Positions 1-64,000 of a DNA stretch of 64,000 bases are shown here, in pieces. The notes below the pieces were generated by a model. The model searched no databases. It was given only the letters and a program-made list of their open reading frames with translations, and was not told the origin of the DNA. This stretch comes from a virus. The stretch lies in IMG/VR virus record IMGVR_UViG_3300025150_000003, positions 105,414 to 169,413 of that record; one strand, 5' to 3'. Both the position numbers and the translations under genes were made by a program. Every line of letters begins with the position of its first letter. Within the stretch, counting starts at the first letter, position 1.

Positions 1-2625
1 GATGAAGTTCTCATCATGGGAGTAGTCCACAAGAACGGTCTGCCCCTCTACGATGCGACTGGCATCCGTGAGCTGGATGCCCAAGGGAGTGGTCTCATCC
101 CCGTAGATGATGGTGAAATCCCGCTGGGGGTCCGTCGAGAGAGGCCCGTTGTACTCAATGGTTCGGTCGAAGTTCCAGACCCTCACTGTCAGGTGGTTGG
201 CCCCAAGGTTGTCGAGGTACTCGATGCCAGTGAGCATCGAGTGGCTCTCCCCTGTCACCGTCAGAGGTGTTGATGACGGGATGGTGGCCCCACTGGTCAG
301 TGGTTCCGTCACCTGTACATAGTCCCCAGCCATCGTGGAGCGCCCCAGTACCAAGGGATCCGAAGCCCGGTAGAGGTCGTAGATGCCCTCTGCAAGAAGA
401 CCTGTCTGCTCCCCCTCGAACCGAGACACTGAGATGACGGGCTGTCGGGTGAGCACGAACTTGTTGCTGGTCCGGTAGCGGTAACTGCCCCGGAACTCAT
501 CGGTCAGGGCATGGACGGTGGGGTCGTTGTAGTCCGTCGAGAGCTGGATCTCGTTGTAGGCGACGTACTCCACGTCGGTCAGGTCAAACAGAGCACTCTT
601 GGTGACGTTCTCGAACACCAGGTCAAGCGTGGGAAGGTCAAGCATCTCGATGAGCGGGTTGTCTGCACTCAGCGCTGGGTCGATGGCCCGGAACCGCAAC
701 GTAGCCAGATCCCCGACCGGCTCGAACTGCTGATGATCCCGTGTCTCGAAGGCGAAAGCGAAGACGTCGGTCACCCGGGCCTGTGACTCCCCCCGCAAGT
801 AGATGTCCACTTTACCACCCACGTGCCGCCCGGTCTCATTCCGGTCGCGCATCATTAGGCGATGGCCTGCATGGATGACGCTCACCTGAGCGACACCAGG
901 GGTGTTTGTGGCATTGTTGACGTAGCCCTGAAGGGTCCCCGAGTCCACAGCGGCCAGGACTCGCAAAGCCCGCAAGGCGAGGTCACGATTGGACTCACGG
1001 TCTGTACCCCCGAACGTCGGGGACTCATTCGTGACCCGAACGTTGAGGTCGTTGTTGCGGATGACGGTGATCTGCCCACCCGCCAGGTTCCCAGCAGAAC
1101 CTGCGAAGTCCGCCTGGATGAAGGCTCGGCCGATGTACCGGCCCGTCTTCGGGTTGTAGTTCCGACCGACCCCCGTGGGGGAGATCAGTGCTGTGGACGT
1201 TGTGCGGAACGTGGCCTGCCCTGCCGAGAGGAGAGTACCGATGCTCTTGGTGATGGAAGCCGTGGGCTTGTCCACGACGTAGAAGGTCACCTCACCACGG
1301 GCTCGCTTCCCGCCCTCTCGGATAACCCCGTGGTTGCTAGCGAGTTTATCGAAAGCGTTGTCGATGATCGTCTGTACTTGGTCATCGCTCGTTAGGTGGA
1401 AAGCCTCCCGCAGAGCCGTCTTGTAGCTTGACTGACTCACCGCTACAGGGAATCCCGACAACGTGGGGTCGTCGATGAGCAGCAAAGTGGCGAAGCTCTG
1501 AGCGTTATGCAGGAAATCGACGATGAACCGAATCCGGTCGGCCTCGGTGGCGAAGGGGTCGATGAACGTATCCCGCAAGGCCGAACCGGGGTCCACACGG
1601 ACTTGAGGCTGGCTCCTGTAGATGGATAGTACAGCCTTGCGGACCATCTGCTGCCGGGTCACCTGGGGGAAAGAACCCACCGTCGGCATGATCCGCAACG
1701 GTGCCCCCACCACCTCAGGAGAGAAGAAGCTCTCGTACTCCACACCGTCAATGAGATGAACGGCGGTGGCAACATAGTACAAGGGTGTATTCTCGGGCAC
1801 CGTTGACAACTCAGAGTGGGGCAGAGCCGGGTAGGTGCTACTCAGAGTGGCCTGACGGTCATGCTCGAAAGTGTACCTACGGGTCTCCCGTACACTCTTG
1901 ATGGTGGTCTCCACCCGGAGCCGGTCGGTCGTCTCAGGGATGTTCAGCAGCTCGTCGAAGCTGACCCCCAACTCGACGTCGTTCTGGTCTTCCTGTGACC
2001 CCCGCATACGAAAGTACATCGGGTCAGCCACATGAAACCCCTCGGAATCGAGAACGACATTGCTGTCCACGACCAGGGATGCCAGATCTGTCTCCGCTTC
2101 CACCACCTCACCAGAGATGACCATCGAGGGGTTGAGCCGGAAGTACCCTACATCCCCGCCACCTGGCTGGGAGCTAGCATAGAAGTGGTAGCCGACGACG
2201 TTCTCGTTGTCCTCAATACCCTCAGCCGTGATCTTGACGGTTGCGTTGAACCGCTCCAGATAGATGCCGGTCGGAGAAGCAACCAAGGCCCCAATGTCTG
2301 CCTCAGTGGAGAGGTGAGCATCCAGTACCGCCAACTGCGTGGCGGAGCCATTCGTGAGGATGGCTTTCACCCGAATGTTGTTCCCACCAGCAAGAAGCTG
2401 GAGTCCATCTGGGTACGCGGAGGGGTTGGGGACCGTGAACGTTGTCCCCTCGAAAGTGATCAGGTTGGGGTCGCTGGTGAAAGCGGCCCCTCGGATCGAC
2501 ACCTGCATGTCCACTGTGTCCGCTGGCGTCGTTCCTGTGAAGAACTGCTGTGAGACCGTGGTGGACAGAAAGTAGTTCTGCCGCAGAACGTTGTCGGGAC
2601 CATTGAACTGAGGGTAACTCGCCAT
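1..2625 (-). CDS. Baseplate J/gp47/gp6-like wedge protein, truncated at the window edge (>875 aa)
   Basis: Absent from the ORF track because it runs off the window. ATG at 2625 overlaps the upstream TGA. Manual translation gives baseplate-J motifs: DKLASNHGVIREGGKRARGEVTF, GSAGNLAGGQI, VTNESPTFGGTDRESNRDLALRA, GTLQGY, GGKVDIYLRG. Confidence 0.85.
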   Translation of the reverse strand, partial: MASYPQFNGPDNVLRQNYFLSTTVSQQFFTGTTPADTVDMQVSIRGAAFTSDPNLITFEGTTFTVPNPSAYPDGLQLLAGGNNIRVKAILTNGSATQLAVLDAHLSTEADIGALVASPTGIYLERFNATVKITAEGIEDNENVVGYHFYASSQPGGGDVGYFRLNPSMVISGEVVEAETDLASLVVDSNVVLDSEGFHVADPMYFRMRGSQEDQNDVELGVSFDELLNIPETTDRLRVETTIKSVRETRRYTFEHDRQATLSSTYPALPHSELSTVPENTPLYYVATAVHLIDGVEYESFFSPEVVGAPLRIMPTVGSFPQVTRQQMVRKAVLSIYRSQPQVRVDPGSALRDTFIDPFATEADRIRFIVDFLHNAQSFATLLLIDDPTLSGFPVAVSQSSYKTALREAFHLTSDDQVQTIIDNAFDKLASNHGVIREGGKRARGEVTFYVVDKPTASITKSIGTLLSAGQATFRTTSTALISPTGVGRNYNPKTGRYIGRAFIQADFAGSAGNLAGGQITVIRNNDLNVRVTNESPTFGGTDRESNRDLALRALRVLAAVDSGTLQGYVNNATNTPGVAQVSVIHAGHRLMMRDRNETGRHVGGKVDIYLRGESQARVTDVFAFAFETRDHQQFEPVGDLATLRFRAIDPALSADNPLIEMLDLPTLDLVFENVTKSALFDLTDVEYVAYNEIQLSTDYNDPTVHALTDEFRGSYRYRTSNKFVLTRQPVISVSRFEGEQTGLLAEGIYDLYRASDPLVLGRSTMAGDYVQVTEPLTSGATIPSSTPLTVTGESHSMLTGIEYLDNLGANHLTVRVWNFDRTIEYNGPLSTDPQRDFTIIYGDETTPLGIQLTDASRIVEGQTVLVDYSHDENFI

Positions 2626-3800
2626 CACTGGCCTCCAGTCAGGCGGTTGCGGTCATTCACCGCAAGGCCCCACAGTTGCTCTGTCCCCAGCCCCGCAGCT
2701 TCCGTGCCGAGCATCAGACCATTTCGCCCCATCAGGGCTACAACTTCAGGAACCGAGAATACGATGTTCAACTCGATGGGTTGCCCCGAGGAGTTCTGGA
2801 CCGTCACCTCAATGAGGTAGGTCGTCGGGTCTTGAGCGTGTCGTTTCACGTTGACGGCGAGCACAGCGTAGAGCCGTTCCTTGAACGACATCTGCTGGTA
2901 CTTGGCCTGGTCAGCCTGAAGGGACTGCAACTGACCCAGTGCTTTCCGCACATCCTCGCTCAGCACTGAGGCCACGCCCGAGAGAGCCTTGGTTCCGATG
3001 CGCTGCCGCAGCGTGGTGCCGTACCACGGATAGAACGGGTTGGATCCACGATCTGTCAGCAGAATCTTGAGGGCCGCCTGGTAGAGCAGATCCTCATTCT
3101 GGATGATGATCATGTTGCCGCTCTCATCGAACCTGTAGTCGTTCTCGATGAAGCTGGCTTGGCACCGCAGGCACCGCTGCACTGGGACCGAGTAGGTCAC
3201 CTTGAGCATCGGGTTGGACCGGAGGGGCTTGCGGAATCGGACAAACTGATTGGTGATAGTATCCGGGCGGAGGTACAGGTCCCATCCGGGGTAGACCTCA
3301 CGCCCGTAGGCCGCCCACGGTCGGTCAGAAACACCCGGTTGACCGAAACCCAAGCCCCCGGCCACCGACCCTGTCACCTTCACGAAGGCCGAGGGACCAA
3401 CGGTGTTGGGGTCCACCAACACCAGGTATCCATTGTCGTTGCGGACTTCCACGTGGGTCCAGCCTGCGATCTGTACTCGGCGAATCACCTGGTCTGTCGT
3501 CAACCGGATGAGAACTCGGTTCCCGAAGTCCAGTGTCTCAGAACCCCCGGTCGTCTCGACCGTGAAAATGCTCTCGTTCGGGATGATGTCAAAAGGTCCT
3601 GACACCGAGCTAGAGAGCACCGCTGCCGAGTAGACGCCCTGACGAGGGATGAGGAAATCATCGTTGGCCAGCACACGTACCTGACCAAGGGCGGCAATAG
3701 GCTGCCGAGGGTCAAGAGACCTCCGGTCCTCCCCCAAGGGCACCACTTCCTCCACCGTCAGGTGTGGACATGGCCAGGCAAGTTGGAACTCGATGGACAT
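2625..3800 (-). CDS. gp25/GPW-like baseplate wedge (sheath initiator) with N-terminal extension
   Basis: C-terminal LLYQAALKILLTDRGSNPFYPWYGTTL matches the gp25-family signature. Adjacent to baseplate J. Strong GAGGAG RBS. Confidence 0.8.
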   Translation of the reverse strand: MSIEFQLAWPCPHLTVEEVVPLGEDRRSLDPRQPIAALGQVRVLANDDFLIPRQGVYSAAVLSSSVSGPFDIIPNESIFTVETTGGSETLDFGNRVLIRLTTDQVIRRVQIAGWTHVEVRNDNGYLVLVDPNTVGPSAFVKVTGSVAGGLGFGQPGVSDRPWAAYGREVYPGWDLYLRPDTITNQFVRFRKPLRSNPMLKVTYSVPVQRCLRCQASFIENDYRFDESGNMIIIQNEDLLYQAALKILLTDRGSNPFYPWYGTTLRQRIGTKALSGVASVLSEDVRKALGQLQSLQADQAKYQQMSFKERLYAVLAVNVKRHAQDPTTYLIEVTVQNSSGQPIELNIVFSVPEVVALMGRNGLMLGTEAAGLGTEQLWGLAVNDRNRLTGGQ

Positions 3801-3846
3801 CGCTCTCCTCGGTCCTCCTCTTCTGCGGGGTATAGGCCCGAAACCG

Positions 3847-4749
3847 TCAGCCCATCAGCCCCATACCATCACCGGGCTCATCCTCCAGCGCGAACCGCAA
3901 GAATCCCAGGGTGGGACTGGGCTGGAATCCTGTAGGGAGGCCCGAATCACTCACATCATAGAGCAGGCTGTACATCTCGGCGATCACGACCTGAACAAGC
4001 CGGTTGGGGTCGAACTTGGCCTCGTCCAGGGTGGGCATGTCCACCAGCAACCCTCCGAAGGCCTCCATCAACGTCTCTTGCCGTTCGAGACGAAGTTGCT
4101 CCCAGCAGTCCGAGAGCTTGATGATCTGCCACTCCTTGTCCTGCAACCTGGACTTGATCTCCTTGTTCGCCCACTTCCGGGTGTCGTGCAGCACCCGAGT
4201 TACCGTGCTGTTGTCCCAGGCACCACGGTCCAGACGCCCACCCATTCGGCCGGGGATGTAGCCTGGATGGTCAATCATCCCACCTCGATAGCCCTCATAG
4301 CCGGTCATCTTCGGGTAGTTGCTACCTTCCTCAGCCGACTCTGGCAGAGGGTCGTTGTACTGCACCGACTTCGCACCAGGAGCACCACCACCAGGATAGG
4401 CCTGCTGCACGGCGAGGGAGCCACCCTCCTCGGGTGACATCCCCGTGGTGTCCGGATGCAAGAACCCACAGATGTTGAGCGGGTTTCCCCCAGTCGCGAT
4501 GTAGGCCTGCACCAGCCGGCAAAGGCTAGAACCCGCCGTCACCTTGAACCCTGTCCGGCGATAGGTCGCCTTGGTGCTAGACCCCTCATCGACCTGAGCG
4601 TAGTCAATGGTCACGAACCCAATACGAGTCATCTCCGCTGTCAACGTTGCAATCCGAGCGACCACGTCACGGCGCTCCCGAAGGAGCCACTGTGTGATGG
4701 CCCGGAAGTAACCCACTGAGAACACACTGCTTTTGCTGAACGACGGCAT
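3847..4749 (-). CDS. Hypothetical protein in baseplate module (300 aa)
   Basis: Co-oriented and tightly packed in the late operon; GGAGGT RBS. Confidence 0.7.
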   Translation of the reverse strand: MPSFSKSSVFSVGYFRAITQWLLRERRDVVARIATLTAEMTRIGFVTIDYAQVDEGSSTKATYRRTGFKVTAGSSLCRLVQAYIATGGNPLNICGFLHPDTTGMSPEEGGSLAVQQAYPGGGAPGAKSVQYNDPLPESAEEGSNYPKMTGYEGYRGGMIDHPGYIPGRMGGRLDRGAWDNSTVTRVLHDTRKWANKEIKSRLQDKEWQIIKLSDCWEQLRLERQETLMEAFGGLLVDMPTLDEAKFDPNRLVQVVIAEMYSLLYDVSDSGLPTGFQPSPTLGFLRFALEDEPGDGMGLMG

Positions 4750-4759
4750 AACCTACCTC

Positions 4760-7700
4760 CTACAGCACATCCGGCTCGTTTGTTGGGGCTGCACCAGCGG
4801 CAGGTTGAACCTGCTCGATGCCAATGGCATCAGGAGCCCGAACCAACGTGGTCATTGCCCCAGGATCCGGCTCCTGCCCACCAGCCAAATCGATGAGGTC
4901 GAAAATGAACGAAGGCCCCACAGGAAAAACCAAAGCGATTCCTCCCCCATAGGCCCTGGGCACGTCCGAGGGCTTGTTCTGCGCAGACACCAGGTCAGAC
5001 ACCAGACCATCCGTCCCATCGGAGAGCACCACCAACCCACTGAACTCAGGCAGGGCAAAGCTGAAACTCAGGAGCGACTGGATGAGGGAGTTGATGCGCC
5101 GGATGAGCTGCTGAAGGTCCGTGATGATGCCCTGCAAGAACCCGATGTACTTGACGATGACATCCGCCATTGACCGGGTGGCTTCGGACAACGCCAGGAC
5201 CCAATTCTCCAGGCCGTTGAGGAACCCCTCCAGCTCGGGGAAACTGTCAAACAACCGCAACGCGACCCACTCACCATCCTGTGGGGACCTCGTGAACGCC
5301 GCCGAAGCAATGTTCAGAGCAATGGCAGCTTGCTGATACAACACCCCCTCTTGGTACTCACGGAAGAGGCCCCTCAAGTAGATGGCGGCTCCCAGTGAAG
5401 AACCCCCCTTCTTGTAGTCAATCAGATCCGTAGCCCCGGAGTAGAACACAGGAGTCATGTCCCCCGAGGTTGAGACTCGACCCTTGGCCCGCTCGCTCAT
5501 TTCCTTCAGGTATACCTGCCACGCAGGTGGTATCAGCAGCTTGCCATCCTTGTCCGTGAACTTGTCGTAGATGATCTCCAGAGACCGAGGAGCAAGTCGC
5601 TTTTTCAGTTTCACTACGAGGGGGTTTTCCTGGGAGTAGGTGATCTCCAACCCACCACCGGACCACTCGACATACTCCCCTTCCCGCAGGCGAAGGACTT
5701 GCAACTCTGACAGCCCGGCTGCGGTCAGAGACGGATTGGGGAAAAACAGCTCCTCTGCGGCCTCAGCACTGATTCCCATCGACAGAACGTTCGGAGCCAG
5801 CCCGAACTCAGCCATCCCGGTGATCTGCTTGTCCGGGTCCAATGCCTGGAACAATGGCAGTCGTGGATTCTGGCCGATGGCCATCACAGCCTTCTCATAG
5901 TCCCGCTGAATCAACGAATCCTGCACCCCCAGCAGCGTGTGCCAGTCCACCGTCCGCAGAGCCTCGGTGGCCGCGACTACAGCCTTCTCCGCCCCGGGCA
6001 TCGGACCGGTCCTCTCGTAGATGTCGAGAGCCATTTGCTGGATTTGGCTGTACAGGTCAGCTCGCCACTTCTGAGGCGACTGGCTGGGTCTCTCCAGTAC
6101 GGTCAGATCGGGGAACATCGTGCGGAGCAATGCTCGGGAGTCTTCCAGACCCGTAGCCTGGAGAGCAAATTGGCTCCCAGCCCACTTACCGTCCTTGTAC
6201 CCCTGGGCCACCAACTCGGATTTTTGGCCCAACTCATCCAGCAGCGGCAAGTCCGACCGACTCAGGACCAGAAGAAGCAGTGCCGTCTGCAAAGCTACCA
6301 GATAGTCCTGGGTGTTGGCATTGGCGAACGTGATCTTCCGAGGGGCCGAGGGCATTCCTACAGCGGCCTCCCCCGACTTCATGCCGACGACAAAGGGCTC
6401 ACCCGAGGTAGCTGCCTGATTCTTCACGGCGGTAGCCGTGAACTCCCACTGAGGCAGCTTCTTGCCCGTGGCGATCTCTTTGCCTACAGCCCAGACCCGG
6501 ACGTAGTAGTTCACCGCTGGACTCTCGACCAGCCCGGCTACAGGAAGGATCTCCCCATTTACCCGCTCGAACCGAGAGTCATAGGGCATGTCCTCCAGAG
6601 CCAGCACTGCGCCATATTCCCCGGCGAACCACTGGGCCAGAGCTACGTCGGACTCGATCAGGAACGTCCGCTGGAAACGGAAGAAATGCCCCTTGCCATC
6701 ACCAGGCACCCCTAGCGCCGAAGGAACTGCGGCCCCATCTCGGAGCAGCAGCTCCAAAGGAACCACCTCATTCGAGGCAGGATCCAGCATTCCGTAAACC
6801 TGGCAGGCACTATCTTTCGCGACCTGGGTCTCCGGGTCGATGTTCTTGTTGTACTCCAGACCGGAGCCGTTGAAAGAAAGCATCTCCGCGCCGCCATGCA
6901 GCACGATGGACTGGTGATCCATCCCCAGGACGGAACCGTACTCCCGGGGCTGAACCTTCTTGTTGGCGTCACCATCCGCCGGCTTCTTGTCCGTGTTCTG
7001 CTTGGGTCGGCCGTACTTCAGTGCAAGGCCCTGCTCCAAAGTTGAAACGGTCACAAGGTAGCCAGACGGGCCGAGGATGGGCAACGGGTTGAAAGGGCTC
7101 TTCTGCGAGGCCGGTTGAGTCGTCCAGGTGACTCGGCACTGACTCGGGGGTGTACCTCCTCCTGCCTTCAAGGAAGCACTGAGACCCTGGAACTGAAACG
7201 CTGCAGGCACTGCCGCTATGGCCTGGGTCCCATACAAGGTGTCCTTGATGGTCGGGATAGGCATCCGGCTCGTGTCCGGGAAGAAGCTCACCCCGAGCAT
7301 CTTGAGGAAAGTGATGATGAAGTTGATCAACCTCTCGAAGTCCGAAGGGTCCACCGACAGGTAGCAGAAGAATCCCGCAACCTTCGTCTGTCCGGACACG
7401 TCTGGCCTGGTCGGATCCGTGCGGTCCGTGAGACGAGCGATCATCCTCCGCTCGTAGGCAAGATAGCCGCCCCGAAGATCCTCTGGAGGCCATCCCAACA
7501 GTGCCCAATCCCCCGTGAGATAGAGCCCCACTTGTCTCAGGTCCCTGAGGATGGCACTGACTTCCGCGACGATGACCTCGATGAGGCTGGATAGCGGGTC
7601 GATGTACCCCTTGATGAACGCCTTGGCGAACTCCAAGGCGAGGTTGGCCACCTCCAACAGGGCGACCAGCACCTCGGCGAAGTTGTTGACGGCATCCCGA

Positions 7701-7768
7701 ATCCCCTCAAGGTAGTCAGGGATTGCGAAGGTGGCGGTGCCCCACTGGCCTCGGACCTTGTCGGGCAT
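4760..7768 (-). CDS. Putative baseplate/virion protein (1002 aa) with related helical N- and C-terminal segments
   Basis: Long ORF, translationally coupled to the upstream gene, located in the baseplate cluster. Confidence 0.65.
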   Translation of the reverse strand: MPDKVRGQWGTATFAIPDYLEGIRDAVNNFAEVLVALLEVANLALEFAKAFIKGYIDPLSSLIEVIVAEVSAILRDLRQVGLYLTGDWALLGWPPEDLRGGYLAYERRMIARLTDRTDPTRPDVSGQTKVAGFFCYLSVDPSDFERLINFIITFLKMLGVSFFPDTSRMPIPTIKDTLYGTQAIAAVPAAFQFQGLSASLKAGGGTPPSQCRVTWTTQPASQKSPFNPLPILGPSGYLVTVSTLEQGLALKYGRPKQNTDKKPADGDANKKVQPREYGSVLGMDHQSIVLHGGAEMLSFNGSGLEYNKNIDPETQVAKDSACQVYGMLDPASNEVVPLELLLRDGAAVPSALGVPGDGKGHFFRFQRTFLIESDVALAQWFAGEYGAVLALEDMPYDSRFERVNGEILPVAGLVESPAVNYYVRVWAVGKEIATGKKLPQWEFTATAVKNQAATSGEPFVVGMKSGEAAVGMPSAPRKITFANANTQDYLVALQTALLLLVLSRSDLPLLDELGQKSELVAQGYKDGKWAGSQFALQATGLEDSRALLRTMFPDLTVLERPSQSPQKWRADLYSQIQQMALDIYERTGPMPGAEKAVVAATEALRTVDWHTLLGVQDSLIQRDYEKAVMAIGQNPRLPLFQALDPDKQITGMAEFGLAPNVLSMGISAEAAEELFFPNPSLTAAGLSELQVLRLREGEYVEWSGGGLEITYSQENPLVVKLKKRLAPRSLEIIYDKFTDKDGKLLIPPAWQVYLKEMSERAKGRVSTSGDMTPVFYSGATDLIDYKKGGSSLGAAIYLRGLFREYQEGVLYQQAAIALNIASAAFTRSPQDGEWVALRLFDSFPELEGFLNGLENWVLALSEATRSMADVIVKYIGFLQGIITDLQQLIRRINSLIQSLLSFSFALPEFSGLVVLSDGTDGLVSDLVSAQNKPSDVPRAYGGGIALVFPVGPSFIFDLIDLAGGQEPDPGAMTTLVRAPDAIGIEQVQPAAGAAPTNEPDVL

Positions 7769-8010
7769 CAGCTACCCCCACCGAACCGAAGCCGGATGAT
7801 CTTCTCCTCCAGCACCCGGACCTCCGCCTCCTTTTCCTGCACCGCCACCTCAAGCAAGGCGTTGAGCTTCCCAAGGTTGCCTGCCAGCCGCAGCGCAAAC
7901 CCAGGAGTCTTCGGGCCGTGGCCCCCCAGCTCTCCCCACTGCCCGAGATCAATGCCCGCAGCCTTCAGCCGCTCCTGCACATCCGCCAGCTCGTCAGCTT
8001 GGTTGCTCAC
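7768..8010 (-). CDS. Small coiled-coil hypothetical protein (80 aa)
   Basis: Start and stop overlap neighbouring genes; heptad-like C-terminus. Confidence 0.65.
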   Translation of the reverse strand: MSNQADELADVQERLKAAGIDLGQWGELGGHGPKTPGFALRLAGNLGKLNALLEVAVQEKEAEVRVLEEKIIRLRFGGGS

Positions 8011-11000
8011 CCTGTCACCCCTTCGGCGGTCTGCTCCAGAAGCAGTGTTCTCTGGCGGTCTTCCAGCCTGGCCGGGAGAGCCTCATCAAAGGCCTGCACA
8101 CGGGCCAGGGTTCCAATGTACCGGTGTGTCCGGTAAGCCAACCAGGTGTACCGGATAGCCCGAAGGCGATCACGGACATCGAGGATGAGCCCCAGCTCAT
8201 CAGGAAGAACGGGGCGAACCTCTGAACCTCCTGTTACCTGGTCCGTATAGGCCGTGTAGGGACCACCCACATCAGGGAACGACGGATCCAAAGCCGTGAA
8301 CTCCGTCATCCCAAAGGGATTGGTGGCATCCGGCTTCAACGTGTCCAACCGTCGGTCAAGAATCCAGAACCGTCGGTCCAGCAACGAAAGACAGTCGCTG
8401 GTGTTGATGAAGGGCGAGTAGTCGGCCTCTCCCACCAACGTCGTGACCAACCGGTTGGGGAACAACCCACTGCCCGAGTCAGGGTCAAAAGGAGCCCCCA
8501 GGTCCAGAACGTGCTCTTGGTCCTGCCAGTCCCAGTAGTAGCCGCCCTTGGTCCCCTTCATCACCGACCGGAACATCTCGATGAGCGAGAGCATCCGCTC
8601 CCGCATCATCAGCACGGCGTCCACGATCTCTGCACTGAACATCGCGTTCGGACGGATGATGCGGTAGCTGAACGGCCGCAGCGAGTGCTTGTCGAGAACC
8701 GTATCCAGAGAATCGGTGTACGACCAAACGCCTGGGCTGATCTCGGTGGCCTTGCGTGTAGGCCGCAAGTCGTTCTGACCCTCCCCAGTGTTCGGGGCAG
8801 GGTCAGACAGCTCTGAGAGACCCACCGTCGGATAGATGGCGTACATCAGGTCCGTCTGTGTGGTGGCCATCAGCACGTCAGCACCCAAGGTGCCTGCAAA
8901 ACTGTGCACGGGGTCCAGTGTGAGGTTCGTAGCCTCCACAGACTGCACCCGATAGAAGCCCCGGTTGTCGTCCAGGCTCGACACCTGACCCACGACATGG
9001 GGGCTCGGGTTGACCCCTGCTGTACGACCTGGAACGCTGGTATCCCCGAACGGACGGCTGCCCCGCTCGTCCACCACAGGAATCAGGCCCATCGGGTCAA
9101 TGATAACGATGTCCCCCGCACGGACCCCCAAAGCTACGAAGTCCGGGGGTGATGCTGAGTCATCGTAGAGCAGGTTGGCGATGCTCGTCCAATCCCCAGG
9201 TGCTGCCACCTCGGGCACGTAGCCGCCTACCCAGTTGCTTGGATCAACGTCGCTCTGGTCTGCTACCGTCTCGTGAATGACCTGGTCGGTGATGAGATCC
9301 AGGAGCTGCTCATTGCTCTGCTCGTGAGGAACAGGGGCCTGACGCAACCAGACCTCGAAGCGACGACCAATCACACTGGCCTGAGTCAGCGTGGCGAACC
9401 CCGGAGCCCGGAGTTTCAGCACAGCATCAGAGACGACCTCGGAAACGACAGCTTCTTCCAGCACCACTCCAGCATCATCGAGCAGGCGGAGGATGTCTCC
9501 CGGGTGGATGTTCACGTCCTCGGAAGTGAAAGGTCCCAGGTTCGTACCCTGGTACAGCACCCCATCGTTGTCGCTCCACACGTCAGGAACACGGGGGAAA
9601 GGTGTCCCGACGTTCCAGTTCATCTCGAAGTTCAGAGCCGTCAGGGTCCCCACCTGTTGTTCGTTCCGACTGAAATCGGTGACGACACCTCGACGAATCT
9701 CGTAGGCGTACTGCAAAGGATGAAACGCATCGTTGACGCCGTTCTGCTGGCCGTGCCACCGCCGGCACCGCCGAACCTCGAAATGCACATCCTCGGCTGC
9801 TGTGGGGTTACGCATCCCAATCGTCCCTGCCGTCAGGGACCGGGAAGCATCCACCACCTTGGGGTCGCTCGCTGGATCCAGGTTGAGTGTGACCCTCGGC
9901 GTCGAGGGCTCTACGAACACCCCGCCTTTGGCCCAGAAGTCCGTGACAGCCAAAGAACCTGGCAGCAGACACGCCACCCCGGCACCACCACTGAGGGTGT
10001 TGGGGTCGTTGAGCGTTGTGGCCTGGATATTGTCCAGATTGAGGCTGAGCAGGTAGGGCACATCCTCGTAGACAATCTCCTCCCCCGTCGGGTCAAAGAC
10101 CTCACTGCCATACACCGGGCTTTTAGCCACCGCTGCCTCACCAGCAGCGGGAGCCAACCCTCTCACGATCTCCAAGGCACCAAACGTGAGGGCCACGGAA
10201 CCATAGCGGCTGAACGTGAGGGTATTGACCCCATAGGCAGCCCCCGCGTTGTAGCCCACCACCGAGGAGTCATCAGGGAGACTGTTCCCACGGATCTGGA
10301 TGGGGATCTGCTGGATTCCAGTCCCACCGCCCGAGTTGTCGTGCCACCCAATTTGAAGGCCAACCAGATCGGCCACCAAATCAACAACTGGATCTACCAC
10401 AGCAGAATCGTCGGCCCACTTGAAAGAGCCTCCCACCAAGCTCAGGCCAGAGACATCCTTCGCGGTGTACTCCACGCTGAACAAGGCAGCCTTGTATTCG
10501 GCTGCAACTGTGGTGTTGAGGTCCCCCAACTGGACATAGACCTTACCTGATGCGGGCAAGATCGTGGTGCTATCAAGTTCCAGGCGCAAGACAAATGGAT
10601 CAAAATCGAAAGAAACCACCCGAGGGAACAGAGACGTGATGAACCCCCCACCACTCTTCAATGTAGCCCCAGCCACAGGCTTGTAGAGGTTGGGTCCTAC
10701 AGTGGGCTCCACGGCATACCGGACGATGTACGTCCCTGCCTTCTCCGTTGCGGAGGACGGCAGGGCACTACCTGAACGGTCAATGTAGACCAGGTCCCCC
10801 TTCACCACCCGACCGACATCACCGCTCAAAGCAACGGGCACGACCGTGTGGATCTGGTTTCCCTCCGCGATGCCATTCCCCACCAGGATGGGTACACCAT
10901 CCGTGTCCAGTGACTGAGACGCCACCAGAGCTGCCGTGATGTTGGAACCCGTGATGGGTGTGTTCAGGAACTCGAAGGCCATCACACGAAGGGAGCCTTC

Positions 11001-14000
11001 CTCAGCCGGGGACGGGGCAGGATTCCAGGTGCCCTCCAGGTTGGTGAGAGAACCCTCCCGACTCACGAACTCCAAGGGACCGGCTGCCACATCGTTGGCT
11101 GTGGAGTACGCCCCGAGCCCCAACCAGACCTGCTTGACCCGGAGCTGCGTCTGGTAGACGTGGGTTGCTCCCACTCCATTGTCGTGCTCGAACCCACGAG
11201 GACGTGCCCCCGTGAAGTCGATGACCTCGTGGAACGTGAGACGATCCGAGTCGATGTAGGCCGAGTCGCTGAACCCTGGCGTGCTGGTATCCACATCCAG
11301 AGAAAACTCCCAACCGTACCTGCTGATCTTCCGGTCATTCGGGCCAGCGGGATCCAGGTGGTCGTGAGGCAGGAACCATTGAACCTCCGTCCCCACAGTG
11401 GGCGTGAACGGAATCTGGCCCGACCAACCAGTCAGAATGATGTGGCGGTTCTCGGCTACAGTTGCAGGAGCGGGCTCCCCACCCACCGCGTCGAACCCAC
11501 CAAAGGTCACACCCGCATGAACAACCCAACCGGTGTCATTGCCCTGATAATCCGTGACCCGTGCGAATCCAGACCGAATCCAGATGGTGAGGAAAACCCG
11601 GCCGTCCTTCATGTCCGCGACGGAAACCGCTCCGGCGGGACCGTTCAACACGGTGTCGTCGGGACGGGAGATCAAGTTGACCTTGACGATGTTGTCGGCC
11701 GAGGCCGCTAGGATGGTGTTGAGGTTGCCCGTGTTGATGGCATTCCCGTCGTTCAGACCAAGACCAAGACCGATAGCCATATCTTGGAACGAGATGACCG
11801 TGGTGGCCCCCGCGATGTCGTCGAACAACCGCACCCCCAGAGGATTGGTAACCTGGGGGTTCACCGGGTAGTTACCCGGCGTCGTATGGACGTAATAGTT
11901 GTCGAGAACGTACTGCACCGGTGAGCCCTGACTCACCTGAGTCGCGAACCGTGGAGGCTCGATCCAGGACCAGTCGTCTCCGCCCACGTTCGCATTGGTC
12001 AACCGACCCACCGAAAGGATCCCCTGCCATCCCAGAGGAGCACCCGGGTCTACCTGCACCAGCAGTAGATCCCCTTCCTGCCCCGGAGCAACGCCATAGG
12101 TCGCCGCCGGATCCGTCTTGGTCTGGGTCATCAGGGTCGCAGGCTCCTGATAGAATCCCCCGAGTGCAACAGCCGCAGCCAGAACCTCACCATCAGTGAA
12201 TAGGATCTCGTCCGGGTAATAGCCGCCAGCAACAGGATCCGCTGCCATCAGTGGACCCAGGACGTTGGTGATTTCGTCAAACCGGTCCAACTCAGTGTTC
12301 GTCCCGTCCATGTACGGGATCTGAAGGTCCCCAGCATCATCGAAAGGCTGCCCGAGCAACGCCGGGGTATTGAGCGGGAGCTGGTCGATGTTGGCGAAGT
12401 CCACCGAGCCTTCCAGATGGCTCATCGGAATAGGAGACTTCTGGCCCGTGATCTCCTTGATGGGGAACAGGAAAGGATCCGCCCAGGAAGGCAAAGATAG
12501 GTCGATGACCCGACCGCTCGTGTCCACGGTGATGTCCACCCCCTGCCGGAGTGTGGGCATCATCAAGGCTGCCTGCTGCATCACCTCCATCGTCGGGGAC
12601 TGTGTTGTCGGATCCGAGATGGGGTTCGCGGCGTCAGGAGGCAGGACGTAGATGGTGTCGGCCCGCTCGATGGGGAACAGATGTGCTGGTGTACCAGTGT
12701 TCGCCGTAGTCCCTACCAACAGGTCGTTGGGGTTGGTGATGGCAACACCGAGCCGATTCTTGAACGTCAGTACACACCCGTGCAGCACCTCATCCACGAG
12801 CACACTGGTGTAGAGTTTGAGCCCGAAAAGGCTGTACTCCTCAGGGAACAACGCCGCGAGGAACTGACCATCCGGCTTGCCCCAGCCGATCTTCTGACCG
12901 GACTCGAATCCGGGCAGGGCCATCTGAGGGTCACCAGCCTCAGCATCCGGGATGTCCCCAGCAACGTCCTGGGACATGAAACGACTCACATCCGGGTATC
13001 CCGTTGCGGGGTCCGCCGGAAGCTCCGACAGGGGCACCATCGAAACGACACAGCAGGGTTGTGTGACCGCCGGGGAACCTGAGAACAGGGCATCAGCAAG
13101 AAGTCCGTCCGGGTAGTAGCCGAAGACCCGAGTGCGGGGAAGACGTAGCCGGATGAGACTCTCGGAGACGTTCGTGATGTCGCCGAGGACCGGGTTAGCC
13201 ACCTGGCCGATCTGAGTCCCGTATGTGCTCTCCTTCTCTCCAGTCTCAGGGTTGATGGTGCCCCACGAGTAAACACCCACGTCCCCAACCGTCAGGTCAG
13301 CCCCGATGCCCGGCAACAGGGTGAACAGCACCCGAGCGGACGTGGGGAACAACCTGGAGTACCTGTGAGCCCCACCCATCCGGTCAAACACCCCCTTCGA
13401 CTCCAAGGTGAAGTAGGGAGTGGAGTTGGTTGGGATGAGCTTCGGCTTGGAAGCTCCCAACAGCAGGATGTCATCCACGTCGTTACGGACCAACAACTTC
13501 TGGTGGTCCATCATCTTGCGGAGACGTGACACCCCGAGAGGAGCCCCAGCCAATCGGAAATCGGAGATGGTGGCCACCTCTGGTTTCACCAAGGGGTCCG
13601 CCTCAAGGAACGTGATGTCCCGCGTGGGATCACCCTCGTTGAAGACCAGGTCCCAGACGTTCGAGGGGTTCAGCAGGCCCGTGATGGCATCTTCATAGCC
13701 TGGTGGGGTGTAGTCCTGCCCCCGACCAATCCAGAACCTGAACTTCCCATCCCGGTCACCGATGAACTTGCCGTCGATGCACTCCAGCACCTGCTCGAAC
13801 GCCACTACGGAGTCGTTGTAGAACCCCAACAGTGCCCTGGCTGCCCGGTCCTTGTCGAGGAGGTCCCGACGTTCCGAGGGGATACCGAGGTTGCCCTTGT
13901 CCCAGTTGTCGTCACCCGCAGGGACCGTCAACCGGGGACCTCCCGAGGACTGGCCCTGCTTCATCTCTCGGACAGCCTGTGTAACGGCCTCGCCGAGGTA

Positions 14001-17000
14001 ACTGCGCAGGGGAAGAGCCCGGTAGTAAAGGGAATCGGGACTACTGAACGTGTAGGTCGCGGTGAGAGTCCCACCCAGGTAGCCATTGCTAGCACTCGGG
14101 AGGACATTGTGCTTGTACTTGGCGAACCATCGGGGGAACTGCACCGAACCACCCGAGAAGAAGGGCTCCATCACCCGGATCTTCGTGTGGGAGAGCAGGA
14201 GCTTCTGACCCGATCCGAGCGGAGCCTGCAAAGGCTCTGTCAGGAGCACCACTCCAGTCTCAGGGTCGATCTGGAACTCAGTCCCCTCGGCCAACGTCCG
14301 GCCGGGTTGCTCCACCCCACGGGACACCTCACCGAAGAGAACCAATTCGACACCCTCGGCAGCCACATAGGGACCGATGCCTACAATCTGTCGGGTGTCC
14401 GGCGGGTACACCGGCCGATAGGAGAGCCGCACCGTCGTGCCCTGAGAGGTCACAGCCACACGGAAAGGGGACGTAAACGTGATCTTCGTCCTGGTGCCAT
14501 CCTCGCTCAGCGTCGCCTCGGCGATGGTGAATGGCATCCCGCCAATCTCCATGATGTGGCCAGGCACCGCGAAAGTCGAGAGGTCTCCGAGGAACGTGAT
14601 GCTGCTCTGCTTGGCGTTGACGGGCTCGAACGGGAAGGCCGTTGTGGGCACCTCCTGCATGAACCCAGCAGGGGCCGTTGTAGCAATGGGGGCAAGACCA
14701 TCAGGGTCAAGCACCGGCGTGATCGGACTCGATGTCACCAGGGTAAGCACGTCGTTACCAGGCGACCGGGAGCCCACCTCGCTGGAGGTGGGGGGATAGA
14801 TGTCCACCCGAGTGGTGTCAGGGTCTGGGAAGTAGGTCAAGGCTGTGAGGTAGAAGCACTCAGCCCCAATGCGGAGCATCTGGCCAACCTCGAAGTCCGC
14901 GAGGCGGTTCCCTCGAAGCCCGAAGTTGTCCCGGCCCGCTGGGATGTAGAACGGTGGCCGGTAGACCGGGCTCTGAGAAGTCGTGTACGCCCTCTCCCCA
15001 CCCAGAGCATCGAACACCGAGTAGGTCGCCACCGGAGTAGCCCAAGCGGGAAGATCTCGGTTGAAAGTCAGCCGCATCCCCAGCAGGTTCCCAGGCTGAT
15101 CCGTGGTGAAGTCCTCCACACCAAAGTTCTGCTGCTTCGGACCAACGAAAACCAAGGGCTCCACACGGGTGTCGATGACGTGCTCACCAAGGGGGTCAAT
15201 CTGGAACTCGTGGTCGGTCAGCCGGGTTGTGGTCTCACGCCGAGCGAACACCGGGAGGAACTCGATGATGGTGTCATCCACCCCACCGACTCGCCGACCT
15301 TCCACTGTGGCCAGCCAGTATTCCATCTCGACCAGGCAGCCCTTGGTCAAGGGCTTGCGGAAGCTCACCGCCCCCACCATCGGGGACACCGACACATCGG
15401 ATCCAGGCACCATCTGCTCGACGAAGTAAAGCTGCTTCCCCGCATGTGTAACGGCATCCGCTGCCGAAATGCGGACATGGCCCGTCTTCGGATCATACTC
15501 GGCATCCCCTGCCAGCAGATTCGCTGCATCACGCAGCTCTTCCACATAGAGAACATCGCTCGAAGCCAGATCCGTGAGCAGGGTGGAGTTGAACTTCAGC
15601 TCCCCCTTGGGATGTAGGAATCCATCCCCATCCATCCAGTCAGCCGTCAGGTACTCCACCCCCACAGGGTCAACCGTGAACGCCGCCACTGCCAGTGGCG
15701 AGAACATCTCCGTGCCCACCCAGAGGGAAAAAACTCCCTCGCTCACATGCACTGTGTAAGGCAGAAACAGGGTGTCGTTGGCTACGTCCCCCATGGATCT
15801 GAGCCCGATCGGGTAGAGCGCCGCTGTGACCCCCGTCCCCGAATGCACGGCACCAAACCGCAAACTCACCGAGCGACCACTCGCGTTGGCGTCCTCGACA
15901 CCAGCCGTGTAGTCCTGGCCCGCGACTACCCCAATCGGGGACAGGACACGGATCTGGAAAGGCTCATCAGGAAGGTGGTTGAACGGCTTGTAAACCTGGT
16001 CGGCTACGACGGCTGGGTCATAAACACTGTCTGGATAACCCGAGAATGCCTCCCACGGAGTGGCCCGGTCAGGATCCGCGATGAACGGGGGTGTGACCTC
16101 ACAGTGGGTGTTGTCCGTCACCGACGTGATGACATAGGAACCCTGTGCAGGACCCGAGGAGAGCTTAATACGGTCCCCGGCCTTGAGGGTGATGAGGAAC
16201 AGCCCCTGAGCGTCCGTGAAAGTCGTGCCACCGTTCTGGTAGGACCCCTGCCCGCCAGAAGCTACGGAGGCCCCGTAGCGGGTGGTGAGCTGAATCGTGC
16301 CCGAGAGGCCTTGATCCGGGAGGAGGTAGTCCACCCCCTGCTGCTGGACCACGAACCGTCCCCCATCCTCTGCCGCCAAGAACGCCCCATTGATGCCTGG
16401 AGCGTTCAACAGCGTTGCAGGGACCACACTGGGATTCCCAAGGTTGATGGTCGTGGTGCGCTGTGTCACAGCGTTGGACGACAGAGACTCCCCCAACCAG
16501 GCGAACTTGCCCTCAGGGAACCGGTGCTCGATCTCCTCGTAGTGACCCAACCGCTTGTCGATGATGCGCAGTTCATCGCCCTGGGAAGCCACGGTCTGAA
16601 GGTTGAAAAACACTCCCTCATCGTAGCCCGCGATGTCCTCCACCGGGGCGAAGTCGAGGAAGGTGAAAGGTGACTGCTGAACGGATTCCGCGAGGACCAC
16701 GTCCTCCAAACGGTACTGCGCGATGTAGTCTGCGTCCGGCTTGCTGCGGTCCAGGTTCAACAGGCTGCGAGAGAGCCCCACCGAGATGCCAGCATCGGAC
16801 AACCAGTTGGGCTTGCCAGCCTCCGCCACCCAACCCGGCAAGAATCCCAGAGCTGCGGTGCCCGTCAGGTCCTTGGGGTCACCCCAACCGATCTCCACCA
16901 GGCCACTGTCGGGGTCCACCGCTTCCAGTACCACCCGGTCCCCGGAGGCCCGGCAAATGCCCGTACCAGCCTGGGCCACGATACGAGCCTGGATGGAGGT

Positions 17001-19151
17001 GGCCACCTCCCCAGCGTCGAAGAACTCATTGTCGGGGAGAACTGCCAGCAACAGGCTCGAAGGCCAGTCATGAGCAACCCCGTCGATGGAGAAGTAGAGC
17101 ACCTCGGTGCCATCGAACCTGAATACGAGACGGCTCTTGGAGGCGATGGACGCTTTCTCGGTGTACGTCGAAGGATTCAAGGATGCCTGGAGGAAGTAGA
17201 CCACCTCACCGGCAAACCGCTTCCGTGAGTCCGAGCCGAGCTGCACAACCGAGTGTAGAACCCCACCCTTGAGCCCGATAGGGACAGGCTCACGCGAGAT
17301 GTACCCTGTCCCCCCTGGGACTGAATGTGGATAGGTGGGCAGGTCACTGATGCGATCCACCACCACGACCTCGGTGACAGACCCACCCTTTGCGAACAGG
17401 ATGAGGTCACCCACCCCGTCGGAAATCTGACGGATGAGGCCGAGAGACTGAGGAGCGATGCCACCCCCAATGGGAGGAAGGCTATCCCCACCAGGTCGAA
17501 TGGGGTCATCTACCAAAGCGGGGTTCACACCTTCGGGATCCGGGATGGCTCCCGTCCCATCGGGCATGTGCAACACACCAGAAAGCCCCAGACCCCGGAA
17601 CACCTCGTCGGAACCGGCCAGGTCTTCCGGCCACGGAAGAGCATCCGGCAGGTACATGGGCTCGACCGGATGCAACGTCATCGTGATGCCATCCGATTGC
17701 ACAAGGGGACGGGGTCCCTTGAGGGGTTGCGGAATAGCGTTGAGGGCGACCCCATCGTAGTAGATCCGTGCCCCGAGGAAGTGCTTGTTGAAAGCCCCCA
17801 AGTTCCCCGAGTCGGCCTTGGCCACATCGGCTGATGAGAGCTTCACCCGCCCCGTGGTCAGGGCAACAGCACAAGAACCCTCGGCCGGAGCCCGCAGAGC
17901 CAACTCGGCCTCGTCAATGACCAGCTCCACATCCAAGGGAGTCCGGTTATTGATGCGGATGAAAGGGTGATCCGTGGGGCCAGGCACCGGGGAGATGAAC
18001 AGGTCATCCTGAATGTCCCCCACGTAGCCATCGGCGTCAGCAGAGAACCCTCGGTAGACGTACCAGAGGTTCTTGCCCGCGTTCTTCTCGACGAAAGCAG
18101 GGTTGAACTGAAGAATCCCATTCGTCTGCCCCACGATCCCTGAGCGGCGGCTTGCTTCAAAAGGATAGGCGCTCTCCGCATCCACATCGGAAACCACCAC
18201 CACACCAGTGAACCCATCCGGGTCAGATGTGCCCACAGGGCTACTCAGGGCACCTGCTGAGGAGCCCAGACGGAGCATAGCGTAGCCGTCCAGCACCAAA
18301 GCACTGCCAGGCAGCACAGAGCCTACAGGGAGGTTGCTGAAGGGTGGGGAGAGCTTGTAGGTGGTGTCGAACAGAAGTGCACCCAGGTTCACTGGGCCTG
18401 ACCCCTTGTAGGGCATCCACCGCTGGAAGGTGTTGTTCCAGCCGAACCGCGTCTCGTAGCGGTCATTCCTCGTCCACCAGAATTTCTGGGCGGCCAACGT
18501 GTACCGAACGGCCACGACTCGGTCACCACGGTCAGATGACAGGCTGCCATCGAACAACGTCGCCAGGTCGCTGGCTACCAATCCGGTACTGGGTGCCTCG
18601 TAGACGTTGTAGTTGTTGAGGGTGACAACTCCGCCCGCCTGGCCAGCCACATCGGGCTTGACGACGTAATAGGGGTTGGAGCCTTGGCGTCCCAGGTCAG
18701 GATCCTGTGTGTCCACCCAACCGCCATCACTGTGAGCCACGTCCCCCCGAGCAATCACCAGGTGGGTGATGAGCCCCACCCGGCGACCACCATCGTCCGT
18801 CACAATGACCTTGAGTGTACCGTCGCTGAACGTCCCCACCGCCAGACTGCCCACAGGCAGGCGGCCTGTGCCTTCCTCGGACCACCAAGATGAGTCATCG
18901 ATCAGGGCGAGATGAGAGGAGAACGCCGCCCACACCAGGTACTCATGTGGAGAGGTGCCAGGTGCTTGAAGCACCGCAGCCCGATACTGGTCCCCCGCGT
19001 AGTCCGCAATGACCGGCTGAGCCGCAGTGCGAGTCCCAGGGGGGATACGCACATCCCGCACGACACCGTTGGTGGGGTCACCGGATGTGGCAGAGTTCCC
19101 AGGGGCGACCCGAGGAGCACGAAGAACATGGCCTGTGAAGTCAAAACCCAT
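8007..19151 (-). CDS. Giant virion structural protein (3714 aa), probable baseplate/fibre scaffold
   Basis: 11.1 kb uninterrupted ORF rich in G/P/V/D/T with many Ig-like segments (e.g. EGTEFQIDPETGVVLL), between spike and wedge genes. Confidence 0.7.
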   Translation of the reverse strand: MGFDFTGHVLRAPRVAPGNSATSGDPTNGVVRDVRIPPGTRTAAQPVIADYAGDQYRAAVLQAPGTSPHEYLVWAAFSSHLALIDDSSWWSEEGTGRLPVGSLAVGTFSDGTLKVIVTDDGGRRVGLITHLVIARGDVAHSDGGWVDTQDPDLGRQGSNPYYVVKPDVAGQAGGVVTLNNYNVYEAPSTGLVASDLATLFDGSLSSDRGDRVVAVRYTLAAQKFWWTRNDRYETRFGWNNTFQRWMPYKGSGPVNLGALLFDTTYKLSPPFSNLPVGSVLPGSALVLDGYAMLRLGSSAGALSSPVGTSDPDGFTGVVVVSDVDAESAYPFEASRRSGIVGQTNGILQFNPAFVEKNAGKNLWYVYRGFSADADGYVGDIQDDLFISPVPGPTDHPFIRINNRTPLDVELVIDEAELALRAPAEGSCAVALTTGRVKLSSADVAKADSGNLGAFNKHFLGARIYYDGVALNAIPQPLKGPRPLVQSDGITMTLHPVEPMYLPDALPWPEDLAGSDEVFRGLGLSGVLHMPDGTGAIPDPEGVNPALVDDPIRPGGDSLPPIGGGIAPQSLGLIRQISDGVGDLILFAKGGSVTEVVVVDRISDLPTYPHSVPGGTGYISREPVPIGLKGGVLHSVVQLGSDSRKRFAGEVVYFLQASLNPSTYTEKASIASKSRLVFRFDGTEVLYFSIDGVAHDWPSSLLLAVLPDNEFFDAGEVATSIQARIVAQAGTGICRASGDRVVLEAVDPDSGLVEIGWGDPKDLTGTAALGFLPGWVAEAGKPNWLSDAGISVGLSRSLLNLDRSKPDADYIAQYRLEDVVLAESVQQSPFTFLDFAPVEDIAGYDEGVFFNLQTVASQGDELRIIDKRLGHYEEIEHRFPEGKFAWLGESLSSNAVTQRTTTINLGNPSVVPATLLNAPGINGAFLAAEDGGRFVVQQQGVDYLLPDQGLSGTIQLTTRYGASVASGGQGSYQNGGTTFTDAQGLFLITLKAGDRIKLSSGPAQGSYVITSVTDNTHCEVTPPFIADPDRATPWEAFSGYPDSVYDPAVVADQVYKPFNHLPDEPFQIRVLSPIGVVAGQDYTAGVEDANASGRSVSLRFGAVHSGTGVTAALYPIGLRSMGDVANDTLFLPYTVHVSEGVFSLWVGTEMFSPLAVAAFTVDPVGVEYLTADWMDGDGFLHPKGELKFNSTLLTDLASSDVLYVEELRDAANLLAGDAEYDPKTGHVRISAADAVTHAGKQLYFVEQMVPGSDVSVSPMVGAVSFRKPLTKGCLVEMEYWLATVEGRRVGGVDDTIIEFLPVFARRETTTRLTDHEFQIDPLGEHVIDTRVEPLVFVGPKQQNFGVEDFTTDQPGNLLGMRLTFNRDLPAWATPVATYSVFDALGGERAYTTSQSPVYRPPFYIPAGRDNFGLRGNRLADFEVGQMLRIGAECFYLTALTYFPDPDTTRVDIYPPTSSEVGSRSPGNDVLTLVTSSPITPVLDPDGLAPIATTAPAGFMQEVPTTAFPFEPVNAKQSSITFLGDLSTFAVPGHIMEIGGMPFTIAEATLSEDGTRTKITFTSPFRVAVTSQGTTVRLSYRPVYPPDTRQIVGIGPYVAAEGVELVLFGEVSRGVEQPGRTLAEGTEFQIDPETGVVLLTEPLQAPLGSGQKLLLSHTKIRVMEPFFSGGSVQFPRWFAKYKHNVLPSASNGYLGGTLTATYTFSSPDSLYYRALPLRSYLGEAVTQAVREMKQGQSSGGPRLTVPAGDDNWDKGNLGIPSERRDLLDKDRAARALLGFYNDSVVAFEQVLECIDGKFIGDRDGKFRFWIGRGQDYTPPGYEDAITGLLNPSNVWDLVFNEGDPTRDITFLEADPLVKPEVATISDFRLAGAPLGVSRLRKMMDHQKLLVRNDVDDILLLGASKPKLIPTNSTPYFTLESKGVFDRMGGAHRYSRLFPTSARVLFTLLPGIGADLTVGDVGVYSWGTINPETGEKESTYGTQIGQVANPVLGDITNVSESLIRLRLPRTRVFGYYPDGLLADALFSGSPAVTQPCCVVSMVPLSELPADPATGYPDVSRFMSQDVAGDIPDAEAGDPQMALPGFESGQKIGWGKPDGQFLAALFPEEYSLFGLKLYTSVLVDEVLHGCVLTFKNRLGVAITNPNDLLVGTTANTGTPAHLFPIERADTIYVLPPDAANPISDPTTQSPTMEVMQQAALMMPTLRQGVDITVDTSGRVIDLSLPSWADPFLFPIKEITGQKSPIPMSHLEGSVDFANIDQLPLNTPALLGQPFDDAGDLQIPYMDGTNTELDRFDEITNVLGPLMAADPVAGGYYPDEILFTDGEVLAAAVALGGFYQEPATLMTQTKTDPAATYGVAPGQEGDLLLVQVDPGAPLGWQGILSVGRLTNANVGGDDWSWIEPPRFATQVSQGSPVQYVLDNYYVHTTPGNYPVNPQVTNPLGVRLFDDIAGATTVISFQDMAIGLGLGLNDGNAINTGNLNTILAASADNIVKVNLISRPDDTVLNGPAGAVSVADMKDGRVFLTIWIRSGFARVTDYQGNDTGWVVHAGVTFGGFDAVGGEPAPATVAENRHIILTGWSGQIPFTPTVGTEVQWFLPHDHLDPAGPNDRKISRYGWEFSLDVDTSTPGFSDSAYIDSDRLTFHEVIDFTGARPRGFEHDNGVGATHVYQTQLRVKQVWLGLGAYSTANDVAAGPLEFVSREGSLTNLEGTWNPAPSPAEEGSLRVMAFEFLNTPITGSNITAALVASQSLDTDGVPILVGNGIAEGNQIHTVVPVALSGDVGRVVKGDLVYIDRSGSALPSSATEKAGTYIVRYAVEPTVGPNLYKPVAGATLKSGGGFITSLFPRVVSFDFDPFVLRLELDSTTILPASGKVYVQLGDLNTTVAAEYKAALFSVEYTAKDVSGLSLVGGSFKWADDSAVVDPVVDLVADLVGLQIGWHDNSGGGTGIQQIPIQIRGNSLPDDSSVVGYNAGAAYGVNTLTFSRYGSVALTFGALEIVRGLAPAAGEAAVAKSPVYGSEVFDPTGEEIVYEDVPYLLSLNLDNIQATTLNDPNTLSGGAGVACLLPGSLAVTDFWAKGGVFVEPSTPRVTLNLDPASDPKVVDASRSLTAGTIGMRNPTAAEDVHFEVRRCRRWHGQQNGVNDAFHPLQYAYEIRRGVVTDFSRNEQQVGTLTALNFEMNWNVGTPFPRVPDVWSDNDGVLYQGTNLGPFTSEDVNIHPGDILRLLDDAGVVLEEAVVSEVVSDAVLKLRAPGFATLTQASVIGRRFEVWLRQAPVPHEQSNEQLLDLITDQVIHETVADQSDVDPSNWVGGYVPEVAAPGDWTSIANLLYDDSASPPDFVALGVRAGDIVIIDPMGLIPVVDERGSRPFGDTSVPGRTAGVNPSPHVVGQVSSLDDNRGFYRVQSVEATNLTLDPVHSFAGTLGADVLMATTQTDLMYAIYPTVGLSELSDPAPNTGEGQNDLRPTRKATEISPGVWSYTDSLDTVLDKHSLRPFSYRIIRPNAMFSAEIVDAVLMMRERMLSLIEMFRSVMKGTKGGYYWDWQDQEHVLDLGAPFDPDSGSGLFPNRLVTTLVGEADYSPFINTSDCLSLLDRRFWILDRRLDTLKPDATNPFGMTEFTALDPSFPDVGGPYTAYTDQVTGGSEVRPVLPDELGLILDVRDRLRAIRYTWLAYRTHRYIGTLARVQAFDEALPARLEDRQRTLLLEQTAEGVTG

Positions 19152-19152
19152 A

Positions 19153-19743
19153 CTAGACCATCACCGACGTGGACGCCCCGGAGGCGGGAGCAATACTTGG
19201 AGAACCTACCACAGTACCCGTCCCAGTCGCCGTCAGCAGCAAGCTGGCGATGCCGGTAGACAGACCCTTGGCAAGCTGCGGGGAGGCAGCCCCTGACCCC
19301 AGGAGACCCTGAAGCGTGGGGAGAAGAAGGAGCAGGAGTCCCGTGGCATCAGCTCGTGTCACCTTGGACACGTCCTGTCCCACTCCGACCCCGGTCACCC
19401 CCCCAGCATAGTTGGCCCAGCTTGAGATGGTCTTGGGGACTGCCAACCCGATGACCGTCCCCAGAGCCACCCCCAAAGGACCCACCATCCCTGCCGAGGA
19501 GAGCCCCGCAATAACCAGAGGTGGGTTGGGCAGCAAGAACATCCGTGTGCTTGGTACGGCCAGGGCTCCTGCTCCAGCCGTACCCACGGCGAGCCCTTGG
19601 AGCATCACCGAAGGACCCCAAGTTGCCAGAGCCGACGCCACCGCCCATGCCAACTGGTCAAACGAGAAGCCCCCAAACGGGAAAGAGGTGGCTGCTCGAA
19701 AAGAAGCCAGGTCGTTGTAGTAGATCTGGGGCGTCAGGGCCAT
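19153..19743 (-). CDS. Gly/Ala-rich hydrophobic protein (196 aa), candidate spike-associated protein
   Basis: Start moved to ATG 19743, which overlaps the spike TGA. Very few charged residues. Confidence 0.6.
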   Translation of the reverse strand: MALTPQIYYNDLASFRAATSFPFGGFSFDQLAWAVASALATWGPSVMLQGLAVGTAGAGALAVPSTRMFLLPNPPLVIAGLSSAGMVGPLGVALGTVIGLAVPKTISSWANYAGGVTGVGVGQDVSKVTRADATGLLLLLLPTLQGLLGSGAASPQLAKGLSTGIASLLLTATGTGTVVGSPSIAPASGASTSVMV

Positions 19744-22166
19744 CAGGGTGTCACCACGACCGTTTTGGCTCCCAAACCCCATGTTGCAAAGGGGAGGTTG
19801 GTGAACGGCTCACGGGAACCTGCGCAGATGACGGGGCCGATGTCCAGGCCGTTGCCTGGGGAAGCCAACGTGATGACCGTCCCTGACCGGATGGAGACCG
19901 GGCCATTGGACTCAATCTGCACCGCCACCAAACCTTTCATGACAGCGGCCCCCGCCGTCGCGTTGAGCTTGACGTTGCCCACCAGAGCATCAGCGGTGAT
20001 ACCCCCAGCTCCGATCTCGACGGAGTTCTGAAACGCCCGTGCTTTCCAGGTCCCGACCTCTGTCTCATAGGTCATGTTGCCAATGAGGATGCTGGTCTTG
20101 TGGTTGCCGAGCTTGAACGTCTCCTCACGGTCACCCATCTCATAGGTGACCTCCTCACAGACCACACCAGGGAAGTTCGGGGTGTAGCTCCGCTCGTGCA
20201 GAGCACCGTTGGTTGGGAGGAGATTCTTGGGGCCGGTGAAGTTGTCCACCCGCTTCCCGGTCACCGTGGACTTGTAGTCCTCCGTCGAGGAATGGATCTG
20301 CTTGGCCGATGTGATCTCCACCAGGTCATGGCCAATGGCCCGGACCACCTTGGCGTTCTCCTCGATCTCCTGCCCCTTGACGAGAATCTTCTTCTCTGCC
20401 CGGAGACGAAGATTGGTCCGAGCATGGATGTCCACACTGGGGGTGGAACCACCCTCCCCACCCTGCGTACCTTGCAGCCGCTCCATCACGGCTTCTTCAT
20501 CCCGAGTGGGGCCACCACCATAGATGACCACAGGACCCAACTCACTACGGAGCCGGAGGCTGTCCTTGCTCAGGGTGCCCAGACGGATGCCACCCTTGAG
20601 TTGCAGATCCAGCCCGCCGCCCATGGCCAAGCGCATCCCACCTGCAATGGCAGCATTCACCCCGTAGCCCGAGGTGTGGCCTGAGATGCTGATGTTGACT
20701 TCCCCACGCTTGTTGACCGACCACCAGGTGGGAGGCATGTCCCCTTTCACAGGGGTCAACTTGAACAAGGTAGCAGCGTGCTGTCCCAGAGGTGTGCCAC
20801 CACTCTGACCTGGAGCTGCAATCCGAGCAGGGAACATGCGGGGGCTCAGGCCCCCCATGCCATCGAACACCTGGGTGACCATCGGGAGGCCATACTGAGG
20901 GCGGCCTAGTTGCGTGAAAGGGTCATTCCCCACAACCGAGCCGAGCACCCACTCGATGAAGGGTTGGTTGCCACTGACCCCCGGTGTGCTCTGATCACTG
21001 TCTGGCAACCGCTCAGCGTCGAAACCATCCGTTTGCTCCGTCACGGGCAAACGACCATCCGAAGTGTGGGACACCTCAATTCGATGCTCGGTCAGGATAG
21101 AGGCACCAGGCAGCAACGTGGCGTTGTCTTGAGACCCCGGACCGATACGATAGAGGTTCTTGCCACCGTAGACCGCGTCGTTGAGGTGCCTGGAGTCGTA
21201 GGCAACGCCTTCCTCGTCGATGTATCCACCCGTGTGCAGGAACACGTAGGGATCCAGGTGCTTCGGGTAGGAGTAGACCGCTCCCGAAAGGTCCCCCTCT
21301 GGCCCGAAATTGCGAGCCAGCATCGGGTCAGGGGTCAGGTGGTTGTTGGGGTAGTTCTCGCTCAGAGGCAGGTCATTCTCGTGCAGCGGAGCCCCTGCGT
21401 AGGCCTGAATAGCCCCATCCCACGTGTGCCCATCGCTGAACATCGTCGTCGGCAGGCGAAGGGCATCCCGCTGCACCATTCCGGCATAGGTTCGACTACC
21501 GGCAAGGGCAGTGAACTGCTGAAGTGCTCGGGTGACCACTGCCTGATCGGCATCCCGGAGTAGGATCTGGTTGCCACGACGGTTGGTCAGGAGCACATCC
21601 TCGTCGAGGACCAGGTCTGACCCCTGCGAACTGGAGGCCACGATGTTGCCCGGCTGGATGTGACGGAGCTTGTGGCGGATACGGTCGAAAATCCCGTGGA
21701 TCTCCTCCTTGCTCCGACTCGTCCCGCCATCGTGCTCATCCTCGGTGAAGTTCGAGAGAGTCAGCCAATCCCGACCTGGCCACACACCAGGCAGAACCCA
21801 AGTCAAGATGACCGGCGTGGCGGACCCACCCCACTTCTCCGAGGATTCCTGAGGCAACCAGCCAATGACGCAGTAGTCTCCGACCTCAGGCATCGCACCC
21901 AGGAAATGCCGTGTCCCTGCCCCGGGGTAGGTCAGAGGAACAGGCACCCGCTCGAACTCCTGCTCGGTGCCAATCACCGTGCGGAGGGTGACGTAGTGCT
22001 CCTCGTAGTCGATGGCGACCACGCGAGCCACACCCAGCCCCATGTTGCCACCCCGATCGGGGTTCATCTCATCAAGCTGCTTCTTCTTCGCGAAAGGTTG
22101 ATTCTTGAGGTCTCCGCGATGCACACGCCCCAGGGTGTTCCAAGCTCGACCGAGTTCATCAGGCAT
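19743..22166 (-). CDS. Baseplate central spike, gp5/gpV/VgrG-like (807 aa)
   Basis: N-terminal OB-fold signature (ARVVAID...GAMPEVGDYCVIGW). C-terminal beta-helix-like repeats. Directly follows the hub gene. Confidence 0.8.
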   Translation of the reverse strand: MPDELGRAWNTLGRVHRGDLKNQPFAKKKQLDEMNPDRGGNMGLGVARVVAIDYEEHYVTLRTVIGTEQEFERVPVPLTYPGAGTRHFLGAMPEVGDYCVIGWLPQESSEKWGGSATPVILTWVLPGVWPGRDWLTLSNFTEDEHDGGTSRSKEEIHGIFDRIRHKLRHIQPGNIVASSSQGSDLVLDEDVLLTNRRGNQILLRDADQAVVTRALQQFTALAGSRTYAGMVQRDALRLPTTMFSDGHTWDGAIQAYAGAPLHENDLPLSENYPNNHLTPDPMLARNFGPEGDLSGAVYSYPKHLDPYVFLHTGGYIDEEGVAYDSRHLNDAVYGGKNLYRIGPGSQDNATLLPGASILTEHRIEVSHTSDGRLPVTEQTDGFDAERLPDSDQSTPGVSGNQPFIEWVLGSVVGNDPFTQLGRPQYGLPMVTQVFDGMGGLSPRMFPARIAAPGQSGGTPLGQHAATLFKLTPVKGDMPPTWWSVNKRGEVNISISGHTSGYGVNAAIAGGMRLAMGGGLDLQLKGGIRLGTLSKDSLRLRSELGPVVIYGGGPTRDEEAVMERLQGTQGGEGGSTPSVDIHARTNLRLRAEKKILVKGQEIEENAKVVRAIGHDLVEITSAKQIHSSTEDYKSTVTGKRVDNFTGPKNLLPTNGALHERSYTPNFPGVVCEEVTYEMGDREETFKLGNHKTSILIGNMTYETEVGTWKARAFQNSVEIGAGGITADALVGNVKLNATAGAAVMKGLVAVQIESNGPVSIRSGTVITLASPGNGLDIGPVICAGSREPFTNLPFATWGLGAKTVVVTP

Positions 22167-25100
22167 TAGTTATCCTCCCCAGTGAGTTCCCCAACCCGTC
22201 GCTCGAACTCGGCACTAGCCGCCGAAAGAGCACTATCACTAGGCCCCGTGGAGTCGGTGAACGCATCGGCCAACTGCTTGACGATGAAGCTCCCTCCCCG
22301 GTCCATCACCTGCCCTCGAAGAGCCTGCTGCTGTTGCTGCCACCCGGAAGCGGCCTGTGCAGCCGTGTGAGCCACCCATCTGGACCCCTCATCCGCAGGG
22401 TCCTCACCCAGCCCCTCGTGCTGCGGAGAGCCTCCCTGTGAGAACTGGAGGAAGTCCTCTTGCCCGAAGGCCACCAGGTGGATGTCGGCCTCCGCTGCCT
22501 TGCAATCGCAAACGTGGCCAGCCTGCTGAAGATTCATGTCGGCGAGAGAGTAGGCCGCGTTGATGACTGGGATCTTCTGGATCCCATCCAAGGTCTTGTC
22601 CGCGAAGATATTTGCCAACGAGAACTGAAGTTGGCTCGCGTCACCGTCACCCTTGAGCAAGAACCCATAGTCGAGGATCTGCTTGTCGGTGAGACCTCGG
22701 CCTCGAAGTTGAGAAATCAACTCATCGTTCAAATACTTGGCTGCTGCTGGACCCTCTAGTGTCACGGTCTCCGATACGGGTCCGGTCTTCTTCACCCCGG
22801 CCACCGTCTGAGTCTTGTAGCCTGGGACCTTGATCACTCCGTTGCCCTTGTTCTGCACGAAGAACTGGAGGATCATCTCCACCAGGGTCTTGTCGAGCAT
22901 ACTGAAGATGTCCAGCTTGTGGATCTGGTCGAAGACCCCGTCAGGTTCGATGCTCACCCCACGCCCGTAGCGGTAGTTGCCGATAACCTCGTAGCCCGCT
23001 GCATCCGACACCGGGAACACCGGACTGAAACTCGTGTCCCGTGCTGTGTGCCGGACGATCTTCTTGACGGTGTTGCTGGCTGCCACCGCTACACCAAAAA
23101 GGCTACTGATCTGTCCATCGACTACAGCCTGCACAGGACCCCAATCCTCTTTCTTTCCCCCTGCTGCTTCGAAGGTTTTTAGGGATGACCGTCGAAGCGA
23201 CTCCATCCCATTGACGAAACTCTGAGCAAGTACCTCTGAGATCGTGGCGGACACCCCAACGAGGGTTGCCGTGGAACCCCCAGCCCCCAAAGTGATCCCA
23301 CCGGTTTTCCCACCATAGTTCAGCGAACCGAAAGTTGCGTCCTTCGGGACCTGAGCTTTGTAGATCGTCACAGAGCTAGGGAAAGACGGCATCGAACCAA
23401 AGGTGATAGGCTTGCCATTCAGTTGGTTGGAAGCCTGAAGTGCCATCACCTTTACGGCATCATTGATCTCCCCCGCCCAAGATGTCCAAAGAGGCCCAAA
23501 AATGCTTTCGATTGTGTCAGAGGGGGATGGGCTAGCCTGGATGAACAAACTGCTCACCTTGGAACGCACTGCCTTACCCAGGGTCCCGATGTTCGTGGTG
23601 GGGGCGTTGTTCACGCTCTGCTTGACGATGGTCACCGGCTGGACACTGAACATCAGCTCCAAGATGTCGCTGGTCGCCATCGACTGGCCCATCGGGAACT
23701 CCGAGTTGCTGTTGAGCACTCGAATGCCCTTCGTGGGCTTGCCCTTGACCAACTTTGCCTCCACCTTCACCGCCGAAGGATCATCCGAGTAGGGATCCTT
23801 GGCATACATCAGGATCTCGGGTGCTGTGCCATCCAAGTCCGCAGGGGGTCCATCCACCACCAGGGTCTTGCTACTCGTGTCATACTCCACCACCTTCGGA
23901 CCCTGATGCTCCTCCTTGGGGTGCGAAGCGGAGTAGTAGCGGTAACTACCGGGTTGGCTGCCGTCCGAGAAGGTCGCTTTCTTGTCAGAGAGCATGTCCA
24001 GCAGATTGATGGTGCTGCTCAGGTCACCCCGTCCTGAAAAACTGGCGCTGGTCCGGTACTTGGCACCCACCTGGTTGAGCATGTCGAGCAAGAAGGCAAC
24101 ACCCTGCTGCTTGCCATCAGCGGGGTCCTTCCATCCCTCCTCCAGAGCCAGCCGTTTGCCGTTGATCTCGGCTGCCAGGTCGTCTAGGGCTGCTTCCTGA
24201 ACCGCAATCTGCGCCGTCAGCTTTTCGATCTGTGTGATGGTCCCGGCCTTCTCCCTGTTTTGCCCGGAGGCCAACTCGGACCGGTGCGACTGCAACTGAA
24301 GAATCTGCCCCTGCAAATCCTGCAACGTTCGCTCAGAAGCCTTCCGAGCGTCCGCGCTCTGGCTGAGGAGAGTCCCGTAGTTACGGGCCTCCGCGACGAT
24401 ATTGAATGCTCGATCCAGGGGGATGTCGTTCGCCTTCAAGAACGGGTCAATCAGGTCCTTGGGTTTAGTCGCCTGACCCTCGAAATCATCCATCTGGAAG
24501 AAGAACAGCACCTTGATCTGCTGAGAGCTATCCCCTCCCGTGCTGAACTTCGTGTTGAACACATAGACCGAGGTGCCACCCTCCCCGGTGTCCTGCTTCT
24601 GCACCAGCCCCATGGACTCCCCGATCTTGAGGATGTAGCGGATGACACGGAGGTCACTCAGGTCTTCCAGGTCACTGCCCACCACGAAGAACAAAGGGTT
24701 GATCTCCGTGGGGTCCAGAGCCATCACCACGTTCGGGAACCCGCTCAGCCGAGGATGATTCTCTTGGTCAAGGACCCGCAACGGGCGCTCGGGCAGGATG
24801 GTGTTGCCCAGGTCAATGTCCTCAATCCCGTTGGAGACACCATTGCCCACCCGACTCGCAGGATGCCCAGGGGCATAGAACTTCGCACGCTTCCCCACGA
24901 GCTGGAGACTCGTCGTGCACTGGCCACCAACAGCGTGTGAATGTGCGAAGCTGTTGCAATAGTAGAAGCAGTCCAGATAGGGGATGTAGACGGGGAACCC
25001 TGGCCGCAGTTCAGGCCGGACAGGGATGGTCAGGGATGCCGTCTTGACGGCGATGTTCATCACGTCCATGCGGTTCACAGCCGCAAAGAACATCGACTTC

Positions 25101-27376
25101 GAGTCGTTGAAGTAGGCCGTCTCCAGAGAGCCAGGTCGCCAGCCGTACTGGGCCACCAGCTTGTAGTCGATGAACTGACCCCGCACCCCCCACTCGTTTT
25201 CTAGCCCGGTCCCACCAATGTTCTTGATCTGGCTCCCCTTGCAGGTCATGTAGGTGACCTGTGGTTCCTTCTCGATGAAGGAGATGTTGATGATGTCAAT
25301 GTCCTCGATGCGGTAGACCCGAGACTTACTGGTGTCCAGGTTCCACATCGGCGGCTTGAACACGAAGTCCCCATCGACGTCCTGATAGAACTCGAACCCA
25401 GTGATACCCATCACCTTCTCGGCGACCTCCATCTTGGTCTCGTAGGAGGACTCGAAAAGGTTGACCTGACCCCAGTTGCCGATGTTCGAGACGAATGCCT
25501 GCATCTCGACGATGTTGATCTCGAACTTCGGGGTGTTGGTCTGTCCATCACCCTTGCTACGATCTCCAAAGGACGTGGCATCCCCGGCCTGCTTCTGGTC
25601 AGCCGAGAGCCTCTTGTATGTCAGATCGTCCTTAGCCTTCTTCGCCGCCTCCTTCGCCTTGCGGATAGACGCCGAGAAGAACCCCACGGACTCAGCCTCG
25701 TTGGTGATCGGCAGGGTCGCCGACTCCTTGGGGTCATTGTAGCGACCGCGCATCAACCTCAGAATGTTCGCCGAAGATGTTCTGCTCAGCCAAGCCGCCG
25801 TCATCGTCGAGAACAAGTCCCCCGTGGCCCCGTGCATCCGCAACCGCGTGTGGTTGTTCGCGAACCTCCGCTCCCAGTACCGGATGTTCAGCGAGAACAG
25901 GGACTCACCCCCGACCTCGGTCACGGCCGCCTGATTGCTCTTGCCCGCCAGTGCCCAACCCACACCACCAGCCGCCCCCACCATGTCGTGGAACAGGGTG
26001 TACATGATGGCATAGGGGTGCATCCCCGTGAAGTTGTGGCCCACCAGGCTCATCTTGAGCTTCGAGTTGGTCGGCCGAGCACCGAACACCGAGGCGTTCG
26101 TGCTCATGTTATGGTACGCCCAGAAATGCAGCATCGACGAACAGTTGACCGAGACGGTGTTCACACCACCGGAGTAGCTGTGAGTCACCTCCGTCACGAC
26201 CCCATGAAACACGTGGTAGTACGGATAGGCCAGGGTGTTCTCGATACCAAGCCCTGCGAGTCCCATCTCACCCAGTAGGGAGGGGCCTGTCTGTGCAACA
26301 TCGGCCGCGTTGACGTTGGCCGGAATGAAGCCAGGAGTGGCTTCCACCTGGACCTCCGCCACCTGAGACTTCACCTCCTGGGCCACCTGGGCGCTGAACC
26401 TCTTGTTCGCCCAACTGTCTCCGAACTGCTGCCCGCCCACGGCAGTGCGGTACTCCAGGTGTCTCCCTTTTGCATTACCAAGGGCTGACAAGTAGAACCG
26501 AGAGTACATCTCCTTGGGGGAAATCCGGGTATCGCGGAACTTGCTCCCGTATCTTGCAGCCGCACTAGCAATCCGCGCAGAACAGATGACGGGGTCCTGC
26601 CCATCGTAGTATCTGTCAGGGAACTTCGTGGCTATTTCATGGGAACCTGCAGCCCGGCCATCCATGAAATAGTCCACAGGGCAACCCAGGCCATTCGGGC
26701 AAGACAACTGGAACAGACCCGTTGCCCCACCTATAGACCCAGTCTCGTCTGAAGGCTTAGATTCGGCCGTCGCCGTCCAGTTACTCTCGAACTGAGCTTG
26801 GTTTACGGCCGCCAACCCGAAGGACGCCGGGAATCCGGCATCCGTCATGGTCTTGTAGATGATCTCGACGTTCTCCCGCTGCGAAGCGGACAAGGGCTTA
26901 CCCTCAAACGTCAACCCATCAAAAAGGCGCTCAATCGTAGGGGGGATCGGCTTAACCAGAAGTGGATCCGTCCCAAAGCTAGCCTGACTAGGGGACAGCG
27001 TAGAGCCGACGATCTCGTTGACCACCTTGGGCTCAGCCAGATGCTTGTAGAGCCCGGCCACGGGGAAGTAGCCCCGCATGTAGACGTGGACCTCCAGCCC
27101 CGGCCGGAGCAGGAACTTGGCATCACGAGCGAAAGAATCCGTGTGGTGCAGAGGGATGGACAGGGAGAAAGTTGCTGAGGCTCCGCCTGGTTCCGTCCCA
27201 GCATCCACCGAGACCTCGGTCAAGAACTGCTGGATGTCGATCTTGCCACTGCACTTCGAGCAACCGGGCAGCGCCGTGTCCCCGTTGAGATAGACCAAGG
27301 CATCGGGCGTGTGCTGAACCAGCTCACGACCATTGAGCTGCCAGGTGCCCACATAGGGACGGGATTCGATGCCCAC
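22166..27376 (-). CDS. Baseplate hub (gp27/gp44/gpD-like) with inserted lysozyme-like domain (1736 aa)
   Basis: Hub motifs: VFHGVVTEVTHSYSGG, FEFYQDVDGDFVFKPP, TIPVRPELRPGFPV, HSHAVGGQCTTSLQL. Lysozyme-like insert: AAVNQAQFES...GATGLFQL. Confidence 0.8.
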   Translation of the reverse strand: MGIESRPYVGTWQLNGRELVQHTPDALVYLNGDTALPGCSKCSGKIDIQQFLTEVSVDAGTEPGGASATFSLSIPLHHTDSFARDAKFLLRPGLEVHVYMRGYFPVAGLYKHLAEPKVVNEIVGSTLSPSQASFGTDPLLVKPIPPTIERLFDGLTFEGKPLSASQRENVEIIYKTMTDAGFPASFGLAAVNQAQFESNWTATAESKPSDETGSIGGATGLFQLSCPNGLGCPVDYFMDGRAAGSHEIATKFPDRYYDGQDPVICSARIASAAARYGSKFRDTRISPKEMYSRFYLSALGNAKGRHLEYRTAVGGQQFGDSWANKRFSAQVAQEVKSQVAEVQVEATPGFIPANVNAADVAQTGPSLLGEMGLAGLGIENTLAYPYYHVFHGVVTEVTHSYSGGVNTVSVNCSSMLHFWAYHNMSTNASVFGARPTNSKLKMSLVGHNFTGMHPYAIMYTLFHDMVGAAGGVGWALAGKSNQAAVTEVGGESLFSLNIRYWERRFANNHTRLRMHGATGDLFSTMTAAWLSRTSSANILRLMRGRYNDPKESATLPITNEAESVGFFSASIRKAKEAAKKAKDDLTYKRLSADQKQAGDATSFGDRSKGDGQTNTPKFEINIVEMQAFVSNIGNWGQVNLFESSYETKMEVAEKVMGITGFEFYQDVDGDFVFKPPMWNLDTSKSRVYRIEDIDIINISFIEKEPQVTYMTCKGSQIKNIGGTGLENEWGVRGQFIDYKLVAQYGWRPGSLETAYFNDSKSMFFAAVNRMDVMNIAVKTASLTIPVRPELRPGFPVYIPYLDCFYYCNSFAHSHAVGGQCTTSLQLVGKRAKFYAPGHPASRVGNGVSNGIEDIDLGNTILPERPLRVLDQENHPRLSGFPNVVMALDPTEINPLFFVVGSDLEDLSDLRVIRYILKIGESMGLVQKQDTGEGGTSVYVFNTKFSTGGDSSQQIKVLFFFQMDDFEGQATKPKDLIDPFLKANDIPLDRAFNIVAEARNYGTLLSQSADARKASERTLQDLQGQILQLQSHRSELASGQNREKAGTITQIEKLTAQIAVQEAALDDLAAEINGKRLALEEGWKDPADGKQQGVAFLLDMLNQVGAKYRTSASFSGRGDLSSTINLLDMLSDKKATFSDGSQPGSYRYYSASHPKEEHQGPKVVEYDTSSKTLVVDGPPADLDGTAPEILMYAKDPYSDDPSAVKVEAKLVKGKPTKGIRVLNSNSEFPMGQSMATSDILELMFSVQPVTIVKQSVNNAPTTNIGTLGKAVRSKVSSLFIQASPSPSDTIESIFGPLWTSWAGEINDAVKVMALQASNQLNGKPITFGSMPSFPSSVTIYKAQVPKDATFGSLNYGGKTGGITLGAGGSTATLVGVSATISEVLAQSFVNGMESLRRSSLKTFEAAGGKKEDWGPVQAVVDGQISSLFGVAVAASNTVKKIVRHTARDTSFSPVFPVSDAAGYEVIGNYRYGRGVSIEPDGVFDQIHKLDIFSMLDKTLVEMILQFFVQNKGNGVIKVPGYKTQTVAGVKKTGPVSETVTLEGPAAAKYLNDELISQLRGRGLTDKQILDYGFLLKGDGDASQLQFSLANIFADKTLDGIQKIPVINAAYSLADMNLQQAGHVCDCKAAEADIHLVAFGQEDFLQFSQGGSPQHEGLGEDPADEGSRWVAHTAAQAASGWQQQQQALRGQVMDRGGSFIVKQLADAFTDSTGPSDSALSAASAEFERRVGELTGEDN

Positions 27377-27379
27377 GGA

Positions 27380-28645
27380 CTACCTCCCAAACCGGAACGG
27401 GGACAAGGTGCGTTCGGCCTGGTCCACTACCGCAGCCGCTGCAGTTGCCCCCACGAAGCCTCCTGTGGACTTCGGGGGCACTAGACCCGCTACGCCATCT
27501 GGCCCTCCAACCGAATTGTCCCCAGTGCTCGGAAGGGCTCGGTTCTCCCTCCCGTGATAGCGGGGGTCTGATGCCGATGGGATGGGGGAACGCATCGGGG
27601 TGACGACCATGGACTGCTTGCTGGTGTCCACCATCGCATTGACCGTGAACTCCAGGTCGAAGGTCACACCACCATTCTGAGTCCCCTCCTCCAGGGTGTA
27701 GGTGAAGGACTCCATGTTACCGTAGTAGACCCAGCCATCGTAGTGAATGCTCAACGCTCCCACCATGTGCATCGCGTTCGACTTGCCCACGGTGTCGTAG
27801 ATGTAGCCGTTGTGTCGATAGAACTGATACGCCGTCTGGAAGTTCTGCCAGGCGGCGGAATCCCTCCGGCTCGCAAACTGAACGCCACGCCCCCCCGACA
27901 TGAACGCCCCGCACTTGGCCGATACCGTCAGCCGAGGCTGCTCCTCTCCCCATGCCTGGAACACGAAACCATAGCGTGTCCGGTCACTGAACTGCTGGAT
28001 CTTCGTGTAGCTCATTGCGAGGGACTGCGGGTTGATCAGCAGGATGAGAGGTGGGGTGTTCACGAGCGCCCGAAGCTGCATCGTGATGTCCACTGCCGTC
28101 TGGAGATCCGCCAGAGCCGGGGTGCCAATCCTCGTTGGCCCCAGGTCCCCTCGGTCTACAGAGACCGTGCCTACCTGCCCCCCACCTGGTGCCCTGTGCA
28201 TGAACCCATTGCTAATGTAGCTGTCCACGGAGCCCGCATTCGAGAGCTGTGACCCTGCGGGGATGTCCATCTTGATGCGGTTGCGTGCTGCGTTGAAGGC
28301 CTTGGGGGCACCGCTGTGCCCCCCATCGAACATCCCCGCGTAGTCCTTCTTGCCCCCATAGACCTCGGGGGACCCCTCCATGATGAGCGGAGGCTCCACC
28401 TGAATCATGAAGGGGCTCAGCGTCCGCAGCAGATCCTTGCTACCGTCGATGGCTGGCGTCTGGTTGGCCTCATACTCCAACCCGAAGTCTGGCCCCTGTC
28501 GCAACCCGTTGTAAGCCCCTGGTGATGGCGGGGACTCCAACTGAGACGTGGTCACGTCTGGTTGGTAGCCCGAGCCCTCAGGAGGGTTGCCCTTGGATGA
28601 GAACCGGGAAGCGGAGCCCCTCTGAACTTTGCCCCAGACAGCCAT
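27380..28645 (-). CDS. Tail tube initiator-like protein (gp48/gp54/gpU-like)
   Basis: LLINPQSLAMSYTK...FVFQAWGEEQPRLTVS...YYGNMESFTY pattern; lies between tape measure and hub. Confidence 0.65.
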   Translation of the reverse strand: MAVWGKVQRGSASRFSSKGNPPEGSGYQPDVTTSQLESPPSPGAYNGLRQGPDFGLEYEANQTPAIDGSKDLLRTLSPFMIQVEPPLIMEGSPEVYGGKKDYAGMFDGGHSGAPKAFNAARNRIKMDIPAGSQLSNAGSVDSYISNGFMHRAPGGGQVGTVSVDRGDLGPTRIGTPALADLQTAVDITMQLRALVNTPPLILLINPQSLAMSYTKIQQFSDRTRYGFVFQAWGEEQPRLTVSAKCGAFMSGGRGVQFASRRDSAAWQNFQTAYQFYRHNGYIYDTVGKSNAMHMVGALSIHYDGWVYYGNMESFTYTLEEGTQNGGVTFDLEFTVNAMVDTSKQSMVVTPMRSPIPSASDPRYHGRENRALPSTGDNSVGGPDGVAGLVPPKSTGGFVGATAAAAVVDQAERTLSPFRFGR

Positions 28646-29373
28646 CAGGTTCCTCCCCCGCCAACGTCATTGTTGGCCTTGGACTTGCCAAGATCACCCC
28701 AAGCCTGGCCGATCAGACCGATCCCGTCCGCGACGTTGGCCGAGGGCTGGGTGAAGTTCCCGATGGAACCCGAGGGAGCACTATTCGTGCGGATGCGGAG
28801 AACCTCATGGGCCACGGTGAACTCCGCTGTCAGGTCGAACTGGTAGGGCTTCTCGGCGGCCTCCCCGACTGTGAAAGTCTGGAACCAGCCGAGATAGACC
28901 CCTCCGTCGAACGTGATCTTGATGATCCCCTGGAAGACGATCTGGCCCGTGGAGTCGTAGATGCTCCCGTTGTTGTGAAACAGGGCCAGCATGTCGAGGA
29001 ACTTGTCGTAGGCGATAGTCTCTCGCCGGGTGCCCTCGGTGTCAAAACCACCACCTGTGACGTTTGAAAGCCCCGTGTAGAGCCTCTTGAACCCGCCTGT
29101 GGCCATGTTGAACGAGATGGCCCGTGCAGCCTCGCCCCAGTGCTGCTCGACGAACCCGCCCTTCGTCTGGATACGCTCCGTTTGCTTGGAGTAGTTCATC
29201 CCCATCGACGACGGGTTGACATGCAGGACCATCCTCACGTCCGCAGGCAGGATGCTGGTCGAGAGGTCCGGGCCAAGGATGTCGAACACCACCGGTCGCA
29301 CGCCCTGGCCGTTGAACTCGTCATCAGCCGAGACAAACGCGCTCTTGAAGACTGGGGTGCGGTCCTTGGGCAT
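28645..29373 (-). CDS. Tail tube initiator-like protein, paralog of 27380..28645
   Basis: LHVNPSSMGMNYSK...FVEQHWGE...YLGWFQTF aligns by eye with the neighbouring gene. Confidence 0.65.
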   Translation of the reverse strand: MPKDRTPVFKSAFVSADDEFNGQGVRPVVFDILGPDLSTSILPADVRMVLHVNPSSMGMNYSKQTERIQTKGGFVEQHWGEAARAISFNMATGGFKRLYTGLSNVTGGGFDTEGTRRETIAYDKFLDMLALFHNNGSIYDSTGQIVFQGIIKITFDGGVYLGWFQTFTVGEAAEKPYQFDLTAEFTVAHEVLRIRTNSAPSGSIGNFTQPSANVADGIGLIGQAWGDLGKSKANNDVGGGGT

Positions 29374-29376
29374 GGC

Positions 29377-32300
29377 TTACAGTGCTCCTGCCGCGATAGC
29401 AGCCTGGATGCCACGGATGACCTCAGCCGCATTCCCGAAGCTGTTGATGACCACAGAGGAGCCGCCGCCACCACTCCGGGACCCAGCACTCTGAACAGCT
29501 CCGGTCCCCTTGGAGGCCAGTGCCGTCACGGTGTCGGCCTTGTCGATGCGCTGGGCGAACTTGACCCGCCCACCGGAACCGATCTGCATGAGGAAGTCCT
29601 GGGCTGCCGGCTTACCAGCTTGGACAGCACCGATTTTGTTCTGGATGGCTACAGCACCACGAAGGCCAGCCTTTTTCCTGAGCAGATCCCCTCGACGTAC
29701 CTTGAGACCCGTTTCTGGATCCGTGACCATCTCAGTGAGATTGACCCCAGTGATGTCCCCACCCATCAGGCGTTTCGACATGGTAAGGATCTCATCAGAG
29801 CCACCGCCTACACCTGAGTTGGCCAAGGCCAACCCCAACGTCTTTTCTTCCTCAGTAGCGACGACGTCTTTCCACGCATCAATGAGTCGCTTGTCGGACT
29901 CTTTCTTCTGCTCTTTCTCAACCTCCACACCCTTCTTCGCACGCTCATCATCAATCCTCTTCTGCTCCCGAACCGACACCTCAGTTTCTTTGGAGAAATC
30001 TTTTGCACTCAAGCCCTCCTGGGTCAGGGTCGGACTAAACCTATCCATCGTAGGTTGCAAACCCGTATTAGCTGATCCCATGGACAACCCGCTACTGGTT
30101 CGACCCTTGAACCACCCCCCGCCATAGGATGAACCCAGACCCAGGACATTTGACATAGCACTGGCCAGCTCGCTTTGTGTGGAAATCACATCCTCCGCAT
30201 GTTGGCCTGGGGTGGTCTTCCCGGTCCAATATTGCATGTTGGATTCCGCTATTTTAGATGCGGCTGGCCCAGCCAGGTCTTCACCCGTGAGCTTCTCAAT
30301 CTCTTTAGCTGCTGTCAGCAGAGTACCTGCACTCCCCATGCCCTCGTTTTTATAGGTCTTCGGGTCCAGAGACTGCTCCTTTGTATTCCCCTCAGCGACT
30401 TCTCGGATGTTTGAGATTTCCCGAAGACCCTTGCGCTGTACGACTTCCCGACTTTGCAATGCGGCAAGTACGCCCTGCTTGGCAGCCAAACTTGTCTCTG
30501 CATCTTTTTTCTCTGCCCCGGAGAGCTTAGGGATCGATCTCTCCAACTCCTTCATTTCCCCAAATACCTTGGTCTTCTGCTCCCGTGTGGCTCGGATCTC
30601 CTCCGCCATCTCAGCTTGGGCCTTCACTTTTGCCTTCCGCTGATCTGCATCAAGCCCCACCCCAAAGAATGCCTTAATGTCCAGGATGACATCATAGATG
30701 TCTTGCAGCCAAGATTGAATGGTACGTTCCAAGATATTGCTGATGTCATCCGTGTTTGAGGCAATCTCCTGAGCCAGCAGAATGTCCTGAGCGATTTGGG
30801 TCTCATCCGGCTTGAATTGGGAGCCCAACCCAATGAAGACATCCTGCAACTGGTCCCCAATCTCCTTCCCGAGAACGGGGAGACCCGAATCGTCAAAGGT
30901 AGCACGGAAGGCCCTACCATTTTCCATGGCAACCCCGAACTCCTTCAAGAAGACGTTAGCATCTTTCTCCGTGACCTTCCCCGATTTCACATCCTGAATC
31001 ATCAGGAAGGCGGCCCGCATAGCCCCCCCCATCTCTCGGAGCTTGTCTACGGACTGCCCTGTCTCACCAGCCAGGGACTCGAAAGCCATGTTCAATTCTT
31101 CTGCATCAATAGGGATCTGTTCAAGGCTCTTGCCCGTATTACGGAGAGCTGCATTCAGACGTAGGAACAAGGTGGCACCCGCCCCAACACCACCCAAGGC
31201 GGCAGCCGCCCCACCCCGTGTGCCCTTGAATCCCATTGACCCCTTGTACATGCTTGGGATCATGCGGCTGAGCCCTGGATTGCCACTAGCCTGCATCTTG
31301 AACTGAAGATTAGCGACCTCCGTGGTGGTCATCTTGCTCAGAGCTTTCGCAAAACCCTCAGGCCCCTGGTCCAGTCCGGCATCTTTCAACACTTTCCGAA
31401 GCAGGCTCACCTGTGCCGGCGAGCTGTCCTTACTGGCTGCCCATGTGGCCATCTTGTTTTGGAATTCCTCGGCGGCAAAGATGGTGTCCTTCTGAGCGAC
31501 ACTGTTCACAACAGAGGGACCAATCTTCATCGCCTTGAGGATCCGGTCTTGTGTACCCAGGTCACGGAACCCCTTCACCAGATCCTGGAGCATCTCCCCG
31601 CCCATCTTCTGCCCTAGAACCTTGCCCAACTGAATCAGAAGACCGGCGGCTTCCTCGATTCGAACGTTGTACATGCTCATCCCACTCGTGGCCTGGTACA
31701 GCATACTCAGGAATCGTTTCGTAGCAAATCCAGATTCTTTGGCAGCCATGGTGATGCCGGAATACCTTTGCTGGATGCCTTCCAGACTGAACCCCAACTC
31801 CTCCATGTAAGATGCCATCTGTGTGCTGATGTCCTGAGTGGAGGCTCCCAGAATCTTGGAGTAGGTCAGCACCGTCATTGAGTAGTCACGGAGACGCATC
31901 ATCTCGTTGCCGGCTTCTCGCACTCCGTCAGCCATCTTCTTGAACGACACCCCCGCATCAGAGAAAGACCCAAGAATCTGTAAATTGTCCTTGGCCGTAG
32001 TTCCCCAGAGGTTGTTGAAATCAAAATCGGTAAAAGTCTTACGAACTTGGTTGAGGCGGTCCCCCATCATCCCAAACTCGTCCACGAGGTCCATCCCAGA
32101 GATGCCTGCATCCATGAGCGTCCTGTTCAAATCTTTCATAGCACTATCAGCCGAGACCAAGATCGCTACTACAGCCGCAAACCCCGCAGCAATAGCCCCG
32201 ATGGCAGCAATGCCTGGGCCAAGCATAGTAAGCATTCCTCCAATAGCTGTGAGCGCCCCGCCGCCGCCACTCTCCTTGCCCTTCTTGGCCATCCCCTTGC

Positions 32301-32904
32301 CGGCCTTGCCCATCCCTCCGCCAAGGCCCTGAAGGAGACCACCCAAGTCCCCGCTTCGAACCTTCCCAAACGCCGAACTGATGGAGTCACCAAAGGCATT
32401 GCCGGCCTTGATGGTCTTCGCCATATGCTCTTTGTCGAGGATTCTCTGAGCCGCCTCCATCGCTTTCTTGCGACGGGCCATCAACCGGTCAGTATTCTTA
32501 ACCTCCTGCTTGAACTGTTCATCGAGACCCTTGAGCCGGATCTGCTCCTGCTTGAGCAGTCCTTCTTGTTGTTTCTTTTCAGCTTCTGAGAGGCCCTTGC
32601 GGCGAGATGCCACCTGAAGGTCAAAGACCCTCTTCATCGAAGACTCAACCTGCTCAGTCAGCGGACGGAGCTTGTCTACAAAGCCTTTCAGGTTGGTCTT
32701 CCCGAAACCCTGAGTAGCTGCTGCTGCGATGGTGTCCGAGAACTGCTTCTGGATCTTGCCCTGTGCCCGCCCGAACCCCCTGATCAGGTCCGTCATGTCC
32801 CCATTGATACGGAACTTGCCAGCGGCCTTCTGCAAGTCCTTGACAAACTTCGAGGTCTCCGCCTCAAGCTCAACGGTCAGCCCCAGGACATCTTTCATCG
32901 CCAT
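29377..32904 (-). CDS. Tail tape measure protein (1175 aa)
   Basis: Long alpha-helical, A/G/K/Q-rich protein with a hydrophobic segment (GIAAIGAIAAGFAAVVAILV). Canonical position after tube and chaperones. Confidence 0.85.
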   Translation of the reverse strand: MAMKDVLGLTVELEAETSKFVKDLQKAAGKFRINGDMTDLIRGFGRAQGKIQKQFSDTIAAAATQGFGKTNLKGFVDKLRPLTEQVESSMKRVFDLQVASRRKGLSEAEKKQQEGLLKQEQIRLKGLDEQFKQEVKNTDRLMARRKKAMEAAQRILDKEHMAKTIKAGNAFGDSISSAFGKVRSGDLGGLLQGLGGGMGKAGKGMAKKGKESGGGGALTAIGGMLTMLGPGIAAIGAIAAGFAAVVAILVSADSAMKDLNRTLMDAGISGMDLVDEFGMMGDRLNQVRKTFTDFDFNNLWGTTAKDNLQILGSFSDAGVSFKKMADGVREAGNEMMRLRDYSMTVLTYSKILGASTQDISTQMASYMEELGFSLEGIQQRYSGITMAAKESGFATKRFLSMLYQATSGMSMYNVRIEEAAGLLIQLGKVLGQKMGGEMLQDLVKGFRDLGTQDRILKAMKIGPSVVNSVAQKDTIFAAEEFQNKMATWAASKDSSPAQVSLLRKVLKDAGLDQGPEGFAKALSKMTTTEVANLQFKMQASGNPGLSRMIPSMYKGSMGFKGTRGGAAAALGGVGAGATLFLRLNAALRNTGKSLEQIPIDAEELNMAFESLAGETGQSVDKLREMGGAMRAAFLMIQDVKSGKVTEKDANVFLKEFGVAMENGRAFRATFDDSGLPVLGKEIGDQLQDVFIGLGSQFKPDETQIAQDILLAQEIASNTDDISNILERTIQSWLQDIYDVILDIKAFFGVGLDADQRKAKVKAQAEMAEEIRATREQKTKVFGEMKELERSIPKLSGAEKKDAETSLAAKQGVLAALQSREVVQRKGLREISNIREVAEGNTKEQSLDPKTYKNEGMGSAGTLLTAAKEIEKLTGEDLAGPAASKIAESNMQYWTGKTTPGQHAEDVISTQSELASAMSNVLGLGSSYGGGWFKGRTSSGLSMGSANTGLQPTMDRFSPTLTQEGLSAKDFSKETEVSVREQKRIDDERAKKGVEVEKEQKKESDKRLIDAWKDVVATEEEKTLGLALANSGVGGGSDEILTMSKRLMGGDITGVNLTEMVTDPETGLKVRRGDLLRKKAGLRGAVAIQNKIGAVQAGKPAAQDFLMQIGSGGRVKFAQRIDKADTVTALASKGTGAVQSAGSRSGGGGSSVVINSFGNAAEVIRGIQAAIAAGAL

Positions 32905-32908
32905 AGCG

Positions 32909-34111
32909 CTACTCCCCTGTCCCGAAGGCCGGGTTCCGGTCCTTGATCAACTGATGAAGAGTCCGAGTGTCCGTATCAGGGTTGAAGCTCGGATCCACCA
33001 CCTTGCCGCCAACCACGGCTAGGTTCCCAGCATCAGGCCGCTCCCCGATGTACTTGTTGAACAGCTTTTCCGTGGTCTGGGACTTCGGGATGAACGAGAC
33101 ACCCGGACGACCCATCTGCCGCTGTGAGAGCATCGCCTGGAGCTGCTCTGCGGACATCGCCATGAGAGGCTGAGGCCTGAACTTGCCATCCTCCCAGCCC
33201 AGTTCCTCCCGCTTGCGCTGAAGGGCCTGACGGCGGGCCTCACGCTCCTGTGCTTCCGTCTCGTGCTGGACCCGGATCCGCTCCTTGTAGTCCGCCACGA
33301 CCTGGTCATGGAGGTCATGGTCTTCGGTGACCCACCGCTTCATCTCATTTTCGAGGTCCTCAACGGTCTTGACCCCTTGGATGCGGTGCATGGACCCATC
33401 CGTGCCCTGCACGATGCCGTTCCCATCCACGACACCGAGCTTGCTGTAGTAGTGCAGGTCCAGACGCCTCTGCCGGGATTCCTGGTCATCAGCCCTTCGC
33501 TGATGGTCCCGCTCATCCATCTTCTTGATAGCCTTGGGAGCATTCGAGCTGGCGACGAGCTTGAAGCCTTCCCAAGCGGTCTCCTCAGAACGCTTGGTGT
33601 CCTCCATCTCGTTGAACGCCACCCAGATCCGCTGAACCACATTCAACCCAAGATTTTCCGCACCGGGGACACCCGACCGGCGCAACCCTTCCATCCCCAT
33701 GGTCTTCCACTGGTAACGGGAACTCATCTCAAAACAGAAGACCTCGATGGAGTTCGCAGCCTCGTTCATCCGGCTCCACATCCCAAGCAACAATGAGAAC
33801 AGGATGTCGAGTGCTGTGTGAGGGAGCAACCGCAACCGATCGGCCAGGAAAGGAATCACATCATCGTGCCCCAGGACGGTTCGCCCCTCAATCATCCAGA
33901 TTGAGGTGGCGATCGCCCACAGCCGCCAGTCATCATTGTTGCCACCCTCTGTCCGTGCTCGAAGCATGAACAGGTCCCCCGTGCTCAAAGACCGCATGTG
34001 CATACGCACGCCCCCAACAGACACCGGGTGTGTCAGGAAGCCAGGTGCCAACAGGGCCTCTACGTCCTCGTAGAAACGACTGCGCTGGTCAGGGGTGGTG
34101 GTAGGGAGCAC
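32909..34111 (-). CDS. Tail/baseplate assembly chaperone-like protein (400 aa)
   Basis: Between tube and tape measure; N-terminal VSVGGVRMHMRSLSTGD resembles tail chaperones. Confidence 0.55.
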   Translation of the reverse strand: MLPTTTPDQRSRFYEDVEALLAPGFLTHPVSVGGVRMHMRSLSTGDLFMLRARTEGGNNDDWRLWAIATSIWMIEGRTVLGHDDVIPFLADRLRLLPHTALDILFSLLLGMWSRMNEAANSIEVFCFEMSSRYQWKTMGMEGLRRSGVPGAENLGLNVVQRIWVAFNEMEDTKRSEETAWEGFKLVASSNAPKAIKKMDERDHQRRADDQESRQRRLDLHYYSKLGVVDGNGIVQGTDGSMHRIQGVKTVEDLENEMKRWVTEDHDLHDQVVADYKERIRVQHETEAQEREARRQALQRKREELGWEDGKFRPQPLMAMSAEQLQAMLSQRQMGRPGVSFIPKSQTTEKLFNKYIGERPDAGNLAVVGGKVVDPSFNPDTDTRTLHQLIKDRNPAFGTGE

Positions 34112-34119
34112 GCTCTACC

Positions 34120-35289
34120 TCACGGCTTGGTCGGGCGGGTGAACCGTGGGTTGCTCGACCCACCGGCCTCGGGCTGGGCGTTCAGAGCCTGCCGTGGATC
34201 CCCCTGTGGCCGATGCTCCGGGGTGCCCAGGTCTTGGACCGGCATCTGATACACCGGGACACCAGGATGACCCGGCATGTCCCCGAGGAGACGGGCCTGC
34301 TCGGCTGAGGCTTGCAGCACCCCGATCTCATCCTCAGCTTCTCGGGCCGCCAGGTGCGGAGGCCGACGGAGCTGCGGGTGGATGGTCTGCAACGCCGAGC
34401 CCTCATTCACAGGAGCCTTCCCCTGAGCGGCACGCTGCCTCATCATCGCGATGCGACGATGCTCGGCATCCAGTGCTGCATCCAACCCCTCGTCATCATC
34501 CATGTTGATGAACGAGGAGTCCGGGGCCTGGGACGGGGACACCGGTGGCGTCCGCTGTGGGGTGCGGTCCGGCGGGGGCGGGGCGGATGAAGGACTGATG
34601 GGGCCTGCCCGGCGAGCGGAGACGGGGAGCACCTGCTCAGGGTTCACCTGGTACTCGTCGTCATCCACAGGGTTGACTGGAGCCGGCGCAGGGGTGTCCG
34701 TGAGGTCCGCTGTTGCCGCGAGGGTGGCTACCTTGTCCGAGAACTTGGTCTTTTCGATGGACTCCGCACGTTCCATCTGTTCCTTCAGCTCGGTGACCCG
34801 CTTCTGAAGCCGATCGATCTCAGCGGGGATGCTGGAAGGCTCATATTTGATCTGCTTCTCTGCATCAGCCTCGGTCTTCTGAACCAGATCACTGAACCTG
34901 GTGAACACCGCTGTCAGCGACGGACGGGTCCACCGAGCCAGCAACTGTCGCATCGCCTTGTGCTTGGCGATCTTGATCGGGGTGCCGTTGCCGAGCTTCT
35001 CCCCGGTCTCGACAAAGTCCACCTCACGGAAGTCGTAATCCCCGACGGCTACAACTGCGTGAGAGAGGATCCCCATGCGGAACCGGTCGAGGTAGTCCAC
35101 CGCCGAGTGCTCACCCTCGTCAGCCTCATTGAGGGCGAGGGCCGCGTACTTCTGTGCCTCGACCTCCTCGGCAGGGAGAAGGACACGGATGGTGATGGTC
35201 GTCGGGCCGGCGTCGAACGTCAGCTCGCCCTGGCCAATCTCCGCAATCGGAGCAAGTGCCTGCTCCAGGGCCTGAAAATTGATCTGCAT
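34120..35289 (-). CDS. Tail assembly chaperone-like protein with Pro-rich disordered C-terminus (389 aa)
   Basis: First gene after the tube; TITIRVLLPAEE...ILSHAVVAVG is chaperone-like. Confidence 0.55.
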   Translation of the reverse strand: MQINFQALEQALAPIAEIGQGELTFDAGPTTITIRVLLPAEEVEAQKYAALALNEADEGEHSAVDYLDRFRMGILSHAVVAVGDYDFREVDFVETGEKLGNGTPIKIAKHKAMRQLLARWTRPSLTAVFTRFSDLVQKTEADAEKQIKYEPSSIPAEIDRLQKRVTELKEQMERAESIEKTKFSDKVATLAATADLTDTPAPAPVNPVDDDEYQVNPEQVLPVSARRAGPISPSSAPPPPDRTPQRTPPVSPSQAPDSSFINMDDDEGLDAALDAEHRRIAMMRQRAAQGKAPVNEGSALQTIHPQLRRPPHLAAREAEDEIGVLQASAEQARLLGDMPGHPGVPVYQMPVQDLGTPEHRPQGDPRQALNAQPEAGGSSNPRFTRPTKP

Positions 35290-35538
35290 CTGCTCGTTCC
35301 CCTTATGGTCAGGAAACAGCAGCGGCGGCTCTGGACAGCACGAGAAGTCATGATCTGGCCGAATCCGTCCTCAGCACATCGAACCATCTCCCTGGTGGGA
35401 GAGGAGTACAGAGCAAGCGGGGGTCATCACATTCGTCGAGTAGTCCGTCGTCGGAGCCACCGGCTGTTACCGATTGAACCATCCCCCACCCGGGGGAGGT
35501 GCCGTCTACATCCTACCCAGTCCGACTGCTACGGACGG
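35290..35538 (-). promoter_or_regulatory. Structured RNA spacer/leader, copy T of a duplicated element
   Basis: Two CC-U[stem-loop]A-UGG hairpins flank GAUGACC. A further hairpin (CUGCUGUUUCCU/GGGGAACGAGCAG) covers the chaperone RBS. Architecture matches 52307..52532. Confidence 0.6.
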
Positions 35539-36411
35539 TTAGCCCTGAATGAATGGCGACTGTGGGCTCCCGCCCGTGATGTCACCACCCGACTGGTTCA
35601 TGTTGAAGTTCGGGTTGCTCTCGCCGAACCGGATGGAACCGAGCTGCCCGATGGTCGGGTCGTTACCCGTGGCGAGGAACTCACCGTACATCGAGGCGAA
35701 GTCGTGGACGTCGGTGACGGTCACGTCGCCCGTCTCCATGATCATGCCGCTGTCCTTCGCGAACGTGGCGGACCACGACGTGAACCAGCAGGCCTCGTAG
35801 ATGGTGATGATGGCCGAGTGGCCGCGAGCCGAGCCCGGAGCCTTGCCCACGTTGCCACCGGAGCTGTTGCCCGTCGCCGGGTTGCCCGAGGGACCGAAGT
35901 CCGGCGTGACGTTGGGGTAGGTCACCTGCTTGACACCACCATCGAACGACCCGGTGCCACCCTGGTGCCCTTCGTTGGGCTTGCCCATGTCGATGTCCGC
36001 CAGGGTCGAGAACACGAGCTGCTGCTCGATGTCGAACGGCCAGCGGTGATGGGCCAGCGAACGCACGGGGCCATCGACTCCCGAGGAATAGCCCGTGGCC
36101 TGCCAGAGGTTGCACAAGTAGAGCAGGGCTCGCTCGAAAGAACCCGTGGTGGGCTCTGTCACGCTGGGCACCAGCTCGGCCACCTGGTCACCGAAACCGA
36201 TACCACGCACCGGCTCAACCGTGCGGCTCTGGCTCGGGTTGAAGCTCGACACGACGCCCATCTGGTGCATCGCCTGGTTCGACCCGTAATGCGGAGTCAG
36301 CAGGCGGACCTTCTGACTCACTGCCGTGCGGGTGTTGGGCGACGTGCCCATGTTGTAGAGGTAGGAACTACCCCCCAAACCATTCGATGGGCCGTTGTCC
36401 ATGTTCGCCAT
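35539..36411 (-). CDS. Tail tube protein (290 aa)
   Basis: GVVSSFNPSQSRTVEPVRGIGFGD...PFDIEQ...TIYEACWFTSWS is a typical myovirus tube pattern. Strongly G/C-ending codons. Confidence 0.8.
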   Translation of the reverse strand: MANMDNGPSNGLGGSSYLYNMGTSPNTRTAVSQKVRLLTPHYGSNQAMHQMGVVSSFNPSQSRTVEPVRGIGFGDQVAELVPSVTEPTTGSFERALLYLCNLWQATGYSSGVDGPVRSLAHHRWPFDIEQQLVFSTLADIDMGKPNEGHQGGTGSFDGGVKQVTYPNVTPDFGPSGNPATGNSSGGNVGKAPGSARGHSAIITIYEACWFTSWSATFAKDSGMIMETGDVTVTDVHDFASMYGEFLATGNDPTIGQLGSIRFGESNPNFNMNQSGGDITGGSPQSPFIQG

Positions 36412-36478
36412 GAGGGTTCTCCTGGGCAGTCGTAGAAGCGACGTTCACACTAGAGGAGAAGGTATAACGTAAAAAACG

Positions 36479-36507
36479 TGGACACAGGACCTGCGCTTTC
36501 GTAATGT
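36479..36507 (+). promoter_or_regulatory. Sigma70-like promoter, predicted leaderless transcript for the HNH gene
   Basis: TGGACA-17 nt-TAATGT, with ATG 36514 at the 7th nucleotide after the -10 box and no RBS. Confidence 0.6.
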
Positions 36508-36513
36508 TCCGGC

Positions 36514-37314
36514 ATGACTTTTACAAAACTGGTGGCCCTCAAAAGATGCACCCGATGCGGGGTTGAACAACCTGTCGGCGACTTCTTCTACCAGAGAAGA
36601 CAGCACCGAAACATCTGTAAAGGATGCCAAGAAAAAGAGAACCTCTCCACTGAGACTTTCAAGTGCACCCGCTGTGAACTCTCGAAACTAGCCCGAGAGT
36701 TCTATGTCTCTAGTGGGAAACGCCACTCCCAGTGTAAGAGCTGCGCCAAAACCTACCGAAAGCGATACAACAGGCGGACACCCAAAACTTCGCCTGAAAA
36801 GAAATGCTCTCGGTGTCTTCAGGTTTTGGATTCATCGGCGTTCTACTCCAAGCGGGACGCCTCGGATGGACTCCAAACTCAGTGTAAAGAGTGTATGCTC
36901 AACGCCATGAAACGCTCCCGTGAGCGACCAGCCATCAAAACTGCTTGGGGATCTGTCTCTGTTGCCCGTGCCCAGAAACTGATGATCACCCACCATCTCA
37001 GTTTCCCTGAAGTGGTAGACCTTCTGAGTGGGACCCACTGCCCCATATGTACACGCCCCTTCGGGGAAGGTTTTGGTGGTCAAGTTGACCACAACCACAT
37101 CACCGGCGAACTGCGAGGGCTTCTTTGCCTTCAATGTAACCTCCTGCTGGGAAATGCTAGAGACCAACCCGACATCCTGTTGGCCGCCCTCAACTATCTG
37201 GGGCACACCTCCGAATCCCCGCAGGTCCCTGAGACCGTCATACCAGCAACACCCCTGAAAAGGGTGTCCTCTCGACAAGAACCTTCCCGACGAAAAGTCT
37301 GGGAGGAGGTCTGA
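36514..37314 (+). CDS. Endonuclease VII-type HNH (probable homing) endonuclease with three Zn-ribbon repeats
   Basis: CPIC...VDHNHITGELRGLLCLQCNLLLG is the Endo VII signature. Three N-terminal C(T/S)RC...FY...CKxC repeats. Lower GC than flanking genes. Confidence 0.85.
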   Translation: MTFTKLVALKRCTRCGVEQPVGDFFYQRRQHRNICKGCQEKENLSTETFKCTRCELSKLAREFYVSSGKRHSQCKSCAKTYRKRYNRRTPKTSPEKKCSRCLQVLDSSAFYSKRDASDGLQTQCKECMLNAMKRSRERPAIKTAWGSVSVARAQKLMITHHLSFPEVVDLLSGTHCPICTRPFGEGFGGQVDHNHITGELRGLLCLQCNLLLGNARDQPDILLAALNYLGHTSESPQVPETVIPATPLKRVSSRQEPSRRKVWEEV

Positions 37315-37370
37315 TCAGGGGGTTCCTCTGACACCCTATCGAGTAGAAGGGGAGCCACCAGGAGAATAAC

Positions 37371-38420
37371 ATGGCTGTCAACGCACGCACGTTCCAAGTT
37401 CTGAGCATCATCCGCGAGCGAGCACTTGCGGACCTGACCACGACCCAAGAGGACATTAGCGAGTTCATCGCTAACCACCGAAAGATCAGCCCCGTGAACT
37501 ACAACAGGGCGTACATCTCCCCTTCCGCCCTGGCCAGCATCCTGGACCGGATGGCTGGACCTGACGACCTGCTTTCTCAGGGCACGAAAAATGAATTCTG
37601 GATGTCCCCCATGGGATCCCAGATGGCCGACCTCCTGGTGGACATCGACGGGTGCTCCAACCTGTTCATCGACAACTACAAGAAGATGGTGTGCTACGCC
37701 GCCCTCCAGCAGCGCAGCCGTCTCGGGCAGGGGGCTGCCACCCCCAATGACATCGCGGACGCCACGGGGCTCTCCGGGGACTCCGTGCGACGGGGACTCT
37801 CGGACCTCGTGGTGGACCACCTGGTGGAGGAGGATCGGTCAGGACGCCCCAACCTCTACACCCTCCCCTCAGGAGCAGATGACGGCTCGACCCCGGAAAA
37901 GGCCCAGGTGTCCGAAGAGGACATCGAGGACGCCGCCAGGAAGGGCTACAACCTCGGGAAGAAGGTCGATGATGACCCCACCACCAACATCATCGCGGAG
38001 ACTCTCGCGGAAATCGCTGCTGGCGAAGACGAGTGCTGGGTCCCCACCAAGGATGCCCCTCTCCTGGCTCATGATCCACTGGACCACCTGCCGAGGACTC
38101 TGAGCCAACTCCTCGAAAGCAACCCTCCGACAAACGCCTACGAGAGCTTCTGGGACCCGAAGCCCTTCGCCACGGTGGAGCAGCCCGCTGAGGAAACCGA
38201 GTTCGAGAAGCACCTTGACATTGCTGAGGAAACCGAGTTCGATACTTTCCCCACCCGTATCGGGGAAGCCTGGTTCGAGGTGCCCTTCGAGACGCGGGAA
38301 AGCCTGTACGCCCAGGCCACCGCCAGTGGCATGACTCTGCCGGATTTCCTCGACACTCTGGTGCACAGCCACGAGACGAAGATCCGTGAGGTCCTGTTCG
38401 GCGACTCGTTCTATTCCTGA
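37371..38420 (+). CDS. DNA-binding protein: winged HTH plus C-terminal ribbon-helix-helix-like segment
   Basis: wHTH: TPNDIADATGLSGDSVRRGLSDLVVDHLVEEDRSGRPNLYTL. RHH-like: FEVPFETRESLYAQATASGMTLPDFLDTLV. Acidic linker. AGGAGA RBS. Confidence 0.65.
   Translation: MAVNARTFQVLSIIRERALADLTTTQEDISEFIANHRKISPVNYNRAYISPSALASILDRMAGPDDLLSQGTKNEFWMSPMGSQMADLLVDIDGCSNLFIDNYKKMVCYAALQQRSRLGQGAATPNDIADATGLSGDSVRRGLSDLVVDHLVEEDRSGRPNLYTLPSGADDGSTPEKAQVSEEDIEDAARKGYNLGKKVDDDPTTNIIAETLAEIAAGEDECWVPTKDAPLLAHDPLDHLPRTLSQLLESNPPTNAYESFWDPKPFATVEQPAEETEFEKHLDIAEETEFDTFPTRIGEAWFEVPFETRESLYAQATASGMTLPDFLDTLVHSHETKIREVLFGDSFYS
38187..38242 (+). repeat. In-frame 20-bp direct repeat GCTGAGGAAACCGAGTTCGA (36-bp period)
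   Basis: Copies at 38187-38206 and 38223-38242 encode AEETEF twice. Confidence 0.85.
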
Positions 38421-38608
38421 GAAATGGCATCAGCCTGGGGGACCAGCTCAAGGTCCTCCGGGCTGAGCGCCCAAGCTGTACCCAGAACTGACACTTGCTC
38501 ATCAGGCAACTCTTCCTCAGATGAGTCGGCCGAGGCAAGAGTCACTTCCTCGTAGTCGTTCATGATCCAGGTTCCTTGTCCGTAGAGGGACTGGTCCATT
38601 GTGATCAT
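38411..38608 (-). CDS. Small acidic hypothetical protein (~65 aa)
   Basis: Fills the gap downstream of 38622..39371; start uncertain (38608 or 38599). Confidence 0.45.
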   Translation of the reverse strand: MITMDQSLYGQGTWIMNDYEEVTLASADSSEEELPDEQVSVLGTAWALSPEDLELVPQADAISQE

Positions 38609-38621
38609 ACCCACCAGACGT

Positions 38622-39371
38622 CTAGCGCCCGTAGGCGCCACCCGTCTGCTGTTGCGGCTTACCATCCCACTTGTGAGCCGAAGAGAAACTGTTCAGTCGC
38701 ACATAGGCTCGACCCTGGTAATCCTGAACCTTCTTCCTCAGCGGGACCCCGATGAACTTGTTGACCATCGGCATCACATATTCGGTGGGCTCCCCACGAC
38801 CGCGCACCAACTGCTTCTCGATCTCCCTGATGATGATCATCGAAGGCAAGGTTTTCACAACCTGATAGAAATCGACGTTGGTCTGGTCGTATCCCCACGA
38901 CGAGACGAAAATGTCACCCACGATGACCGCCGAGGCCATCTTCACCACCCGTGGTCCCTTGGAACCTCCGAAGTGCTGGAACTCATAGGTCTCCACGAGA
39001 CAGTCGCCATAGCGACCGAACCGGATGATCAACTTGGGTGTGTCGTAGGCCCCAACTCCCATCTGGTCGATCAGGGACGCACTCGGCATCTCCATCTCTT
39101 CCTTGCCGACGACAACACCTGGTGTGTTGGCAGGCACCCGCACCGTCCGACCCTTCACCGTGTCGAGTGGGGTGTCCATCATCAGCATGACCTTGTCACC
39201 CTTGCGGGGTGTCGTGCTGGCGAGGAACTTCGAGGCGAGATGATCGATCTTCCGAGCGATGCGATCGGGCACGAACTTGGTTGAGTTCAGCACAGCCAAC
39301 AGAGGCTTCCGCAGCTCGGGCACCTGGGCAGCCAACTTCAAAAGTTCCTGACGCAGTGGGGTCGTGCTCAT
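38622..39371 (-). CDS. Hypothetical protein with SWGYDQTNVDFYQV domain, candidate internal virion protein
   Basis: GGAGA RBS before ATG 39371. N-terminal LRQELLKLAAQVPELRKPLL helix. On the late strand. Confidence 0.65.
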   Translation of the reverse strand: MSTTPLRQELLKLAAQVPELRKPLLAVLNSTKFVPDRIARKIDHLASKFLASTTPRKGDKVMLMMDTPLDTVKGRTVRVPANTPGVVVGKEEMEMPSASLIDQMGVGAYDTPKLIIRFGRYGDCLVETYEFQHFGGSKGPRVVKMASAVIVGDIFVSSWGYDQTNVDFYQVVKTLPSMIIIREIEKQLVRGRGEPTEYVMPMVNKFIGVPLRKKVQDYQGRAYVRLNSFSSAHKWDGKPQQQTGGAYGR

Positions 39372-39433
39372 GTTGACTGTCTCCATCCGTAGCCACGGAA
39401 CTCTACCTTTCCGGGATATTGGATAGAAAACGA

Positions 39434-39465
39434 GGGCTCAACTCTGTGAGACCACCCGTAGTAGG
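39434..39465 (+). promoter_or_regulatory. GGCTCAA-N15-CGTAGTAG promoter-like motif, copy 1 (leaderless ATG 39470)
   Basis: GGGCTCAA ctctgtgagaccacc CGTAGTAGG. Confidence 0.8.
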
Positions 39466-39469
39466 TTTC

Positions 39470-39700
39470 ATGGAGAAGGATCACTACATCTCGGATCTTG
39501 CCCACATCATCACCGGGCTAGGAGCCCGTGAGGAGCGTGCGCTGGAAACCATCCGCACGATGGACCGGCAGCCCACCCTCATCGAGGATGCTACACATGT
39601 AGCCCGACTGTATGCCCTGCGCAGTGTTCGATTTGAACTCGAAGAGATGAAAGCTGCCTGGGTCAACGACCACCCGAAGTTCAAGGTTCAGAATCTATGA
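39470..39700 (+). CDS. Hypothetical protein (76 aa), leaderless
   Basis: ATG at the predicted +1 of motif copy 1; ATGA-coupled to the next gene. Confidence 0.65.
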   Translation: MEKDHYISDLAHIITGLGAREERALETIRTMDRQPTLIEDATHVARLYALRSVRFELEEMKAAWVNDHPKFKVQNL

Positions 39701-40788
39701 ATCACCTACCGGACTGCCCTTGTGGGGCAAACGACTGGCAGGGAGCCGGAGGGCACTACAGCCCCAACGGCCAATACTACGGTCGCACCTGTGGCCGATG
39801 TGGGAAGGACCTCCACAACATCGGCCGTGATGGTTGGTGGCTCTTGTTCATCCACCCCACGACCCAGCGAGAGGTGCTAGAAGACTACGCCAACACCTCC
39901 CTGGCCATCCAGGCCCGAGCCTATGCGGCCAAATGGAAGGCTGTGAACAAGGCGCATCAGAAGGTCCTGTTCGATGCCCTCTGCCGGGAATGGGGGCTGG
40001 CCCCCGAGAAGGGTGTGGAGTGGCATCCGCTGGAGACCAAGTACGACACGGGTCTCGGCTACGAGACCTGGGACTTCGACTACCTGGACAACGAGGGCAA
40101 CCGCCTCGATCTCGATGCTCATGCGTTCCGTGAGGCGTGCCACACCCTATGGGATGCCAACCCGGAGCACCCAAGCATGGTCCGGGCTCCTGACCCCATC
40201 AACGTGCCCGATGGCATCACCGCCTATGTGAGCCGTAACAAGATCTGGGATCTCGTCCCCCTACAGGCTGGCCTCCAGCCCATCCCCCTGGACCCCCTAC
40301 GCCAAGGGTGGATCACCTACTGGGGGAGGGTCTGGAGTCTCCTGAAGGAAGCCACAGGCATCACTGTGGCCCCCGAGGAAGTACCCAACGAGTACAGCAA
40401 GGATCCCACCAACGCGGAGCCTTGGTGGAAATTCACCATCGGTCGTGGTGAGTTTCTCGTTGGTCCCCGGCATCGTGTTGTCAACATCGAAGTCTCGTCC
40501 GAGACTCCGTTCCCCACGGCCACCCTCCGTGCCCTGGCGGGCGCAGACAAGGTCACCTTCACGGCTCAGCGCCCCTGGGAGCAAGAGCTGGAGGAGCGAC
40601 TCACGAAGCTCCCGCCCGCTCGTGGTGATGGGTTCAAGGCCTGGGAAGAGACGATCACTCGTCTTGCTGCCGAGGCTGCCGAGGCCAACCAGGATGCTGC
40701 CGATGAGTCCACCAAGATGGTGATCCACGCCTACAGCCAGGCTAAGGTCGTGGAGTACCTCACCCTCGCCATTCAAAGCGTGAGCTGA
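39697..40788 (+). CDS. Hypothetical protein (363 aa) with N-terminal CxC...CxxC Zn site
   Basis: Coupled ORF with phage-like codon usage. Confidence 0.7.
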   Translation: MNHLPDCPCGANDWQGAGGHYSPNGQYYGRTCGRCGKDLHNIGRDGWWLLFIHPTTQREVLEDYANTSLAIQARAYAAKWKAVNKAHQKVLFDALCREWGLAPEKGVEWHPLETKYDTGLGYETWDFDYLDNEGNRLDLDAHAFREACHTLWDANPEHPSMVRAPDPINVPDGITAYVSRNKIWDLVPLQAGLQPIPLDPLRQGWITYWGRVWSLLKEATGITVAPEEVPNEYSKDPTNAEPWWKFTIGRGEFLVGPRHRVVNIEVSSETPFPTATLRALAGADKVTFTAQRPWEQELEERLTKLPPARGDGFKAWEETITRLAAEAAEANQDAADESTKMVIHAYSQAKVVEYLTLAIQSVS

Positions 40789-41822
40789 TGCCCCCGAGGA
40801 AGACCAAGGAGCAGGCTGAGACCAAGCCCACCATCGCCTGGATGACCGGGGCATACGCAGGCTCCGGCGGGTTCCTCCAGCAATGCACGGACAAGGTTGT
40901 GACCAGGATCAACCATCACGGTGACTACCCCGATCAAGATGGCACGTTCATCGTCACAGACCGGCTCAACGTGTTCCAAGCCTATCCCATGCTCAACGTC
41001 ATCTCTGGCGAGAACATGGAGATGTGGCTCACCAAGCAGGAGGTCGAGCAGTACCGGGGCACCCGAGCAGACGACTGGACAGAACCTCACCCTCGGACTT
41101 TTGACCTGGCCACCATTGGCCTTGTCACCCCAACCAAGACAAGGCCAGCACTTCAAGGCTGGGCTGGGTCCTCCATGTATCGGATCGTTCAAGACAAAGG
41201 GGGCCACTGGTGGTACGGGGATGTCACGATACCCCACAAGTTGGCCTACTGGCACCGCTTCAAAGGCAAGAGGGGGACGGATCTTAGACTTCCCGAACTA
41301 CGTTTCCTGTACCCGCACCTGACCTACATGGGGCCGGATTCGGATCATGTCACCGTCTCCCCGTGGGGGGAGAAGAGTCGATCAGATCGACTCCTCATCG
41401 CGACGTATGAGGTACAGCGCCTTGTGGAGTCACTCAGGATGACGGGGGTCTATTACCCACAAGGGAACGCCCGTTGGAATGTGGAAATCGCCGAGAAGGA
41501 GTGCAGAACCCTCCGCGACAGTTTGATGGTCAACCTCATTGACAAAGAGGACTCAGCCTCAAAGCTCCTTGAGCACGCTCAGAAGGAAGCTGAGACTGCC
41601 CAAAACGCAGCCCATGAAGCCAAAATGAGGGCAACTCGTCTCGAAGGTGAGTTGAAAGAGCTGCGAGCGATCCCACCTACCGAACGGGATGCTATCCTCT
41701 CCCGCCTTTCCAAGGAAAGGGACGATGCCCTCGAACGTGCCTTGTGGGCAGAAAAAGCCCTAGAGACGGCTCGGGAATGCAACACGGGCTGGGATTGGAG
41801 TCGGGTGCTCGACGAGGACTAG
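40788..41822 (+). CDS. Hypothetical protein (344 aa) with C-terminal coiled coil
   Basis: TGATG-coupled; E/K/A-rich heptads near the C-terminus. Confidence 0.7.
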   Translation: MPPRKTKEQAETKPTIAWMTGAYAGSGGFLQQCTDKVVTRINHHGDYPDQDGTFIVTDRLNVFQAYPMLNVISGENMEMWLTKQEVEQYRGTRADDWTEPHPRTFDLATIGLVTPTKTRPALQGWAGSSMYRIVQDKGGHWWYGDVTIPHKLAYWHRFKGKRGTDLRLPELRFLYPHLTYMGPDSDHVTVSPWGEKSRSDRLLIATYEVQRLVESLRMTGVYYPQGNARWNVEIAEKECRTLRDSLMVNLIDKEDSASKLLEHAQKEAETAQNAAHEAKMRATRLEGELKELRAIPPTERDAILSRLSKERDDALERALWAEKALETARECNTGWDWSRVLDED

Positions 41823-42394
41823 AACTTCAAGTCTATCCCAAGCCTGTTACCATTGCGAGCATGAGGCACCGCACAGCACTTCCCGACAATCATCGGGGTG
41901 GTGATGCCAACCAGGGCCAGCCGAACGTCTGGGTCGTTGCACAGGAACCCATTCTCGCTGACCACGAGGTCCTCGTTGAGGTTGTAGGTGATGAACCCAC
42001 CCGTACCATCCCTCAACCCACCAGGGCCAATGGCCACCGTCTCGAAGATACGGAACAAGAATCGACCACCACCAGCCGTGATGGTGACGGTAGAGGCCCC
42101 TGCACGAGAGCCCTGCTCTGTTCGGAGCTGAACCCCAGTGTAGTTGTTCACCGGACCCGAGAAGGAGCCAGGGTCATAGTCTTCAGAAGGGAAGGCCAAG
42201 AACCCCGTGGCGCTGTTTCCATCGGAGGCTTCCACAACGTACTCATCCACCATGTTCGGTGGTGGGATGTACTTGACCCAGATCCCTCCCTGCCAGCCTT
42301 GGGCACGGAGATTGGGGCCGGCGGTCGCGGGGAACTTATCCCCGTTGATGACCAGAACCACGTCGTCGGTCAGGTTGGTTGTTTGCTCAGCCAC
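41819..42394 (-). CDS. Putative virion protein, possibly capsid decoration/cement (191 aa)
   Basis: Late strand, GAGGTG RBS, beta-rich Gly pattern (LVVSENGFL...IVGKCCAVP...LGIDLKF). The function is a guess. Confidence 0.5.
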   Translation of the reverse strand: MAEQTTNLTDDVVLVINGDKFPATAGPNLRAQGWQGGIWVKYIPPPNMVDEYVVEASDGNSATGFLAFPSEDYDPGSFSGPVNNYTGVQLRTEQGSRAGASTVTITAGGGRFLFRIFETVAIGPGGLRDGTGGFITYNLNEDLVVSENGFLCNDPDVRLALVGITTPMIVGKCCAVPHARNGNRLGIDLKF

Positions 42395-42442
42395 ATCTCA
42401 CCTCTACCCGAGTAGGGCCAAAGGCAGAAAACCGAACTGAGG

Positions 42443-42474
42443 GGGCTCAACTTGGCGTAGCCATCCGTAGTAGG
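42443..42474 (+). promoter_or_regulatory. GGCTCAA-N15-CGTAGTAG motif, copy 2
   Basis: GGGCTCAA cttggcgtagccatc CGTAGTAGG. Confidence 0.8.
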
Positions 42475-42498
42475 TGTGTACAAGGCACCACGGAGAAC

Positions 42499-42753
42499 AT
42501 GATGTTGAAGGACATGATCGAGTTCAAACGAGAGCAGAACGTCCGCATCGACACTGGGGACGTGGTGTTCGATGGCAAGATCCGAGCCGTCATCTCGATG
42601 AACCGGAAGAACACCAGTGACGAGGATCGCCTCTGTCACAACTACATCGTCGTGAACTACAACGACGGTGAGGTGGACACCGTTGCACGTTTCTACCAGC
42701 GCCGGTCTGGACACATCTTCAACTCACGAGGCTGGACGCTGGAAGCCGAGTAG
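42499..42753 (+). CDS. Hypothetical protein (84 aa)
   Basis: GGAGA RBS before ATG 42499, downstream of motif copy 2. Confidence 0.65.
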   Translation: MMLKDMIEFKREQNVRIDTGDVVFDGKIRAVISMNRKNTSDEDRLCHNYIVVNYNDGEVDTVARFYQRRSGHIFNSRGWTLEAE

Positions 42754-42755
42754 TA

Positions 42756-42787
42756 GGGCTCAACTCTGACCAGCCAAGCGTAGTAGG
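42756..42787 (+). promoter_or_regulatory. GGCTCAA-N15-CGTAGTAG motif, copy 3 (leaderless ATG 42791)
   Basis: GGGCTCAA ctctgaccagccaag CGTAGTAGG. Confidence 0.8.
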
Positions 42788-42790
42788 TAC

Positions 42791-43045
42791 ATGAAGATCC
42801 GACTCACATTCAAGACCCCGGACATCCTGCTCGACACCGCCGAGCAGTACCTCGACAACCCCGAATTCCAGCGCTGGCTCCTTCATGAGGAGTGGGCCAA
42901 CCCGGGAGACAAGGATCGCCAGATGCGAGACGCCGCCGAAGATGCTCTGACGGAGAAACTTCAGGGCATCGTCCGTTCAGGTGAGTACCTCACCATCGAA
43001 GTCGATCTGGACACCAAGACCGCCACCGTCGTGAAGGGAGAGTAA
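42791..43045 (+). CDS. Hypothetical phage protein (84 aa), leaderless
   Basis: MKIRLTFKTPD...GEYLTIEVDLDTKTATVV; ATG at the predicted +1. Confidence 0.7.
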   Translation: MKIRLTFKTPDILLDTAEQYLDNPEFQRWLLHEEWANPGDKDRQMRDAAEDALTEKLQGIVRSGEYLTIEVDLDTKTATVVKGE

Positions 43046-43047
43046 CC

Positions 43048-43752
43048 GTGACTGTTCTGACCGCCATCATCGCCATCATCGCCATCCTGGGGATGGTGAT
43101 GACCGTACAACTGTCCCGCAAGTACCGGGTCAATGCCGCTGCGTTCACGGCCCAGATCCAGAAGCTCGTGATGGCCAACAGCATCGACAGGGCCATCAGG
43201 CTCTGCAACGCCGTACAGGAGGCCCCCCTGCCTTCTGCGGTGAAAAGCCTCCTCGTCCGGTCCAACCGCCCCCACGAGCTTCCGCTCTACTACGAGCAGG
43301 AATACGAGGGGCTGACCCAGAAGGCATCCGAGATCAACAACTACAAGGGATGGCATGGCATGGCCGCCTTGGTGGGGAACCTACTTCTCGTGGGCATCCT
43401 CTACTTCGCGACACCTGAGGCTGACAAGGGGGGCACCACGACCTGGCTGGTGGTCTACCTCTCGGCTTCCATCCTCCTCTCAGGCCTACTGACCAGCCTC
43501 CACCACCACCTGAAGGGGTCGCGGGTGTACCTCCACAAGGTGTACATCATGCTGCTGAACCGCCAGAGCTACACCCCCAAGAGCCACGAAGTCCGCCACC
43601 TCACTCGACAGGAGATCGAGGCCTGGCAGGCCTCCATGGATGCCTTCAACGCGGACTACAGCACCCGCAAAGCGTCTGGAGCGCCCGTGGAGAAGGTGGA
43701 AGACGAGTACAAGGCCAACGCTGATGACCGTGGCGTCCTCCCGCCCCTCTGA
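43048..43752 (+). CDS. Degenerate MotA/TolQ/ExbB-family (AglR-like) membrane protein
   Basis: Three hydrophobic segments. The loop YRVNAAAFTAQIQKLVMANSIDRAIRLCNA..APLPSAVKSLL resembles myxobacterial-type TolQ/ExbB/AglR loops (recalled, not searched). Confidence 0.6.
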   Translation: MTVLTAIIAIIAILGMVMTVQLSRKYRVNAAAFTAQIQKLVMANSIDRAIRLCNAVQEAPLPSAVKSLLVRSNRPHELPLYYEQEYEGLTQKASEINNYKGWHGMAALVGNLLLVGILYFATPEADKGGTTTWLVVYLSASILLSGLLTSLHHHLKGSRVYLHKVYIMLLNRQSYTPKSHEVRHLTRQEIEAWQASMDAFNADYSTRKASGAPVEKVEDEYKANADDRGVLPPL

Positions 43753-43763
43753 ACCAGAAAGAA

Positions 43764-44141
43764 ATGCAGACAAAACTTGAAACAGTAGAACAGATGCGTA
43801 CCAGAGCACGGGCAAGCAACCAATCCTGGATGGATTTCGCCGCTTCAATCCATGATGTGGGCTATGCTCTATATCCTCTGGGCAAAGACACACTGACCTG
43901 GCTGGAACAAGCACGTCCCATCAGGGACGAAACCTGCCCACTCGAACTACGAAAGGCCGTACTACATACCGGGCGGCAAACCTCTCTCTTCGGAGAAGAC
44001 ATCTACATCGTGGATGGACGGGCCGACCACGTCATCTGGATGAGACACCAAACCTGCAACACCAGTGCCCTACTTCACCGTGGTGATGGGCTATATTGTG
44101 CCACCTGCCACGCAAGTGTTTCCCAGCAAGAGACCATATAA
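43764..44141 (+). CDS. Hypothetical protein (125 aa) with C-terminal HxxC...CxxC
   Basis: Packed ORF within the cassette. Confidence 0.6.
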   Translation: MQTKLETVEQMRTRARASNQSWMDFAASIHDVGYALYPLGKDTLTWLEQARPIRDETCPLELRKAVLHTGRQTSLFGEDIYIVDGRADHVIWMRHQTCNTSALLHRGDGLYCATCHASVSQQETI

Positions 44142-44172
44142 TCATCTGATTCTCAATCACAGGAGACCACGG

Positions 44173-44487
44173 ATGCCTGTCACACTCCATTCACCCGAGC
44201 AGAAGCCTCCGGTTTACGAGATTGAGGTCGTGGGGGCAGCGGAACTGCTTTCCAGAGCCCAGATCGAAGACCTGAGTCGGAGACTCGGAGAGTTCCTGGG
44301 GATTCCCGATGCCACCCTGCTCTCCCCACAAGCCCGAGCCTATCTTGATGCCCTTATGGATGTCGTCCACCAAGAAGCCGAAGAAGTCGCCTGGCTCGGC
44401 AAACGACGATTCGACTCTGATGCCGTCGCCTACCACGCCAGGAGACTCATCAAACACCTGGACGCTGAAACCAAGAAAAGAGAGTAG
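44173..44487 (+). CDS. Hypothetical protein (104 aa)
   Basis: AGGAGA RBS before ATG 44173. Confidence 0.6.
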   Translation: MPVTLHSPEQKPPVYEIEVVGAAELLSRAQIEDLSRRLGEFLGIPDATLLSPQARAYLDALMDVVHQEAEEVAWLGKRRFDSDAVAYHARRLIKHLDAETKKRE

Positions 44488-44657
44488 TCAATCGGTGTAC
44501 CACATCATACGTGGATTCATCAGAATCCGTTCAGTGCTACCTGCCTGTTCAGTGTTTTGTGACCCCCGCCATTTCATTGGTCAGAGGCAGGTTTTGACCC
44601 TAGTGCGGAGAGAGCCCACCATCTGGCCCGACTACTGAACAACTTTGGTAGCGCCAA

Positions 44658-44689
44658 AGGCTCAACTTCCTGAGCCCACCCGTAGTAGA
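44658..44689 (+). promoter_or_regulatory. GGCTCAA-N15-CGTAGTAG motif, copy 4
   Basis: AGGCTCAA cttcctgagcccacc CGTAGTAGA. Confidence 0.8.
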
Positions 44690-44765
44690 GTCAGGTGAGT
44701 CCTGGTGAACTGGTAGCCAGGGGCAAGGTTCCGCCAACAACGTGATGAACAAGCAGGAGAGTAAG

Positions 44766-45029
44766 ATGGACAAACTAGCCCAAATCATTGCAGAGCACCC
44801 CACCAAGCGATGGAGGGCTCATACAGGGTTCGTCACCCCGGTGATGTTGCGTGCGGTCTTTGAAGAAGCCAAGACGCGGGACATCATCACGGTGGCAGAG
44901 GTGCAGGAGATGCCCGACTTCATTGGCACCCTGTTCCTCGCACGCACCACCTGCAAATGGCTGGAGCGGATGGGATTGCTCCGTGAGAAGAGCGCTTGTA
45001 GTGGCAGGTTCAGCCTCGTGAAAGACTAG
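44766..45029 (+). CDS. Small winged-helix-like protein (87 aa)
   Basis: AGGAGA RBS; ITVAEV...ARTTCKWLERMGLLREK...GRFSL is wHTH-like. Confidence 0.5.
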   Translation: MDKLAQIIAEHPTKRWRAHTGFVTPVMLRAVFEEAKTRDIITVAEVQEMPDFIGTLFLARTTCKWLERMGLLREKSACSGRFSLVKD

Positions 45030-45045
45030 CCATCAGCACCAAAGC

Positions 45046-45086
45046 AAAGAGGCCCCCGAACGTCTGCTCGGGGGCCTCTTTCTTTT
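45046..45086. terminator. Intrinsic terminator between convergent genes, possibly bidirectional
   Basis: AAAGAGGCCCCCGA-8 nt-TCGGGGGCCTCTTT followed by CTTTT; A-rich on the 5' side. Confidence 0.85.
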
Positions 45087-45300
45087 CTAGGACTTCGGGG
45101 TCACCCGGCTGATCAAGGTCAGGCCCTCCTCTGGCAACCAGTGCAGGTGGTCCACCTGCACGTAACGGGGGTGCTGCCACAAGTAGTTCTCACACAGGTA
45201 CTCAAACCCACCATCCGTCCTGAAACGGGATTCAAGCACTCGATAGTGGAGGGTGCTCTGCCTGCTGAACAGTGTCATTACGCTGAAACTTCGGTTTCAT
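45087..45300 (-). pseudogene. Small SH3-like gene apparently split by a frameshift
   Basis: AGGA RBS and ATG 45300 give MKPKFQRNDTVQQAEHPP, stopping at 45232. The next frame continues HYRVLESRFRTDGGFEYLC...WLPEEGLTL. Confidence 0.4.
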
Positions 45301-45433
45301 CTTTCAATCCTGGTTACGGTGTCTTCACCATGAGAGTTTCCGGCTCTCGTCGGAGAGTCGTGCGAGGCCGACTCTCCTGGCTCAATAGTCCCGCAACAAG
45401 GTGTCGTTGACACCACTTTGACAAAAAACGTCA

Positions 45434-46846
45434 CTAGGCAGAAACCCGTACCAGCGTGTCCCCCAACCACAACCCACCCGGCTTGACTGCCAACACGCCC
45501 AGCTCGACCAGACAGCCCTGCAAGTAGGACACGTCCGTGTAGGGCTCGTCCTCCCGCACTTCAAGGTAGATGAGGTCCGGTGCAGACTGGATCATCTCCC
45601 GCTTGATGCGGTCCCGTTCGATGAGCTTGTCCCACTCAGCACGGTAAGACTCGTCCACCATCCAGGGGTTGGGGAAGGTGTAGTGGAACATCCCCTGAAA
45701 CTCGACGACCAACCCAACGTCAGGGAAGTAGCCGTCAAACCGGAAGCGATGCCCCGTTGGTGGGTTGGTGAACCGCCAGCTCTTCCATTCCTCCTCAAAA
45801 TGCCGCCCGTCTAAAGCCTCCGAAACGGCATCCAAGCAACGCCTCTGAGAGACGTTCCCATGTGCCCAGATCAACCCTAGACGACGACATTCCTTCTTGA
45901 TGGTGATGTTGCTGTACCCCAACCCAGACATCGCCGCCGCAATGCTCACCTTCCCATTCTTCAGCTTGAACTTTTCCAGTTCCTCCACCGTGAGGACTAC
46001 CCGTCGGTCATCGGCCGCCTGCTCGATGTACTTGGGCGTTGCTCTCAGCCCCCACAACTCCAAGTAGGTCTTGAGCGTAGGCCACGCAACACCCAAACCT
46101 GGCATTGCCCTCCGGTGATCTACCGTCCCATCAGGCTCCAAGAAAGGCGTGAAATCCTCTTGGGTCAAACCAAGGGTCTTGGCTTCTCGGATTTTCTCTC
46201 CGAAATCGGGCGGACGAATCAGCCCCTGCAAAGCACTCTTGTCCCTCACAGGACAGTCCAAGGCGACCACCAACGCCTCAGGGTGACGCTCCCGATACCC
46301 TGAGTGCTCATGCTGTAGGTGACTGGTCAGGTTCTCCGCACGGTAGCCACACTCCAGGCAACGGATGAAGTCCTTCGACTCCTTCTTGCCCTTCCACCGT
46401 GCAACCTCCAGGAGGTTCGCCGTGGAAGCCTTGCATTCCGGGCAAGGAACGACCGAGGAGAGCTTGTGCACCTCGTGCTCCCTCCCACAAGAGGGGCACA
46501 CGATGCTCTTGGTGCCATCGTAAGCATCGGAGGCCACCCGACCCTGTTGGATGGCCTCCCGTCGCTTCTCCGTGACCTTAGAGGGGCGAATGAGGGCATC
46601 CTGGTGCTTGACCCGATAGGCGTCCGCTGTGATGCCGTGGGATGCCTTCAGGTGACGAGCAAGAGTTGCCGCTCGATGCCCGCACTCAAGGCAACAGACG
46701 TAATCCTCACCCTCAACTTTCCCATTCCAACGCTGGTCCTCTTGCCACTCCAAATACTCCGGGTGGGAAGCTGCCTGGTGGCGGAAGTGAGATGCCAACC
46801 CCCGAAGGTTGGCTACCTTGATAGAACAGATGGGGCACAAAACCAC
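45434..46846 (-). CDS. Zn-finger array fused to a Vsr/DUF559-like PD-(D/E)xK endonuclease (probable homing endonuclease)
   Basis: One C2H2 finger, two Ros/MucR-like CLECG...HL...H fingers and a C4 ribbon. C-terminal RFDGYFPDVGLVVEFQGMFHY...RDRIK nuclease motif. Confidence 0.75.
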   Translation of the reverse strand: MVLCPICSIKVANLRGLASHFRHQAASHPEYLEWQEDQRWNGKVEGEDYVCCLECGHRAATLARHLKASHGITADAYRVKHQDALIRPSKVTEKRREAIQQGRVASDAYDGTKSIVCPSCGREHEVHKLSSVVPCPECKASTANLLEVARWKGKKESKDFIRCLECGYRAENLTSHLQHEHSGYRERHPEALVVALDCPVRDKSALQGLIRPPDFGEKIREAKTLGLTQEDFTPFLEPDGTVDHRRAMPGLGVAWPTLKTYLELWGLRATPKYIEQAADDRRVVLTVEELEKFKLKNGKVSIAAAMSGLGYSNITIKKECRRLGLIWAHGNVSQRRCLDAVSEALDGRHFEEEWKSWRFTNPPTGHRFRFDGYFPDVGLVVEFQGMFHYTFPNPWMVDESYRAEWDKLIERDRIKREMIQSAPDLIYLEVREDEPYTDVSYLQGCLVELGVLAVKPGGLWLGDTLVRVSA

Positions 46847-46847
46847 G

Positions 46848-46906
46848 AAAACCTCTCAGCGTGGGCCGGTGTTGAGCACCATACCCACGCTGAGAGGTTT
46901 TATCTA
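46848..46906 (-). promoter_or_regulatory. 18-bp hairpin occluding the endonuclease RBS, with overlapping sigma70-like promoter
   Basis: Perfect inverted repeat 46848-46865/46884-46901. TAGATA(46906-46901)-17 nt-TATGGT(46883-46878). RBS GAGAGG lies in the 3' arm. Confidence 0.7.
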
Positions 46907-46948
46907 GTGATGATTCCTATGTGGGTCTAAACCCTAGAAATCATTGGA

Positions 46949-49900
46949 TTACAACTGGGACCGAAGGTGGAAGGTTAGCACAATATACAAGAGGGGAAAA
47001 ACCGGCTGGTAGTACGCTTCCACGTTCGCTGTCGTCGGGTCCTCCGGGTCCACCTGGGCCTTGAGGCCGGTGTAGATCGCGATGATCTGCTGCTTGACCA
47101 GCGTCTGCATCATCTTCGCGAGCCGACCCTCAATCTGGCTGAGGATGCCCGGCAGGAACTTCATCCCGATGAACTGGTCCAACGTCGCCCGGCTCTGCTG
47201 CTGAACGTGGTCCGCGATGAGCCGAACAGTCGGGGTCTTCGTCAGCACGTTGGTCATGTCGGTCGTGAGACCGTGACGAACCTGGATGAAGGGCGGCTTG
47301 TCGGTCAGCACGGTGACACCCGCCACCGCAATCTGGTTCTGCTGCACAGCATCCAGCGAACGAGCAAGCTGCGTCGGCCCGACCAACCGACGCCTCGTCC
47401 AGGGGGAGGCCACGTCGTAGTTCGGCGAGACCACGGAACCGGTGAGCATGGCCGCCAGGTACGGACCGTCGATGAGATGCTCCTTGGTGGTCCCGTTCGA
47501 GTCCTCGATGCCGATCAGAGCCATGTCCGGGTAGACCACCCGCATCCGGTCGCTGTGCAGGGTCTGAGCCAGCGTCTTCACCCCGGCTTCTGTCGTCCCC
47601 GAGGCCACCCCGATGATGCTCGTCCGCTCCTGACGGTAGCGGATGGACGACTGGATGTCGTTGCTCCGAGCAAGAATCTGGAAGAGCGGCGTCGAGTCAC
47701 CCTTGAGCGGGGTGATGAGATCGGGGGTGATGTGACCCGGAAGCACACCCTCCAGCTCGGTGATGGCCGAGAGGTAGGTGTTCACGTCCGCGAAGTTGCT
47801 GTCCGTGGCACGTGGCACCTGCTTGATACCCACCAGCACGGCCCCGTTGATGATGGCCAGGAAGGCCGCCAACGAGACGGGGTTGTCCGGGTGGATGGCA
47901 CCGTAGGCACCGATGATGCTCTGCATCCGGGTGAAGAACGCCGTCGTGAAGTTCTGCTTCTGGTAGACGTAGCTCGCGTAGTAGAGATCGCCGATGGCCG
48001 GCTCCTCACCACCACGCGGGTAGGTCGTCACCAGAGCCGTGTCCCCAGCACCGACACCCGAGGTGTTGGCCACCAGCAGCTCGATACCCGGGATGGACCG
48101 GATCGGGATGTTGGCGTTCGCCGTGACCGTCTGAGCCACACGGAACTGGAGGGTCGCCGCCGCCGGGTAGGAGATCCACGGACCCACCGAGTTGTCGTGC
48201 CAGCCACGCGGCAGGATGGTGAAGGTCAGGCCCGTCACCTCATCCCGGTAGGTCTGACCGATGACCCCATCCTGACCCGTGCCCGCGTTGAGCACCGAGG
48301 TGTTGATGGAACCCGAACCATCCGCCCCGTTCGAGGAGGTGACGAAGTACCCGTTCATCGCGGGGTCACCAGCCGAACCAGCGTTGTTCAACTCGTCGAT
48401 GCCCGAGCCGACGTACAGCCAGGAACGGGTCGTAGCATCCAGCAGGGTGATGGTCGAGCCCGTACCGTAGTCCGCCCCCGCCTTGTCCGCCGAGATGATG
48501 TGCAGGTAGGTCCGGTTGGACGAATCCTGCACGACCTTGGCCAGAGCCTGGTCCGCGAAGTCCGTGTTGGTCTGGGTGGAGCTGAAGTCCCAGTAGAAGT
48601 TCGAAAGGCTACCACCCGACCACTCGCGGTTGCCGTTGAGAGCCGAGGCCAGAACCTCTGCACTGACCAGCGTGCGGACCGCCACGGTGCCCTGGGCGAA
48701 CCCGAGGACCGAGTTGGCCGAGCCAGCACCGATCTCCACCCGACCCGTGTCGTAGTAGCTCTGACTCGTGAGCCGGATGCCGGCACCCTCAGGCCGGCAG
48801 ATGAGAGCGGTCTGCACCGCTCCAATAGCACCCCAGGTGCCATTGGCTGCCAGCTCGGTCTGGATCTGCCGGATGACGGTGCCCGCCGCGCTCTCGATGC
48901 CGAGCAGTGTGGTTGTACCCGCCCCGGAGGCCGCGAACGTCACCTTGATGGGCTGGCTGTCGAGGGTGAACTCGAACACGTTGTTGGCCGGCTGCGACCC
49001 AGAACCATCGTAGAACACGACCTGAGGCTCACCCGCCGTGTTAGTGCCACCACCAAACCCGACGCGACCAAGAATCGTACCCCGCTGGACCGTGGCCCCC
49101 GGGGCCGCCGAGGCGAAGTCCCCGTTGGAGAGCCCGGCCTTGGTGTTGCCGGAGCCCGCCCCAACCAGGAGCTGGCACTGCCCGACCACATCCAGAGCCG
49201 ACATCGAGTTGCCGCCGGGGTGGATACGGTTGCGGAGCAGGAGCCGGTCGAAGCTGTTGACGGAACCGACCGTGACCCGGTAGGGGGTCGCGATACCGGC
49301 GTCGATGACCGGACCCGTGTCGTTGTTGCTGCTGATCAGCATCTTGGCCTGGACACCCGCTGCGGCATCCACATCGAACCCAACGAGCTGAGCCAGGTCG
49401 TCCACCGAGGCACCTTGCTCGACGAACTCCAGGTAGCACGCACGGTCGGTCGGGCAGCACTGGAGCGTGAGCTGGAGTCGGCCGTCGCCATCCACCGAGA
49501 AGATGAAATCGAGACCCTCCAGACCCGCACCAATGACACCCTGGGCCAGAAGGCCAGGAGCCGCCGGGGGAGTGTCGAAGGTGTGCCCACCGACCGGGGT
49601 GGCACCACGGTAGATGACGTTCAGGGCCGTGGCCAGGGCCGCCACCGAGGCGTGGAGGACGTTCACCGTGGCGCTGCCTGAGAAGGCCGCGTTCACGTCA
49701 CCGAGGACACGCACGGTCAGGGTGTCAAACCCTGCACCACCGGAGAGGTCGATGGGGCCGTTGAACCGGGTGGCACCCTTGATGACCGGCATCGTGTCCG
49801 GGTTGTACATCCGATAGTCGTCACCGACCGTGAAGACGTTGGCACCGTCGATGGGGCCTTCCAGCGTGACGAGACCCGAGGTCCCGTTGTAACTGAGCAC

Positions 49901-52306
49901 CGTGCCGACCGAACCAGGGGTGATGGCGAAAGCATTCGCCCCCACCACGACCCGCCAACCCTTGTAGAAGTCGGTGATGGGCACTCGGACGTTGGGGCCA
50001 GCCGTGAAGGCCGTGGTCGTGGGACCGACGGCACCCACCGTGCCAACGTGACCATCGGCCGCCTCGATGATGGCCTGAGCGAAGTCCGCCACCGTGGCGC
50101 TGACCGCTGGCACCGGGAGGGTCGCCGTGATCTCCACACCATCGACGGTGAGAAGAATCTGCTCTGCACCACCCGTGAACTCCGCCGCGAGGAACGTGGT
50201 CCCGTTCGGGTAGGCGATGGCGTCACCGACGAAGTGGGGCATGATGCCCTTACCCGTCGAGCCCGTACCACCGGAGATGAGGTCGAGACTCACTCCAGCG
50301 ACCGGAAGTACCGTCTGAGCGTTGACCGTCATCGCGATGAGGTCGGACTCAGCGGGGATGAAGGCGTAGGGGGCCGACCCCTTGACCGTGAACAGTGCCG
50401 GAGTGTCCGGGGTGTCCGCGAAGGTGACCGTGACCACCTCCTCGACAGGACCGGTGAAGTCGATGCCCGACCCACCCTCGAAGTGGAGATCAGGGCTCAG
50501 CTCCGACCCACTGGGGAAGACCACCTCGACACCCGTGAGACCCGCCGACTTCGTCGTGTTGTCGAAGGTCGGGGTGTAGATCGGGTTGCCGCTGGAGTCC
50601 ACGATAGTGAAGGAACCCACGCCGCTGACGCCCGGAAGGACGACGGCCAGCATGTACTCCATGTCCGTGATCATGTTGTGGTAGAAGGTCGCGTAGACCG
50701 TCGCCCCCACAGGGACCGCCGACTGGAGGGTCACCACCGACCCCTCGACCTGGATGGTCGTGACCTTGCCACGGGCAAAAGCATCATCCAAACCGAAGCC
50801 CCAGTACACGTCCACCACGTCGGGACGGTTGACCGGGACACCGATCTTGTTGTTCGAGATGCTCTGGAACAGGCTCTGGCCGAGGCTCGTGTCGCGCCCG
50901 TTGCCCAGCGTCGGGTTCATGGGGAGCTGGAAGCTCGTCCCGCTCACCACCCCCTGAGCCGATACCACCGGGGTGCAGACCGACATGAAGGTCTTGTTGT
51001 CGATGAGGGTCGGCGTGATCTGCGTCTCGTCGAACCGCTCCGTACCCGTGGTCGTGGTGCCCGAGGCGACCGCAGCCGCCGTGCCCCACATCACCCGGTC
51101 GTTCTGAAGGATGAAGTCCGTACCCTGGGTGTACTGGCTGCCACTCGGCACATCACCAACACGGGTCAGGCTCGTCACGTTGACGTGAGCCAGGTAGTCG
51201 AACGTGTCCTGCCAGGTGTTGAACCAGTAGGTCACTGTCACCTGAGCACCGGCCAGAGGAGCCTGGGCCAGCGTGACTGCTCGGGAAGCACCATCCACGC
51301 TCACCGGGATGACCTGCACCCCGTTGACCCTCACGACAACGTGGCTCGGGTCGGTCGTGGTGACACCACCGTTGCTCCCATCCACGATGGGGCCGTTGAA
51401 CGTGTAGAAGGTCTTGCGCCGGACACTGGTCTGACCGGCCGCCAGACCAAGAAGGGCATTCGCCGAGCCTTCCAGGACCGTAAGGTCATGCTGCGAGTTG
51501 AGCGCCAGAGCGTTCTCCCCGTAGTTGTTGACGAAAGTGCTGCCCGTCAGCGTCCCCAGACCAGCGGCAGAGATCACGTTGGCGATCTGCTGCATCGTGT
51601 AGGTGGTCTTCGGCGTCAGCGTGAGGGCCACCGTGGTCCCATCCACGACCAGGTTCAGAACGTTGTTCGCCGGGACGATGATGGCCCCCGTCGGCCCGAG
51701 CACGTCAGCGTGCAGGTCGATGACAGCCGTTCCCGGCGTCGGGGCGTTCACGTCCTTGAGACCCACAGCCGCTCGGATGATGGCGTTCTCCGCCGTCACC
51801 TGGTCCGACAGGTTGTCCGTGACCAGCGTGTCCTCACGGTTGAAGTAGTAGCTGATGCGAACCAGGTCACCGAGCCTTGGGGCCTGGCTCAGAGTGATGA
51901 TGCCGGCAGCACCATCAACGGCCAGCACGACGGTCGGGAGACCGTTGATGGTCACCGTCACATCCCTGCGGCTGTTGGTGGTCGTCCCTCGACCGGAGCC
52001 ATCCACGATGGGCAGATTCCGCACCTGCACACGGGTCAGGACACCATCGAAAGCACCCCGGGTCACGACGCCCGTGGCCGAGATGTTGGTGACCGCACGG
52101 CCGGTTAGGTCCTCGCCAACGATGCGCTGGTCCACCGTGGAGGAAGAGCCTCGCACGACTTCCAGGTCCACCTGGCTGAGGTACTCGTTGCCCTCACCGA
52201 TGAAGACCGGAATCTTCAGCGACTCGATCGCACCCTGGAGCGGGTTGTCGTAGTCGGTCTGGGTGACAACGCTGGGGGGGGCGTAGAACTGTCCGGGGAA
52301 AGCCAT
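46949..52306 (-). CDS. Tail sheath protein, unusually large (1785 aa)
   Basis: N-terminal YAPPSVVTQT...IPVFIGEG. C-terminal sheath core (VRHGLTTD...TVRLIADHV...FIGMK...VEAYYQPVFPLLYIVLTF). GAGGTG RBS. Strongly G/C-ending codons. Confidence 0.9.
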   Translation of the reverse strand: MAFPGQFYAPPSVVTQTDYDNPLQGAIESLKIPVFIGEGNEYLSQVDLEVVRGSSSTVDQRIVGEDLTGRAVTNISATGVVTRGAFDGVLTRVQVRNLPIVDGSGRGTTTNSRRDVTVTINGLPTVVLAVDGAAGIITLSQAPRLGDLVRISYYFNREDTLVTDNLSDQVTAENAIIRAAVGLKDVNAPTPGTAVIDLHADVLGPTGAIIVPANNVLNLVVDGTTVALTLTPKTTYTMQQIANVISAAGLGTLTGSTFVNNYGENALALNSQHDLTVLEGSANALLGLAAGQTSVRRKTFYTFNGPIVDGSNGGVTTTDPSHVVVRVNGVQVIPVSVDGASRAVTLAQAPLAGAQVTVTYWFNTWQDTFDYLAHVNVTSLTRVGDVPSGSQYTQGTDFILQNDRVMWGTAAAVASGTTTTGTERFDETQITPTLIDNKTFMSVCTPVVSAQGVVSGTSFQLPMNPTLGNGRDTSLGQSLFQSISNNKIGVPVNRPDVVDVYWGFGLDDAFARGKVTTIQVEGSVVTLQSAVPVGATVYATFYHNMITDMEYMLAVVLPGVSGVGSFTIVDSSGNPIYTPTFDNTTKSAGLTGVEVVFPSGSELSPDLHFEGGSGIDFTGPVEEVVTVTFADTPDTPALFTVKGSAPYAFIPAESDLIAMTVNAQTVLPVAGVSLDLISGGTGSTGKGIMPHFVGDAIAYPNGTTFLAAEFTGGAEQILLTVDGVEITATLPVPAVSATVADFAQAIIEAADGHVGTVGAVGPTTTAFTAGPNVRVPITDFYKGWRVVVGANAFAITPGSVGTVLSYNGTSGLVTLEGPIDGANVFTVGDDYRMYNPDTMPVIKGATRFNGPIDLSGGAGFDTLTVRVLGDVNAAFSGSATVNVLHASVAALATALNVIYRGATPVGGHTFDTPPAAPGLLAQGVIGAGLEGLDFIFSVDGDGRLQLTLQCCPTDRACYLEFVEQGASVDDLAQLVGFDVDAAAGVQAKMLISSNNDTGPVIDAGIATPYRVTVGSVNSFDRLLLRNRIHPGGNSMSALDVVGQCQLLVGAGSGNTKAGLSNGDFASAAPGATVQRGTILGRVGFGGGTNTAGEPQVVFYDGSGSQPANNVFEFTLDSQPIKVTFAASGAGTTTLLGIESAAGTVIRQIQTELAANGTWGAIGAVQTALICRPEGAGIRLTSQSYYDTGRVEIGAGSANSVLGFAQGTVAVRTLVSAEVLASALNGNREWSGGSLSNFYWDFSSTQTNTDFADQALAKVVQDSSNRTYLHIISADKAGADYGTGSTITLLDATTRSWLYVGSGIDELNNAGSAGDPAMNGYFVTSSNGADGSGSINTSVLNAGTGQDGVIGQTYRDEVTGLTFTILPRGWHDNSVGPWISYPAAATLQFRVAQTVTANANIPIRSIPGIELLVANTSGVGAGDTALVTTYPRGGEEPAIGDLYYASYVYQKQNFTTAFFTRMQSIIGAYGAIHPDNPVSLAAFLAIINGAVLVGIKQVPRATDSNFADVNTYLSAITELEGVLPGHITPDLITPLKGDSTPLFQILARSNDIQSSIRYRQERTSIIGVASGTTEAGVKTLAQTLHSDRMRVVYPDMALIGIEDSNGTTKEHLIDGPYLAAMLTGSVVSPNYDVASPWTRRRLVGPTQLARSLDAVQQNQIAVAGVTVLTDKPPFIQVRHGLTTDMTNVLTKTPTVRLIADHVQQQSRATLDQFIGMKFLPGILSQIEGRLAKMMQTLVKQQIIAIYTGLKAQVDPEDPTTANVEAYYQPVFPLLYIVLTFHLRSQL

Positions 52307-52532
52307 CTGGGCACCTCACTGCGGGTCGTTTTGACGTTCTCTGCGCTAGGGCAGAGGGAAACCGCTCTACATGGATCCATCCCCTGCCGGAGCAGGAAGA
52401 GGCAGGTTCCCTTGTGGGGAAGCACCAGTGCAGGTCATCGGTCTGTCTATCGTGCCCATCCTAGCCCCGAAGCCAGGAGGTGGTGCCCGGGTGTTTTCAC
52501 CCTTTGCTGTTTACAGGGGCCGCATAGTCAAA
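52307..52532 (-). promoter_or_regulatory. Structured 5' leader of the sheath gene, copy S of the duplicated element
   Basis: At least five hairpins. G-U wobbles form only on the minus strand. Shares motifs with 35290..35538. GGGCACC and CACCUC are complementary to the RBS region GAGGUGCCC. Confidence 0.6.
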
Positions 52533-52970
52533 CTAACGGCCTGCCGTCTCCTTACGCTTCCACTCCCCGGCTTTCTGATGAATCTTCTGGGCTCGCTCAT
52601 GCACGGCGCGCTCCTCTGGACGAAGGACCCCATAACTGCCATCAGGTTGCCGACTAAGTTGATGGCCGTCCACCCCTGCTGAAGCCATCACCTCTTCCTT
52701 CTGGCGCTTCCGGGCCTCTGCCACATCCCAGCCCTGAGCAGAGGACTGGCCGATCACCCGGTCGATGTGGGTGTCGAGGTCGTGGATGCCAGTGTTCTGG
52801 GGCATCGGACCCGTGACGGATTTCGTGAACTGCCCTGACACCGTCGCGGGAGGGATGGGAGGAGCTTCCTCACCACAGGAAGGACAGGACTTGGCCTTCC
52901 TGCGGTCTGCGATGGGGGCTCGCTGATCGAACTGCACGCCACAGGCGCATTGATAGGTGTAGGTTGGCAA
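52533..52970 (-). CDS. FmdB-family zinc-ribbon protein
   Basis: MPTYTYQCACGVQF...CPSCG signature; TTG start. Confidence 0.75.
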   Translation of the reverse strand: MPTYTYQCACGVQFDQRAPIADRRKAKSCPSCGEEAPPIPPATVSGQFTKSVTGPMPQNTGIHDLDTHIDRVIGQSSAQGWDVAEARKRQKEEVMASAGVDGHQLSRQPDGSYGVLRPEERAVHERAQKIHQKAGEWKRKETAGR

Positions 52971-52972
52971 AA

Positions 52973-53209
52973 TCAGCCCTCCTCGATCAATTTCCTACGG
53001 GAATCCTGTGTAGCCATCTGGCTACTGCGCATCTCCAGAGTTGACGAGGAATGAAGGTCCTTGAGGTTGATGTAGTGGAAATCCTCATCGTGGTGAAACC
53101 CAATGCGCCGATGAAGGGGGTCATCCACATAGAGAAGTTCCTGACTCTGCTCTCGCAGTGATTGTGCGTGGAGGAGCCATGACTGAGTGTCCTTGTACTG
53201 AATATCCAT
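52973..53209 (-). CDS. Hypothetical protein (78 aa)
   Basis: Packed in the late operon. Confidence 0.6.
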   Translation of the reverse strand: MDIQYKDTQSWLLHAQSLREQSQELLYVDDPLHRRIGFHHDEDFHYINLKDLHSSSTLEMRSSQMATQDSRRKLIEEG

Positions 53210-53210
53210 G

Positions 53211-54458
53211 TTATTTCACCATCTCGAAGGTGCCCTGCCGTCCAGACCAGAAGGGGTCTTCAACAGCTTCCACACCCAGGGCCTCAAGTACCTTGATGTT
53301 ACCATCCTGACCCTTGAGATCATCGTCGGTCATGCCAGCAATCTCTTGATGCTGGCTTGGGGTCAACGAGGCCGCCATCCGAAGGTAGCCGTCGATGGGG
53401 ACATGGATGGACCAATCCGTCTGAACGGTCATCGAGAAGCTCGCGTTGTAGAAGTAGTCGTCCCCGTTCTCATCGTAGATCTCTTCGGACTCGCCACCCA
53501 TCGTCACGTCAGTGATCTCGATGCCCTGATGCGACAGGTGGGACCGAAGCACACCCCACAAGTACACGACCGTTTGGTCCACGATCTCCTGCTGGGCGTA
53601 GACGTCTCGACTCATCACATCGCAGTCCAGGCTCAACTCCCACTTGCCACCGTATTCCATGTACGAGGGCCGCCGGATGTCATTGACCATCACCGCAAGT
53701 TGGTCACCCGCTTGGCAACGACGACCGAACGCCAACACCACCCCGGGGATGGCTCTGTTGTTTGCGTGCATCTCACGGATCGGGAACGGGCCGTAGGACT
53801 CCGCCTGGTAGCGATAGTCCGCCTGCAACCAGCGGCCCCCTGTGAGGGCCGTGGTCAAAGTCACCCCGCCCGTCGTGTTGCCCGCTCCGTCCAGGTCCAG
53901 GCTGTAGTTCGTCCCCTCGACCAAGCGGAAGCCTGAGGGCATCTCGAACAGTCTCAGCCAACGCGCAGGAGGATGAGCAAGCCGAGCGTGGATTTCATCA
54001 ACCAGTGTGACGGCCTCTCGGGTGACCTCGACGAGAGGGTCCACATAGAACACCAGGTCCACACTGGCTGCTCTCCCACACGCGGATGCCTCGGCGTTGG
54101 AGTCTGCTGCGACGATGTCGATGTAGTAGATGCCCGGAGCCGAGGGGAAGTAGCCGTTGTTCTCCTGAATGGCCCGGCCATCTTCCCGCACCCACTCAAT
54201 CGAGAAACCTGGCTTGTTCTTGACCCGTGTGAGCAAGCAATAGGACTCGATGACCCCGATGTAGTTGTCGGCCGACAAGTCCACACGGTTGCCAGAGCCA
54301 GTCTTGATGATGATGCCGTGCTGGGGGCGCTCCTTGAAAGAGAACTTCCCCTGGATGTTCGGCACCAAATCGTCACGGTACTTCGGGTGGTGCGACCAGT
54401 ACCGACGCAGCTCCTCGATGAATCGCCTCTTTACGGCTTCAGTGAGCTGGAAATACAT
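53211..54458 (-). CDS. Tail terminator/tail completion-like protein (415 aa)
   Basis: Upstream of sheath; C-terminal ELSLDCDVMSRD...YFYNASFSMTVQTDW pattern. Confidence 0.55.
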   Translation of the reverse strand: MYFQLTEAVKRRFIEELRRYWSHHPKYRDDLVPNIQGKFSFKERPQHGIIIKTGSGNRVDLSADNYIGVIESYCLLTRVKNKPGFSIEWVREDGRAIQENNGYFPSAPGIYYIDIVAADSNAEASACGRAASVDLVFYVDPLVEVTREAVTLVDEIHARLAHPPARWLRLFEMPSGFRLVEGTNYSLDLDGAGNTTGGVTLTTALTGGRWLQADYRYQAESYGPFPIREMHANNRAIPGVVLAFGRRCQAGDQLAVMVNDIRRPSYMEYGGKWELSLDCDVMSRDVYAQQEIVDQTVVYLWGVLRSHLSHQGIEITDVTMGGESEEIYDENGDDYFYNASFSMTVQTDWSIHVPIDGYLRMAASLTPSQHQEIAGMTDDDLKGQDGNIKVLEALGVEAVEDPFWSGRQGTFEMVK

Positions 54459-54480
54459 CGAGTCGCCTCCGACAAGTACC

Positions 54481-54987
54481 CTACTCCTCGCCGGGGATAG
54501 GCGAATCAGTGAGCGATCTCAACAGGATCACGTCGCAGTCATTCTTGACCATGTGGACGAGTGAACCATCCGCCATCCGCAAGATGGTCCCGAAGAGCGT
54601 GGTGGGTGACCCGAAGGTTGGGGGGTCTCCATGCCATTCTCCTTGAGGCTTCGTTCCGGGCTCGGGCTGGCAGGACTTCGCCTCCTCGAATCGGTTGGGG
54701 ATGCGACGGTAGACCTTGCACTCCTGCACCTTCCCCTCTTCCTTCGGAAGAAGATCGATGGTCACTCCTTTATCATCGTCGTTCTCCCAATGTCCGTACT
54801 TCCCGGTGGGCTGGTCCATCAACTGTTCTGGAAGAAGGGCGGCGGGAGGGATTTTGCCAAGGGGCTTGGCAGGCTGCACGGCAGCCGTAAACTTCTTGTG
54901 GAGTCGATCCACGTTCCGAGGGTCACCCATCTGAGCTTCCAACTCGACCAGTTCCTCTGGAGTCATGTCAGTGACCAAAGCCATCAT
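54481..54987 (-). CDS. Hypothetical protein (168 aa)
   Basis: ATGA-coupled ORF. Confidence 0.6.
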   Translation of the reverse strand: MMALVTDMTPEELVELEAQMGDPRNVDRLHKKFTAAVQPAKPLGKIPPAALLPEQLMDQPTGKYGHWENDDDKGVTIDLLPKEEGKVQECKVYRRIPNRFEEAKSCQPEPGTKPQGEWHGDPPTFGSPTTLFGTILRMADGSLVHMVKNDCDVILLRSLTDSPIPGEE

Positions 54988-55202
54988 CCCACCTTCTTGC
55001 CGGTCAGGACGGTTGTAGCAATGGAGCTGGGATACACCCGGTTCACCTGACCGTCCGAACCGTACTCCCGCACGAGAGGCCCCACCTGTTCGATGTGCAG
55101 TTCATCGAACTCCATCACCGTAGGGACTTCCGAACACTGGCTCTCGATGATGAGACGCACTCCTGTCTTGATCACACTCATCCTCCCGTTGGACGACAAC
55201 AC
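54984..55202 (-). CDS. Hypothetical protein (~72 aa)
   Basis: Coupled ORF; start may be the internal MSVIK, which has a GGAGG RBS. Confidence 0.55.
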   Translation of the reverse strand: MLSSNGRMSVIKTGVRLIIESQCSEVPTVMEFDELHIEQVGPLVREYGSDGQVNRVYPSSIATTVLTGKKVG

Positions 55203-55205
55203 ACC

Positions 55206-55817
55206 CTACCGCTGAAGTTCAGCAATGACCGCTTTCAGGGCCTCTTCCTTGAGAATCTGGATGCAGCCTGCCTTGCCGGACTTGACCGCCCGCTGTGCAA
55301 AGGTGAACTTGGCAATGCCTGGGTGAATCCAAGCGTCGGGAGTCTTCAACGGAGCTGTTCTGAAGATCACCTGGCCGCCCTTGCCCTTGAGTGGGACCAC
55401 AAGAGGGAGACGGCCTCCGTCGGACACACGGCCGCTCTGCTTCATCCGCAGTTTCACCTCGCGTGGCGTGAGAGGATAGTCCTGAGGATGGTTGTCCTTG
55501 GCCTCCTGGGTGAGCCACGACATCCGACGTCGAGGGATGTCACGGGTGGTCAACACGTCGATGTCGGGGAACGTGCTCACCACCTCGATGGTCTTCTCCC
55601 CCCGGATCCTGTAGCTGAAAGAATCCCAGATCGGAGATGAGCCGTCCCGAGCCATGCCGGTCCAACCTCGCTTGGCGAAGTCCTTCTTGGCTTCCTTGAC
55701 GAACGAATCCACCAAGCACTCCCCGAGCCTGTTCAACAGCTCCTTGGTCACGGGGACCTCAAGAGTCTTGGATACGGGACCTCCGTAGATGCCCTTGATT
55801 CGTCCGATCTCAGCCAT
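55206..55817 (-). CDS. Neck/virion morphogenesis protein (HK97 gp10-like tail completion)
   Basis: Basic protein with IWDSFSYRI...WIHPGIAKFTFAQRAV; follows the head-closure gene. Confidence 0.55.
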   Translation of the reverse strand: MAEIGRIKGIYGGPVSKTLEVPVTKELLNRLGECLVDSFVKEAKKDFAKRGWTGMARDGSSPIWDSFSYRIRGEKTIEVVSTFPDIDVLTTRDIPRRRMSWLTQEAKDNHPQDYPLTPREVKLRMKQSGRVSDGGRLPLVVPLKGKGGQVIFRTAPLKTPDAWIHPGIAKFTFAQRAVKSGKAGCIQILKEEALKAVIAELQR

Positions 55818-55828
55818 CTAATACCCCG

Positions 55829-57229
55829 TCAATACTCGGTATTTTCCCAAACCTTCGTGCGCCCCCGGCGTTCGATCGGGTCACAAATCTCGGCCTTCTC
55901 GGTCATCATCGGGTTCTGTGCATCAGCTCCCACAGGCCACGGTGCAGGGCCTGCAAGAGGATGGTCCACAGGCTGGGGACTGAACGTCCGCACGCAGTTC
56001 TGACCCCGTGTCTCTGGCCAAGCCAACTCGGTGGTGCCGTACACAGGCACGCAGTACCGGATGTCACCCTGGTCCAGGTAGGCGATGTTGAAATGCTGCT
56101 GCATCAGGTTGCCACGGTGACTGGGCCGCCGCACTGGGCCGATGGAGTACCGCTCGTTGGTCTGCTTGACGATGAAATCACGTTGGGTCAGCAACGGACT
56201 GGGTCCCGTCCACACCTCATAGGTGTGCTCCTTCCGACGACCCATCACCGACTGAGAGATGCGGCGCTCTGCATCATCAGGGGCCACAAGGATCTCGTAG
56301 GGACCCTCATAGCCACCCAGGAACCCCGTGCCGAAGCACTTCGTGCATCGCTGCGAAGGCTGTTTGCCGTACTCACGGGTGTGGTCCTCGATCTGGCACC
56401 CACACGGGATGCCAGCCAACTTCCTCACAAACACCTTCACCCGCTCCCCACCCTGCTGAAGGATCCAGGCGTTCCGCCGCATGGCCTCCCGCCAGATGTA
56501 GTCGAGGGACTCCACCTCAATGACACTCCGGGGCTCAGTCCATTCCATCGGAGTCTCGACGTAGCCACTGGGGGTGGAATCATCGAGGGCCACCGTGGTG
56601 AACCTGTACCAGAGAGTGACGTCCAGCCCAGAACGGACGTGATTCTTGGGGGTGTAGTAGCTGACCTCGACGGTGTCGCTGTCCGTGGGCAGGATGGGTG
56701 GTTCATTCTGCTCGGTGGCTACGTTGAAGCTACCGGCATTGACCAGGGTGACGTCCCCTGTTGAGCCGAACACCCGAGCAACGGGCACCTCCTCACCGTT
56801 GATGTAGAGCTGCACATCGGTCGGAGAGTCCCCGAAGTTGGGCTCCTGGTGAGGAGCGGCCTCAAAACGCTTGGCGATGGGGTTGCGTGTACGGAAGGTC
56901 CACTCACGAGAGTTCGGAGCGTCCCCCTGATAGACCCAGGCGGAGTTCCAGTCCACGTTCTCCCGCTCGACCCGAGCGTAACTGGTACGGTCACGGAAGA
57001 AGGTCCCACCGATCGGGAACTCGTTGATGCGACGGAAAGGCCCTCGGTCCGAGGCCTCGGACCGATAGATGTTGACCCCGACGAGAGAGAACCCCGCATT
57101 CCTTTCCAGGACAGCGGGGTCCTCCCATCGGAGGTCAAGTGTGCCAATCACGAACGGACTGACGACCTGGGTGTTCTTCGGCGGCAGGGGTACTGCCCCT
57201 GCGTGTTGCCACTGCACATTGGTCGTCAT
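55829..57229 (-). CDS. Head-closure/neck protein with N-terminal FN3-like domain (466 aa)
   Basis: GGERVKVFVRK...CGC...CTKCFGTGFLGGY...PLLTQRDFIV is typical of large-myovirus neck proteins. LRWEDP...GVNIYRS is FN3-like. Confidence 0.65.
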   Translation of the reverse strand: MTTNVQWQHAGAVPLPPKNTQVVSPFVIGTLDLRWEDPAVLERNAGFSLVGVNIYRSEASDRGPFRRINEFPIGGTFFRDRTSYARVERENVDWNSAWVYQGDAPNSREWTFRTRNPIAKRFEAAPHQEPNFGDSPTDVQLYINGEEVPVARVFGSTGDVTLVNAGSFNVATEQNEPPILPTDSDTVEVSYYTPKNHVRSGLDVTLWYRFTTVALDDSTPSGYVETPMEWTEPRSVIEVESLDYIWREAMRRNAWILQQGGERVKVFVRKLAGIPCGCQIEDHTREYGKQPSQRCTKCFGTGFLGGYEGPYEILVAPDDAERRISQSVMGRRKEHTYEVWTGPSPLLTQRDFIVKQTNERYSIGPVRRPSHRGNLMQQHFNIAYLDQGDIRYCVPVYGTTELAWPETRGQNCVRTFSPQPVDHPLAGPAPWPVGADAQNPMMTEKAEICDPIERRGRTKVWENTEY

Positions 57230-57240
57230 CTACACCGTCC

Positions 57241-57585
57241 TCACCCCTGGTCGGCCGAGTCCTCGTCACCCGGAACGGGGACCAAGGTGGGCCTGGCGGG
57301 CATCGGGGGTGCTCCCACCTGAATGGCCTTGCCGTCTGCTGTCACCGACCACGCCGTCCCATCGGGGATGCCGAGGCGCTTGCCCGCTGCCATGATGGTC
57401 TGGTTCGTCATCTGCTCCAGACGACGGAACTGGTCGTCCATCCGCATCCCCTGAACGTGGTGGACCGACATCTGATGTAGAACTTGGTCCGCCTGCTGCT
57501 TGAGCATTGTGAGCTGCTCAAGTTCCTCGGGAAGGATCTCACCGAGAATCGTGGGCTGGTCAGGGGTCTGTGTGGGGTCACTCAT
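57241..57585 (-). CDS. Hypothetical protein (114 aa)
   Basis: GGAGA RBS; helical. Confidence 0.65.
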   Translation of the reverse strand: MSDPTQTPDQPTILGEILPEELEQLTMLKQQADQVLHQMSVHHVQGMRMDDQFRRLEQMTNQTIMAAGKRLGIPDGTAWSVTADGKAIQVGAPPMPARPTLVPVPGDEDSADQG

Positions 57586-57624
57586 GATCTTCTCCGACTA
57601 GGGGGCTGATTTGCCAGTCGCACC

Positions 57625-57855
57625 CTACCCATCATCCTCGGGTGTCTGTAGGGCCTGGCTCATTCGCCGGAGTCGAACAAGAAACTGGATGACGTGTGTC
57701 CCCACGCGACCTTGAAGCCGAAGGCGCACCGGAGGGGAGATGATGTTCTGGGATCGGGTAAACGAGTAGTACGTCACCCCGTCATCATCGACATACTCAT
57801 AGACCCGCTGCCCAAAGGCCGCCTGGATCTCCCGTTTGGTCGGGGTCTTGCTCAT
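57625..57855 (-). CDS. Hypothetical protein (76 aa)
   Basis: First gene of the late minus-strand run, divergent from thyX. Confidence 0.6.
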   Translation of the reverse strand: MSKTPTKREIQAAFGQRVYEYVDDDGVTYYSFTRSQNIISPPVRLRLQGRVGTHVIQFLVRLRRMSQALQTPEDDG

Positions 57856-57952
57856 TGCTTGGCTCTCATCTCACCCGTCCCTCCCTTCCTGCTACACGGT
57901 CCATCCTACTCTCTGTGAGGGTATAGAAGGACAACCACCGGGAGAGAAGCCC

Positions 57953-58894
57953 ATGCCTGTACCTGAACGACTCCTACCCTTCACCACCCCCATCCCTGTT
58001 CTCGACGATGGGCACGTCCAACTTGTGGACGTAATGGGAGATGACCTGGCCATCGTGGATGCTGCTCGGGTCAGCTTCTTCGGACACTCCTCTGAGAACA
58101 CCGAGAGCCAGAACCGACACCTGCTCCGCTACCTGATGCGGGGACGCCACACCTCCCCGTTCGAGATGTGTGTCATCAAGCTCCGGGTCCGAGTCCCGAT
58201 GGACACCTGGAGGCAGTGGATTCGGCACCGTACAGCCTCCGTGAACGAATCCAGCACCAGGTACGCCCCGGCCATCGACGCGGCTCAGAAGGCCACAGAA
58301 TGGCGGGCTCAGAGCACCGACAACAAGCAGGGGTCGAACGGGCTGGTGACGGAGTGGCCGGCAGAGTTCAGGATGATGGGGATTGAGAGCACTCCTGTAA
58401 GCGACCTCCCCGTGACCCCTACGGAGTATCTGTCCCTCCGAGAAGGACAGGCGCAGAACCTGTCTCGCGAGGTCTACGAGGAGCGTCTCTCGTTCGGTGT
58501 CGCCAAGGAGGTCGCCCGCAAGGACCTTCCGTTGAGCACCTACACCGAGGCGTATTGGGCCATCGACCTCCACAACCTCTTCCACTTCCTCTCCCTGCGA
58601 ATGGACTCCCACGCCCAGCAGGAGATCCGGGAGTACGCCAGCGCCATCGCCGAGATCGTGAAGGTCTGGGTCCCCTGGGCCTGGGAAGCCTTCGAGGACT
58701 ACCGCCTGGGCGCGATGTACCTCTCGAAGTTCGAGGTGCTCGCCCTACGGCACGTCCTCTCCCGCCTCACCGCCGAGGGCTACAAGACCGATGCCCTCAT
58801 CCGTGGTGCCGTGGCAGCCGTTGGGGTCACGGGGAGAGAGAAAACCGAGCTGATGGCCAAGCTGGAAGGGCTGTTCCAGCCCCCGAGCGAGTAG
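57953..58894 (+). CDS. thyX: FAD-dependent thymidylate synthase
   Basis: Motifs IVDAARVS, HTSPFE, RQWIRHRTASVNESSTRY, EVARKDLP, LRMDSHAQQEIR. Start moved to ATG 57953 after the GGAG RBS. Confidence 0.95.
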   Translation: MPVPERLLPFTTPIPVLDDGHVQLVDVMGDDLAIVDAARVSFFGHSSENTESQNRHLLRYLMRGRHTSPFEMCVIKLRVRVPMDTWRQWIRHRTASVNESSTRYAPAIDAAQKATEWRAQSTDNKQGSNGLVTEWPAEFRMMGIESTPVSDLPVTPTEYLSLREGQAQNLSREVYEERLSFGVAKEVARKDLPLSTYTEAYWAIDLHNLFHFLSLRMDSHAQQEIREYASAIAEIVKVWVPWAWEAFEDYRLGAMYLSKFEVLALRHVLSRLTAEGYKTDALIRGAVAAVGVTGREKTELMAKLEGLFQPPSE

Positions 58895-58897
58895 GGC

Positions 58898-59506
58898 GTG
58901 AGCAAGGTTTACCCTGTCATCCACACCGTGAGTGTCCCGCAGGCTACCAGGAACATCGAGCACGCCATCACTGCGGGTGCCGACGGGGTGTTCTTGATCA
59001 ACCACGACATCGACGTGATGGATCTGAACGTCATCCTTCGGCGAATGAGGGTCGCGTTTCCTGATCTATGGTTGGGGGTCAACTACCTGGGTGGACCTGA
59101 GCACCTCCTGCCTCTCATGGCCACCCACGCCAACGGCCTGTGGATGGATGGGATCCCAAGGAACCGCCTGAACCTCGACATTCCTGTCCTCGGGGGTGTC
59201 GGGTTCAAGTACCAACACAGTGATCTCACCCTTGCCCTGGAAGTCGCAGGGGCAGACCCACTGGTTGATGTTCTTGTCACCAGTGGTACGGCTACCGGCC
59301 AGCCCACACCTTTGGCCAAGGTCCAAGAGATTCGTGGCCTGGTGCCGGACAAGCCCCTTGGGATAGCATCGGGCCTCACCCCGGACAACGTCCGAGACTA
59401 CCTGCCCTGGGCGGACTGGCTCCTGGTTGCAACAGGCGTCAGCCTGAACCACCTGGAGCTAGACCTTGGGCTTCTTCAAGCCTTCGTTCAGGCAGTGCGA
59501 GCATGA
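58898..59506 (+). CDS. BtpA/SgcQ-family TIM-barrel protein
   Basis: AGADGVFLINH, LGVNYL, GGVGFKY, DVLVTSGTATG, IASGLTPDNV, LLVATGVS. Confidence 0.75.
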   Translation: MSKVYPVIHTVSVPQATRNIEHAITAGADGVFLINHDIDVMDLNVILRRMRVAFPDLWLGVNYLGGPEHLLPLMATHANGLWMDGIPRNRLNLDIPVLGGVGFKYQHSDLTLALEVAGADPLVDVLVTSGTATGQPTPLAKVQEIRGLVPDKPLGIASGLTPDNVRDYLPWADWLLVATGVSLNHLELDLGLLQAFVQAVRA

Positions 59507-59880
59507 GGGGCGGAGAACACCTATACGTCATCCAGAGTCACACAACGGGAGCGTTCAAGGTGGGACGGTCATCCAACCCTGAACGCAGGCTTCACGACTT
59601 GCAGGTTGGCTCCCCCTTCAAACTCCGACTGATTCTTGTCGTCGAGGGGATGGGCTGGCGGGAGAAACGGGTCCACGAGGCCTTGCAGGGCTACCACTCA
59701 CAGGGAACCTACGAGGGGGAGTGGTTCATCGAACCTGGTCTTGCCACCCTGCCCCTCGACCTCTATGAGCAGCTTGACCTCGACATGGTCAACACCTGGT
59801 GGGAGACGGAGGCTGGTCCTATCCATTCTCCGGGGCCGGTGGCAGCTCCTCGACGGCATCGTCCTCTGCTGGGGGACTGA
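59503..59880 (+). CDS. GIY-YIG nuclease (T5orf172/Mug113-like)
   Basis: LYVIQ...FKVGRSSNPERRLHDLQVGSP...EKRVH...GEWF. Confidence 0.85.
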   Translation: MRGGEHLYVIQSHTTGAFKVGRSSNPERRLHDLQVGSPFKLRLILVVEGMGWREKRVHEALQGYHSQGTYEGEWFIEPGLATLPLDLYEQLDLDMVNTWWETEAGPIHSPGPVAAPRRHRPLLGD

Positions 59881-60193
59881 CGTAGAGGAGTTCACCGTCC
59901 TCAGTCGGACGTCGGACACCGATCACCCGAGCGCAGTAACGCCCCTCAGAGACTTCCACCACAAAGTGGTCGGGGAAAATCACGAGGGTCCGCTCATGTG
60001 TCATCGGGATGTCCTCATCATCATCCTGAGTGGTGTTCTCCCCCACGTATAGCGCCACTGAATGGTCATCATACGTGATGGCCACTGCACCTTTCTCTCG
60101 CGTGTTGATGTAACAGAAGAGCGTGTCCTCTGTAAGAGTCCCACGGACAGACTCAACGTGGATGGGACCCGGCTCAATTCGAATCTGTTGCAT
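59819..60193 (-). CDS. Hypothetical protein (124 aa)
   Basis: AGGAG RBS before ATG 60193; 62-nt convergent overlap with the GIY-YIG gene. Confidence 0.55.
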   Translation of the reverse strand: MQQIRIEPGPIHVESVRGTLTEDTLFCYINTREKGAVAITYDDHSVALYVGENTTQDDDEDIPMTHERTLVIFPDHFVVEVSEGRYCARVIGVRRPTEDGELLYVSPPAEDDAVEELPPAPENG

Positions 60194-60201
60194 CACAACT
60201 C

Positions 60202-60783
60202 CTAGTCTCCGAGCCAAAACTCGATGCGGTTCCATTCCGGCCGTGCATCAGGACCATCAAAGATGGTGACCTCCACGCCTTGCACGACGTGACCTCGGTC
60301 CCCACGATCCCCGATGTGAAGGAAGGTGTTCTCAGAGATAGAATACTCGCCTCCCTTCCAGCCGGTCATCGTGTACTGGATCTCCTCCTTGAGAAAGGCA
60401 GCCAGATCATCCGAGTAGACGATAGGGGCGTTTTCCCCATCCACTGGGCGGATGGCGTACTCCGCATAGTTCGCTCGGGAACTGTCCCCGGACAGGGACA
60501 GGGACACCTGCTCCCCGCTGGGATGATGCACCCCATAGACGGGCAGGTGATGTGCTGCCAGGGTCTTGATGATCTCACCGAGCAGAGGGTACTCCGGGTG
60601 GAACTTCAACCCCCGCACGAGGTCGGCGTCCGCCTCTTCCACCATCTTGGCGAGCAGGGCTTGCAGATCCTCGGCCGAGATGTCCTCTGGAACCCCATTG
60701 TGGGCGGACCCACAATGGTCTCCCCGCCGGGGCTTGTCGTCCTTCGACCAGACCGAGATCTGGATCGTGTGTGTGAGCTTCAC
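60202..60783 (-). CDS. Hypothetical phage protein (193 aa)
   Basis: Coupled ORF; motif TMTGWKGGEYSI. Confidence 0.65.
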   Translation of the reverse strand: MKLTHTIQISVWSKDDKPRRGDHCGSAHNGVPEDISAEDLQALLAKMVEEADADLVRGLKFHPEYPLLGEIIKTLAAHHLPVYGVHHPSGEQVSLSLSGDSSRANYAEYAIRPVDGENAPIVYSDDLAAFLKEEIQYTMTGWKGGEYSISENTFLHIGDRGDRGHVVQGVEVTIFDGPDARPEWNRIEFWLGD

Positions 60784-61337
60784 GACTCACCTCGAAGGGC
60801 CTCATCGACCCAAGCAGTCCCGTAAGCCTCGCCCACCTCTGACCGCCACTCGGCCAACTGGTGCTCGATGTGCAGGGGCAGCCAGTCCGCCACGGGGTAG
60901 CCGCACGAGTCGAGGCGGTGGTCCACGATAAGCATCACGATGTCGAGATTCATCGAAATCGGGTGCTCCGCAGGGACCGTGTTCAGCTCATGCAGGCGAT
61001 CGCGCTCTACCTCGGTGAGAGGGGACTTCTGGCACGCGAGACGGGCCTTCTCCTTGTAGAGAGCCCGGCACTGCACGTCCGAGACTCGCAGAGCACATTC
61101 ACGAGCGGCCACCAGGCGGTGCACCAAAGCGGCCTCACTGGCCGCCCCGCAGTCGCGGACCCAGGGGGAGTTCTTCGCTGCCAGGAACTCGTACTCCTTG
61201 GTGAACTGACCAACCAACCCCTCTGGCACCGTCACGATGACGCGGGGGTACTTGGCCGTTCTACGGTCGTGGGCAGCCATCATCGCCTTCCCTTCAGGGG
61301 AATCCAAGTAACCCAAGATGTCGCTGATGTCTGCCAT
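60780..61337 (-). CDS. Hypothetical protein (185 aa)
   Basis: Downstream of motif copy 5; GGAGG/AGGA RBS before ATG 61337. Confidence 0.65.
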   Translation of the reverse strand: MADISDILGYLDSPEGKAMMAAHDRRTAKYPRVIVTVPEGLVGQFTKEYEFLAAKNSPWVRDCGAASEAALVHRLVAARECALRVSDVQCRALYKEKARLACQKSPLTEVERDRLHELNTVPAEHPISMNLDIVMLIVDHRLDSCGYPVADWLPLHIEHQLAEWRSEVGEAYGTAWVDEALRGES

Positions 61338-61356
61338 TGTGTTCCTAGCCTCCACC

Positions 61357-61388
61357 CCTACTACGGGTGAAGGCTAGGAATTGAGCCC
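61357..61388 (-). promoter_or_regulatory. GGCTCAA-N15-CGTAGTAG motif, copy 5 (minus strand)
   Basis: Minus strand reads GGGCTCAA ttcctagccttcacc CGTAGTAGG. Confidence 0.8.
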
Positions 61389-61398
61389 TTCATTTTAG

Positions 61399-61430
61399 GG
61401 GCTCAACTCGGTGAACCCATCCGTAGTAGG
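61399..61430 (+). promoter_or_regulatory. GGCTCAA-N15-CGTAGTAG motif, copy 6
   Basis: GGGCTCAA ctcggtgaacccatc CGTAGTAGG; back-to-back with copy 5. Confidence 0.8.
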
Positions 61431-61460
61431 TGGGCAAGCAGAGAACCACGGAGAACCACG

Positions 61461-61928
61461 ATGAAGTACGACCCCGACAACAGCAACGATCGTAGGACTC
61501 TGGCCTACGAGTTGCTCGCCCTGTTCGAGCGGTCGCTCTTCACCGAGATCTTCCTCCCCGGCGTGAAGGAGCGGGTGTTCGCCCGCGACGTGCCCGGGAG
61601 CAAGATACGAGTCCTCATCTACTCCACCATCGAAGGCAACTTCTGTCGCGGGGTTGGCAAGGACGCCATCCGCGTCTGCGCCATCTACCAGGCCGACAAC
61701 GGCTCTTCCCGGGGCATCACCTCCGCTGACAAGCGAGTGAACCGCACGGGTGAGATCTCGGCCATCACCGAGCGTGTCATCGACCGGATGCGCCAGTGCT
61801 GGAAGGCCACGAAGACCGTCGAGCGGTGCCACTGTGGTGCCCCGAAGTTCAAGAGCAAGGCCGGCAACATGGTCTGCTCGGATCTCTGCTGGAAGAAGTC
61901 CAACACCTCCTACGCTCACGGCTACTGA
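61461..61928 (+). CDS. Hypothetical protein with C-terminal Zn ribbon (155 aa)
   Basis: CHCGAP...CSDLCW; GGAGA RBS within a tandem GAGAACCACG repeat. Confidence 0.7.
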   Translation: MKYDPDNSNDRRTLAYELLALFERSLFTEIFLPGVKERVFARDVPGSKIRVLIYSTIEGNFCRGVGKDAIRVCAIYQADNGSSRGITSADKRVNRTGEISAITERVIDRMRQCWKATKTVERCHCGAPKFKSKAGNMVCSDLCWKKSNTSYAHGY

Positions 61929-61929
61929 G

Positions 61930-62196
61930 ATGATACTCAAGCAGTACCACTGCCCTGAATGCGGGGGCTCCCCCCGCTACTTCGTCCGAGAGGCCAGGGT
62001 GCCCGTGTCTCACGGCCCCAGCGTCGGGGCCACGGGCTGTTTCCGCTACGTGGCCCCGCTCTCCAGCCAAGATCCCAAGCTCTGTGCCCGATGCAGGACA
62101 CAGCACCACTTCGACATCAAGATCCCTGATGTCCCCCCGACCCTTGAGTGTTGGAATGGGCATCAGTGGACCACAGAAGAGATCGACCCGGAGTAA
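61930..62196 (+). CDS. Small Cys-rich Zn-finger protein (88 aa)
   Basis: CPEC...CARC...CWNGH; start moved to ATG 61930. Confidence 0.6.
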   Translation: MILKQYHCPECGGSPRYFVREARVPVSHGPSVGATGCFRYVAPLSSQDPKLCARCRTQHHFDIKIPDVPPTLECWNGHQWTTEEIDPE

Positions 62197-62200
62197 CACG

Positions 62201-62407
62201 ATGCACACCAAGCCTAGCCACCACCTCACCAACGAACTGCGGCGGATCTTCCGCACGGGCAATCAACTCGGAATGCAGGCCTTCTTCGACGCAGTCTACC
62301 AGGCTGCAGGTTCAGAGTTCCGAGAAGACACACGTCAAGCTCTGGATCTCTTTCTCAAAGAGAAAATCGACAAAGCATCCGCCGAGTTCTGGGGCAAACC
62401 GGAGTAG
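62201..62407 (+). CDS. Hypothetical protein (68 aa)
   Basis: GGAG RBS before ATG 62201. Confidence 0.6.
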   Translation: MHTKPSHHLTNELRRIFRTGNQLGMQAFFDAVYQAAGSEFREDTRQALDLFLKEKIDKASAEFWGKPE

Positions 62408-62412
62408 TACCT

Positions 62413-62634
62413 ATGCGTATGTTCAACCTGGTGTACACCGACCACTGTGGGGCGGCCTACTGCCTCCCGGCTCAAGACGAGACCAGCCTGATGCGGCTGC
62501 TCGACCCCTTCTTCAACTGCAACTCAGGAGCCATCATGACCTGGGCCAAGACCGCTCAGGTCGGTGATGTGTTCGTGCAGAAGTACACCTTCTGGATCTT
62601 CTGCTGCTCGGGCAAGGAAACCGTATCCGAGTAG
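62413..62634 (+). CDS. Hypothetical protein (73 aa)
   Basis: GGAG RBS; stop overlaps motif copy 7. Confidence 0.6.
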   Translation: MRMFNLVYTDHCGAAYCLPAQDETSLMRLLDPFFNCNSGAIMTWAKTAQVGDVFVQKYTFWIFCCSGKETVSE

Positions 62635-62665
62635 GGCTCAAGTTGGTGAAGTCCTCCGTAGTAGA
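62634..62665 (+). promoter_or_regulatory. GGCTCAA-N15-CGTAGTAG motif, copy 7
   Basis: GGGCTCAA gttggtgaagtcctc CGTAGTAGA. Confidence 0.8.
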
Positions 62666-62676
62666 GGCAGGAGGAT

Positions 62677-62880
62677 ATGATGTTCATTTCCGTCGAAGAC
62701 TTCTGGCGCAACTACTACCGCAAAGCGGAGTTCAAGCTCGTCGCTGACGAGTTCGCCAAGGCCTTGGGCTACGAGACGGTCAAGCACTGCAAGAGCGTGG
62801 AAGACCAAGACCTCCTCATCGAGATGTTCCACAAGGAACAGCGCGACAAACTGTTCAAGAACTGGAGCAAGTCACCATGA
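62677..62880 (+). CDS. Hypothetical protein (67 aa)
   Basis: AGGAGG RBS. Confidence 0.65.
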   Translation: MMFISVEDFWRNYYRKAEFKLVADEFAKALGYETVKHCKSVEDQDLLIEMFHKEQRDKLFKNWSKSP

Positions 62881-63200
62881 CCGCCCTCATCATGATCCTG
62901 GTCACCCTGGCGTTTCTGTGGCTCCTACGCCACCGCATCTACTGTGCCTTCAAGGGCCACCAGTGGCACGAGGGTGAGGACACCCTGCGCAGCATCCATG
63001 ACAGCGGTGGCTTCTACTTCGGGGGTTACACCTGGAAATGCCAGCGGTGTGGTTCCCAAACCGAGGTTGGCGATGCCCCACCGCCCAACCACTCCTGGGA
63101 CCATCGCTGGTGTGACCCCAACGCCGACCCCTTCAAATGGTCTGGAAAAGAGGGGAAATGCTTCGAAGCCTACCGCCACCTCCACCCCAAAGGACGCTAA
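62877..63200 (+). CDS. Membrane-anchored Zn-binding small protein (107 aa)
   Basis: N-terminal TM helix, then CxxxGHxW...CxRCG. Confidence 0.6.
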   Translation: MTALIMILVTLAFLWLLRHRIYCAFKGHQWHEGEDTLRSIHDSGGFYFGGYTWKCQRCGSQTEVGDAPPPNHSWDHRWCDPNADPFKWSGKEGKCFEAYRHLHPKGR

Positions 63201-63204
63201 CTCC

Positions 63205-63441
63205 ATGGCTCCCCCACAAGGAATCCCCGCCAAGGTGACGAAGATTCAAGGACGCCAAGCCTTTGTGGTTCCTCAAGCGGACTCCCCTGCCAACATCTCC
63301 AAAGGGGGGTGGTTTCGTGTCCTCTGTGCGAGCATCGGGGATGAGGGCTTGCTCATCCCCCCAAGGGCTGGAGCCCGATTTCAGGACTGGCTCTTCGCCC
63401 CAACACACCTGAATCCACACTGGAACACCAAAGGAACCTGA
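63205..63441 (+). CDS. Hypothetical protein (78 aa)
   Basis: AAGGA RBS before ATG 63205. Confidence 0.55.
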   Translation: MAPPQGIPAKVTKIQGRQAFVVPQADSPANISKGGWFRVLCASIGDEGLLIPPRAGARFQDWLFAPTHLNPHWNTKGT

Positions 63442-63443
63442 TC

Positions 63444-63782
63444 ATGGCACGCAATCCGACCTCGGCCGCAATGAAGGCCACGACCATCAGCACCCTCTTG
63501 GAGGGTTGCCACAAGTTCAACTCGACCTACCAGGGTTCCCTGATCGTGGGAACCGGCATCGGCATCGACATCGTCGATGGACTCGAAGCCGAGTATGAGT
63601 CCGCCACGGACCTGACTCGCCGCGAGGTGGCAGGGACCCTCCTTCAGGGATGCCGGATGGCTCTTCGGGGCCAACTCAACATGGCCGCCCACAACGCAAT
63701 CCGTGCCCTCGGGGCGATGGGGGTTCCCAGGACCCAGCGGATCAAGCAGTTCTGCACCGATGCCGGCATCGTGCGGCTGTGA
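63444..63782 (+). CDS. Hypothetical protein (112 aa)
   Basis: AAGGA RBS; packed ORF. Confidence 0.65.
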   Translation: MARNPTSAAMKATTISTLLEGCHKFNSTYQGSLIVGTGIGIDIVDGLEAEYESATDLTRREVAGTLLQGCRMALRGQLNMAAHNAIRALGAMGVPRTQRIKQFCTDAGIVRL

Positions 63783-63985
63783 CCACCACCTTCGCCGTCG
63801 GCGACATCGTGACCTACAAGGCGCAGTTCCTGCGGGACATCGGGATCCATACTGATGTCCCCATCAACGGAAGGGTCGCCAAGGTCAAAGGTGAGATCGT
63901 CACGGTCGAGTTCCCGGAACAAACCGTGCCCTGCCACCGAAGCAACCTGATTCTCTTCAATGAGAGACACCTAGAACCTCGCTGA
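63779..63985 (+). CDS. Small SH3/KOW-like protein (68 aa)
   Basis: GTGA-coupled start; FAVGDIV...GRVAKV...VTVEF...NL. Confidence 0.6.
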   Translation: MTTTFAVGDIVTYKAQFLRDIGIHTDVPINGRVAKVKGEIVTVEFPEQTVPCHRSNLILFNERHLEPR

Positions 63986-64000
63986 TATAGTCGGCATCCC

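Follow-up and report, generated by a model that had tools for sequence, protein, structure and literature searches.

Comparison with related phages indicates that two long untranslated gaps on the minus strand of this viral DNA are genuine, evolutionarily conserved folded RNA leaders, built of the same modules. The window, the whole 64,000-nucleotide stretch analyzed here, holds leader 1 in the gap at 35538–35290 and the sheath leader (leader 2) in the gap at 52532–52307; the leaders are ~210 and ~200 nt long, respectively. Leader 1 lies between the upstream gene of a 290-aa protein and the downstream gene of a 389-aa protein, the first in a ~35-kb minus-strand run of structural genes behind the 290-aa gene. 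The sheath leader is located directly 5' of the gene encoding the 1785-aa sheath. Neither gap contains an ORF conserved across the family.

An earlier sequence-only reading had proposed an undescribed structured RNA of the minus strand, present in two places and with covarying stems. This proposal was sustained by searches of Rfam 15 and by comparison with relatives, and the strings and all four hairpins on which it was built are found on the minus strand where that reading had placed them. It overlooked the promoter-like motif, the helices that close the domains over long range, and the fact that GGCACC pairs with the Shine-Dalgarno (SD) sequence of the sheath gene. Its suggestions that the RNA tunes tail-protein ratios, binds a protein, or is processed stand as hypotheses. 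Its labels “tube” and “chaperone” lack backing, since searches of Pfam, PHROGs, and the PDB identified neither the 290-aa nor the 389-aa protein. The former had no Pfam or PDB match, and a weak match to the PHROG description “virion structural protein” appeared in two of 24 relatives; the latter had no match at all in the profile searches of the three databases. An AlphaFold run on the 290-aa protein gave a poor model (pLDDT 39.5).

Parts and modules of the two leaders

Leader 1 comprises the following features, each given with the evidence behind it:

35510–35518, minus strand: GGGTAGGAT, resembling a promoter −10 motif, at the leader's 5' edge (motif count; kept in relatives)
35479–35499, minus strand: hairpin A, CC-UCCCCC-GGGU-GGGGGA-UGG (sequence inspection and hairpin search)
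35450–35472, minus strand: 5' strand of the long-range helix, including the ACAGCCG of the sequence-only reading (RNAduplex, partner-swap test, unbiased window scan)
35421–35449, minus strand: purine tract 1, of GAY repeats, including the earlier GAUGACC (GAY spacing in 63 leaders)
35408–35417, minus strand: box 1, CUUGCUCUGU; family consensus CUUGNGCUGU (conserved columns in alignments A2 and A3)
35384–35404, minus strand: hairpin B, CC-UCUCCC-ACCA-GGGAGA-U-GG (covariance model, 45.1 bits; covariation in 60 sequences)
35377–35383, minus strand: conserved 3' flank UUCGAUG; consensus YYMRAYG after an invariant GG (column counts, alignment A4)
35345–35376, minus strand: purine tract 2 (relatives' leaders)
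35335–35344, minus strand: box 2, CUCGUGCUGU (relatives' leaders and covariance model)
35312–35336, minus strand: 3' strand of the long-range helix (RNAduplex, partner-swap test, unbiased window scan)
35296–35317, minus strand: SD hairpin, GUUUCC, 10-nt loop, GGGAAC, whose 3' arm is the SD of the 389-aa gene (swap test, folding ensembles)
35287–35289, minus strand: start codon of the 389-aa gene (gene at 34120–35289; protein N-terminus kept in relatives)

The corresponding features of the sheath leader are:

52508–52537, minus strand: promoter-like region, GTTAGTTTGACTAT, 9 nt, TGTAAACA (kept in all close sheath leaders)
52489–52502, minus strand: P0 hairpin, GGGUG-AAAA-CACCC (RNAalifold; 100% paired, one compensated pair)
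52482–52488, minus strand: 5' strand of the closing helix, GGGCACC, the earlier GGCACC (pairs with 52315–52309 in the MFE fold and RNAalifold)
52456–52480, minus strand: hairpin A, CC-UCCUGGCU-UCGG-GGCUAGGA-UGG (sequence and pairing counts in relatives)
52433–52455, minus strand: purine tract, including the earlier ACAGACCG and GAUGACC (sequence and relatives)
52407–52428, minus strand: box CUGGUGCU, then hairpin P3, UUCCC-CACAA-GGGAA (RNAalifold and relatives)
52377–52402, minus strand: hairpin B, CC-UCUUCCUGC-UCCG-GCAGGGGA-UGG, irregular, with one bulge (RNAalifold and relatives)
52309–52317, minus strand: SD GAGGUG, overlapping the 3' strand of the closing helix, GGUGCCC (MFE fold, RNAalifold, relatives)

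Common to both leaders is a hairpin with a pyrimidine-rich, anti-SD-like 5' arm, a purine-rich, SD-like 3' arm, and a bulged Y, its stem followed on the 3' side by an invariant GG and then YYMRAY. Both also carry GAY repeats, recurring every 4 nt, in a putatively single-stranded tract that is followed by box CUUGNGCUG. In each leader, the domain is closed by a long-range helix ending at the ribosome binding site, and what differs is the location of the SD: a local hairpin beside the closing helix in leader 1, versus a strand of the closing helix itself in the sheath leader, 2 nt 5' of the start codon (52306–52304). A unit model trained on leader 1 matched sheath leaders outside its training set (E-values of 0.035 in L135, 0.053 in L129, 0.43 in L130, and 0.069 in L242), and profiles of the two leaders matched one another in both directions. 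Hairpin A of leader 1, which is limited to close relatives plus the L083 clade, gave a weak local match to the unit model built on hairpin B (17.8 bits, E-value 0.28).

Of the motifs listed from the window, GGCACC, ACAG(A)CCG, and GAUGACC differ in role between the leaders. Conservation of GGCACC is confined to sheath leaders, in which it is paired with the SD; ACAGCCG belongs to the long-range helix of leader 1 and ACAGACCG to the purine tract of the sheath leader; and close relatives have GACGACC in place of GAUGACC. Judged against the aligned leaders, the matches of these three strings between the two window copies are coincidental. Several structural readings were also discarded. Hammerhead, k-turn/box C-D, and T-loop interpretations of GAUGA and GGUUCGA were lost in relatives, and swap tests were null for two extra pairings, one a pseudoknot of the ACAGC loop with the boxes, the other between box 1 and purine tract 2.

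The promoter-like motif GGGTARRRT has 12 copies in the 169-kb genome, nine of which lie 22–48 nt before an ORF start, compared with ~30% for random positions. This count suggests a 5' UTR at leader 1, not only a spacer; the transcription start sites of both leaders are predicted ones. At leader 1, the motif is retained in relatives, those with short leaders included; against a promoter reading, it sits inside a long hairpin in one clade. The second genomic copy of TAGTTnGACTAT lies 11 nt ahead of a GGGTAGGAT motif. A sigma-70 consensus scan detected no sites, leader 1 included. We rejected a sigma-54 reading of GGCAC/TTGC, in which the spacing was wrong, and box CUUGNGCUG as a genome-wide promoter motif, since a loose regular expression for it showed no intergenic enrichment.

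Conservation and covariation in relatives

The window alone provides weak evidence for the element. Its two gaps had been read as similar; against shuffles, their local alignment was not significant (46 of 500 as good) and their semi-global alignment was marginal (5 of 500). Single-sequence folding gave z-scores of −1.4 to −1.5 for both gaps. A generic search for CC-stem-TGG hairpins found 54, compared with 41 expected from Markov shuffles of the genome; with no enrichment over these controls, we discarded it as evidence. Likewise, an exact-pattern scan of viral contigs for GATGACC...GATGGNTCNATGT yielded 38 matches, all of them chance occurrences in coding DNA. The weak pairwise similarity, unenriched generic hairpins, and modest z-scores would suit a chance likeness of two functionless GC-rich spacers. 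That explanation is scarcely credible, contradicted as it is by compensatory changes in deeply conserved sequence at the two loci and by confinement of the element to two sites in large genomes.

It is the comparison with relatives that, at the level of sequence, establishes the element as real. We found 62 distinct homologues of leader 1, all behind the 290-aa gene, and homologues of the sheath leader in about ten close and four distant relatives. All derive from uncultured huge phages, and the element is retained from 169-kb fragments to genomes of 618 kb, the largest among them. Both leaders occur in one genome in at least eight relatives. Genomes of 380–620 kb carry one or at most two copies of the hairpin unit, never elsewhere than at these two sites, and one 381-kb record had no match to it. 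The earlier reading is supported in that the element occurs twice per genome, one copy ahead of the sheath gene and the other after the 290-aa gene.

The covariation claimed for the stems proved real as well. Among 60 sequences, 87.8% of hairpin B cells were paired, compared with 79.6 ± 0.8 in shuffles, and 48 cells showed double changes, compared with 17.9 ± 3; none of 500 shuffles reached either value. Because the stems consist of pyrimidine and purine runs, they can shift register, and apparent pairing is inflated accordingly; in slid registers, 45–63% of hairpin B cells were paired. Aligning whole leaders with MAFFT and RNAalifold recovered hairpin B only, and it was clade-wise folding and duplex swap tests that revealed the remaining structure.

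In the window, the long-range helix of leader 1 joins 35450–35472 with 35336–35312 over 22 bp (−29.3 kcal/mol by RNAduplex). Across relatives, the duplex energy with a leader's own partner was −26.6 kcal/mol, compared with −19.7 kcal/mol with the partners of other sequences (0 of 2000 permutations), and negative controls of this swap test were null. In an unbiased scan of 640 window pairs, the helix occupied the top four ranks (z of 7.2, 5.7, 5.2, and 4.3; null s.d. 1.1). Its sequence is wholly different between clades and its complementarity is kept. Covariation support for hairpin B and this helix is strong. The arms of the SD hairpin covary too (−11.2 kcal/mol for own and −9.7 for other partners, 0 of 2000). 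In folding ensembles, the long-range helix forms in 49 of 61 leaders, with a mean of 17 expected pairs, and the SD hairpin in 46. The two co-form in 36 of the 61 ensembles, and a riboswitch-like switch between them was accordingly rejected.

In the sheath leaders, 93.2% of structure cells are paired, compared with 31–61% in slid registers. Of the seven closing-helix pairs, six are invariant, and the seventh shows a compensated change from G-C to U-A in L130; since this helix is nearly invariant, covariation speaks neither for nor against it. Pairs counted across relatives show a strand asymmetry, with 61 G-U versus 18 A-C, which fits an RNA of the minus strand and agrees with the earlier argument for RNA rather than DNA structure.

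A processing or stability element could also be built on such a helix. The long-range helix would be an RNase III-type site, cleavage at which would free a small RNA of ~110–130 nt and leave an mRNA with the SD hairpin at its new 5' end and altered stability or translation. An RNase III processing signal needs about two helical turns (~20 bp) of duplex. The leader 1 helix is long enough, both in the window and on average across the 61 leaders; a discrete domain lies within it, and it stops right at the SD hairpin; hairpin A and P0, at the predicted 5' ends, resemble 5' stabilizers. However, the sheath closing helix, at 7–11 bp, is too short, and the partial record holds no nuclease gene. We regard processing as unlikely.

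As the sequence-only reading had advised, we searched Rfam 15 with Infernal, and no family matched the 64-kb window at gathering scores. In E-value mode, the two gaps returned noise only (E-values of 3–10; ceN41, D12-methyl). By these sequence searches, the element is a structured RNA without a catalogued family and a candidate new family for RNA databases. A survey of IMG/VR for covarying intergenic motifs (PMC10690425) mined the same data type, so the element may already stand there as an unnamed candidate; its text mentions neither tail nor sheath, and Rfam 15 contains no motif from that survey for this region.

Predicted control of translation initiation and competing readings

Cis-acting control of translation initiation is the most likely reading of leader function. 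Specifically, each gap would be the structured mRNA leader of a tail-module transcription unit, with a fold that gates translation initiation at the 389-aa gene and the sheath gene, a proposal whose chances we consider about even. The internal modules may provide a docking platform, either a standby site for 30S subunits or operators arrayed for a candidate protein, and docking on them would set how often the occluded SD is used. The computed probability that the SD is unpaired is 0.34 and 0.38 for the two genes, compared with a genome median of 0.34; such accessibility is ordinary for this GC-rich genome and argues against translational gating. The sheath is needed in large amounts, a poor fit with simple repression. 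The 169-kb record, ~32% complete, yielded no candidate leader-binding protein and no genes for CsrA, RNase III, S21, or S1.

A bolder version, which we offer tentatively, is that each leader strings together decoys of a translation-initiation region, which with the closing helix would make a new class of phage riboregulator coordinating sheath and tail-operon synthesis. Every internal unit (box, anti-SD/SD hairpin, ~7 nt, and often AUG) would mimic the layout of the real ribosome binding site at the leader's end, and the arrays could supply ribosomes or hold them back, or do so with a shared phage factor, across a large huge-phage clade. The same AUGs could instead open short ORFs, translated just after the hairpins to regulate the downstream gene. 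An SD-like arm, 7 nt, and AUG follow hairpin B in 33 of 60 leaders; AUG-UGC-UGA is kept in the window clade and a 15-codon ORF in another. Yet the AUG is missing from nearly half of the leaders, and the ORFs, anywhere between 1 and 104 codons long, have no peptide in common across clades, making leader-peptide control highly improbable.

The GAY tracts invite a different interpretation, in which the RNA acts in trans as a sponge titrating a multimeric RNA-binding protein, in the style of CsrB-CsrA or TRAP-GAG, and its leader position is secondary. In 63 leaders, the commonest distance from one GAY to another is 4 nt, and ACGGA is enriched 14-fold and ACAGA 8.5-fold. Each leader has several such tracts, flanked by hairpins and without a covarying partner in the unbiased window-pair scan. 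The regular period, strong ACGGA enrichment, and multiple tracts would all suit a sponge. However, ACAGA occupies the same positions almost as often as ACGGA does, and it does not contain the GGA that CsrA requires. The leaders do not show the several GGA motifs, typically in loops, of CsrA/RsmA-type targets; their loops have neither a conserved motif nor a GGA consensus, and the partial record has no csrA gene. Moreover, no terminator ends the RNA ahead of the gene, and the element always directly precedes the same two genes. We thus find a sponge very doubtful.

Processive antitermination of the nut/put type, in which box and hairpin would modify RNA polymerase for read-through of long operons, draws on the modules' order and on the size of the downstream units. 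The box precedes the hairpin, as in lambda boxA-boxB, and the units are very long: the 5.4-kb sheath gene, and ~35 kb of genes with ORFs of up to 3714 aa. Box 1 of the window clade, UGCUCUGUA, is identical at eight of nine positions to the E. coli rrn boxA, UGCUCUUUA. Nevertheless, UGCUCUGUA is restricted to that clade, and the family box CUUGNGCUGU is without the U-rich boxA core (CGCUCUUUA-like). The hairpin loops, anything from 3 to ~14 nt long, have no sequence in common, unlike the conserved GNRA-like loop of boxB, and conservation sits instead in the stem base and 3' flank. We know of no N-like gene in these phages, and we judge antitermination quite improbable.

The element offers a concrete handle on how these phages may set or time the output of their most abundant tail protein and of the 35-kb structural operon, standing as it does exactly twice per genome, at both points where the tail module is entered. 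Should the modules turn out to be decoys of ribosome binding sites, or operators arrayed for a novel protein, the regulatory design would be new. To our knowledge, almost nothing is known of post-transcriptional control in uncultured huge phages.

Comparison with known regulatory RNAs

The leaders resemble RNase III signals (T7, the lambda N leader, rRNA precursor stems) in that a long-range duplex flanks a domain upstream of the ribosome binding site, but the sheath version is only 7–11 bp. Like lambda nut (boxA and boxB) and rrn leaders, they stand where long operons begin and have a short conserved single-stranded box ahead of a hairpin; unlike them, they have no boxA core, their loops are unconserved, and no N or Nus-dependent feature was found. 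A STAB-SD 5' stabilizer has, in the 5' UTR, an accessible SD-like sequence to which the 3' end of 16S rRNA binds, whereas the SD-like purine runs here are the 3' arms of conserved hairpins and hence paired.

The closer likenesses concern translation. Phage operators such as the MS2/PP7 coat-protein hairpins, T4 gene 32, and RegA share with the leaders a conserved bulge, stem base, and flank, together with a free upper stem and loop; they lie at or near the start site, and repeated sites could permit cooperative binding. They bear no sequence likeness to the leaders, however, and most of the phage-leader hairpins are 60–180 nt upstream of the start codon. Standby leaders, as in the de Smit and van Duin model and in E. 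coli tisB, hold the ribosome binding site in a stable helix, with upstream single-stranded tracts flanked by stem-loops and cis action on one start codon, a design that the phage leaders may share: their SD helices are conserved, and their hairpin-flanked GAY tracts are suitably placed. Compared with these, the phage leader is far larger and modular, with a closing helix of 17–30 bp and GAY tracts, and it stands at two genes.

Genomic setting and signal within the window

The window makes up the final 64 kb of a 169,413-bp record, a single virus sequence about 32% complete according to CheckV. The GC content of the window is high, at about 60%, and structural genes follow one another over a long stretch of its minus strand, among them ORFs of 3714, 1785, 1736, and 1175 aa.

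Features discussed here (window positions)
35538-35290, minus strand: gap 1 (leader 1), flanked by genes of 290 and 389 aa
52532-52307, minus strand: gap 2 (sheath leader), flanked by a 145-aa FmdB-like zinc-ribbon gene and the 1785-aa gene
8007-19151, minus strand: 3714-aa ORF, within the operon headed by leader 1
36412-46948: about 10.5 kb of mostly plus-strand genes between the sheath gene and the 290-aa gene

The C-terminal 340 residues of the 1785-aa product matched the PHROG tail sheath family (E = 1e-21). An earlier sequence-only reading had labeled the neighbors of gap 1 “tube” and “chaperone”; since Pfam, PHROGs, and PDB yielded no identity for the 290-aa and 389-aa products, we did not adopt these labels. 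For the 290-aa protein, 2 of the 24 relatives gave a weak PHROG match to “virion structural protein”, and an AlphaFold model had a mean pLDDT of 39.5. The 10.5-kb stretch also has a minus-strand gene for a ROS/MucR zinc-finger protein of 470 aa that weakly matches HNH; in relatives, the sheath gene and the 290-aa gene are also separated, by 5–8 kb.

The same reading had proposed that the two gaps share motif strings and four hairpins. Each of these was present where it had been placed, yet by themselves they are unremarkable within the window: 54 CC-stem-TGG hairpins were observed versus about 41 in Markov shuffles of the genome, that is, equally frequent, and the folding z-scores of the gaps were −1.4 to −1.5. 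The proposed similarity between the gaps did not exceed shuffles in Smith-Waterman alignment (46/500 as good) and was marginal in semi-global alignment (5/500). The reading had recognized no riboswitch or ribozyme, and Rfam 15 contained no match for the leaders. No tRNAs were found.

Structure of leader 1 across relatives

Searches with the 290-aa protein revealed very strong conservation (43–99% identity in the retrieved loci). IMG/VR and metagenomes each contributed 80 of these loci, on contigs of up to 618 kb. A homologous spacer of 190–300 nt lies 3′ of the 290-aa gene in 62 distinct loci; in more distant relatives the spacer spans only 40–125 nt. One locus (L062, 3332-3711) has 380 nt behind the 290-aa gene that fall outside the leader profile and look as if they might hold a small extra ORF.

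Order of parts in leader 1, in RNA sense, from three alignments (A2-A4)
GGGTAGGAT motif
hairpin A (optional)
long-range helix, 5′ strand (35472-35450, minus strand)
purine tract
box 1, CUUGNGCUG
hairpin B
second purine tract
box 2
long-range helix, 3′ strand (35336-35312, minus strand)
hairpin with the Shine-Dalgarno sequence (SD) as its 3′ arm
start codon

The long-range helix, overlooked by the sequence-only reading, pairs the segment containing its ACAGCCG with a segment just 5′ of the SD hairpin (22 bp, −29.3 kcal/mol). Its sequence differs wholly between clades while complementarity is kept: ACAGCCGGUGGC with GCCGCCGCUGCUGU in the window clade, GAGCAAUCGGUGG with CCACCGACAUGCUC in the L083 clade, and AACCCAGCAGCCUG with CAGGGCUGCAGGGUU in the L058 clade. 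When partners were swapped among 60 leaders, pairing with the own partner averaged −26.6 kcal/mol versus −19.7 with those of others (0/2000 permutations); four control pairs of unrelated segments were null and a fifth was marginal (75/2000). When 640 pairs of sequence segments were scanned without bias, this helix took the top four places (z = 7.2, 5.7, 5.2, and 4.3; null sd 1.1), followed by hairpin B (z = 3.8). Chance is hardly a credible explanation for the leaders; processing or stabilization via the long helix is possible but unlikely. In single-sequence ensembles, 49 of 61 leaders formed the long-range helix and 46 the SD hairpin, with 36 forming both; because the two mostly coexist, we dropped a two-state switch between them.

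The 5′ arm of hairpin B is rich in pyrimidines and its 3′ arm in purines, with a bulged pyrimidine two pairs above the base (U in 43 of 60 sequences, C in 14). After the stem come an invariant GG and the flank YYMRAYG. A covariance model of this unit (box 1, hairpin B, and flank; 47 positions, 8 pairs) aligned 60 units, in which 87.8% of cells were paired versus 79.6 ± 0.8% in shuffles, and 48 cells showed double changes versus 17.9 ± 3.0 (0/500 for both), with a shuffled baseline raised by register slippage of the pyrimidine/purine runs. Slid registers paired at 45–63%, and several stems go beyond the pyrimidine/purine pattern (ACCUG/CAGGU, GCCC/GGGC, CUUCCAA/UUGGAAG, and CUCUACU/AGUAGAG). 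Since G-U pairs outnumbered A-C pairs 61 to 18, the structure belongs to the RNA of the minus strand, as the sequence-only reading had argued.

Across 63 leaders, GAY triplets were most often spaced 4 nt apart (122 of about 330 intervals), and the purine tracts were enriched in ACGGA (14-fold) and ACAGA (8.5-fold). Neither the swap test nor the 640-pair scan revealed a covarying partner for box 1 or these tracts; the 3′ portion of box 2 extends into the long-range helix. The tracts could be putative single-stranded binding sites or, more speculatively, might pair mutually via alternating Watson-Crick and sheared G-A pairs. About half of the leaders have an AUG 3′ of the hairpins. Two clades keep short forms of the resulting ORF: AUG-UGC-UGA after hairpin B in the window clade (35377-35369) and, in another clade (L083, L090, and L223; about 3480-3530), the 15-codon ORF MKMKMGSNTHIKFAL, whose stop codon lies inside box 2. 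As the ORFs overall span 1–104 codons and encode no conserved peptide, a function as leader peptides seems very unlikely.

The motif GGGTARRRT looks like this phage's common −10-type promoter element: of 12 copies genome-wide, nine lie 22–48 nt before an ORF start that is preceded by a purine-rich site, a lenient criterion that about 30% of random positions satisfy. Two copies fall in the window (35510-35518 and 57622-57630) and ten outside it. The gap-1 copy is 220 nt from its start codon, and short-spacer relatives keep the motif, one showing a clear terminator and then TGGTATAGT. The motif positions and these relatives suggest that gap 1 has its own promoter and serves as a 5′ UTR. A sigma-70 consensus scan, which found no site, counts against this promoter, and a simple promoter role is hard to reconcile with one clade (L083, L085, L089, and L090), where the GGGTAGGGTGAG motif is the 5′ arm of a perfect, roughly 12-bp hairpin with CTCACCCTACCC in the initial 50 nt behind the 290-aa gene. 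We nonetheless consider the predicted gap-1 promoter likely; antitermination by the leader is improbable.

The sheath leader and its kinship to leader 1

Searching with the N-terminus of the sheath gave 26 loci, of which about 10 distinct ones carry a homologous leader of 200–240 nt.

Order of parts in the sheath leader
conserved GTTAGTTTGACTAT, 9 nt, TGTAAACA
hairpin P0
GGGCACC
hairpin A, then UGG
GAUGG-repeat tract
box GCU(U/G)GUGCU, running into hairpin P3
CCUGCC
hairpin B, then UGG
variable part
GAGGUGCCC, followed by the start codon

The 5′ GGGCACC(UC) is exactly complementary to (GA)GGUGCCC, so that the sheath SD forms one strand of a closing helix, 7–11 bp long depending on the phage. 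The consensus structure of 10 sequences was 93.2% paired, versus 89.8% when shuffled and 31–61% in slid registers. Because six of the seven closing pairs are invariant and the remaining one, which changes from G-C to U-A, is mismatched in three sequences, the closing helix is plausible but not proven by covariation. On the plus strand, the reverse complement of P0 followed by TTTGCTGTTT (52489-52502) scores as terminator-like, with no plus-strand gene running into it. TAGTTnGACTAT, conserved in the sheath leaders of relatives, has two genome copies (window 52524-52535; genome 27353-27364), both times with a −10-like motif 9–11 nt downstream, and could represent the 5′ half of a bipartite promoter.

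Judged from sequence comparisons, the two leaders are hardly alike within this genome but alike at the family level. A unit model trained on leader 1 only matched unseen sheath leaders (E = 0.035, 0.053, 0.43, and 0.069 in L135, L129, L130, and L242), always at the correct place and orientation. In a small search space, the leader-1 profile HMM reached sheath leaders L135 (3e-7) and L125 (3e-6), and the sheath-leader profile reached L172 (7e-8) and the window's leader 1 (7e-4). Cross-alignments superposed the hairpin, GG flank, purine tract, and box of both leaders. Three of the strings originally listed turned out to be coincidental as shared features: ACAG(A)CCG supplies a helix strand in one leader but lies within a tract in the other, close relatives have GACGACC in place of GAUGACC, and GGCACC is conserved in sheath leaders only. 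At least eight relatives have both leaders in the same genome (from shared contig names, plus G001, G002, and G004). Relatives of 380–620 kb carry at most one or two copies of the unit, without exception at these two sites, and the 381-kb genome G003 had no match to the unit model; a sponge or small RNA is quite improbable.

Proposed control of translation initiation and comparison with known RNAs

The leaders form a conserved, strand-specific fold that extends to, or takes in, the ribosome binding sites of two genes of the tail module. We infer, at about an even chance, that they control translation initiation in cis, the internal modules providing a platform on which 30S subunits (standby) or a putative protein would dock. 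The internal unit resembles in layout the real site, with its box 2, SD hairpin, and 8 nt to the AUG, and the unit model aligned weakly to the box 2/SD hairpin region (11.4 bits, E = 5.6). Simple repression is disfavored by the ordinary computed SD accessibility of the two genes and by the abundance of sheath as a protein.

No Rfam family or paper describing the leaders was found in the databases and literature searched. A 2023 survey that mined IMG/VR for covarying intergenic motifs (PMC10690425) reported more than ten thousand unnamed candidates, and its text mentions neither “tail” nor “sheath”; the leaders may already be among these candidates. We class them as a putative structured cis-regulatory mRNA leader, unusually modular in build.

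Follow-up and report, generated by a model that had tools for sequence, protein, structure and literature searches.

A phage-borne protein family descended from AglR-type stator subunits: loss of the pore and a possible role in stator mimicry

Introduction

For motility, for import, for the integrity of the envelope and for defence against phages, bacteria rely centrally on 5:2 proton motors (Mot, Ton, Tol, Agl and Zor). The presence in a phage genome of a gene that resembles one subunit of such a motor raises the question of what the phage does with it. P0001 is a protein of 234 amino acids, encoded in an open frame on the + strand at 43048..43752 of the window, by which is meant the whole stretch of 64,000 nt that was analysed; the window is part of a 169-kb virus record of IMG/VR, about 32% complete according to CheckV. 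A reading of this DNA made without database searches (here the sequence-only reading) had proposed that P0001 is a degenerate, AglR-like member of the MotA/TolQ/ExbB proteins and a possible decoy for the proton-driven motors of a Myxococcota-like host. The literature searched held no description of an ExbB/TolQ/AglR-like protein from a phage. Here we consider where the gene came from, what it has lost and kept relative to its donor, and which function is most consistent with that pattern.

The gene and its cassette

The P0001 frame opens with a GTG codon in the ORF listing, and its assignment as a pore-dead AglR/ExbB-like gene draws on the frame itself, on P0002 (a protein with 98% identity to P0001 and an equal start position), on a profile match and on an AlphaFold2 (AF2) model. 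A reading of the sequence around the start identified a Shine-Dalgarno element, AAGGGAGAG (43034..43042, + strand), that ends approximately 7 nt 5' of the GTG, and placed the stop codon of an upstream ORF only 3 nt ahead of it. This upstream ORF (42791..43045, + strand) encodes a soluble protein of 84 amino acids with no Pfam match. From this arrangement P0001 appears to have a good ribosome-binding site and to be translationally coupled to the 84-amino acid ORF.

Directly 5' of the 84-amino acid ORF are two copies of the motif GTAGTAGG, at 42750-42757 and 42780-42787 (42750..42787, + strand). The motif occurs six times in the window against an expectation of 0.45, and six copies were reached in none of 100 shuffles. 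The pair is a candidate phage-specific promoter; no sigma-70-like site was found within 42300-44800. Since the 84-amino acid ORF, the first gene of the cassette, follows these two copies, P0001 comes second in a small gene cassette that follows a dispersed, phage-specific motif, in agreement with the sequence-only reading. A further member of the cassette, a downstream ORF of 125 amino acids (43764..44141, + strand), encodes a soluble protein with a Cys-rich C-terminus that matched no known family and is not ExbD-like.

Homology to the MotA/TolQ/ExbB proteins

P0001 gave no match to Pfam at E<=10 and nothing meaningful in NCBIfam or PHROGs, and across the curated family libraries (Pfam, NCBIfam, PHROGs, PADLOC) no model covers it. 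A search of 5.8 billion proteins, on the other hand, recovered ExbB proteins bearing the PF01618 domain with E values of 5e-11 to 5e-9, so that the resemblance of the loop to Myxococcota-type proteins, first noticed from the letters alone, is far beyond chance. This direct match is confined to residues ~25-75 of P0001, with 64% identity over 50 residues (25-74). In the donor protein the PF01618 domain spans residues 73-193, which is the TM2-TM3 core, and therefore lies downstream of the shared segment; this explains why P0001 itself has no Pfam match.

The relationship extends well beyond the loop when profiles are compared. A 38-sequence alignment of the phage family (A3) and a 30-sequence alignment of the donor ExbB subfamily (A4) were aligned by hhalign with a probability of 99.9 and an E value of 8.5e-32 over 171 columns. 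The alignment is colinear, placing phage positions 6-178 on ExbB positions 16-208 of 219, and includes the helix that follows TM3. The comparison shows the P0001 family to be a whole-length descendant of an AglR-type stator subunit and a predicted inner-membrane protein. The proposed homology to MotA/TolQ/ExbB thus holds over the full length; the check suggested for it, a match to PF01618, is borne out by the profile-profile comparison with ExbB but not by the PF01618 model itself, which matched 0 of 38 family members at E<=1. By descent the family lies inside the MotA/TolQ/ExbB superfamily, while lacking the features by which functional members are recognised.

Architecture and predicted fold

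Hydropathy of P0001 indicates transmembrane segments at residues ~1-19, 104-122 and 133-151. The AF2 model has a mean pLDDT of 93.4 and places helices at residues 2-26, 30-42, 46-54, 60-70, 75-121, 124-172, 187-209 and 217-224. In this model P0001 has the ExbB layout of three TM helices, the first two separated by a large cytoplasmic domain, together with the long alpha5-6 and alpha7 helices. TM1 (residues 2-24; 43051..43119, + strand), as delimited by hydropathy, is hydrophobic and unconserved and is not preceded by the periplasmic alpha1 stub. It is followed by the cytoplasmic N-loop (residues 28-75; 43129..43272, + strand), a host-mimicking segment with 64% identity to the ExbB protein P0005, for which the family consensus is IN..AF.aQIQKLvMANNIDRAIKLCNA.P...K.LL..ANRP. 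Its conserved residues include Q36, Q38, K39, N44, D47, R48 and N54.

In the merged alignment TM2 (residues 104-122; 43357..43413, + strand) is the counterpart of the donor GLLGT helix and TM3 (residues 131-152; 43438..43503, + strand) that of the donor NTTAFGL..IP helix, the motif being gone in both cases. A cytoplasmic helix follows TM3 (residues 160-173; 43525..43566, + strand), located from the hhalign alignment and with the consensus L..lRNLLY.R; in the merged alignment it pairs with the donor helix KLeNLL.sR and has four consensus positions in common with it. Beyond this the donor has no counterpart. The phage-specific cytoplasmic extension (residues 174-225; 43567..43722, + strand) has the consensus YVPP...P..mT.EE...WR.SM..FE, after which comes a charged linker, and leads into a C-terminal tail (43723..43749, + strand) that ends in G-V-L-P-P-L-COOH in the family alignment.

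The donor: an AglR-type stator of Myxococcota

The N-loop signature AF.AQIQKL.MAN.IDRAI.LCNA is present in P0001, and most of its consensus positions are common to the phage protein and the donors. The motif was found at 301 loci in species genomes and, among the 80 matches listed of these 301, nearly all carry Myxococcota, Bradymonadales or ‘Deltaproteobacteria’ labels, with a few Bdellovibrionales. A profile of the donor subfamily matched at E<=1e-40 in 86 of 101 sampled Myxococcota genomes. In the three genomes examined there are 6-9 ExbB/TolQ paralogues, of which the donor is a single, top-scoring copy.

The identity of this paralogue is suggested by its neighbours. At one donor locus (L037) the genes run in the order TPR, TPR, ExbB, ExbD, ExbD, TonB_C. 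The best NCBIfam match of the TonB_C protein is GltG, with the AgmX/PglI C-terminal domain above cut-off, and that of the TPR protein is GltE. At 12 further host loci the downstream ORFs were GltG-like in all 12 cases and the 12 upstream ORFs were GltE-like. This arrangement of GltE-like, ExbB, two ExbD and GltG-like genes matches the ‘core complex’ layout of the Agl-Glt system, in which aglR-aglQ-aglS are found with gltD/E/G/C (Luciano et al., 2011; PMC3169522), and it is for this reason that the donors are assigned to the AglR type. The label ‘AglR-like’ given to P0001 from its sequence is in this way supported by L037 and all 12 further loci. The GltG and GltE matches of the donor neighbours score below the NCBIfam equivalog cut-offs and the AglR assignment rests on locus layout, and the donor may therefore belong to a paralogous Glt-like ‘core complex’ rather than to the gliding motor proper. 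As the donor belongs neither to TolQ nor to the classical ExbB proteins, the suggestion that the phage protein brings about superinfection exclusion through Ton or Tol finds no support.

A family carried by huge-phage-like contigs

When 1.84 billion representative proteins were searched with a profile, 380 matches resulted; approximately 40 of the clusters, formed at 50% identity, consist of full-length proteins of 225-250 amino acids. Most full-length members have the TM1 / TM2 / TM3 layout without the GLLGT and TTxxGL motifs. These proteins constitute a family not described before, with no fewer than 40 such clusters, and the contigs that carry it look like those of huge phages. The contigs of other members are rich in ORFans and carry genes of the kind typically found in large phages: HNH, the anti-Pycsar protein Apyc1, RtcB, RNA ligase, Pyr_excise, NADAR and Cpn10, along with a ClpB-like ATPase and the ribosomal proteins L9 and L27; one is 201 kb in length and another 134 kb. 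P0001 was unmatched among the INPHARED phages both by DNA and by protein, and a search of IMG/VR by pattern plus tblastn also gave no match. A profile search with the C-terminal module found no protein architecture other than that of this family. Since the extension is common to the family and occurs on no other architecture, a single ancient capture is suggested.

The GC content of the member contigs ranges from 39% to 67%, which indicates that the family is spread over phages of different hosts. For the P0001 phage, at 60% GC, the Myxococcota-like host put forward earlier is plausible. The gene alone nevertheless leaves the host unfixed, because the capture is ancient and members are also found on contigs of 39-42% GC, the hosts of which may not be typical Myxococcota.

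The distribution and constancy of the family bear on whether P0001 does anything at all. A captured host gene that had become functionless and was decaying would be expected to look like P0001 in two respects, namely that the channel motifs are gone and that no curated family model matches. A decaying gene would not be expected to keep its frames intact and its length constant across approximately 40 clusters (50% identity), or to have three conserved modules, a fold of very high predicted confidence (the pLDDT of 93.4 given above), a good ribosome-binding site and apparent translational coupling to the ORF upstream, and a chance resemblance to ExbB is excluded by the E value of 8.5e-32. That P0001 is a remnant or a coincidence is hardly credible, and as judged from family-wide conservation the decaying-remnant reading appears to be effectively refuted. 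The description of the protein as ‘degenerate’ is misleading for a conserved family with its own conserved C-terminal module and a high-confidence fold.

Loss of the pore and absence of a linked partner

The residues that line the donor pore are almost invariant in hosts and scattered in the phage family. The TM2 threonine is found in 30 of 30 hosts, and the corresponding column of the phage family holds V, G, A, F, I or L. In TM3 the donors have threonine (30/30), glycine (30/30) and proline (29/30), where the 38 phage members have assorted hydrophobic residues. No conserved polar or charged residue is left in TM2 or TM3 of the family. The erosion of the channel motifs seen in P0001 alone is therefore a property of the whole family, in keeping with the failure of all 38 members to match PF01618.

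No ExbD-like partner was found either. Neither PF02472 (ExbD/TolR) nor PF01618 had a match at E<=1 in the 169-kb record, which is ~32% complete. No ExbD-like neighbour is present beside P0001, at three related loci (L082-L084) or at the other family loci examined, and no neighbouring gene is conserved between the window and L082-L084. Linkage to AglQ/S-like, GltG-like or GltD/E-like genes was absent at the phage gene and at every family member examined. The observation that no partner gene is adjacent to P0001 thus extends to the available third of the phage genome and to the related loci. The family also has no alpha1 helix, conserved TM1 or TM3 proline, which are the parts that couple ExbB/TolQ of E. 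coli to TonB/TolA.

These losses weigh against a protein that conducts ions, whether as a stator or as a viroporin, and whether by itself or together with a partner of the ExbD or TonB type supplied by the host or by the two thirds of the phage genome that are missing. Such a working channel would fit the three-TM topology and ExbB-like fold of nearly all members, and the incompleteness of the record leaves room for a distant partner gene. It would have to operate with TM2 and TM3 helices that have diverged to 13-15% identity within the family and retain no conserved polar or charged residue, in proteins none of which matches PF01618 and at loci none of which has an ExbD-like gene, and we consider it very improbable. 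We infer that P0001 is incapable of motor work.

Conservation of three cytoplasmic modules

Mean pairwise identity was calculated by region from the merged alignments of phage (38) and host (30) sequences. TM1 has 15% identity within the phage family, 50% within hosts and 11% between phage and host. The corresponding values for the N-loop are 47%, 86% and 53%, for the alpha5 linker 23%, 66% and 15%, for TM2 15%, 69% and 18%, for TM3 13%, 55% and 11%, and for the post-TM3 helix 35%, 72% and 28%. The phage-specific tail has 51% identity within the family. The N-loop is also the most conserved region of the host AglR-type proteins. Taken by region these values show three modules that appear to be kept by purifying selection, all of them predicted to be cytoplasmic: the N-loop, the post-TM3 helix and the tail of ~60 amino acids.

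The N-loop core has 89-91% nucleotide identity over 75-84 nt to some host genes, and recent recombination with a host gene was considered as the source of this similarity. It was rejected on the evidence of third codon positions. At conserved codons this phage and the hosts agree at 54% of third positions, which equals the background seen between hosts (51-52%), and members with a GC3 of 0.48 keep only the amino acid match, with 56-59% amino acid identity to hosts and only 39-45% identity at third positions. As synonymous sites are saturated, and the match persists across very different codon usage, the N-loop similarity is held by selection at the protein level.

The position of the conserved segments can be compared with the structures of E. 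coli TolQ and ExbB, in which subunit contacts, the cavity and the pore are formed via alpha5, alpha6 and alpha7, and in which a ring of threonines faces the aspartate of TolR/ExbD (PMC12215075). TonB and TolA bind peripherally, through alpha1 and a network running from the TM1 Ser/Trp to the TM3 Pro, and solvent-exposed parts of TolQ/ExbB are normally the more variable ones (PMC12215075). By analogy with these structures the kept N-loop would correspond to the alpha2-extension/alpha3/alpha4 segment, which faces outwards and in host AglR-type proteins is, unusually for an exposed part, the region conserved best.

This comparison is important in evaluating the proposal that P0001 acts as a poison subunit, joining host AglR/ExbB-type pentamers in which an ExbD-like plug would then be neither held nor gated, so that the motor is inactivated in a dominant-negative manner. 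The full-length colinear homology, the ExbB-like fold, the post-TM3 helix partly in common with the donor and the dead pore are all in accordance with such a protein. The helices through which it would have to make contact with host subunits, alpha5-7 by reference to TolQ/ExbB (PMC12215075), are the least conserved of all, at 11-23% whether members are compared with one another or with hosts, and stators already formed in the host would presumably be unaffected. Dominant-negative co-assembly, as suggested by the sequence-only reading, is on these grounds decidedly unlikely. A predicted complex of a host AglR-type subunit with P0001, each supplied with its alignment, gave a score of 0.00 against a mark of 0.32, a result that weighs neither way on binding. 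Because the TolQ/ExbB contact helices have drifted and the presumably outward-facing N-loop has been kept, titration of a partner that docks on that loop is favoured over incorporation into the pentamer.

The C-terminal module

The sequence GVLPPL forms the very C-terminus in most of 40 full-length members, with L231 and P232 at least 90% conserved, and is probably a short linear docking motif. The extension that precedes it is confidently placed in the full-length AF2 model, with mean pLDDT values of 77-96 per 10-residue block, and reached a pLDDT of 87 when folded alone. A sequence search of the PDB with the extension gave a marginal resemblance to the N-terminus of DnaC (E 0.038). It has been shown that the GYF domain of GltJ binds a proline-rich sequence of AglZ (PMC11135422); a link between GYF domains and the YVPP and LPPL motifs of the family is speculation.

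The presence of this module suggests another way in which the protein might be used, in which the ExbB-derived three-TM body is simply a re-used scaffold that anchors a tail-borne phage function, for example the recruitment of a factor from the phage or the host to the inner membrane, and the host motor is not a target. The N-loop would then be conserved for folding or for contact with the tail. This would account for an extension and GVLPPL end that are specific to the family, found in this architecture only, conserved to a degree similar to that of the N-loop (51% for the tail) and confidently placed in the model. It accounts less well for the N-loop itself, which is held at the host consensus (53% identity against hosts and 47% within the family) when the other helices of the same fold have drifted to 11-23%; a folding constraint alone would be insufficient to keep the host's version of the loop. 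Re-use as a mere scaffold is thus unlikely.

A possible mechanism

With the pore dead, no linked partner and the N-loop kept, the decoy role first proposed remains, as an inference, the most reasonable reading of P0001. The form of it that we prefer, tentatively and at a little less than an even chance, is that of a pore-dead stator mimic that titrates a partner of the host motor, its tail adding a second, phage-specific contact. P0001 would act as a membrane-anchored mimic of the outer cytoplasmic docking face of the stator. During infection it would compete with the host AglR-type stators for the docking of a partner on that face, candidates for which are the GTPase MglA and, within the GltG-like transducer, its central FHA domain; the contact between GltG-FHA and AglR is at present a published prediction only. 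A host machine of the Agl-Glt type, serving gliding or a related envelope function, would in this way be uncoupled, and the conserved tail would probably recruit or block a second factor. A more specific version, possible though doubtful, is that the members constitute a dedicated effector family, shared by huge phages of Myxococcota-like hosts, that takes hold of MglA or of a transducer of the GltG type, with the result that the Agl-Glt focal-adhesion machinery is shut down or redirected during infection, the GVLPPL tail delivering the captured complex to the second factor.

Comparison with known systems

The closest known relative is AglR of the Myxococcus xanthus Agl-Glt motor, along with the ‘core complex’ stators (PMC3169522; PMC11761067). 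The likeness consists of colinear homology to a Myxococcota subfamily, the tie to AglR itself being by locus layout, and extends to the three-TM layout, a near-identical N-loop consensus and a related post-TM3 helix. The P0001 family differs from AglR in having no pore Thr, Gly or Pro, no alpha1 stub, no conserved TM1 and no linked AglQ/S-like or GltG-like genes, and in being phage-carried with an extra tail of ~60 amino acids that ends in GVLPPL. In comparison with ExbB/TolQ of the Ton and Tol 5:2 motors (PF01618; PDB 5SV0, 6TYI, 8ODT, 9DDP) the topology and helix order are alike, whereas the phage proteins do not match PF01618 and are without the Thr ring, the alpha6/alpha7 prolines and the TM1 Ser/Trp network for TonB/TolA. 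A precedent for a stator subunit that disturbs the cell when out of stoichiometry, the type of mechanism proposed for P0001, comes from E. coli, in which overexpression of TolQ is reported to result in a division phenotype resembling that of an FtsN null (PMC3831626). The TolQ case concerns an intact host protein under artificial overexpression, whereas P0001 is proposed to be a dedicated, pore-dead viral derivative.

A member of the superfamily also takes part in conflict between phages and hosts from the opposite side.

ZorA of the Zorya anti-phage system is a MotA-like membrane protein with a long cytoplasmic tail, and resembles P0001 in combining a membrane protein of the MotA/ExbB superfamily with an added cytoplasmic tail. 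It differs in being a working channel with a partner, ZorB, and in being a host defence protein that is not encoded by phages. PADLOC models including ZorA gave no match at E<=1 for P0001, P0013 or P0016.

Significance

No report of a virus-encoded derivative of a 5:2 motor was found in the literature searched. If the proposed role is correct, P0001 would be the first known viral protein to use molecular mimicry against a bacterial 5:2 motor of gliding or of the envelope. The family would represent a natural separation-of-function mutant, in which the channel and the subunit interface have been dropped and one cytoplasmic surface kept, and the kept surface would mark a functionally critical docking site of the AglR-type stators. 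It may also serve as a candidate tool, in the form of a genetically encoded inhibitor of gliding, and would provide a handle by which huge uncultured phages can be linked to hosts that have machines of the Agl-Glt type.

The P0001 gene and its surroundings

The octamer GTAGTAGG occurs six times in the 64-kb window against an expectation of 0.45, with copies at 39458, 42467, 42750, 42780, 61357 and 61423, that at 61357 being on the minus strand. Every copy lies close to the start of a small non-structural gene. The 84-aa ORF at 42791, which opens the cassette containing the gene for P0001 (the pore-dead AglR/ExbB-like phage protein), is preceded by two copies spaced 30 nt apart and its ATG is almost directly 3' of the second (42780). 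This placement fits a candidate dispersed non-sigma-70 promoter.

Antisense ORFs over the region encoding the P0001 N-loop (42961-43356 and 42990-43265, minus strand) are seemingly 'conserved' in related loci. They do not count as evidence for a second gene, since they only mirror the sense strand, which is strongly conserved in this segment. At the other end of the protein, residues 169-212 (43552-43683) marginally resemble the N-terminal, DnaB-binding helix of DnaC (PDB 6kza; E 0.038, 177,635 sequences). In this stretch the C-terminal extension of the family follows the pattern ..YVPP...P..T.EEL..W.., and the resemblance may be due to chance.

Between the cassette and a 1785-aa structural gene lies the gene for a 470-aa protein (45434-46846, minus strand) with a ROS/MucR-type zinc-finger match at residues 46-82 (E 5.8e-13) and weaker matches to other zinc-ribbon families across its first ~175 residues.

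Family members on other contigs

The family member P0013 is found on a phage-like contig of 25.7 kb. Its neighbours there (L082:5217-14697) are two Band_7/SPFH genes, a gene whose 581-aa product carries an OmpA peptidoglycan-binding domain at its C-terminus, paired genes for an ABC permease and ATPase, and the anti-Pycsar gene Apyc1, and this group is an envelope-directed cluster within a phage. P0015, another member, is adjoined by a ribosomal protein L27 gene (L165:404-688), and a ribosomal protein L9 gene is near a member in one of three long loci (L101, L089 and L085). Among these four loci a ClpB-like ATPase gene is also found near family members. Such neighbours are typical of huge phages, yet they are also compatible with cellular DNA.

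GltG-like proteins of the donor loci

Downstream of the donor ExbB gene is encoded a GltG-like protein of ~440-500 aa (L012, L016, L017, L030, L033, L035, L040, L043, L051, L059, L062 and L079, at about 6000-7650). In the two loci from which ranges were taken, L037 and L012, the GltG model is matched only from about position 208-219. Judged from this alignment, these proteins therefore seem to be without the FHA domain that M. xanthus GltG carries at its N-terminus, and to retain the central-FHA region together with the TM helix and C-terminal domain. The donor loci may represent a Glt-like paralogue or 'core complex' and not the gliding motor itself.
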